A stretch of DNA of 54,428 bases from Tubiluchus corallicola (taxonomy: Eukaryota; Animalia; Priapulida), in NCBI GenBank assembly GCA_030141605.1, contig JAQGDQ010001219.1:1-54428 (forward strand), given 5' to 3'. How positions within the stretch are numbered: the stretch's first letter is position 1; each line of letters begins with the position of its first letter. Of this stretch, positions 1 to 54,428 are shown in pieces. The notes beneath the pieces are model-generated. The model was not told the origin of the DNA, ran no database searches, and saw only the letters and a program-made list of their open reading frames with translations. The position numbers were made by a program, and so were the translations under genes.

Positions 1-500
1 AACCTATGTCTAAGCTACATTGCTTACAGCAAAACCGGACTCAGTCTTAAACTGCAGGTCAAAACAAACTACTCTGTAAAATATTGAAATGAAACATTCT
101 ATTTTTTCAAGAATGACAAACGCAAAAGAGTTGTTAACATATAAACACAATTTCACGTTCATTGCCACTAGTTCTTCACTGGTACATGTATTTCGCCATT
201 CGTTAGTTAGATGGGCACTAGCGCCTACATGTCGGAAAAGCATTGCACAAAAAATGGGTGCTGTACCTTCAAGTTCAGATGTGTTAGTTTGTGACGAACT
301 ACACACGTTCGAGAACTCATGCGTGAGTACAGCGGTAAATTTGAAATTTGAATTTTCATCTTAAAACTTACCTAGTTTTTGTAAATCAGACTGAATGTTT
401 GCAGTAACACTGTACTTCAATTTTCACTTTCGCAAATAGATATAATGTAGAGAGGCATTAGCGCCTGCATATCGGAAATGCATTGCACAAAGAACGGGTC
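1..500 (+). repeat. Diverged dispersed repeat (direct copy at ~14793-15310), probably a decayed Penelope-like GIY-YIG region
   Basis: Seen: 1-430 aligns to 14793-15215 (aacctatgtctaagctacatt...gcagtaacactgtactt). More diverged relatives lie at ~18900-19400, ~27600-28100, ~10470-10970(-) and ~33800-34160(-). Inference: 'aagttcagatgtgttagtttgt...cacacgttcgagaactcatgcgtgagtacagcggt' resembles a frameshifted YKFxCxxC...RxxEHxG GIY-YIG motif. Confidence 0.5.
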
Positions 501-881
501 ATATGAATGACATTAAGAAAAGATTATTTGTATGTATAATGTACAACATATACTAATTGTACATAGAGTATGACATATATAAACATTACACGCAAGCTTT
601 AGATATGTAATTACAATTAGTAAATCGTAATGCTGAATTGTTAGCGTGCAGAACTTGATGTAAAAATTTGTTTAATGTACATAATATAAATATTTATTTA
701 ACATTTTTCTACTTCTGCGCACTGCTACTTATATTATTTCCATCACCGTTACGTTTTGCGTGAAATTTTTCTGTTTTTTGTTTATTTTTCTTTTGAGATT
801 CTTTCTATTGAACTTCTATAGTGTTAATTCAGTAAAACTAATGTGTCTATTGCAGGATTATGGGAAACTTCAGCTTTCAAC

Positions 882-2018
882 GTTTAGTGCAGGCGACGGT
901 GTGGGACGTATCGGGGTCGTGGTTTAGTGCAGGCGGCGGTGGTGTGGGACGTACCGGGGTCATGGTTTAGTGCAGGCGGCGGTGGTGTGGGACGTGCCGG
1001 GGTCATGGTTTAGTGCAGGCGGCGGTGGTGTGGGACGTGCCGGGGTCATGGTTTAGTGCAGGCGGCGGTGGTGTGGGATGTGCCGGGGTCATGGTTTAGT
1101 GCAGGCGGCGGTGGTGTGGGACGTATCGGGGTCGTGGTTTAGTGCAGGCGGCGGTGGTGTGGGACGTATCGGGGTCGTGGTTTAGTGCAGGCGGCGGTGG
1201 TGTGGGACGTGCCGGGGTCATGGTTTAGTGCAGGCGGCGGTGGTGTGGGACGTGCCGGGGTCATGGTTTAGTGCAGGCGGCGGTGGTGTGGGATGTGCCG
1301 GGGTCATGGTTTAGTGCAGGCGGCGGTGGTGTGGGACGTATCGGGGTCGTGGTTTAGTGCAGGCGGCGGTGGTGTGGGACGTATCGGGGTCGTGGTTTAG
1401 TGCAGGCGGCGGTGGTGTGGGACGTGCCGGGGTCATGGTTTAGTGCAGGCGGCGGTGGTGTGGGACGTGCCGGGGTCATGGTTTAGTGCAGGCGGCGGTG
1501 GTGTGGGATGTGCCGGGGTCATGGTTTAGTGCAGGCGGCGGTGGTGTGGGACGTATCGGGGTCGTGGTTTAGTGCAGGCGGCGGCGGTGTGGGACGTACC
1601 GGGGTCGTGGTTTAGTGCAGGCGGCGGTGGTGTGGGACGTGCCGGGGTCATGGTTTAGTGCAGGCGGCAGAGGTGACGGTGGTGGTGTGGGACGTGCCGG
1701 GGTCATGGTTTAGTGCAGGCGGCGGTGGTGTGGGACGTGCCGGGGTCATGGTTTAGCGCAGGCGGCGGTGGTGTGGGACGTACCGGGGTCATGGTTTAGT
1801 GCAGGCGGCGGTGGTGTGGGACGTACCGGGGTCGTGGTTTAGTGCAGGCAGCGGTGGTGTGGGACGTGCCAGGGTCATGGTTTAGTGCAGGTGGCAGAGG
1901 TGACGGTGGTGGTGTGGGACGTACCGGGGTCATGGTTTAGTGCAGGCGGCGGTGGTGTGGGACGTGCCGGGGTCATGGTTTAGTGCAGGCGGCAGAGGTG
2001 ACGGTGGTGGTGTGGGAC
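882..2018. repeat. 43-bp GC-rich minisatellite, ~26 copies
   Basis: Unit gtttagtgcaggcggcggtggtgtgggacgt(g/a)ccggggtc(a/g)tg; period 43 (catggtttag at 961 and 1004). Three distal units carry an extra agaggtgacggt. Confidence 0.97.
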
Positions 2019-2991
2019 CGGCGTCGTGGCTTAGTTGGCTTTTCTATTACTTTCTTGAAGTTGAATGTCAAATCTACCAAAGCTTTGAAGGTGTCCAGAA
2101 ACTTGGGAGAAGAGACCGGTGGACACATCTCCAACGGATGGACAAGTGGACGGGAGGAGGTCGAAACTGACACGCCCCTGAGTTATGATGTGATTTCTGT
2201 CCCGAGCGATAATGTCTCCAGGGAGGGTTGAAGCACGTCTTGTTTATACTTTCTAAACGAAAAAGAAAACAAACTATTACCAGATGAATTATAATGTAAA
2301 ATTCAAACTCTAATTCGTTATAGTCGATGTCATTTACAGAATGAACAATTTCAAATTGAAATTCGTTATGAGCGGGTGTGCGAGCGTGGGTGCGTGCGTG
2401 CGTGTGTGTGTGTTCTGACTGATTCTGACTTTGTAAATGTAATGTTTGTGGCCTAGGTTATCTTAGTTTTGTATCTTACCTATTTTTATATATATATATA
2501 TAAAGAAAATTAACAGAAAAGCTTATATAAAAACAAACCAAAAGAAATAAAGGAAATAATTTAATTCAACATTAACATGTTGTTTGTTAGCTCAACCAAT
2601 TGTTTCACAGCATCTGTCATCTCCAATGCTATAAACAACTAGAAGTGTAAACAAAGCCAAAACAAATAATAATAATTTTTATAAATTTCTTTACAAAAGA
2701 ACCACATTTTAAGTTGCAGTGGTAGTTGTTGTTATTGTAGTTTCTACAATTTGAATTTCACTCTTGTGATTGTGTAATGATATCATTTATTTTTTGCCTT
2801 GAACAGTAGTGTGATAGTTGTACTATTCTTTGTTTTGATTGATTGATCTATAGCATGCCAACTCGTGTACAATATCTCGCAAAGCAGTTCACACTTGCTA
2901 GTTTGCCATCAGAGACAAAACTGGCAGGCGTGAACGTGCCATAACAATGACGACAAACGGTACAGGTAAATTCAATTTAATGTTTTATTAC

Positions 2992-3108
2992 CTATCATAT
3001 CAGTGGTTGCCTCTGTTGAGGACACCAACAAGTCGGTCATTCGTCCGCTGTAACCATAGACAAATAATCCATCGAAACTAATTTCACCTGTGGATGCAGG
3101 CGTGCTAA
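2992..3108 (-). other. Candidate isolated 117-nt coding exon (phase 1-1), product unknown
   Basis: Minus strand reads ttgtttgtAG|TTAGCACG...GATATGATAG|GTaata with an open frame (xSTPASTGEISFDGLFVYGYSGRMTDLLVSSTEATTDMI). No family recognised. Confidence 0.25.
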
Positions 3109-3869
3109 CTACAAACAAATAGGACTCGTTAGTATAAAATTCAGTTCAGCTTATTTGCCCAAATGCTCTCCTAGTACATGGCCACATGACTAAATGTTAA
3201 AATAACATTCAAAAATTCATAGTATAACCAGTGCTGTGAGCAACAATGTTGTACAAAAAAATGAATTTACAATTAAAAACAAAAGAGAGACTGTAATTAG
3301 TTTCAAAACCTTACATTTTATTTAACACGTTAGCAGTTGTTAACAAAGTGTTGTTTTGTAAAATACTAAATGTATGAAATTGAAATTGGGTGCTTTATTG
3401 ATGTAGTGGCTTTTAATTTGTTGTTATGACGTTACTGCAGACTACAGACTACTGGGTGAACGTTAATAATATATAAGTTGTGATTTAATCTTTTCAGTTC
3501 ATTTTTGATTTTTTTAGATTGTACATAAGAAATACAACCTATAATTATACAAAAATATAAATTTGGTCAAGATACAAAAAATATTCTAGTGGGATAGTAC
3601 AACATTGACAAAAGTTAATGCTAAATTACTACAATGCAAAATCTGGTATCAACATAAATTTCATTTATATAAAACTCACTGCATAAGTTTTCTTATATTG
3701 TTGAGTTGATGTGCTGATGATTTATAAACTTTGTATGTTACATATAATTCTGTATATACATGTACATATTGGTATAAAATAGATATATATAAAATATAAT
3801 CTAAACTTGCTTTTCTTGGATAAGCGATCTTTTGGATAAATTTGGTAATAAGACCAATATGAAGCTCAC

Positions 3870-5704
3870 GTATGGTCTATTGTCATAACTAGGTATGGTC
3901 TATTGTCATAATTAGGTACGGTCTATTGTCATAATTAGGTATGGTCTATTGTCATAACTAGGTATGGTCTATTGTCATAATTAGGTATGGTCTATTGTCA
4001 TAACTAGGTATGATCTATTGTCCTAACTAGGTACGGTTTATTGTCATAATTAGGTATGGTCTATTGTCATAACTAGGTATGGTCTATTGTCATAACTAGG
4101 TATGGTCTATTGTCATAATTAGGTATGATCTATTGTCATAACTAGGTACGGTCTATTGTCATAATTAGGTATGGTCTATTGTCATAACTAGGTACGGTCT
4201 ATTGTCATAATTAGGTATGGTCTATTGTCATAACTAGGTACGGTCTATTGTCATAATTAGGTATGGTCTATTGTCATAACTAGGTATGGTCTATTGTCAT
4301 AACTAGGTATGGTCTATTGTCATAATTAGGTACGGTCTATTGTCATAACTAGGTATGGTCTATTGTCATAATTAGGTACGGTCATTGTCATAACTAGGTA
4401 TGGTCTATTGTCATAATTAGGTACGGTCTATTGTCATAATTAGGTATGGTCTATTGTCATAATTAGGTACGGTCTATTGTCATAATTAGGTATGGTCTAT
4501 TGTCATAATTAGGTATGGTCTATTGTCATAACTAGGTATGGTCTATTGTCATAACTAGGTATGGTCTATTGTCATAATTAGGTACGGTCTATTGTCATAA
4601 TTAGGTATGGTTTATTGTCATAACTAGGTATGGTCTATTGTCATAACTAGGTATGGTCTATTGTCATAACTAGGTACGGTCTATTGTCATAATTAGGTAT
4701 GGTCTATTGTCATAATTAGGTATGGTCTATTGTCATAATTAGGTATGGTCTATTGTCATAATTAGGTATGGTCTATTGTCATAACTAGGTATGGTCTATT
4801 GTCATAATTAGGTACGGTCTATTGTCATAATTAGGTATGGTTTATTGTCATAACTAGGTATGGTCTATTGTCATAACTAGGTATGGTCTATTGTCATAAC
4901 TAGGTACGGTCTATTGTCATAATTAGGTATGGTCTATTGTCATAATTAGGTATGGTTTATTGTCATAATTAGGTATGGTCTATTGTCATAATTAGGTATG
5001 GTCTATTGTCATAACTAGGTATGGTCTATTGTCATAACTAGGTATGGTCTATTGTCATAACTAGGTACGGTCTATTGTCATAATTAGGTATGGTCTATTG
5101 TCATAATTAGGTATGGTCTATTGTCATAATTAGGTATGGTCTATTGTCATAACTAGGTATGGTCTATTGTCATAACTAGGTATGGTCTACTGTCATAACT
5201 AGGTATGGTCTATTGTCATAATTAGGTATGGTCTATTGTCATAACTAGGTATGGTCTATTGTCATAATTAGGTATGGTCTATTGTCATAACTAGGTATGG
5301 TCTATTGTCATAATTAGGTATGGTCTATTGTCATAACTAGGTATGGTCTATTGTCATAATTTGGTATGATCTATTGTCATAACTAGGTACGGTCTATTGT
5401 CATAATTAGGTATGGTCTATTGTCATAACTAGGTACGGTCTATTGTCATAATTAGGTATGGTCTATTGTCATAACTAGGTACGGTCTATTGTCATAACTA
5501 GGTATGGTCTATTGTCATAACTAGGTACGGTCTATTGTCATAATTAGGTATGGTCTATTGTCATAACTAGGTACGGTCTATTGTCATAATTAGGTATGGT
5601 CTATTGTCATAACTAGGTACGGTCTATTGTCATAATTAGGTATGGTCTATTGTCATAACTAGGTACGGTCTATTGTCATAACTAGGTATGGTCTATTGTC
5701 ATAA
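3870..5704. repeat. 23-bp minisatellite, ~80 copies
   Basis: Unit taggta(t/c)ggtctattgtcataa(c/t); period 23, contiguous, no spacers. Confidence 0.98.
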
Positions 5705-6784
5705 TGTATCTATTAATGTAGTTTCCAGTCTGTACGTTTGTCATATCATATACTAATTTTAACTTACTGAAGCCTAGTTAGGACATTAATCAGGTAACCA
5801 ATATTCTAACTAGATTATAGCCTAGAGCGCCAAAGTTTAAGGGTCCCACATTTTAGAAAAAAATTCTTATTCGCTTAGGAAAATGTGTACACTCTCATAT
5901 TGTATATTTTCATATTTATGGAAAGGGCGCATTTTATTACACATCACAGGCAGTTACTGAGCATTACTTCTATATAAGTGCCGCATTGTGAACAGGTGCA
6001 AGGTATTACACAACAAGTAGTTGTACACAGCCTGCTTGAATACAAACACTATGCAAATACATGTAATTAAAAATGACCATGTTGAAACTAGGTTAATAGT
6101 CTTTCTAATACACCACAAATAATTGTTTAATCTCCTCATTACATAAGCAACAATAAATTCACATTAGAGATGGGCGGGATTGAACCATAAGCCTATTGCA
6201 TCGTAAAGTGTTGAAACGCCCCCTGTATGCAGTTAACCAAAAACTGTTATTGTGTGATAATCTGTTTAATCATCTCATTGTAGATATCGTCTAATTTTAC
6301 TTGATATATTCTAATCATCTGTTCTTAGATTTTTTTCTTCACCTAAACAATAGGACCCAGTAGACAGATGCAATATGAGTAATTTCGTGTTTTTTGGGTA
6401 AGAAACGAAGATTGGGTGTTTGAACTTGGGGCAAAATTTCAGCACTAGCCTTGCTGTCTGGCACTTTTGATTAAATCAGTTTCAAAAATGAGCAAGCAGC
6501 CATTAAGGATGTCCGTCATATTATCTACACTGTGTTGTCTACTCATGCTCATGTTGAAGAAATAGCACGTTCACTTGTTTTTACGTCACTTACCTAACAA
6601 AACCCATCAAGGAACAGTCATATTTCCTTCTGATTTCCAAGTGAGGCACAAATTGTGCTAAACTTTTTCGTCTTCCACAAGGCTGAGAAATCCAGGTATT
6701 ACTCTGTAAATCATATAAATTATTATAAAAACCCTCAAAAGCATTTTGTGCATGAACATTCTACATGTTTTTGCGTATAGGAGA

Positions 6785-6803
6785 TAATAATAATAATAAC
6801 AAC

Positions 6804-6845
<42 letters not shown>
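6785..6845. repeat. (AAT)n microsatellite followed by (CAGT)n
   Basis: Directly visible; abuts the start of the BEL LTR. Confidence 0.95.
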
Positions 6846-6862
6846 TCAGTCAGTCAGTCACT

Positions 6863-7078
6863 TGAAGTTTGGGCTTCACGATTCGCCCCCCATAAAGAAG
6901 CCATTGAATTGAATTGATTTTACGTGTAACTGTAGAAAAGAAGTTAGGCAGTTGTTGAGTTGGTATGAAAGGGCAAACGAGCATATTGCATTCGAAAAAA
7001 AAGAATAAAGTTTAGCGTTACGACGGTGGTAAAAATTCTCGTCTTTTCGTTTTATTTGTCACAAAAGTCACCACGACA
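6863..7078 (+). repeat. BEL/Pao 5' LTR (first few bases eroded)
   Basis: Reverse complement of the 43047-43265 LTR with visible divergence; contains AATAAA and ends in CA directly before the PBS. Confidence 0.85.
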
Positions 7079-7080
7079 AT

Positions 7081-7100
7081 TGGTGCAAGGAAACCCGGGA
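7081..7100 (+). promoter_or_regulatory. Primer-binding site, tRNA-Phe-like (imperfect)
   Basis: TGGTGCaagGAAACCCGGGA versus TGGTGCcGAAACCCGGGA, the complement of the eukaryotic tRNA-Phe 3' end (recalled, not searched); 2 nt after the LTR. Confidence 0.65.
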
Positions 7101-7599
7101 ATACCAGGAACATTTAGATGCGCTTATTAGAAAGCATTTCAAGCGCAAAATAAAGACTATTTCGGCACATAAAAGTAAACGGGTGTCTACGTACGGTTTT
7201 ACCTGGCTTCAAGCTTTTGACTTGCAACGTTTGTTAGCGAAATCTGTTTGGATTATGAACAATAATGAACGTAATCTCGCATTCGTACGCTCCTTTGAAG
7301 ACGATCGTAACTGTCAAGTTTCGAAAAAACTGTGCGGAGTCAACAATGAACTATTTTTGTTGCTAAAACCTGTTGACTAACATCGAGCTTTGACTTTACT
7401 GAGGTGGTTCGTCATGCCAAACAAGGATCAAATGCCCGACGGAAGTATCCCAGCTAGTGCTAGAGACTTAGGCTACATTAAACAAGCACGAACCAAGGCA
7501 AGGAAAAGCCTGCAAGAGGAAATCGAGCTAGCTAACGAATTGGTGTCAAGAGATGAGTCAACGATTGGTGACATTTCAAACTATCTGTAGCGTGTCAAG

Positions 7600-9258
7600 A
7601 TGTGCAAACACACTCTCCAGAATCGTTTGGCAAAGCTGGAAGATCTCACATTAAAGTTCTCGGAGCGTGGTATGACAGCTGAAGCAGACGAAGCAACAAT
7701 AAAAGCAGCAGACCAGTACTTGGAGGAAGATAACGAATTCCTTGGCATGGTATCTCAAGTTACTTTTTTGTTAGATGAATGTATTACTAAGTTTTCTGTA
7801 AAAAATGTTAAAAGGGATTTAACTGATGAGTTTCACACTGTTTCTGAGATACCTCATAGTCGTGCAGTTGATAAAAAACCTACTGTTGTTCATGCGGCTG
7901 CGTCCGCATCTCAATTTACTGATAATGACTCACCTGTTGCTCCGCCCCGTCGTAAGAGAAATACTAGTCTTGCCCCCATCACGCCAACTAGTGGTAACCT
8001 TGTACAGTCACGCAGTTATGTTAAACTGCCAAAATTCGAACTGAAATCATTTTCTGGGCAGATTTTAGAATGGCGTGAATTTTGGGATGCGTTCAAAACT
8101 ATGGTTCATGATCACCCAGATTTAGAAAATATTCAAAAATTTCAGTATTTGAAGAGCAAGCTTACAGGTCCTGCTCTTAGTGCAGTAGAAGGTTTTTCAC
8201 TCAGTAATGAAAACTATTTGCAAGCGTTAGATGTTTTAAGAAGCCGTTTTGGCAAAGAACAAAGCATTATTAATGTACATTATAAAGCTTTGGCACATCT
8301 TGAAAAATCCGGAGAAAATGCTAAATGTCTTAGGAAATTTCAAGATAGTCTTGAGTTGCACTTGCGAAGTTTGGAGGCAGTGGGTGAATGCGTTGACAGC
8401 CGTGTTATTATCCCATTAGTATTAGAAAAATTACCACGTTCAGTAGTGCAACAAATGCGCATTACAATGGACCCTGATAGCGCTTGGTCAGTTTCAGATA
8501 TAAGACAACGTCTTAATCGCCACATTCTTACTTTAGAAGCGGTTGAAAATGAAACAGCTGCCTCCAGCTTTCAGCAACCATTCTCTAAGGCTAATGAGAG
8601 ATTTCCTAAGAAGTTTGTAAGTGCATCAAGGCACGAAACTGTTCTTGGCGCTTCAGATAAGCAAAGCTCCGCCCACACGCCACAACGTAAAAACGTTAGT
8701 GCACATTCTGATTATCCAGCACGCAATTGTATTTTTTGTAAAGGCCCACATTGGGCAGATCAGTGTGGCAATTTTGCTACAGCTAGAGAGAGGAAGAGAC
8801 TTCTGAAAAATCGTTGTTTTATTTGTCTAAGAGAAAATCATCAAGCTCACCAATGTAGATCAGGCAGAAGCTGTTATTTCTGCCATAAAAATACTCATCA
8901 CCGTAGTTTGTGCACAGAGCAATTTCCAGATAAAAATCGAGAAGCAACACTAGCTTGTTCACCCAGTTTAAGTTTGTATTCTAGTAATGAACAGGTTGTC
9001 ATGCAAACAGCACTCGTTCGTGTTAGTCATCCTGTTTCTCACAAGACTGTTACAATTCGAGCCTATCTTGATTGTGGTTCTCAGTCCAGCTATATTAGTG
9101 CTAGGCTGGCTAATTTGCTGAATGTTCCTAAGGGCACTTCTGAAGTGCTTCAAGTAGCTACATTTGCAAGTAAAAATGTTAGGCAAATTTCTTGCTATCA
9201 TACATACCTCAGATACATCATAATACCTTCTACAATAAGACGCCATCTTGTGAGATAA
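7600..9258 (+). CDS. BEL/Pao Gag (DUF1759-type, three CCHC knuckles) plus start of aspartic protease; disrupted
   Basis: KLPKFELKSFSGQILEWREFWDAF; CIFCKGPHWADQC, CFICLRENHQAHQC, CYFCHKNTHHRSLC; AYLDCGSQSSYIS. The same frame extends up to ATG 7414 across a single TAG at 7588-7590. Codons after 9208 are foreign sequence. Confidence 0.9.
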   Translation: MCKHTLQNRLAKLEDLTLKFSERGMTAEADEATIKAADQYLEEDNEFLGMVSQVTFLLDECITKFSVKNVKRDLTDEFHTVSEIPHSRAVDKKPTVVHAAASASQFTDNDSPVAPPRRKRNTSLAPITPTSGNLVQSRSYVKLPKFELKSFSGQILEWREFWDAFKTMVHDHPDLENIQKFQYLKSKLTGPALSAVEGFSLSNENYLQALDVLRSRFGKEQSIINVHYKALAHLEKSGENAKCLRKFQDSLELHLRSLEAVGECVDSRVIIPLVLEKLPRSVVQQMRITMDPDSAWSVSDIRQRLNRHILTLEAVENETAASSFQQPFSKANERFPKKFVSASRHETVLGASDKQSSAHTPQRKNVSAHSDYPARNCIFCKGPHWADQCGNFATARERKRLLKNRCFICLRENHQAHQCRSGRSCYFCHKNTHHRSLCTEQFPDKNREATLACSPSLSLYSSNEQVVMQTALVRVSHPVSHKTVTIRAYLDCGSQSSYISARLANLLNVPKGTSEVLQVATFASKNVRQISCYHTYLRYIIIPSTIRRHLVR

Positions 9259-10100
9259 CTTTCAGTTTTAACTATTTATGCTTTTATAACGAGCGTCTTT
9301 GTGTTAGTCTAATAATGAGTCGGTCTCATACAACTTGGCCTAGAACAGAATTTAGATTTTTAATAATTTCTTAAATAATTTACCTAATTAGATGAGCTCT
9401 TAGCGGTCTGCACCACTGGCATCACAAAATAGTCATGGTACATTCAGGCTGTCTGACTCATTTTGCATTTAGAACTATTCCTGTAGAAAACTGTTGTATA
9501 AAGTTGTAAACCTGTCCACTTTACTGAATGTGAACAGCCAATGAGAACTAGTTTTTTTGCATTTCAATTTGGATTTTGCAAACTGATCTAAATTTACATT
9601 AGATTATTTTACAAATTTTCTCTGATGCAGCACTAATTCTGACTAATTCTAACGTTTATGACTAAAATTTTGTAAATATCTAAACTTATGGTTAGTATGT
9701 TAATAAAATAAACAGATTTTATTGTAATGGTTATTTTACCTGTGCTGAGGAGTACAGCACTCTTATAAAAATACTAACAGCAGTTGATGATAATTTGTGA
9801 TAGGCATTTTCACTTCGCTAACAGTTTTATATTCACGCCTGACGTCTTTTTTCGGAATAAAGTCATTTTTAAACATAGAAATACTTCTTCACTTGAAAAA
9901 CGGAAATAATGCGCTGTTGCCAGTCTCACTTTTGAGAGTTCTTGATCAATATATGGATCACGGATCGACTGTTTTCTCTGAATTCAAATATTAAGCTCGA
10001 TTAAAATGATTCCGTATTTTTTACAGACAATGAAAAACATTTATAGTTAAAAATTACACAACTTTATTAAAACTTTTACATTATAAAAGTTAAAATCATG

Positions 10101-10139
10101 CCAAACGTTTCGACAGGCTGGCGCTGTCATCATCAGTGG
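10101..10139 (-). ncRNA. Minimal type I hammerhead ribozyme motif (Penelope-type)
   Basis: Reverse complement = CCA CTGATGA T GACAG cgccagc CTGTC GAAAC GTT TGG. Confidence 0.8.
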
Positions 10140-11152
10140 TAAATTTACAAACATACAACCAGTTTATATAGGCAGAGCCTATTATGGCACTAATTAAGTA
10201 GTTAACAGAAGGCAAATAGGTAATAATAAAGCAGGCCAGAAGAAAAGAAATTGATACAGTAACAAATAGCTAAGTGTTTGAAAATAAACTTAAAGGAATT
10301 GAGCTGCTTTGTACATTAAAAGAAGGATTATTAGGGTATATAGATAAACTTCCTTTTCTTAATAAGTTCCAGTTATTTGTATATCTGTATTTGTTAATTA
10401 AAAAACGTCTAACACATTTTCATTAACACAAGAGCTAAAATATCATTGGCTGTTCATAAGGTTAAAAATTTTGGGATTAATCGAGCCCAAGTAGTGATGA
10501 CATCACAACTGAACATATTTTTCAACAGCACAAGCATTCCATGAGCGTGTTGCATGTGCTTGCGAAAGCAGAAATAAAAGTGCACAATGCTACAGTAACT
10601 GTACAACATTTTTCGTGATATACAAAAAGTCCGCAAATTTTGTTTAAGTTTAGAATTCAAATTTTAAATCTACCGCTATGCTCACACACGAGCTCTCGAA
10701 CGTGTGTGCCACATCACAATTGAACCATATCTAGAGTTGGAGGCACTAGTCGAGATGGAGACGCTTTTGCCCACCTCACTAACGAATTATCGAAATGCAT
10801 GCAGAAGGTTAGAAGTAATTTACGTGAATATGAAATTACGTTTCTGGTGTAATAATTCTTGGACGTAAGTCATTCTTGAAGGAACAGTATGTTCCCTTTC
10901 AATAATTTGAAGATTAGATAGTTTTGTGCCATAGCTTAAGATAGGGTCCAGTTCTCGTTTAAGCCAAGGATGTTATTGGGAAGAGGTCCATTTCACATAT
11001 TTATCAGCTTGTCTGTCCTGTTACAGTTTATTTGCACAACAGAACGAAATTTTTCAACATTTTTACATTAAGTGAATGAGAGCACTATTGTTTCTATGAA
11101 TTTCAAATTGATATTTATTTAGAAATATTAAGATTGTAAGTGTTGTAAATAC

Positions 11153-11351
11153 CGGTTTATAAATCCATTGTCTTTCTTTGGGATTCTCTTCCAAATATCT
11201 TTTGAACGCCACCCTTCTGGGCTGGTAAGATAAACGTAAGAGGTACGAAGCTAAAATCTTCTGTTCCGTATTTGCCTCTTAGAAATTTGATGTTTCTCCA
11301 GAAACCGTCCTTCTGGCAAGTTTCTTTTCCTGATCCGGGAAAATGGTTGTG
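11153..11351 (-). pseudogene. Tubulin-tyrosine-ligase-like (TTLL4/5-type polyglutamylase) single-exon fragment, frameshifted
   Basis: HNHFPGS...KDGFWRN...FSFVPLTFILP / KRYLEENPKERQWIYKP; AG and GT flanks; same 199 nt as 18503-18701. Confidence 0.8.
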
Positions 11352-11508
11352 CTGAAATATATGGATCACGGATCGACTGTTTTCTCTGAATTCAAATATT
11401 AAGCTCGATTAAAATGATTCCGTATTTTTTACAGACAATGAAAAACATTTATAGTTAAAAATTACACAACTTTATTAAAACTTTTACATTATAAAAGTTA
11501 AAATCATG

Positions 11509-11547
11509 CCAAACGTTTCGACAGGCTGGCGCTGTCATCATCAGTGG
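11509..11547 (-). ncRNA. Minimal type I hammerhead ribozyme motif (Penelope-type)
   Basis: Same core as 10101-10139: CTGATGA, stem II GACAG/CTGTC, GAAAC-GTT, stem I CCA/TGG. Confidence 0.8.
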
Positions 11548-12471
11548 TAAATTTACAAACATACAACCAGATTATATAGACAGAGCCTATTATGGCACTA
11601 ATTAAGTAGTTAACAGAAGGCAAATAGGTAATAATAAAGCAGGCCAGAAGAAAAGAAATTGATACAGTAACAAATAGCTAAGTGTTGGATGTTTCGTTTT
11701 TCACTTAAAGTAGTAAATTGGTCGTACTTGTTGCACACGGCATTCACCAAATTCACTACGAAATTCACCAGCAGTGCCAGAAACGTCTACAATTCCATAG
11801 CAACCACCATTTCGTACGGTTATTAAGGTGTTTTTGTAGAAATTGGATAAAAACAAAGGTCAACTCTAGTCTAGTTTTTCGTTACGCAATTATTTAACGT
11901 GAATTATCTCAGCTTAGAAATACCATAAAGCGATGAACTTGGCATCAAAATGATCCTCATGAAATGGAGTTTCATAATATGTGAATAACTAAAAAAGCTG
12001 ATCTTTCAACAGATTTGCACTGCAAGCATCCATATAGATTAAATTCTTATTTGGATGGTTTTCTTTCCTGTTCGTTGACCTGTTGAGGTCATACGCCTTG
12101 ATTTGTTGAGATATTTGTTTTACCGGAACCATTCGGTAACTATATAAAGTACACTCGCTTTGAAGCAATTAATTGTAATTAATTAATCACCCGACTACGG
12201 GAGCTTCGGTTGCGTCGATAGGGCAGTGATATCTTCCCGCACGACCTTGAACCACGAAATATGCGTCGTGTTATAAATCTTTATCCCCCTAGTTGACAAG
12301 CAGGCTTCCACAATAAGCCGTCTCAATGTGAATAACTCTATGTATAGATCCTTTATGCAGTAAATTCAAGGTGCAAGCTGAGTGAGTCATCATAGCTGAA
12401 CGGCATAATCTTCGTTCAGAATCTAATCTATTATGATTAATCTAATTTCGAATTTTCTATTGATTAATTCC

Positions 12472-13079
12472 TTATTTCAAAATAAATTCATAACATATTT
12501 CTTCGATAGTCACCCTATGGAGGATTCTCAGTCCAAACTCTTCTGGTGGGTATTGAGTAGCGGGACTTGCTATGTGAGCTAGAGCCAAGTTGTCAGAAAT
12601 GATAAAATCCCCAGCTTCCCACTTATGCGAGTAAATAAACTTTCCATTTTCTCTCGTAATTTCCTTATATTATCTCTTATATTCCTTATATAATGAATAT
12701 CTCTTATTATCGCTTCAGTTTCTAACATGTCTGTCAGTCGTTCTTGGGGCGTCCCTTTGTCCCATAAAAACAGTTCCGTATGACCAAGCCGAAGACATAA
12801 CACCGTCTCATTTGTAACTGGATGCGAGTAGACCACTGGATGCTCCACTTTTACTACATTAAAGTGCTTGCGCAAATGAAGTCTTTCCCATGTTTTTCTC
12901 CTTTCTCTATCAAGTCCCTTAACCAGATCATTCAGGGCAACATACATCGTATCTCCATCTTTTGGCACAGAAATAATATGTAAGAGGGCATAGCTGAACG
13001 GTTTTGGCATGTATGTGCCGTCAATGTGCCAACCCTCGTTTCCAAAGTTCATTAGGCCTTCATCCGAATAATTGGAAAC
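12472..13079 (-). pseudogene. TauD/TfdA-family 2OG-Fe(II) dioxygenase copy, frameshifted
   Basis: Near-identical to 21415-21996 (WHIDGTY motif) but 26 nt longer owing to an insertion near 12667-12693. Confidence 0.85.
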
Positions 13080-13116
13080 TTTTGTAGAAGATGAAGATTA
13101 GGATTAGGAGTAGGAG

Positions 13117-13330
13117 TAGGACAGAACCCAGAGTGAGATCAGGACTATGACTGTCTTTGTATATTATGAATAATTTCGTTTATATAGACTATACACAAGA
13201 AAGGTCCTAGGATAGAACCCAGAGTGATATCAGGATCATGACTGTCATTGTATATTATGAATAATGTCGTTTATATAGACAAGAAACGAGAAAGGGCCTA
13301 GGATAGACCCCAGAGTGATATCAGGGCCAT
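13117..13330 (-). repeat. ~90-bp minisatellite, ~2.3 copies
   Basis: Reverse complement of units at 20982-21377. Confidence 0.9.
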
Positions 13331-14180
13331 AATAATGGCCGACCCAGCTCGCCCAGAAGACATTATTCTGTATCTTTTCTTAAGCTCAGCAACCCCAGCT
13401 CTTCCTGAGTCCCCATTCCACAGGCACCTGGGTCTGTCAATTTTATGATCTTTGATCCTCGCCTAAGAAATAGAGTGATCATGAATGCAATTTGTCTTCT
13501 CTGATTTCTGGGTTTTCTTGATTTTATTGCCTACCCAAATATATAACTTTTCATATCACCTCTGGGGGATCAAAACCCTTGAATTTACATCCATGAATGC
13601 TTCTAGATCATCTTTTTCATGTTCCCAGTGATTATGAAGATGCTTTGTAAACTCTAAGCATCAGCATCAGATACATCATTATACCTCCTACAATAAGACG
13701 CCATCTTGTGAGATAACTTTCAGTTTTAACCATTTATGCTTTTATAACAAGCATCTTTGTGTCAGTCTAATAATGAAACTTAGACTGACAATTATTATAA
13801 TAATTTCTTAAATAATTTACCTAATTAGATGAGCTCTTAGCGGTCTGCACCACTGGCACCGCAAAATAGTCATTGTGCATTCAGGCTTTCTGACTCATTG
13901 TGCAATTAGAACTATTTCTGTAGAAAACTGTTGTAAAAAGTTGTAAACCTGTCTACATTTCTGAACGTGAACAGCTAATGAGAACTAGTTTATTGCATTT
14001 CAATTTGGATTTTGCAAACTGATCTAAATTTACATTAGATTATTTTACAAATTTTCTCTGATGCAGCTCTAAATTAAAACTTTAATTGCATCGTCTTACT
14101 GCTCACATGAAGTCCTTTAAATTTTAGATAGATGCTGCCAAATGTAGCAAGAATCTGTGGATCGAAATTGATAGAAATAA

Positions 14181-14385
14181 CTAGGTGTTTGAAAATAAAC
14201 TTATAGGAATTGAACGCCTTTATTCATTAGTAGAAGGCTTATCAGGGTATAAAGATAAACTGTCTTTTCTTAATAAGTTCCAGTTATTTGTATGTGTCTG
14301 TATTTGACAATTAGAAAACGTCTAACGCATTTTCATTTCGAGAAATGAGATGCACAAACTGCTAAAACATCGTTGGCTGTTCATG
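14181..14385 (-). mobile_element. Older, diverged Penelope-like GIY-YIG C-terminal remnant
   Basis: Translates as ...TNNWNLLRKDSLSLYPDKPSTNE*RRSIPISLFSNT*, homologous to 19476-19583. Confidence 0.6.
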
Positions 14386-14792
14386 CTCACCATACACCAC
14401 GTGAATTCGGTTACAGTAGCAACATTTGAAGAAAAAGTTGCTTCCGAGTCCTGCTCAGTCGAATCCCAGCTGAGGTCAAGAACTTCCGAACTCTCCTCAC
14501 AAGGTACAAGCTCTGTAAAAAGTTATCAATGAATAAATAATTATGTCAGAATCTGTTGTGATGAAATTTTAATTAATAAAATAATCATCTTGATGGTGTT
14601 AGTAATAAACACAGTTTATATTTTACAGTATTATTTATCACATTGTGCTTATTAATGAATATTTGAACCTATCTATATAACATTTACATATTCGGATCAA
14701 TGCAGATTATATATTAGAAAAATATGTAAGAATTTAAATAGGACATCTTTTGCAAAAGCTTGATTAGTGAACTCTCAAACTTAGCATAGAAA

Positions 14793-15310
14793 AACCTACG
14801 TCTAAGCTACATTACTTACAGCAAAACCGGACTCAGTCTTAAACTGCAGGTCAAAACAAACTATTCTGTAAAATATTGAAATGAAACATACTTTTTTCAA
14901 GAATGACATACGCGAAAGAATTGTTAACACAATTTCACGTTCATTGCCACTAGTTCTTCGCTTGTACATGTATTTCGCCATTCGTTAGTTAGATGGGCAC
15001 TAATGCCTGCATGTCGGAAATGCATTGCACAAAAAACGTGTGCTGTAACTTAAAGTTCAGATGTGTTAGTTTGTGACGAGCTACACACGTTCGACAGCTC
15101 ATGCGTGAGCACAGCCGTAAATATGGATATTGAATTTTTATCTTAAACCTTGCCTAGTTTTAGTGCAACACACTGCATATCTTGCAGTAACACTGTACTT
15201 AAATTTTCGCTTTCACAAACACGTACAACACGCTCGTGGAGTATTTTTGCTCTTGAAAATCATGTTAGTTTTTGATCTGACTAATAGTTCGGCTCGCCTG
15301 CCGTTTATTA
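14793..15310 (+). repeat. Second copy of the repeat at window start (decayed Penelope-like region)
   Basis: Direct alignment to 1-430. Confidence 0.7.
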
Positions 15311-17790
15311 AGATTTTAATCTATTATTTAATTATCAGGAACACTTTTGTAGTGTTAATTGTGTTAAAATCTAAACTTTTAATCCGACTTGAAAATTGGG
15401 TTGTATATGAAAAATCATCCTGTCTTCCTTTAATCCTCACAACATCTTATTCCATGCACTATTTTTGATGCAGGTGTGGTACATTCCACAGGGCTGTCCA
15501 GTACCTATCCAACCCACCTTTAATAAAGCAATTATACACCTAGGCGTACGTCTGGGAAGCCTAATTATGGCAGACTTGAAGGCTCTAATTATTACACTAT
15601 GAAGCATCGTAGGATGTAATTCACCTTTGATGATTTAGTGAAATCTCAACACATGGACCCACTATTCACCCAACTGTCTCTCCACAGGTCGTAGGGTGCT
15701 TTTGTACAACAGACAACCCTTTGACTAATGGCTCGCCCGAACTGGAGTCATTAGAATTGTTATACCACTGTTTAGCAGAAGCGTGCAATACAAGTCGTTT
15801 ACAGCGAAAGAATATCTTCTATTTTAGTCAGTAAGCACATAAATTTCTTTCTAATATTGGAGGAAACGCTTCATGGGGGGAGGGGGGAGTAGGTATCTCC
15901 CTCCCTCTCTCCCTATCTCTAATCAATTAGGGCGTGGCTCATTAAGATATTTTTTCTTACCGTTTACTAAAGCCCTTTCAGCTTCGTCAACCTTCCTGGG
16001 AAGAAAACTGACATGGTATTGACCATCAGTGGTCAGCATTGTCACCACAACTGTCAGAACCTGAAAAATTAATAATTTTGTAGGAAGTGAAAATTAACTA
16101 AAATGAATAAATTACAATTGAAATAAATTATGATTTGATTATAATATTACAAATATAATTACACATTTTACAAAATATAGTTGCATAATTTCACTTACTT
16201 TAACAAAGAAACATAAAGATATTGTAATGGCCCGTGAATACAGGGGCAAACCATAGGAGCCAATTAATGGTAGTCGCTGCTAAGTTCGATCAGTTCCTTG
16301 GCCGAGCTAGAGGTACTAACCGACTGCCCACTAAAGAAACAGACAATAGCTGAGCGTAGGCAGACTCTACGGGGGCTCTACCTAAATAGCATGGATTCTT
16401 TTGTGGTGGGATTGATTAAAAACAGGCTTTCCATCTATACCTCAAAAACCAAACTGTAACCAGTCGAATAAATGACAAAATATTAAGTTTAATGACACAA
16501 ACAAAAACAGTTGTATAATTGAGCTTTTTGTAAACAATGGAAATTAGTAATAAGCAAAAGTAAATCTGAAAAATGCTACTAAACAGCATGGCATGAAATA
16601 AATGCAATGACAAAACATACAAAAATCATACAGTGTTCCTACCTATTTAAAGGGGTTCTACTTACTCTACCAGCCACCCCAAAATGCGTACGCTAGCATA
16701 GTATATTCTCCAGACAAATGTAGTTTGTGGTCATAGTCCTTTAGAACGACTAAAGTGTGGTTCAAACTTCATCTAACGGGTTCACAACTCCCGCAGTAAC
16801 GACGCAAAAAGTCTGAGAGAAACGTAGTTAAATGTTTAACATAAGTCTATCAAAAGAGTGACGTGTGAGCGGAGCAGTAGGCACACGTGCGTTCGGAAAT
16901 TCACATCAAAACAAGTTCTCCCTCTGGCCAATTAACGATAACGTAAGTAAACAGGTACCTTTGCCTTCCGGTTTATTAGCATAAAGTTCCTACCCGGGCA
17001 GTGACGAGTTCCCATGCGATGGACTGTCGAGCTGGGTACCTTTCCAACTGCACGACGGTGCTTTCATATGATCCGAAACGACATCTTCCCGGCAAGGTAA
17101 GATCAGCAAAGCCATGTAAACCAATGAGTGGACATCTTCCACCACCACAAATAGATCATTAGCTTAATAAGAAATGCAATAAACTAGTTCTCATTAGCTG
17201 TTCACGTTCAGAAATGTAGACAGGTTTACAACTTTTTACAACAGTTTTCTACAGAAATAGTTCTAATTGCACAATGAGTCAGAAAGCCTGAATGCACGAT
17301 GACTATTTTGCGGTGCCAGTGGTGCAGACCGCTAAGAGCTCATCTAATTAGGTAAATTATTTAAGAAATTATTATAATAATTGTCAGTCTAAGTTTCATT
17401 ATTAGACTGACACAAAGATGCTTGTTATAAAAGCATAAATGGTTAAAACTGAAAGTTATCTCACAAGATGGCGTCTTATTGTAGGAGGTATAATGATGTA
17501 TCTGATGCTGATGTTTAGAGTTTACAAAGCATCTTCATAATCACTGGGAACATGGAAGAGATGATCTAGAAGCATTCATGGATGTAAATTCGAGGGTTTT
17601 GATCCCTCAGAGGTGATATGAAAAGTTATATATTTGGGTAGGCAATAAAATCAAGAAAACCCAGAAATCAGAGAAGACAAATTGCATTCATGATCACTCT
17701 GTTTCTTATGTGAGGATCACAGATCATGAAATTGACAGATGCAGGTGCATGTGGAATGGGGACTCAGGAAGAGCTGGGTCGGCCATTATT

Positions 17791-18449
17791 ATGGCCCTGA
17801 AATCGCTCTGGGCTCTATTCTAGGCCCTTTCTTTTTTTGTCTATATAAACAACATTATTCATAATATACAGTGACAGTCATGGTCCTGATATCACGCTGG
17901 GCTCTATCCTAGGCCCTTTCTTTTTCTTGTCTATATAAACGACATTATTCATAATATACAATGACAGTCATGGTCCTGATATCAGTCTGGGCTCTATCCT
18001 AGGCCCTTTCTTTTTCTTGTCTATGTAAACGACATTATTCATAATATACTATGAGAGTCATGGTCCTGATATCACTCTGGGCTCTATTCTAGGCCCTTTC
18101 TTTTTTTGTCTATATAAACGACATTATTCATAATATACAGTGACAGTCATGGTCCTGATATCACGCTGGGCTCTATCCTAGGCCCTTTCTTTTTCTTGTC
18201 TATATAAACGACATTATTCATAATATACAATGACAGTCATGGTCCTGATATCAGTCTGGGCTCTATCCTAGGCCCTTTCTTTTTCTTGTCTATGTAAACG
18301 ACATTATTCATAATATACTATGAGAGTCATGGTCCTGATATCACTCTGGGCTCTATCCTAGGCCCTTTCTTTTCTTTGTCTATATAAACGACATTATTCA
18401 TAATATACAGTCACCGCCATGGTCCTGATATCACTCTGGGCTCTATCCT
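17791..18449 (+). repeat. ~90-bp minisatellite, ~7.3 copies
   Basis: gacattattc recurs at 17941, 18031, 18120, 18210, 18300 and 18390. Confidence 0.96.
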
Positions 18450-18502
18450 TCCTATTGATGACAGAATTTTGTGAAAAAACGGAGACGTTTTCTGCATTTC
18501 AG

Positions 18503-18701
18503 CACAACCATTTTCCCGGATCAGGAAAAGAAACTTGCCAGAAGGACGGTTTCTGGAGAAACATCAAATTTCTAAGAGGCAAATACGGAACAGAAGATTT
18601 TAGCTTCGTACCTCTTACGTTTATCTTACCAGCCCAGAAGGGTGGCGTTCAAAAGATATTTGGAAGAGAATCCCAAAGAAAGACAATGGATTTATAAACC
18701 G
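18503..18701 (+). pseudogene. TTLL4/5-type tubulin polyglutamylase single-exon fragment, frameshifted
   Basis: ttttctgcatttcAG|CACAACCATTTTCCC...TGGATTTATAAACCG|GTattt. The NHFPG...KD.LWRN...F.P.TF.LP...WI.KP motifs are typical of TTL-family proteins; 199 nt, with a frame change near LPAQK/RRVAF. Confidence 0.85.
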
Positions 18702-19099
18702 GTATTTACAACACTTACAATCTTAATATTTCTAAATAAATATCAATTTGAAATTCATAGAAACAATAGTGCTCTCATTCACTTAATGTAAAAATGTTGA
18801 AAAATTTCGTTCTGTTGTGCAAATAAACTGTAACAGGACAGACAAGCTGATAAATATGTGAAATGGACCTCTTCCCAATAACATCCTTGGCTTAAACGAG
18901 AACTGGACCCTATCTTAAGCTATGGCACAAAACTATCTAATCTTCAAATTATTGAAAGGGAACATACTGTTCCTTCAAGAATGAATTACGTGCAAGAATT
19001 ATTACACCAGAAACGTAATTTCATATTCACGTAAATTACTTCTAACCTTCTGCATGCATTTTGATAATTCGTTAGTGAGGTGGGCAAGAGCGTCTCCAT

Positions 19100-19583
19100 C
19101 TCGACTAGTGCCTCCAACTCTAAATATGGTTCAATTGTGATGTGGCACACACGTTCGAGAGCTCGTGTGTGAGCATAGCGGTAGATTTAAAATTTGAATT
19201 CTAAATCTAAACAAAATTTGCGGACTTTTTATATATCACGAAAAATGTTGTACAGTTACTGTAGCATTGTGCACTTTTATTTCTGCTTTCGCAAGCACAT
19301 GCAACAAGCTCATGGAATGTTTGTGCTGTTGAAAAATATGTTCAGTTGTGATGTCATCACTATTTGTGCTCGATTAATCCCAAATTTTTAACCGCATGAA
19401 CAGCCAATGATGTTTTAGCTCTTGTGTTAATGAAAATGTGTTAGACGCTTTTTAATTGTCAAATACAGATATACAAATAACTGGAACTTATTAAGAAAAG
19501 GAAGTTTATCTATATACCCTAATAATCCTTCTTTTAATGTACAAAGCAGTTCAATTCCTTTAAGTTTATTTTCAAACACTTAG
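19100..19583 (+). mobile_element. Decayed Penelope-like element GIY-YIG endonuclease C-terminus
   Basis: HVRELVCEHSG near 19149; NNWNLLRKGSLSIYPNNPSFNVQSSSIPLSLFSNT* at 19476-19583 matches the recalled PLE C-terminal pattern (L.IKESL.I....P.LN.Q..S.PL.LF); followed ~130 nt later by a hammerhead. Copies at ~10268-10750(-) and ~27800-28194. Confidence 0.65.
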
Positions 19584-19713
19584 CTATTTGTTACTGTATC
19601 AATTTCTTTTCTTCTGGCCTGCTTTATTATTACCTATTTGCCTTCTGTTAACTACTTAATTAGTGCCATAATAGGCTCTGCCTATATAAACTGGTTGTAT
19701 GTTTGTAAATTTA

Positions 19714-19752
19714 CCACTGATGATGACAGCAGCAGCCTGTCGAAACGTTTGG
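19714..19752 (+). ncRNA. Minimal type I hammerhead ribozyme motif (Penelope-type)
   Basis: CCA CTGATGA T GACAG cagcagc CTGTC GAAAC GTT TGG; predicted cleavage after 19749; TATATAAA at 19683 and AATAAA at ~19785. Confidence 0.8.
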
Positions 19753-20981
19753 CATGATTTTAACTTTTATAATGTAAAAGTTTTAATAAAGTTGTGTAAT
19801 TTTTAACTATAAATGTTTTTCATTGTCTGTAAAAAATACGGAATCATTTTAATCGAGCATAATATTTGAATTCCGAGAAAACAGTCGATCCGTGATCCAT
19901 ATATTGATCAAGAACTCTCAAAAGTGAGACTGGCAACAGCGCATTATTTCCGTTTTTCAAGTGAAGAAGTATTTCTATGTTTAAAAATGACTTTATTCCG
20001 AACAAAAGACGTCAGGCGTGAATATAAAACTGTTAGCGAAGTGAAAATGCCTATCACAAATTATCATCAACTGCTGTTAGTATTTTTATAAGAGTGCTGT
20101 ACTCGTCAGCACAGGTAAAATAACCATTACAATAAAATCTGTTTATTTTATTAACATACTAACCATAAGTTTAGATATTTACAAAATTTTAGTCATAAAC
20201 GAGAGAATTAGTCAGAATTAGTGCTGCATCAGAGAAAATTTGTAAAATAATCTAATGTAAATTTAGATCAGTTTGCAAAATCCAAATTGAAATGCAAAAA
20301 AACTAGTTCTCATTGGCTGTTAACATTCAGTAAAGTGGACAGGTTTACAACTTTATACAACAGTTTTCTACAGGAATAGTTCTAAATGCAAAATGAGTCA
20401 GACAGCCTGAATGCACCATGACTATTTTGTGATGCCAGTGGTGCAGACCGCTAAGAGCTCATCTAATTAGGTAAATTATTTAAAGAAATTATTAAAAATC
20501 TAAATTCTGTTCTAGGCCAAGTTGTATGAGACAGACTCATTATTAGACTAACACAAAGACGCTCGTTATAAAAGCATAAATAGTTAAAACTGAAAGTTAT
20601 CTCACAAGATGGCGTCTTATTGTAGAAGGTATTAAATGTATCTGATGCTGATGTTTAGAGTTTACAAAACTTCTTCATAATCACTGGGAACATGGAAAAG
20701 ATGATCTAGAAGCACTGAAGGATGTAAATTCGAGGGTTTTGATCCCTCAGAGGTGAAGTGAAAAGTTATATATCTGGGTAGGCAATAAAATCAAGAAAAC
20801 CCAGAAATCAGAGAAGACAAATTGCATTCATGATCACTCTGTTTCTTATGTGAGGATCACAGATCATGAAATTGACAGATGCAGGTGCCTGTGGAATGGG
20901 GACTCAGGAAGAGCTGGGGTTGCTGAGCTTAAGAAAAGATACAGAATAATGTCTTCTGGGCGAGCTGGGTCGGCCATTATT

Positions 20982-21377
20982 ATGGCCCTGATATCACTCT
21001 GGGGTCTATCCTAGGCCCTTTCTCGTTTCTTGTCTATATAAACGACATTATTCATAATATACAATGACAGTCATGATCCTGATATCACTCTGGGTTCTAT
21101 CCTAGGACCTTTCTTGTGTATAGTCTATATAAACGAAATTATTCATAATATACAAAGACAGTCATGGTCCTGATATCACTCTGGGTTCTATCCTAGGACC
21201 TTTCTTGTGTATAGTCTATATAAACGACATTATTCATAATATACAATGACAGTCATGGTCCTGATATCACTCTGGGCTCTATCCTAGGACCTTTCTTGTG
21301 TATAGTCTATATAAACGAAATTATTCATAATATACAAAGACAGTCATAGTCCTGATCTCACTCTGGGTTCTGTCCTA
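20982..21377 (+). repeat. ~90-bp minisatellite variant, ~4.3 copies
   Basis: Same unit as 17791-18449 with variant ...cctaggacctttcttgtgtatagtctatataaacg. Confidence 0.93.
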
Positions 21378-21441
21378 CTCCTACTCCTAATCCTAATCTT
21401 CATCTTCTACAAAAGTTTCCAATTATTCGGATGAAGGCCTA

Positions 21442-21996
21442 ATGAACTTTGGAAACGAGGGTTGGCACATTGACGGCACATACATACCAAAATCGTTCAG
21501 CTATGCCCTCTTACATATTGTTTCTGTGCCAAAAGATGGAGATACGATGTATGTTGCCCTGAATGATCTGGTTAAGGGACTTGATAGAGAAAGGAGAAAA
21601 ACATGGGAAAGACTTCATTTGCGCAAGCACTTTAATGGAGTAAAAGTGGAGCATCCAGTTGTCTACTCGCATCCAGTTACAAATGAGACGGTGTTATGTC
21701 TTCGGCTTGGTCATATGGAACTGTTTTTATGGGACAAGGGGACGCCCCAAGAACGACTGACAGACATGTTAGAAACTGAAGCGATAATAAGAGATATTCA
21801 CAAGGAAATTACGAGAGAAAATGGAAAGTTTATTTACTCGCATAAGTGGGAAGCTGGGGATTTTATCATTTCTGACAACTTGGCTCTAGCTCACATAGCA
21901 AGTCCCGCTACTCAATACCCACCAGAAGAGATTGGACTGAGAATCCTCCATAGGGTGACTATCGAAGAAATATGTTATGAATTTATTTTGAAATAA
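21442..21996 (+). CDS. TauD/TfdA-family 2-oxoglutarate/Fe(II) dioxygenase, N-terminally truncated, no introns in this segment
   Basis: HxD motif WHIDGTY, GDTMYVAL, HPVVYSHPVT, HKWEAGDFIISDNLALAH...RILHRVTI. Homology extends to VSN at 21415; in-frame stop at 21394. Confidence 0.85.
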   Translation: MNFGNEGWHIDGTYIPKSFSYALLHIVSVPKDGDTMYVALNDLVKGLDRERRKTWERLHLRKHFNGVKVEHPVVYSHPVTNETVLCLRLGHMELFLWDKGTPQERLTDMLETEAIIRDIHKEITRENGKFIYSHKWEAGDFIISDNLALAHIASPATQYPPEEIGLRILHRVTIEEICYEFILK

Positions 21997-22192
21997 GGAA
22001 TTAATCAATAGAAAATTCGAAATTAGATTAATCATAATAGATTAGATTCTGAACGAAGATTATGCCGTTCAGCTATGATGACTCACTCAGCTTGCACCTT
22101 GAATTTACTGCATAAAGGATCAGAGGTTGGAAGATCATAGAAAACTTATATTATAAACAGAAATTAGAAGTCAGATAACGACAGTTGAACTT

Positions 22193-23239
22193 TGTAAAGT
22201 AGGAAGGGCTATTAGCCCACATTGCATAGCTCAGACTTGGTACCCTCGAACTTCCGAGTAAAATCGCCAATTGTCAAAAGCTATTGTTCATGAGCAGAGT
22301 CGTAGTAAGACACAAGTGTCGTCAGTTCAATTAATAATTAATCTAAAGACAGAAGCTATATGTCATTAGGGCTAATACAATAGAAGTCTTGTCCGAGTTG
22401 CGATAGATGTACCAAGTTAAGTTGTTGTGGCGCTGATCGTGTCACTGACGATGTCATGTCAACTGACCCTGCATTCAAAAGGAGAGTGCTGAGAGTTTTT
22501 GGCGGTTGTTGGTTGCCGGGTGCTGGAAGTCGAGGGTCGTGGGCGTAGCTGTCGTGTCGAGGTCTGTTGCAGAGAAATTCTTGAGGTAGGAGATTGTACT
22601 ATAGCTCAGCGTGGAGAAGAGTTCTGCGTAGTTTGATCAATCAAACCTCTGGGGCTTAGACGTCTCTACTAGGATTTCGGATCTGGCCAATTACAGTCGT
22701 AAGACCACAAGTTAAGTAACATTACAATCTATTCAGTAATTGCTAAAACAGATCGAGCGAATTTATATTAACTTTTACTTTGTATGAAGTAACGATTGTT
22801 GAGTAACAGATAAACTTTGTTAACTTGAACTGTAAAACTTCAGCTATCAACAGTAGTTGTGAGCGCCAAAAGCGCATAGGTAAACAAAATTGTTAATCGC
22901 TTTATCAATCAGTGGATGTTTAGTAATTGTTCAATAAATCTATATATTACTGATACTTATTTGTTCGATGCACTTTGTAAGATTGAGAGAATACGTAAGT
23001 GCATACTCGTAAAGACACTGTCCGCTGCACGAATCTATACATAGAGTTATTCACATTGAGACGGCTTATTGTGGAAGCCTGCTTGTCAACTAGGGGGATA
23101 AAGATTTATAACACGACGCATATTTCGTGGTTCAAGGTCGTGCGGGAAGATATCATTGCCCTATCGACGCAACCGAAGCTCCCGTAGTCGGGTGATTAAT
23201 TTATTACAATTAATTGCTTCAAAGCGAGTGTACTTTATA
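22193..23239 (+). mobile_element. Possible solo LTR remnant inside the TauD unit
   Basis: Starts TGTAAAGTA and ends TACTTTATA (9-bp inverted ends, 1 mismatch); ~1.05 kb with internal AATAAA. No target-site duplication found. Confidence 0.3.
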
Positions 23240-23329
23240 TAGTTACCGAATGGTTCCGGTAAAACAAATATCTCAACAAATCAAGGCGTATGACCTCAAC
23301 AGGTCAACGAACAGGAAAGAAAACCATCC

Positions 23330-23690
23330 AAATAAGAATTTAATCTATATGGATGCTTGCAGTGCAAATCTGTTGAAAGATCAGCTTTTTTAGTTATTCA
23401 CATATTATGAAACTCCATTTCATGAGGATCATTTTGATGCCAAGTTCATCGCTTTATGGTATTTCTAAGCTGAGATAATTCACGTTAAATAATTGCGTAA
23501 CGAAAAACTAGACTAGAGTTGACCTTTGTTTTTATCCAATTTCTACAAAAACACCTTAATAACCGTACGAAATGGTGGTTGCTATGGAATTGTAGACGTA
23601 CCTGGCACTGCTGGTGAATTTCGTAGTGAATTTGGTGAATGCCGTGTGCAACAAGTACGACCAATTTACTACTTTAAGTGAAAAACGAAA
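23330..23690 (+). repeat. Dispersed repeat (related copy at ~34340-34620; inverted copy at ~11690-12050)
   Basis: gaggatcattttgatgccaagttcatc...tgagataat shared with 34434-34488. Confidence 0.6.
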
Positions 23691-23834
23691 CATCAAACAC
23701 TTAGCTATTTGTTACTGTATCAATTTCTTTTCTTCTGGCCTGCTTTATTATTACCTATTTGCCTTCTGTTAACTACTTAATTAGTGCCATAATAGGCTCT
23801 GTCTATATAATCTGGTTGTATGTTTGTAAATTTA

Positions 23835-23873
23835 CCACTGATGATGACAGCGCCAGCCTGTCGAAACGTTTGG
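23835..23873 (+). ncRNA. Minimal type I hammerhead ribozyme motif (Penelope-type)
   Basis: CCA CTGATGA T GACAG cgccagc CTGTC GAAAC GTT TGG; predicted cleavage after 23870. Confidence 0.8.
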
Positions 23874-25591
23874 CATGATTTTAACTTTTATAATGTAAAA
23901 GTTTTAATAAAGTTGTGTAATTTTTAACTATAAATGTTTTTTATTGTCTGTAAAAAATACGGAATCATTTTAATCGAGCATAATATTTGAATTCAGAGAA
24001 AACAGTCGATCCGTGATCCATATATTGATCAAGAACTCTCAAAAGTGAGACTGGCAACAGCGCATTATTTCCGTTTTTCAAGTGAAGAAGTATTTCTATG
24101 TTTAAAAATGACTTTATTCCGAACAAAAGACGTCAGGCGTGAATATAAAACTGTTAGCGAAGTGAAAATGCCTATCACAAATTACCATCAACTGCTGTTA
24201 GTATTTTTATAAGAGTGCTGTACTCCTCAGCACAGGTAAAATAACCATTACAATAAAATCTGTTTATTTTATTAACATACTAACCATAAGTTTAGATATT
24301 TACAAAATTTTAGTCATAAACGTTAGAATTAGTCAGAATTAGTGCTGCATCAGAGAAAATTTGTAAAATAATCTAATGTAAATTTAGATCAGTTTGCAAA
24401 ATCCAAATTGAAATGCAAAAAAACTAGTTCTCATTGGCTGTTCACATTCAGTAAAGTGGACAGGTTTACAACTTTATACAACAGTTTTCTACAGGAATAG
24501 TTCTAAATGCAAAATGAGTCAGACAGCCTGAATGCACCATGACTATTTTGTGATGCCAGTGGTGCAGACCGCTAAGAGCTCATCTAATTAGGTAAATTAT
24601 TTAAGAAATTATTAAAAATCTAAATTCTGTTCTAGGCCAAGTTGTATGAGACCGACTCATTATTAGACTAACACAAAGACGCTCGTTATAAAAGCATAAA
24701 TAGTTAAAACTGAAAGTTATCTCACAAGATGGCGTCTTATTGTAGAAGGTATTATGATGTATCTGATGCTGATGTTTAGAGTTTACAAAACTTCTTCATA
24801 ATCACTGGGAACATGGAAAAGACGATCTAGAAGCACTGAAGGATGTAAATTCGAGGGTTTTGATCCCTCAGAGGTGAAGTGAAAAGTTATATATCTGGGT
24901 AGGCAAGAAAATCAAGAAAACCCAGAAATCAGAGAAAACAAATTGCATTCATGATCACTCTGTTTCTTATGTGAGGATCACAGATCATAAAATTGACAGA
25001 TGCAGGTGCATGTGGAATGGGGACTCAGGAAGAGCTGGGTCGGCCATTATTATGACCCTGAAATCACTCTGGGCTCTATTTGCTGCTTCAGAAAATTAGA
25101 AACGTCACATCACATCCAATGCAGCAAAGACGGGAAGCAAAACAATGCATTTTTTACTTCACTGTTGCAAAGCAAAGCCAACTTAACCGTTGGTATTATT
25201 CAGAATTAAAGCTACAAATGTACTTCTGGTTGTTGCTTATTCCTTTTCAAAATATTTTATTATTTCCGGTAAACATGAAACATCAATCTTTCGCTTTTGT
25301 TGGGTAGAGGGTCCCACTAACAATTTTCAAATTGGGCCCCGCACTTCCTAGCATCGGCCCTGTTTGAGTTCAATGATTTTGCAAACATTTACCTGGAATG
25401 TTATTGACCCAGTAACTATTCTTCATTAATCTGCACTTACTCGACCAGAAACCACTTAGAACGGCGTGTATGCCTAATGTTTAACATTAGAATAAGCACT
25501 ATAATTTTATAGTTGCCATACTGTAATGCTGTCGTACTGTAATTACGGTTACACGTGGTGCTTATGTAGTTGACCATTCTTTTAAATCGTA

Positions 25592-26737
25592 ATGTTGAGA
25601 TACATACAAATTGGTTTTATTGCATTAGCTGCTACATTTTCAATGATAGTTTTCAGTCTCCACAAGTTTACAGAAGTAGATTACACGACGTCATCTATGC
25701 ATGTGGCTCTGGCAGTTTGCGGTGGTGCAGAATCTACTTATGTGGATGATTTTACCGTATTAGTGAAATCAGTTTTTCTTGTGTCCACCGAAGTCATTCA
25801 TTACCATGTTATAGTCGACAGTGACGAAATGGAGCATAAACTAAAGGGCTTTCTAGACAAATTTAATGACACACAAGCGAGCAAAGTAAATTTGTACAGA
25901 CCTTGGTTTCCCCCTGGTGAAAATTATACTCATTGGCTTCAAAATGGCGATGGAAAAAAACCATGTGGATCTGCTTGGTTATTCCTTCCTCAGATCCTGC
26001 CAAAATATGTGAAAAGGATTGTTAGGTTTGACATGGACGTCATTGTGGTACGACCTCTAAAGGAATTGTGGCGCCATTTTGATCACATGACATCAAATCA
26101 GATGATGGGAATCGCATTTGACTTTTCTGGTGAACACACGCATCGCATTATGGAGCTTTTCCACAAACCACATGGGGTTTCTCAATTGACTGCTTCTAAT
26201 AACACTTTACTTAACCCTCTAAGTGGTGGAAGGAACAAAGGTCTTAATACTGGAGTTGCCCTAATCGACTTGGAAAAACTACGGCAAACTGACTGGATGA
26301 CAGATATTGTTGATATTTATCACTCGACTAGCAATTGTTCAACGGACAAATGGACGTTTCCTGCCTGCACGCCAGAGCAAAATGCATGTGACGTCTATTT
26401 TCACGAGAATCCATCGAGACTGTATTTCCTCCCATGCGAGTGGAACTTTTGGTGGGGTGTGGCAGTCTTTGGCGATTACTGTCAGTCAGCTCAACGGGAC
26501 GAAATCGGTATATTGCACGGTGCCGCGGGGAATTTCCACAATCGAGGAACCCGCGTGCGATGCCAATGGATATTTGAAGGTGTTTACAATTTATACAAAA
26601 GTCTAAAAGGTAATGAAACAATGGATTTCCTTGTGGGGAAACTAAGGAAATTTCGCGAAGAAAGTAAACAAAACGCAGAAAAAAGAGTGGATAGTGAAAA
26701 ATGCTTATCAATAGTAGACAAAATTATAACAGTTTAA
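25592..26737 (+). CDS. Glycosyltransferase family 8, glucoside/xyloside xylosyltransferase-like (GXYLT/XXYLT type), intronless, 381 aa
   Basis: N-terminal type II membrane anchor; MHVALAVCG, VLVKSV, FLPQILP, DxD motif FDMDV, GLNTGVALIDLEKLR, LYFLPCEWNF, GILHG. Uninterrupted from ATG to TAA. Confidence 0.88.
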   Translation: MLRYIQIGFIALAATFSMIVFSLHKFTEVDYTTSSMHVALAVCGGAESTYVDDFTVLVKSVFLVSTEVIHYHVIVDSDEMEHKLKGFLDKFNDTQASKVNLYRPWFPPGENYTHWLQNGDGKKPCGSAWLFLPQILPKYVKRIVRFDMDVIVVRPLKELWRHFDHMTSNQMMGIAFDFSGEHTHRIMELFHKPHGVSQLTASNNTLLNPLSGGRNKGLNTGVALIDLEKLRQTDWMTDIVDIYHSTSNCSTDKWTFPACTPEQNACDVYFHENPSRLYFLPCEWNFWWGVAVFGDYCQSAQRDEIGILHGAAGNFHNRGTRVRCQWIFEGVYNLYKSLKGNETMDFLVGKLRKFREESKQNAEKRVDSEKCLSIVDKIITV

Positions 26738-26911
26738 CAATTTATTGTTTATAAGCACTCATTACAATAAGAAACTAATTATCAATAATGCTGCATAAGA
26801 TGATGAACGACACAACTAAATTGTAACAAATTCGCCTAAAACCTAAAAAGTTCACTACAAATTATTTTCAAAATCACAAAATCTCACTCGTAAAAAGTAT
26901 TAATCTCCAAA

Positions 26912-27155
26912 AAACGACATTATTCATAATATACAGTGACAGTCATGGTCCTGATATCACGCTGGGCTCTATCCTAGGCCATTTCTTTTTCTTGTCTATA
27001 TAAACGACATTATTCATAATATACAATGACAGTCATGGTCCTGATATCAGTCTGGGCTCTATCCTAGGCCCTTTCTTTTCTTTGTCTATATAAACGACAT
27101 TATTCATAATATACAGTGACCGCCATGGTCCTGATATCACTCTGGGCTCTATCCT
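26912..27155 (+). repeat. ~90-bp minisatellite, ~2.7 copies
   Basis: Resumes mid-unit (aaacgacattattc) after the GT8 segment. Confidence 0.93.
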
Positions 27156-27208
27156 TCCTATTGATGACAAAATTTTGTGAAAAAACGGAGACGTTTTCTG
27201 CATTTCAG

Positions 27209-27407
27209 CACAACCATTTTCCCGGATCAGGAAAAGAAACTTGCCAGAAGGACGGTTTCTGGAGAAACATCAAATTTCTTAGAGCCAAATACGGAACAGA
27301 AGATTTTAGCTTCGTACCTCTTACGTTTATCTTACCAGCCCAGAAGGGTGGCGTTCAAAAGATATTTGGAAGAGAATCCCAAAGAAAGACAATGGATTTA
27401 TAAACCG
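27209..27407 (+). pseudogene. TTLL4/5-type exon fragment, third copy
   Basis: Same 199-nt exon, same splice flanks and same frameshift as 18503-18701. Confidence 0.85.
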
Positions 27408-28213
27408 GTATTTACAACACTTACAATCTTAATATTTCTAAATAACTATCAATTTGAAATTCATAGAAACAATAGTGCTCTCATTCACTTAATGTAAAAA
27501 TGTTGAAAAATTTCGTTCTGTTGTGCAAATAAACTGTAACAGGACAGACAAGCTGATAAATATGTGAAATGGACCTCTTCCCAATAACATCCTTGGCTTA
27601 AACGAGAACTGGACCCTATCTTAAGCCATGGCACAAAACTATCTAATCTTCAAATTATTAAAAGGGAACATACTGTTCCTTCAAGAATGAATTATGTGCA
27701 AGAATTATTACACCAGAAACGTAATTTCATATTCACGTAAATTACTTCTAACCTTCTGCATGCATTTTGATAATTCGTTAGTGAGGTGGGCAAGAGCGTC
27801 TCCATCTCGACTAGTGCCTCCAACTCTAAATATGGTTCAATTGTGATGTGGCACACACGTTCGAGAGCTCGTGTGTGAGCATAGCGGTAGATTTAAAATT
27901 TGAATTCTAAACTTAAACAAAATTTGTGTCTTATTGTATATCACGAAAAATGTTGTACAGTTACTGTAGCATTGTGAAATTTTATTTCTGCTTTCGCAAG
28001 CACATGCAACACGCTCATGGAATGCTTGTGCTGTTGAAAAATATGTTCAGTTGTGATGTCATCACTACTTGGGCTCGATTAATCCCAAAATTTTTAACCT
28101 TATGAACAGCCAATGATGTTTTAGCTCTTGTGTTAATGGAAATGTGTTAGACGTTTTTTAATTGTCAAATACAGATATACAAATAACTGGAACTGTACCA
28201 GTTTGTAAATTTA

Positions 28214-28252
28214 CCAGTGATGATGACTGCAGCAGCCTGTCGAAACGTTTGG
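28214..28252 (+). ncRNA. Degenerate hammerhead motif (core C3 changed to G, stem II mismatch)
   Basis: CCA gTGATGA T GACtG cagcagc CTGTC GAAAC GTT TGG. Confidence 0.6.
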
Positions 28253-29902
28253 CATGATTTTAACTTTATAATGTAAAAGTTTTAATAAAGTTGCGTAACT
28301 TTTAACTATAAATGTTTTTAATTGTCTGTAATAAAAATACAGAATCATTTTAATCGAGCATAAGATCTGAAATCAGAAAAAAATCCGATTCGTGATCCAT
28401 ATATCGATCAAGAGCTTTTAAAAGTGAGACTGGCAACAGTGCATTATTTCCGTTTTTCAAATGAAGAAGAAGTATTTCTACTTTTAAAAATGACTTGAAA
28501 ATTTCTGATGTTAGCATTTTTACAAGAGTGCTATACTCCTCAGAACAGGAAAATAACCACTACAATCAAATCTCTGTTTATTTTACTAATATAGTAACCA
28601 TAAGCTTTAAACATTTACAAAATTTTATTCATAAACTGTCATTATTGTCTTATTAGATGTCTCATTGAGAGAGTGGCTAACCTCGATAACTTATAGTTCT
28701 TTCACCACCCTTTATCCACTAATCAATAATCACTTTTGCACTTTGTAATATTATTGTATGTTGTACAGGTTTATAAATCTCTTAGTTGTGTATTTTGCCA
28801 TTTCAAAAATGGTGATAAACTAATAAACTTATTTACTTGCTTACTTAAACATCATCACACTGCCCACTGGGCAACCCCTATAAGCTGCAGCTTCCCTGGT
28901 TTCCCTAAAGCATACATAATCTAATGTTGTTGTTTATGTTAACAAATTGACAAGCGGACACATTTCTACAATTTACCGTCTGTTAAACTGCACGTGGGGT
29001 ACATTTTGCTGAGTCCAGCATTAAGTAATGTAAAATTACTATTACTTAATCTATGTAAAATATTGCATAGAGGGTGCCCAAAAAGAATCTTTTCGTATCA
29101 TATTAGAATTTCTATTGCAATGGGAAGAGATACAAGAACCACAAGAACAAATAGAAATAAATGTTCAATATAAACAACTTAAACAAACATTGACTAAGAG
29201 AATAGGTAATTTTATAACAAATTCTATTGCAAGATTGGTGACCCGGGAAACACATGCAGTTCAAGCTTTAGGCTTAGAAATAGGTTTTTCACATTTAGAT
29301 ATTGCTGGTTGTGAGTGGGGAAATTGTGTTTTTTAAGTATTTATTTTTGGTGAGTATGCTTGTATGAATGTTTGAGTTGGTGTGTGCGCGTGCGTGCGTG
29401 TGTGTGTTTGTTTGTGTGTATGTTATGATTATTTGTGTTTTGTGGTTCACTAATTTGTTGTTTATAGGTTGTATGTAAGTGTGAGTGCTAGTGATATATT
29501 TAGCAGCTTTTATATAAAAATTTGCTGAGTTGTTTAGTATTGTAGTGTGTGCTTGTGTTAGTGAGATTGTTTGTATCATAGGGTTTGTATGGGTGATTGG
29601 ACTTGAGGCTGCTACAAAGCTTTAACTTAATAGTGTTAATAAGTTGGGAATAAGCTGTTGTGGTTGTTGGTGGGTAACAGTTGTTTTGGTGGTCCCTGCT
29701 CTAGTGAGTTCCTGTTGTGGCCAAGTTTTTTATGCGCCATTGCATATTCTTGTAGTTAAAAGGTACTACATCGAACAAATTATATATGTTAAAAGACATA
29801 CATGAATGGCAAGGAAAAGTTGCACGCTTTGCAAAAGTGCAAAAAATCCAGTAAATAAAAATCAGCTACACGTGTGAAAGGTGCTTCAAAAAACATAGGC
29901 AA

Positions 29903-30502
29903 ATGACGAATATGGGGAATAATGGACACGAGGCGGCAGAAATTGTGTTTCCCGACTTCGTACTTGTTGGTGATCCAGATGCCAAACGATATAAACAAAT
30001 GCTAATTGCCTTGCAAATAAAAACCAAAAATGACGAAAAAGAGAGTAAAAAGACAATTCAATGCTTGGAATCAAAACTAGCTGCCAGCTTCAAAGAGCAG
30101 TCAACTCTCACCGTAAAGTTTCATAAATTATCAGCGGAACTCTCTGAACTACAAAAAAGAAAACAAAATGTAAGCAACCAAACAAGTGATAGTTCCTCCA
30201 AAGTTCACAGTCACACAGATGAAGCAAGTCAAACTTTGTTTGGAAATGGAGACACCTCCTCATCGAAACACGGGAATAACGACCTTCCATCGCAGGGCGA
30301 AACCTTGCAGGAAAAGGAAACTTGCAATGCCACAATAACTGTGAATCAAAGAAGGAAGAATCATAAGACCATACATGCAACCAATCAAACGCTAGTCCTG
30401 GGAGACTCAAGGACCGCATACTTAAATCCAAAAGACATCGGGCAAAACGTCCAGCTGATGACGGGGAATTGGGCGCCACCCTCATTGGAGGAGAGATTTT
30501 GA
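29903..30502 (+). pseudogene. Non-LTR retrotransposon ORF1-like fragment (coiled coil plus start of SGNH/GDSL esterase)
   Basis: Heptad-rich N-terminal half, low-complexity linker, then TLVLGDSRTAYL (block I of the SGNH esterases found in CR1/L2-type ORF1 proteins); ends ~30 aa later. Confidence 0.5.
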
Positions 30503-31654
30503 GGTGGGGTTGGGGTCTTTCTCATTTACATGAAAATTAAAACTTTCTCCCCATTCGTTCGTATAGAAAACTAAAATTTTACCGCAATTGTAATCAGCCG
30601 CCTTTCCCGGTAAAAAAATCTTCACGAATTTTTTCCTATAAAAAGGCTGCATACTGATAATGCAATCGCTTACATGGTTACTTTGGAACGAGATACTTCT
30701 GAAAAGGGAGAATGAAATGTTTACATTTCTGTAAAGCGTTTGAAGCAGAATATTCATGATGTTTTAAATAGTATGTAAAAGTATGTGGTGCATGGAACAC
30801 GAATGGTTATTTTCTGCACATAAGAAAAGCAAAAAAAAACATTGTAACCACTGAGTCTTAAAGAAAATGTGGTGGCTTTGCTGATCAGTTACATGGGCTA
30901 TGACACTTACACTGAACATTTACTCGTTTTACTCTACAATTTGCCAAAGATTGAAAACTATCTGAAAAGCAACGTGAAAAGTTTAGCCAGTCAAATCTCT
31001 TTTGAAGAAATTGCAGTGTCACTGGATAAGAGTGAGCTTATGTATAACATTACGGTGGCTTCAATAGTAAAAGCATACATTCTAACACATTTGTTACATG
31101 CCACTTCTGATATCAGCATTACTATTTCCTCTTTCCAATCTGGCCTTCCCTGTTGGAGTCACTTGTCATGTTACGATCTTAAGCTGATGAGCCTACCTCT
31201 GTAAAACTGTTTTAAAAAAGAGATTACTTTTACTAAACCATCGCAGATGATGTGACTTTGAATAAATGTAAAAAGTTTTAAACAAAAAGAAACACACACG
31301 TATATGGTCGTTAGCATTGCTTATATTTTTTATATTCGTATCAGTTTTTGCCAATTGCTCAGTGCAGCATGAAAATTGTTTAAAAATATAGGAGAATTTA
31401 AAACATTGATGAAGCTTTGTATGGTGAAAATATGTTGTAGTTATCAAAACACTTTCTCATTGCTAATAAGATCTTTCAGATCAATGAGTAGTAATATTTA
31501 CAGTCAGCTAACTATTGGCTATTCTGCAAATGTTTCTTTTTGCATTTTTGTTCAAATTGATTTTTTTTTAAATATTGATTTACAGAAGTAGGCAAACTTG
31601 AAAAGCCAAGGCTCTTTGGTCTCCCTTAAGCCATTCATCATATAGTAAGTCTGT

Positions 31655-32248
31655 GTGTTCCACAGATTCTTGCTACATTTGGCAGCATCTATCTAGAATT
31701 TAAAGGACTTCATGTGAGCAGACATCTTAAATGATGTGTAAGACGATGCAATTAAAGTTTTGATTTAGAGCTGCATCAGAGAAAATTTGTAAAAATAATC
31801 TAATGTAAATTTAGATCAGTTTGCAAAATCCAAATTGAAATGCAAAAAAACTAGTTCTCATTGGCTGTTCACATTCAGTAAAGTGGACAGGTTTACAACT
31901 TTATACAACAGTTTTCTACAGGAATAGTTCTAAATGCAAAATGAGTCACACAGCCTGAATGCACCATGACTATTTTGTGATGCCAGTGGTGCAGACCGCT
32001 AAGAGCTCATCTAATTAGGTAAATTATTTAAGAAATTATTAAAAATCTGAATTCTGTTCTAGGCCAAGTTGTATGAGACCGACTCATTATTAGACTGACA
32101 CAAAGACGGTCATTACAAAAGCACAAATAGTTAAAACTGAAAGTTATCTCACAAGATGGCGTCTTATTGTAGAAGGTATAATGATGTATCTGATGCTGAT
32201 GCTTAGAGTTTACAAAACTTCTTCATAATCACTGGGAACATGGAAAAT
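31655..32248 (+). repeat. Additional copy of the array backbone module
   Basis: 31770-32248 matches 24343-24819; 31655-31770 matches 14070-14160 in reverse complement. Confidence 0.9.
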
Positions 32249-33799
32249 ACCATGGGGCAAATACCTGAGTTCCACAAACCGGTTTGACTAAATATCTGTC
32301 CCAGCTCTAACGTACATGTTGTTGAGGAAAGCTTTTTAGTAACAGAATACACATATATGAGACAAGAGTCCATATAAAAATATATTTTGTAAAATAAAAA
32401 TGCTGTAGACATTCCACATCAAGTAGCCAACTCAGATTTGCTTTAAAAAATGAAAAAACAAAAAGTTGAACCTACAGTGAAAATTTGACTCTCTTCAGTA
32501 AGTCATAAGTCACATATTTCACATAATGCAGTTACAATAATTTTATGTAGAAAATATAATGAAAGGGCTGACAATAAAATGAATAACAATTATTTTCACT
32601 GTTTCTGTACAAGACTATGTTTGCCTGTGTTTGCCTCACATAAATATAAATGTGTTGTGGGTAATAAAAAAACAGGGCTTGTTAAATTGTCCCACCACGT
32701 GAAAGTAAAAAAAGTAATAAAAATAAAAATAAATGGTCTAGTGTAAGCCGTTTTTGTCATTGATTTTTTATGTATTGTTGACCATTATGTATTTTATAAT
32801 GCTGGTGCTGGTGCTGATTTACAAACGTAGCAACTAAGTTTAATTGTTGCTTGATTAACATGCCTACAATATAATCAGTTAGTTTTGCTTTTGTGCATCT
32901 GAAAATCTGTAAACTGTAATCTGTGAAGAGAAACTTGAGTTTTCCATAGAATGCATCTAAAAGTGAAACAAGACAGAAGCACGCTGAACTTACAAAATCA
33001 AACTCAGCCTGCAGTTACTACCCACAATGCAATTTTAGCTCTCTATCTACAACATTTAGTTTTAAGACGGAAGCTCAAACACACTAAAAACATAAATTTG
33101 GCACTCGTGAGTAAAAATAAATGGTGTACACCTTATTTGGAAAAAATAATAACTTAAGAACTAGATGGAGCTGGGCTCTAAAACTTTGCATCTGAAGTGC
33201 TGACGTATTTCTGAGAATTTTTCCAAGCAAATCTGAGATGGTCACTCTGAAAGTTTCTAAGAATCTAGGCTGATGTGACATGGAGTTCCCCTGTATTATG
33301 AACTGAAAGAGCGCGGATTGCAACATTCATACAAGGTATTTATATTATAGCTGATCTTACCGTATTCAGGAAGTCACTTATTATCGTTCTGGTCTGTCAT
33401 GAATGGTTTTGTATTTGGAAAGTACTTCCACACTTGGCTGCTGCACGGTATTTGATGTTGAATAATCTTCTAACGTAACTCATTCACTTCGGAAAGGAAA
33501 TTACTACAACTTGTTGTGAATTCGCCATACATCTATAATTAAAACAAAATTAGGCAAGACAAAAACACCTATGCTCATAATCCACACTTATCAAAGTTTT
33601 GCAAACCCGGCAGGAATTGCAAACAGGCAAAGAATGTGGAAAATAATGACGAAGGAATAACCTCGCGAGATCTTGAAAAAAAAGTCTCGTGGTCTTACAG
33701 CACGTGATTAATAGAAGACATGATGATTTTTCATATACTACCCATTTTCAAGAACAGTAAAATGCATGCATATTAACACCAAGAGTTTCTGATAATTAA

Positions 33800-34160
33800 G
33801 TAATTGATTAAAACTTTTGATGACATCACAACCGAACATAATTCTCAACAGCAAAAATATTCCACGAGCTGGCGAACGTGTGCGGTTCGTCATAAATTAA
33901 CATATCTGAACTAAGAGATACAGCAACTGTTTTCATGAAAAAAAATTCGAAAAGCAAGCGATAATTCAGCTCTAACTAGCAAACGGCAAAGTGAATGTAA
34001 CAGTGAAGAACTAGTGGTGCGAACGTGAAACTATGTTTGTTTGGTAATAATTCTTTCACACAAGATATTTTGTTAAAAAATAGTATGTTTCCTTTCAATA
34101 TTTTTAGAATAGGTTGTTTTAACCTATAGTTTAAGATTGGGTCCGACATTGCTTTAAACA
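33800..34160 (-). repeat. Highly diverged copy of the 1-500 / 18900-19400 repeat family
   Basis: Reverse complement ggacccaatcttaaactatagg...attgaaaggaaacatact resembles 18906-18970. Confidence 0.5.
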
Positions 34161-36055
34161 AGTACGACCATATAAGTATAATTAAAATCACCAAAAGATT
34201 GTAGAACAATCAGACACTGGATAATAAACTAGCACTTACACAAGCAAACTACAGGAAAAGATTAAAATGTATAATCCATGATAAATTCAGTAAACACCGC
34301 AAACGACACGATTTCAACAAACAATTTAATATGGACTTCATTAAATTTTTTTAGTTATTCACATATCCAGAATCTCTATTTGTTTGCTTGCATAGCAAAA
34401 TCGTCTATAAGTTGGCAGTTAAGCTTTTGCAGGAGGATCATTTTGATGCCAAGTTCATCTCTCTATGTTATTTCTAATCTGAGATAATCCATGTTGAAGT
34501 TGAGCTGCAGGCTGCACACTGAAAAACATAATCTTGAGAAAATCACTGTTAAAGTCAGCCATTGTTTTTTGTCGCGTCTCTACAAAACACTTAGCAACTA
34601 GAAGGTTGCTACGGACCTAGCAAAAGAACACGTTGAAGCTAGGTTTAAACCTGTAGATGGCTCTTAAAAACAAATGTCTGGACTTGGCAAATGCAGAAAC
34701 TGCAAGCATTTTGACTGCTTCTACAAGCTACAATCGGAGTTTGAAAACTATTAGTTTTCACGTGGGTAAGGAGTTATTTTTAATATTTTAATTTTTAACA
34801 TGCACTATGTCAAGTTTTTGTTTACATACTTTCTTAGATACTTCCTACAGGTATTTACATGAGGCAATTAATTTGCTACTTGGAAATGTGTTTCAAACAT
34901 CAATGAATCAGTGCAGTTCTACTCAGGAATGAATGTACAAAAATTCTCCAAATCTCCCCAAATTTCACTTTTCAAAAGCATTTGAGGGACCCCGTCTGCA
35001 AATTTTAAAATATCATCGTTAAATTATTACAGAAACCCTTAAAAACTGATTCCTGATTTTGAAATGGTTCAGTCAGCTGATTTGTGTATATGTACATTAT
35101 ATACAATTACAGTAAAGCACAGGACATACTTAACTTGTAAATCATTGTGGCTGGATCGGCACCTAACTCGTTATGAAGGATATGTCCTCAAAGAGAGAAA
35201 TCACATGCACATGTAAGTTAAAGTCAGATGTGTAAATCCTCCCTCAAAAATAGAATTAGACTGAAGTTAATATAGGCAAATGCTTGGAATGCTCAGTTGG
35301 TCACCCATCTATTTACTAACTACGAACGACGCTGTATAACTTTGGTAGTTAAGCACACACCGTCACCACAAAGCTATTTATTTAGCCTCCTGTAAGTGTA
35401 AGTGGGTCAGTCTCTTACATGAGCGAGACTTATTTCATAATAGATGAATTGTTCTTTGCACAAATATCAATTGAAAATTTTAGATTTGGAACAAATTTGG
35501 AAGAAGCTTAAAATTTCAGGTGCTTACAGGCGTTGCGAATCAAATTCAAAATTTCAATTCTAAAAAAACAAACAATCCCTGTGTTTTTGTTCCTAGTTTA
35601 ATTTGGCATGTTGGCATATTCTGTTTTCTATTTATAGCTTATTTATAACTTATAACATACCAATTTGTCCAGGTAATCCAAAGTTGATTACAGGTGCAAC
35701 ATTTGAGAAAAGACTAGGTGTTAGTGCTGGGATAACTCGAGGACATTCTTGTAAATGTGAATTATTCCATAGTGAAGCTTCTACATTTGTCTTAATTACA
35801 ATAGACGCCTCTGAAACATATAAATAATATGTCTATAAAAATATGTCAGTTTTCAAATCAATCAGGCACTCACCGAATGACTGACTTACCAGACTAATTA
35901 ATATATTAATCGACTGACTGACTCACTGTGAGACCAACTCAAGAGTCACTGAAAGACGATGTTGACAATCATGATAAGATATGTACAAATTAAAAAAAAG
36001 TTTCGTAACAAAGTTGATTGGGAGAGTAAAAATCTAATGGAATAAATAGTGGACT

Positions 36056-49455: not shown

Positions 49456-52400
49456 TCATTGTCCAAGCTCATTGCTAAGGATCAGGGACTCCTTTCTGTC
49501 CACATATTGCTTAAGCTTATTGATATGAACAATTCTAGTGTCCTTCCGTCTACCCTTCTTGCCAAAACAAACTTTATAAGTCCAATCGGATACTTTGTCT
49601 GTTATTTGATATGGGCCTCTCCATCCTGGTTGCATCTTTTTGCCTTTCCTCATCCTCTGAACCATCACTTTATCGCCAACCTCGAAACTTCTTTCTTTTG
49701 ACACCCGGTCGTACCAGCGTTTCTGGGATAATTTGGCTTCCTGAAGCGATTTATGAGCGTCTTCTGTCGATGTCTCTAATGCATTAATAACTCGTGCAAC
49801 ATACTCATCGACATCTTCAAGACTTGGCGGTTTGGAACAACCCCATCGCTCTTTAAGCATGGTCAGCGGACCACGTACTGGGTAGCCAAAGACAAGTTCA
49901 TTTGGGCTGTACCCTGTGGAATCCTGTGGAACTTCACGGTATGAGAAAAGCACATAATCAATTGCGAGATCCCAGGGAAGAGACGAGAAATCTTGTGTTA
50001 GGCGTAAAATAGACTTCTTTAGCGTGTCATTATATTTCTCGACGAGTCCATTCGTTGAAGGTGAGTATGGACTAGTGAAAATACCTTTGACACCGAGCTG
50101 ATCCTCCAGCTCTTTGGTCAAGTTTGAAGTGAACTGGGTGCCACAGTCCGTTAATATTTGGCGAGGGATGCCGTATCTACAACAGAATTTCAGCAGTGCA
50201 TTTAACACGGTGACAGTCTGTATATCTACTAGCGGATATGCGTCCGGATAACGTGTTGCATGGTCCACTATTACTAAAGCCCAACGATTACCAGAAGGTG
50301 TACGATCAAGCGGCCCAATTAAGTCCATCCCTATGGTACGAAATGCCGTGTCTACAATAGGTAACGGTTTCAAAGGGGCTCTGTCTGCTCGGCGTGAACG
50401 CGCTGTTTTCTGGCACGTCAGACAGGAACGACAATATTCCCTTACGGAACGTTTAAGACGAGGCCATATATATTCTTGAAGAATTCTCTGAGTTGTCTTG
50501 TTTATGCCCAAGTGTCCGGCTAATTTACTTCCGTGCGCAAGTTGTAAAACTTCCTTGCGGCGAAATTTGGGTAGTACAAGCAGCTCCCTAGGTGCTTGGT
50601 GCTGTTTTCCTTTAGATAAATAGAATAACGCACCTCCGCGCAAAAAGTACCCTTTGCCTAATTTATATGCCTCTTCTTCTGTGCACGCGTTATCAATAAT
50701 ATTACGTATAGTGACATCCTCTTTTTGCTCTTCGCTGATCTGTTCAATTGTGACGTCAAGAAGCTGTTTCTGATCTTCAGCAGGCGAGTCCTTAACCGCT
50801 AGGCCATCGTTTGATGCTGACGAATCAAATACTTGCTGTTGTAACAGCGTGTCCTGCTTGACTTGAGCTTCTAGCTTGTCAGCCTGCGAGCGAGTTATTG
50901 CATAAATTGACTCCACATCTGTCGCTGATTGAGGCTTTTGTTTCGGTTGTGATTTACTTGCAGCATTCTTCTTTGGTTTAACGCTGTATTTACCCACTTC
51001 TTTATTAAATTTTGAAGCTTTTTCAGCATTCTCCGGGAATGGCTTTAACGCTGACTCGTAATTATTTCCAAGTAAAAAGTCAACAGGTAAATTATCGCTT
51101 ACGCTTACAGTCAGAATACCAGAGAAGCCAGGCCCAATAATTTCAACCTCCGCTAATTTACTTTGCCTCATATCACCGCACGCGCATACGAACTTGTGTC
51201 GGAGTTCATTTAAATACTGATTAGCGCGAACGAATTTAGCATGTAACATGCTTACACCAGCTCCAGTGTCTCTTTGACCTTTTACCACGTAACCGTTAAT
51301 TTTTGCTGTAAAACCAACGGGTTGTTTTCGGCCAGGTACGTGATGCCAATCATCATCATTATTTGGCATCTTTATTTCCGGTGTGCTAAACAATTGTTTG
51401 CCAGGTTTACCAAATACAGCAGCATTAGCAGGTCGCATGACGTGTTCAGTTCCCAAACGCGATCGACATTCGCTGCGCCTATGACCAGGCTTTCCACATG
51501 CGTAACAATGCATTTTGGTTGCAAGATTCTGGCTCATATTTGTATTGCTCGCGCCTCCACCTTGCGACGTGGCAACATTGGGTTTACCAGTCTTTTTAAA
51601 TGAATAAACATTTTTCCCAGGAAGGGAAGTGATTTGTCTCGCTGCGACAAATTGATCTGCCCGTTGGGCCATCTTCTCAATTGTCCTGATGCTATCCGTC
51701 TTTAACCAAGTGGCCAAATCGTGTGGCATCAAACTAAGCGCTTGTTCAATTACTACTGCTTCATTAACAGCCTCAAAAGTCTCAGCTTGTATGGCTTCAA
51801 GATAGTCGCGCCAACTATTATCCAAGCGTCTGAAAAGCTGGCGATAACTTTCATTCTTAAGCTTTATTGTACCGCGGAATCTCTCCAGGTAAACGTCATT
51901 GCTTAGAATATACGCGCCAAGCAAAGCTTTGCGAACGTACGTGTAGTTCCGCATCTCAGACTCGGGAATCTGCTGAAAAGCGTCTGCTGCTCGGCCAGAC
52001 AAAGATGGGCCAATACACGCCGCGAAGTCTGCTCTATCAATATTGTTTGCAGCAGCACAAGCTTGAAACCAATCAAGAAACTTTTGTATATCGTCCTTGG
52101 TTTCATCAAAGGGACGTATTTTCATGAGCTTTAATTTGTCAACGGTAGAGTCCGCTTGACGACTATAGAAAGGACTGGCCTGTGACATCATTGGCGACTG
52201 ACTGACCGGACTGGCAGCGGTCAATTCAAGTTTACGTAACTCCATCTCGGCCATAATGCGCTCATGCTCTAATTGTAACTTTTTTGCTTCAGTTTCTGCT
52301 TCTAACCGTCGAATTTGCAGAAATGTTTGAGCAGCAGCTTCGTTAACTGTAGAAAGAGACTCTAAGGTGACGTCTGTCATTCTCTCTGTAGTTCTTCTAC

Positions 52401-52725
52401 GACGAGGAGTCGGCGTTGGCGACTGCTCTGTAACTATCATATGTTTTGGTTTCACACTGACATCAGGGGTTTTTGCTGCTTCTGTCGGGTCAGAGGCTTC
52501 CGCGCATAGTAAAGGCTGATTCATACCCGCGTCGAAAGTGTCAAGTTCTGCACCCTCATCACGTTTTCCCTCTTCAGGGCAACCCGCGGCCTTGAGAATT
52601 GCAGTAATTAAAACAGCCCGTCTCGAAGTAGGGTCGACTAAGAGATGTAGTTCTGCTACAATATTCTGCAACTGCTCTTTATTAAGAGTCATTAACTCTG
52701 AAAGTTTGTATCTAACATCAGACAT
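49456..52725 (-). CDS. Gmr1-like Gag (SCAN-like capsid, CCHC) - aspartic protease - integrase polyprotein
   Basis: YLERFR...EQALSLMP (SCAN-like), CYACGKPGHRRSEC, RDTGA, H..AGHLG...CLTCQ, MDLIGP/TDCGTQF/NGLVEKYN, GPY. First ATG at 52725 (the ORF track starts at a TTG at 52740). Confidence 0.93.
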   Translation of the reverse strand: MSDVRYKLSELMTLNKEQLQNIVAELHLLVDPTSRRAVLITAILKAAGCPEEGKRDEGAELDTFDAGMNQPLLCAEASDPTEAAKTPDVSVKPKHMIVTEQSPTPTPRRRRTTERMTDVTLESLSTVNEAAAQTFLQIRRLEAETEAKKLQLEHERIMAEMELRKLELTAASPVSQSPMMSQASPFYSRQADSTVDKLKLMKIRPFDETKDDIQKFLDWFQACAAANNIDRADFAACIGPSLSGRAADAFQQIPESEMRNYTYVRKALLGAYILSNDVYLERFRGTIKLKNESYRQLFRRLDNSWRDYLEAIQAETFEAVNEAVVIEQALSLMPHDLATWLKTDSIRTIEKMAQRADQFVAARQITSLPGKNVYSFKKTGKPNVATSQGGGASNTNMSQNLATKMHCYACGKPGHRRSECRSRLGTEHVMRPANAAVFGKPGKQLFSTPEIKMPNNDDDWHHVPGRKQPVGFTAKINGYVVKGQRDTGAGVSMLHAKFVRANQYLNELRHKFVCACGDMRQSKLAEVEIIGPGFSGILTVSVSDNLPVDFLLGNNYESALKPFPENAEKASKFNKEVGKYSVKPKKNAASKSQPKQKPQSATDVESIYAITRSQADKLEAQVKQDTLLQQQVFDSSASNDGLAVKDSPAEDQKQLLDVTIEQISEEQKEDVTIRNIIDNACTEEEAYKLGKGYFLRGGALFYLSKGKQHQAPRELLVLPKFRRKEVLQLAHGSKLAGHLGINKTTQRILQEYIWPRLKRSVREYCRSCLTCQKTARSRRADRAPLKPLPIVDTAFRTIGMDLIGPLDRTPSGNRWALVIVDHATRYPDAYPLVDIQTVTVLNALLKFCCRYGIPRQILTDCGTQFTSNLTKELEDQLGVKGIFTSPYSPSTNGLVEKYNDTLKKSILRLTQDFSSLPWDLAIDYVLFSYREVPQDSTGYSPNELVFGYPVRGPLTMLKERWGCSKPPSLEDVDEYVARVINALETSTEDAHKSLQEAKLSQKRWYDRVSKERSFEVGDKVMVQRMRKGKKMQPGWRGPYQITDKVSDWTYKVCFGKKGRRKDTRIVHINKLKQYVDRKESLILSNELGQ

Positions 52726-53342
52726 TTTTATACTTTGCAAGATGACTACAGACTGCCAAGTAGGTACACAAAGTAAGGAGTAAATCTATGTTTAACCACT
52801 CTCACTCACTCTCACTTTACGCATCAGCGTTAGCTACTATCAACCGACTTTTTGGCAGGGCAAAAATAATTTATGCGAAATGTTAAAAGCAAGTTTGGAA
52901 AAATAATCTTATTAAACCGTTTTCGCTGCTGTTATAACTGCTGCGAAACCACGTTCAAGTTTTGGCGACCTTGAACCAGCTATCTGCCCGACCCGGACAA
53001 AATATTTTTCTCACAACTTGATTTTATAAACAAGCAGCAAAGCTAACGTATGAGCAAGGTAAAATTTGAACTAGAAATGGCTATATCTAGTTTAGAGAAA
53101 CGGATTAGATTATACAGCCTGTACTGAATAAATTCTTGGGAAAATTCCAGTGAATTAACGTGATATCCTTCACAGTTACCAAAAGCTTACTAGTCGCTTA
53201 ATCAGTTTAAGCAAATTACTAATATTTATGCAACAGGTTGAAAATTATGACATTTTCACAACCAACGTAGCAGTTCCACTGCATTTAAGTGCTAATAGGA
53301 AGGCAATATCAATTATATACTATTAATATTAAACTCGGTAAA

Positions 53343-53355
53343 ACTTCTGACACCA
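53343..53355 (-). promoter_or_regulatory. Primer-binding site, tRNA-Leu
   Basis: TGGTGTCAGAAGT, 1 nt after the 5' LTR; complementary to the ...ACTTCTGACACCA 3' end of tRNA-Leu (recalled). Confidence 0.85.
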
Positions 53356-53356
53356 A

Positions 53357-54427
53357 TGTAACATTTGAACATAATGTGCCCATATTAGGCATTAAGTAAT
53401 TATCGTTACCTGAGTAAAACAATTAAATCCACATCGTTACTGCAATGAATCAGTCTAATTTAGCTGACAAATAACATAGTAACATATGAATATTGTAATA
53501 CTTCTTGCGCTCACGTGACGTCCTGCATACAAGGCGAGGTCTCCTCCAGTACTTGGGTAGGACCGGTCCTTCCTCACGCACGTTGTGGTAATGCAGCAGA
53601 ATTCGGTTTACACAGCTTTCCCTCCAACAGGCCGGACACGTAGTAGAGTCTCTGGAGATCGGATAATGAGAAGATCATCTCCTCCGAGTTCCCACACAGA
53701 ACGGAAGCGATTTAGATCATCGAACGTGAAGTCAAAGGTGACAATATCTTTATCCAACGAGGAGGTGATTAGGCTATGTAACGAATGCCTAATTTAACAA
53801 ATGTCTCTCAGCAGTTGCGTAACTGACGAGGTTTCACCAACAAAAGAGGAACAGCGTTCACCAATGAATAAAAAGAACATAGTAATGAACAAACCATCCA
53901 TTTTCTTGTTCAATCATCGTAAAAGAAACCATGATATAGTTATATCAGACCATTTTTCAACACGGCCATTCTACTCTCCCCGCCACGTAGGCCAATATGT
54001 CTAATATCCAGCCCTCGAAAGCTAGCCGACCAATCAGAAACGAGTTCTGGGTGAAGTGACCTCAGTAGTACAGCGACGAAGCTTTCACATTTGTTCAAAC
54101 ACGGGCATAATATTATCATGGAAAAAATTGTTGCTAAACGTATTTTCGCTTGAAAAATACAAGTCATGTTGAAACGAAACGAATTTCATCTTCTTCTGCC
54201 TAATTACATATTTAAGGTAGCTTAACAGAAAAATGGCTTCATTTAATGGTAACTTCATCGAAAATAATGCTACTCTTGACTAAAGATGGCAGCACAAGAT
54301 TGGAACATAAAAATCAATACATCAATATTATCAATCATTAGGTAAACAATTCGTGATACCGTTAAGATTAATACTTAAAGTGAAAAATAATTAGTTGCAG
54401 TAATCTGCTGGATGGGGGACCATCACA
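53357..54427 (-). repeat. 5' LTR (1071 bp)
   Basis: Direct repeat of 47178-48247; I spotted 5 substitutions and one 1-nt indel. Confidence 0.95.
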
Positions 54428-54428
54428 G

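Follow-up and report, generated by a model that had tools for sequence, protein, structure and literature searches.

A probable duplication mosaic of host-gene pieces with a passenger Penelope-type hammerhead stub in the priapulid Tubiluchus corallicola

When hammerhead ribozyme motifs recur at regular distances among pieces of host genes, do they delimit mobile RNA units, or have they been copied along with the surrounding DNA? The question is raised by a patchwork of about 20 kb of repeated host-gene sequence with five hammerhead motifs in T. corallicola (GCA_030141605.1, contig JAQGDQ010001219.1, positions 1 to 54,428; this whole stretch of 54,428 nucleotides is the window). A preliminary description had read positions 9209-28635 as cassettes with interchangeable gene cargo, whose self-cleaved RNAs are copied in trans by an active Penelope RT. 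We favour, with a probability of roughly 0.6, a local, copy-number-variable duplication mosaic that extends beyond this region and carries a Penelope stub as passenger, and hence likely a rearranged locus of an ordinary kind rather than a novel mobile RNA that carries genes. Duplication of DNA on the spot, deletions at short homologies and exchange among the resulting copies probably enlarged the mosaic, and the hammerhead was likely copied as DNA along with it. The modules of the mosaic are a Penelope-type repeat stub with a hammerhead, a flank (A), a module (C), a 90-bp minisatellite and unspliced pieces of TTLL, TauD and GT8 genes (Table 1).

Table 1. Features of the mosaic and its left neighbour, in window coordinates.
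Feature	Position	Strand	Remarks
BEL/Pao-type gag-protease ORF	7591-9208	+	DUF1759 (E 6e-36), DUF1758; truncated by left end of mosaic, junction 9209
Hammerhead H1	10101-10139	-	motif search; core intact; predicted cleavage at 10104
TTLL-like exon copy (frameshifted), 1408-nt unit	11153-11351	-	meets flank A 156 nt past H2, shared 3-nt ATT
Hammerhead H2	11509-11547	-	motif search; core intact; predicted cleavage at 11512
Second TauD-like exon copy	12347-13110	-	LTR-like insert internally deleted (shared 3-nt ATC); exon with 25-nt insertion
TauD-type minisatellite (2.4 units) and module C (recombinant M2)	13111-14075	-	old-type left, TauD-type right
Diverged (87-89%) stub piece without hammerhead	14162-14386	-	joined to alternative upstream flank of module C
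Old-type module C (P0) and TTLL-type minisatellite (7.3 units)	17171-18449	+	no hammerhead upstream
TTLL module	18450-19393	+	exon 18503-18701 (one extra base) after 53 nt of intron
Fullest Penelope-type stub copy (~450 nt), with H3	19394-19850	+	3' end approximate; 5' boundary common to 14162-14386 piece
Hammerhead H3	19714-19752	+	in fullest stub copy; predicted cleavage at 19749
Flank A, low-copy DNA	19851-20214	+	after stub in 5/5 hammerhead copies
Module C (U1)	20215-20981	+	new-type left, TauD-type right; partner switch between 20774 and 20868
TauD-type 90/91-bp minisatellite	20982-21377	+	4.4 units
TauD-like dioxygenase exon, C-terminal two thirds	21378-21972	+	after 38 nt of intron with acceptor; no N-terminal part
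TG...CA insertion, solo-LTR-like	21973-23266	+	1294 nt; 4-bp duplication AATA
5'-shortened stub, with H4	23693-23960	+	
Hammerhead H4	23835-23873	+	in 5'-shortened stub; predicted cleavage at 23870
Module C (recombinant U2)	24336-25080	+	new-type left, TTLL-type right
Insertion inside minisatellite unit, with GT8 ORF	25081-26911	+	1.83 kb; replaces 27 nt
TTLL-type minisatellite (2.7 units) and third TTLL module	26912-28194	+	
Diverged (92-93%) stub remnant with H5, and diverged flank A	28201-28636	+	
Hammerhead H5	28214-28252	+	C3G and stem II mismatch; predicted cleavage at 28249
Alternative upstream flank and left part of module C	31659-32247	+	outside the region of the preliminary description

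The five minimal hammerheads (none expected, from 100 shuffles) and the spacings of 4121, 4379 and 1408 nt between their cut sites were recovered by motif search as first described. H1-H4 share with the minimal hammerheads of Penelope-like elements (PLEs; PMC4209133) a Type I core (CUGANGA...GAAA-NUH) without helix III, an extra base before stem II (between 9 and 10.1), a G10.1-C11.1 pair and a palindromic 15.2-16.2, while H5 departs from this core at C3. An Rfam search returned no hammerhead family, only four weak unrelated matches, and the minimum-energy fold (-10 to -11 kcal/mol) differs from the hammerhead fold (-6.3 kcal/mol). The cores of H1-H4 are 98-100% identical, that is, recent duplicates, and therefore give no sign of selection.

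Judged by its sequence, the ribozyme is of the Penelope minimal type and sits in a high-copy repeat, in agreement with the earlier assignment. At a locus from another organism (L001), motifs with this core and stem II border a full RT and GIY-YIG element, which has an 814-aa ORF (RVT_1 E 8e-7, GIY-YIG E 0.005, both below cut-off), the motif lying after the ORF and, as a cut-off copy, at the contig start. The likeness of L001 to the window is confined to 42-59 nt, and the resemblance of 17 metagenome loci to the window does not go beyond the surroundings of the motif and simple repeats. In the window the hammerhead sits in a repeat stub of about 450 nt, with genomic copies in the hundreds, whose 3' limit was placed from a depth step and from loose ends on the copy at 23693. 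At least four opposite-strand joints, among the 15 listed of 48, resemble those of inverted pLTRs and mark a dispersed family. An overlap with the 3' end of GIY-YIG, which the preliminary description gave as typical of Penelope-like elements, was not recovered: six-frame translation of 19200-21000 gave no GIY-YIG or RT remnant (0 families), tblastn of a Penelope ORF against the whole window found nothing significant (best E 2.0), and neither a GIY-YIG 3' end nor an ORF start overlaps the repeat. PLE hammerheads belong to large families and for the most part occur singly, in truncated elements, as here; unlike other PLE hammerhead loci, the window holds one stub multiplied with its flanks and no RT or GIY-YIG sequence. 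On 21400-26905, 3083 of 4378 contigs of run X1 are less than 95% alike, which suggests an old stub family.

A fresh Penelope insertion is expected to bring a new flank after its tail (PMC11167929). Flank A follows all five hammerheads, including the diverged H5, which speaks for a passenger stub; no insert ends at a pLTR plus tail before new DNA, and the array ends lie at +451 and +896. Among seven junctions examined (offsets from the cut site of -177, -48, +156, +451, +465, +896 and +1260), none falls at the cleavage site and none at the 3' end of the repeat family, near +70 to +105. No flush target duplication was found in six candidate end pairs, whose true ends may be eroded. These observations argue for the mosaic, as do deletions at short shared sequences (ATT, ATC and 51 nt between GAGCTGGG repeats). 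An 11-nt inverted match between flank A, at its start, and the sequence on the left side of the stub (as good in 35 of 2000 shuffles) is a weak hint that both flanks may have been one piece before the stub came. A DNA transposon at the 17171 breakpoint, suggested by a 21-nt inverted repeat (15305/17170), was rejected because an old repeat continues across 15296-15314 and 34 such pairs occur in 1.9 kb.

The backbone of some 1.35 kb attributed to all full units is real in the 4121- and 4379-nt units (19572-20918 versus 23693-25039, 98.5% identity over 1348 nt), whereas the 1408-nt unit shares only 334 nt and has neither constant module nor minisatellite. Module C also occurs in three copies without a preceding hammerhead (13394-14072, 17171-17790 and 31765-32247), the last of them in a segment lying 3 kb after flank A in the order of the backbone. 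Its four fuller copies form a four-way mosaic with a four-gamete pattern: U1 equals U2 against M2 and P0 up to 20774, and U1 equals M2 against U2 and P0 from 20868. The supposed interchange of TauD and TTLL cargo maps to a crossover in module C, 1.0-1.1 kb beyond the ribozyme. It vanishes once a single inversion is reversed, which leaves only new-left with TauD and old-left with TTLL, and two TauD units in tandem. Together with the short-homology deletions, this pattern favours the mosaic; the breakpoints do not track the ribozyme, at odds with units made as self-cleaved RNAs.

One minisatellite variant goes with TauD and another with TTLL, and the two end at the same phase. A chance figure of 0.008 for three junctions at one phase is overstated, since it counts the GT8 junction, which falls within unit 1; just two of the three are ends of an array.

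The gene pieces named earlier were all found by profile (TauD E 1e-19; GT8 E 6e-8; TTL E 0.002, below the Pfam cut-off), and the minisatellite by repeat analysis. The gene pieces are unspliced host sequence: acceptor-side intron is kept in the TTLL and TauD pieces (53 and 38 nt), and the TTLL piece retains its donor and a downstream intron, which in the 18450-19393 module contains an old dispersed repeat. Decay and interruption of the cargos also speak for the mosaic, since the TTLL frameshift is common to all three copies and the LTR-like insert to both TauD copies; the form without the 1294-nt insertion (joint 21968 to 23267) was found in all four runs examined. GT8 had been placed after the minisatellite of the 4379-nt unit and actually lies within a repeat unit. 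Its ORF (25592-26737, 381 aa) is intact and intronless; a word-based homolog search gave 0 of 1094 candidates and HMMER 526 relatives at about 30% identity, and on this likeness it is classed as an ordinary divergent GT8.

Depth in near-exact long contigs, a rough guide that gives no copy number, was 1138-1214 for the TTLL piece, 1250 for module C, 392 for TauD and 180 for the 5' part of GT8 in run X1, with 174-198 for single-copy-like contigs and stub bins summing to 150,000-240,000. In a second sample (X4), relative to a single-copy level of 4.2-5.0, TTLL stood at about 4x and TauD and module C at about 9x; runs X1-X3 may come from the window's own sample. Runs X5 and X6, filed under the same species name, contained next to none of the sequence words and were left uninterpreted; X6 gave 0 contigs on 18360-18890, which has no bearing on expression. 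Backbone and cargo depth, about 1-9x single copy, fits a local cluster and gives no positions; set against the very high stub depth, it favours the mosaic. The preliminary description named a backbone confined to this locus and breakpoints away from the ribozyme as counter-evidence; the data largely point that way, with breakpoints lying away from the ribozyme and a backbone depth of the same order as the window's own copies.

The mosaic may have arisen as follows. An old stub would have inserted beside flank A and been passed on to every copy, and a deletion within a longer stub-A-spacer-C segment, similar to the one that survives at 28201-32247, would have given rise to the backbone. Tandem duplication of the TauD unit could then have preceded a single inversion, by crossover between inverted C copies, exchanging upstream and downstream halves and producing the apparent swap of cargo. 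GT8 would have entered the minisatellite later, and copy number may still be changing by unequal exchange. Mosaic segmental-duplication clusters are shaped by non-allelic recombination and microhomology deletions. Like them, the locus combines modules of various age, exon fragments, an inversion between inverted copies and copy-number differences between individuals, and it shows both reciprocal recombination among paralogous modules and junctions at short homologies; unlike usual clusters, one shared module is a hammerhead-bearing Penelope stub. Our literature search returned no close paper on clusters of such type.

Several observations sit less easily with the mosaic. Three stub-family pieces of different age lie within 20 kb, and the stub was placed upstream of module C by two separate joins. 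The arms are head-to-head, as is frequent in Penelope insertions (PMC3846280). The un-inverted left arm consists of head-to-tail hammerhead-spaced units, which more-than-unit reverse transcription would give likewise, and flank A would also persist at internal junctions of a multimeric RNA. TTLL depth corresponds to about 6.5 copies, whereas the window has 3; of the remainder, up to 3 could be elsewhere and not on the other homologue. Both old cargo junctions fall at one minisatellite phase, 38-53 nt before a splice acceptor, which our model leaves unexplained.

Some of this is taken up by a possible, if rather unlikely, hybrid history, in which a Penelope RT in trans built the founding cassette or cassettes from read-through RNA ending in the stub and local DNA recombination later multiplied and shuffled them. 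In this history, which would resemble the Adineta case, the founding RNA would have been TTLL intron-exon-intron-stub, and a template switch may have added TauD; each old cargo has a stub downstream of it and retains intron sequence, and a shared target could account for the common minisatellite phase. The ATT shared at the junction of the 1408-nt unit is the motif that PAc prefers to cut (PMC11167929), a weak point in AT-rich DNA. The precedent comes from Adineta vaga, where host DNA was mobilised through pLTRs, with a Pen3a-framed, intron-containing NRPS gene and captured Pen1 spacers (Arkhipova et al. 2013, PMC3846280). Like it, the locus has intron-containing host gene DNA between head-to-head Penelope terminal repeats without Penelope coding sequence. 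That case involves a whole gene and has both an empty allele and a target duplication of 8 bp; in the window no target duplication was found, the stubs all keep the same flank, and the pieces are single exons and one intronless ORF. Also in favour of the hybrid history, a parent-like TTLL exon with diverged introns exists elsewhere, on a contig of depth 174; with 24 differences in 210 positions, the event would be old and its traces eroded. The missing target duplications and the 11-nt match across the stub flanks weigh against such an origin.

That a solo Penelope end makes multi-kb host DNA into hammerhead-spaced tandem units, with RNA still copied by a Penelope RT and TauD and GT8 cassettes amplified differently between individuals, is improbable. 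We see a slim chance, too, that the units are RT-less multi-kb 'cargo retrozymes', which the hammerheads cut out and an active Penelope copies after they have become circular. Four of the five cores are intact, the palindromic AACGUU would permit a dimeric helix III, the TauD units are in tandem and their cassette reaches about 9x in X4; a circular-template model has been put forward for PLEs (PMC4209133). However, the intact cores are recent duplicates and the only older copy has lost C3. This C3G, which we count in favour of the mosaic, abolished cleavage in PAc, the sole Penelope tested, whose insertion can dispense with cleavage (PMC11167929), and minimal hammerheads cleave poorly in vitro (PMC4209133). 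The swap lies in module C and not at the ribozyme, backbone depth is low and the stub family apparently old. Metazoan non-LTR retrozymes likewise have one hammerhead per unit in head-to-tail, non-coding, Penelope-related arrays (PMC7229834; bioRxiv 10.64898/2026.07.22.740005), but are homogeneous tandem repeats of about 300 nt, with canonical hammerheads and demonstrated circular RNAs (PMC7229834), whereas the present units are unequal mosaics of 1.4-4.4 kb. Bdelloid rotifer Terminons, as described in the review PMC6431247, also form hammerhead-marked arrays with host genes between units, but encode an RT and no endonuclease, and in them telomeric repeats immediately follow the hammerhead; neither an RT ORF nor such repeats occur in the window. 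Multi-kb cargo retrozymes were not described in the literature we searched, where supplements (PMC4209133, the 2026 preprint) may list related hammerhead families.

It is very improbable that module C and the minisatellite form a separate low-copy Helentron/HINE-like DNA element with a fixed right end that gained neighbouring exons, the stub again being a passenger. The common end phase of the TauD and TTLL variants would suit it, as would further minisatellite exits present in both samples and absent from the window, and oyster HINEs have internal tandem repeats (PMC7492417). The 11-12-bp subTIRs and the conserved right flank with palindrome of HINEs were not seen between the tested ends, where the longest perfect inverted match is 6-7 nt and true ends are uncertain, and the arrays lack a shared right flank. 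To mis-assembly of most of the array we give next to no credence, even though no contig spans any whole stretch examined, as the copies differ by 0.3-8% with phased private changes, the depths demand several copies, the minisatellite-TTLL junction is covered in X1 by one contig (188 nt, with 30 nt on the minisatellite side against a bridging rule of 31 nt) and in X4 by a 319-nt contig with the same start, and a 251-nt X4 contig crosses from stub to A.

Only the RNA-circle model would be new; if true, it would mean cassettes bearing exons or genes, ten times the size of known retrozymes and amplified differently between individuals, and would open the role of Penelope hammerheads in vivo to testing. 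Should the founding cassettes be the work of Penelope, the locus would be one more case of a capture already described in rotifers. If the duplication mosaic holds, the lesson is that regularly recurring hammerheads alone do not define mobile units, and that the same 3' flank after every copy offers a quick test for passengers; the locus would then stand as a tidy record of a rearrangement cluster gathering exons and one intact glycosyltransferase gene.

The structure at 9209-28635 is real and the ribozyme call correct, but the mechanism proposed for it, an RT-less cargo retrozyme, is mostly unsupported, given the low depth of the backbone outside its hammerhead-bearing stub (flank A, module C, minisatellite), junctions lying off the ribozyme and a cargo swap within module C. 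All five hammerheads occur where the preliminary description placed them, with none expected by chance, and their spacings reproduce its units of 4121, 4379 and 1408 nt. They fit the minimal hammerhead that metazoan Penelope-like elements carry (PMC4209133, as excerpted), with helix III absent, an extra base before stem II and a palindromic AACGUU. Scanning metagenome contigs for the hammerhead core plus stem II gave 17 loci with one repeat common to them; in L001 an 814-aa ORF with RT and GIY-YIG matches is followed by the motif about 260 nt past its stop, a second, cut-off copy standing at the contig start, while L002-L017 hold many stubs, 5'-shortened and inverted. Resemblance between these loci and the window is confined to 42-59 nt. 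Because of the minimal form and the motif beside the RT/GIY-YIG ORF, the window's motif can be assigned to the Penelope type, as had been claimed; no Penelope coding remnant was found in the window.

Contigs from four DNA runs, three of one sample (which may be the window's own) and one of another, were placed on 21400-26905. In run X1 single-copy-like exact contigs have a depth of 176-198; bins in the stub, the hammerhead-bearing repeat, total 150,000-240,000, sums inflated by overlapping contigs and not equal to copy number, and about 2,700 is reached by 23976, a step of two orders of magnitude at the stub end. Upstream of 23693 the family continues like the 19394-19571 copy (loose ends, 61 contigs), and the piece at 14162-14386 has the same 5' base as the fullest copy; the stub is therefore some 450 nt long, ending about 70-105 nt past the cut site. 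This lies near the start of reverse transcription, relative to the cut, in the assayed Penelope-like element PAc (111-118 nt into the ORF, cut site at 26; PMC11167929, in part). Among the 15 joints listed out of 48, four switch strand inside the family, which is what inverted pLTRs would give. The ribozyme is thus part of a short repeat, not of the backbone.

The backbone and its cargos are low-copy. Long near-exact X1 contigs have depths of 1250 for module C, 1138-1214 for the TTLL piece, 392 for TauD and 180 for the GT8 5' end; relative to single-copy depth this is about 7, 6.5, 2 and 1 times. Three copies of TTLL, two of TauD, one of GT8 and, of close module C copies, two full and two partial lie in the window; similar arrays on two homologues would explain the greater part of these depths, and some copies may lie elsewhere in the genome. 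In X4 (unit 4.2-5.0) module C, TTLL and TauD reach about 9, 4 and 9 times; TauD there lacks the LTR-like insert and is also joined to the minisatellite, judging by the matching depth (41) of that joint. As the ratios are unlike, the two samples differ in copy number.

The positions of the junctions do not track the ribozyme. Flank A, the low-copy DNA after the stub, stands behind the hammerhead in all five copies, including that at 28214-28252 (92-93%), and the seven junctions examined are offset from the cut by -177, -48, +156, +451, +465, +896 and +1260. The array ends far beyond the stub end, at +896 (abutting the BEL gag-protease ORF) and +451, and flush target duplications were found at none of six end pairs. 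Deletion junctions share short sequences, ATT in the 1408-nt unit and ATC in the LTR-like insert, and a further 51 nt are deleted between two GAGCTGGG. The common backbone holds in part, the 1408-nt unit having only 334 nt of it. In the segment 28201-32247 the stub and A are still followed, at 3-kb spacing, by the alternative flank and C; the backbone and the join at 14162 would both have arisen by deletion from such a segment. With its A about 10% diverged, this one is a relative of the source and not the source itself.

The cargo exchange maps 1.0-1.1 kb beyond the ribozyme, in module C. Among six aligned copies, informative sites up to 20774 group U1 (20215-20981) and U2 (24336-25080) against M2 (in 13111-14075, minus) and P0 (from 17171), and those from 20868 group U1 and M2 against U2 and P0, so that all four left/right combinations occur; reversing one M2-U2 inversion leaves two types only, with TauD units side by side. 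A template switch in reverse transcription could give one recombinant; a DNA inversion would leave both reciprocal products on opposite arms, as seen.

The TTLL cargo is a single exon (18503-18701) flanked by intron on both its acceptor and its donor side, and three of three copies carry the same extra base. A parent-like contig (depth 174), which lacks this base, shows 24 differences over 210 positions (21 listed: 8 silent codons, 10 changed) and diverges from alignment within both introns; given these differences and unalignable introns, the capture is old. TauD consists of a 38-nt acceptor piece and the C-terminal two thirds, has relatives in bivalves and a locust (about 50%), which mark the host as an animal, and is split by a TG...CA insert of 1294 nt that is flanked by a 4-bp duplication; an insert-free form is present in all four runs. 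GT8 has several paralog-like contigs that differ from it by 7-13%, a small paralog family, with nearest library relatives only about 30% identical. GT8 and the TTLL exon are both present in the 4379-nt unit as described, but GT8 sits within a minisatellite unit, replacing 27 nt, so that this is a TTLL unit plus an insertion.

The three cargo junctions 18449, 21377 and 25080 coincide, to within 4 nt, in their phase on the 90-bp unit, adjoining its CCTAGG palindrome, and two lie 38-53 nt upstream of a splice acceptor; putative chimeric splicing from module C into cargo exons is possible. Another minisatellite exit, at 18411, is conserved in X1 and X4 and absent from the window, so the minisatellite has further copies, with which it forms a small family.

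Other elements of the window are listed with the main features below.

Features of the window and of one metagenome contig
Feature	Coordinates	Description
GT8 ORF	25592-26737	intact, intronless, 381 aa; related to LARGE1 and XXYLT1
Penelope-like element	L001:50-2879	apparently complete; metagenome contig
Satellite array	882-2035	43-bp unit
Satellite array	3870-5704	23-bp unit
Satellite array	36256-37011	32-bp unit
Satellite array	38538-40413	32-bp unit
Satellite array	41658-43049	65-bp unit
Duplicate	36071-37011, 38365-39294	93%
Very high-copy repeat, second	23383-23486, 34427-34498	piece; summed depth ~350,000 in X1
Gypsy-type LTR element	47178-54428(-)	LTRs 99.4% identical over 1072 nt; 1109-aa ORF with SCAN, zinc knuckle, protease, integrase; RNase H piece after; no match to RT core; integrase ahead of RT/RNase H, the Gmr1-like order
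BEL/Pao-type pieces	6863-9208, 43047-44963	oppositely oriented: the + piece holds gag-protease, the - piece the DUF5641 end
Possible LTR pieces	6863-7078, 43047-43260	85% alike
Old dispersed repeats	1-436, 10482-10964, 14793-15435, 18890-19359, 27596-28077, 33706-34161	64-89% between copies
Coiled-coil ORF	29855-30502	215 aa, terminal LVLGDS motif; weak Pfam matches, coiled-coil only; resembles a truncated LINE ORF1 esterase

We favour, at a probability of about 0.6, a mosaic built by local duplication, in which the Penelope stub is a passenger. Against it count three stub pieces of different ages within 20 kb, the head-to-head layout and the hammerhead-spaced units repeated head to tail, all in keeping with Penelope behaviour as described in parts of PMC3846280 and PMC8557442; both old cargo junctions, moreover, share minisatellite phase and acceptor proximity, which this reading leaves unexplained. 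Founding cassettes made by Penelope, as for the Adineta NRPS gene (PMC3846280), and shuffled afterwards as DNA are rather unlikely. An active cargo retrozyme is very improbable. Four hammerhead cores are intact, yet they are 98-100% identical and hence recent copies, and the older one at 28214-28252 differs at 19 places in 205 nt, C3G and the loss of a stem II pair among them. Minimal hammerheads are weak cleavers (PMC4209133, in part), and the portion of PMC11167929 used here reports that C3G eliminated PAc cleavage, that insertion in vitro did not need cleavage and that RNA ends at the cleavage site were not found. A Helentron-like carrier is more doubtful still, and mis-assembly hardly credible. 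The mosaic we prefer belongs to a known kind of locus, as one more case.
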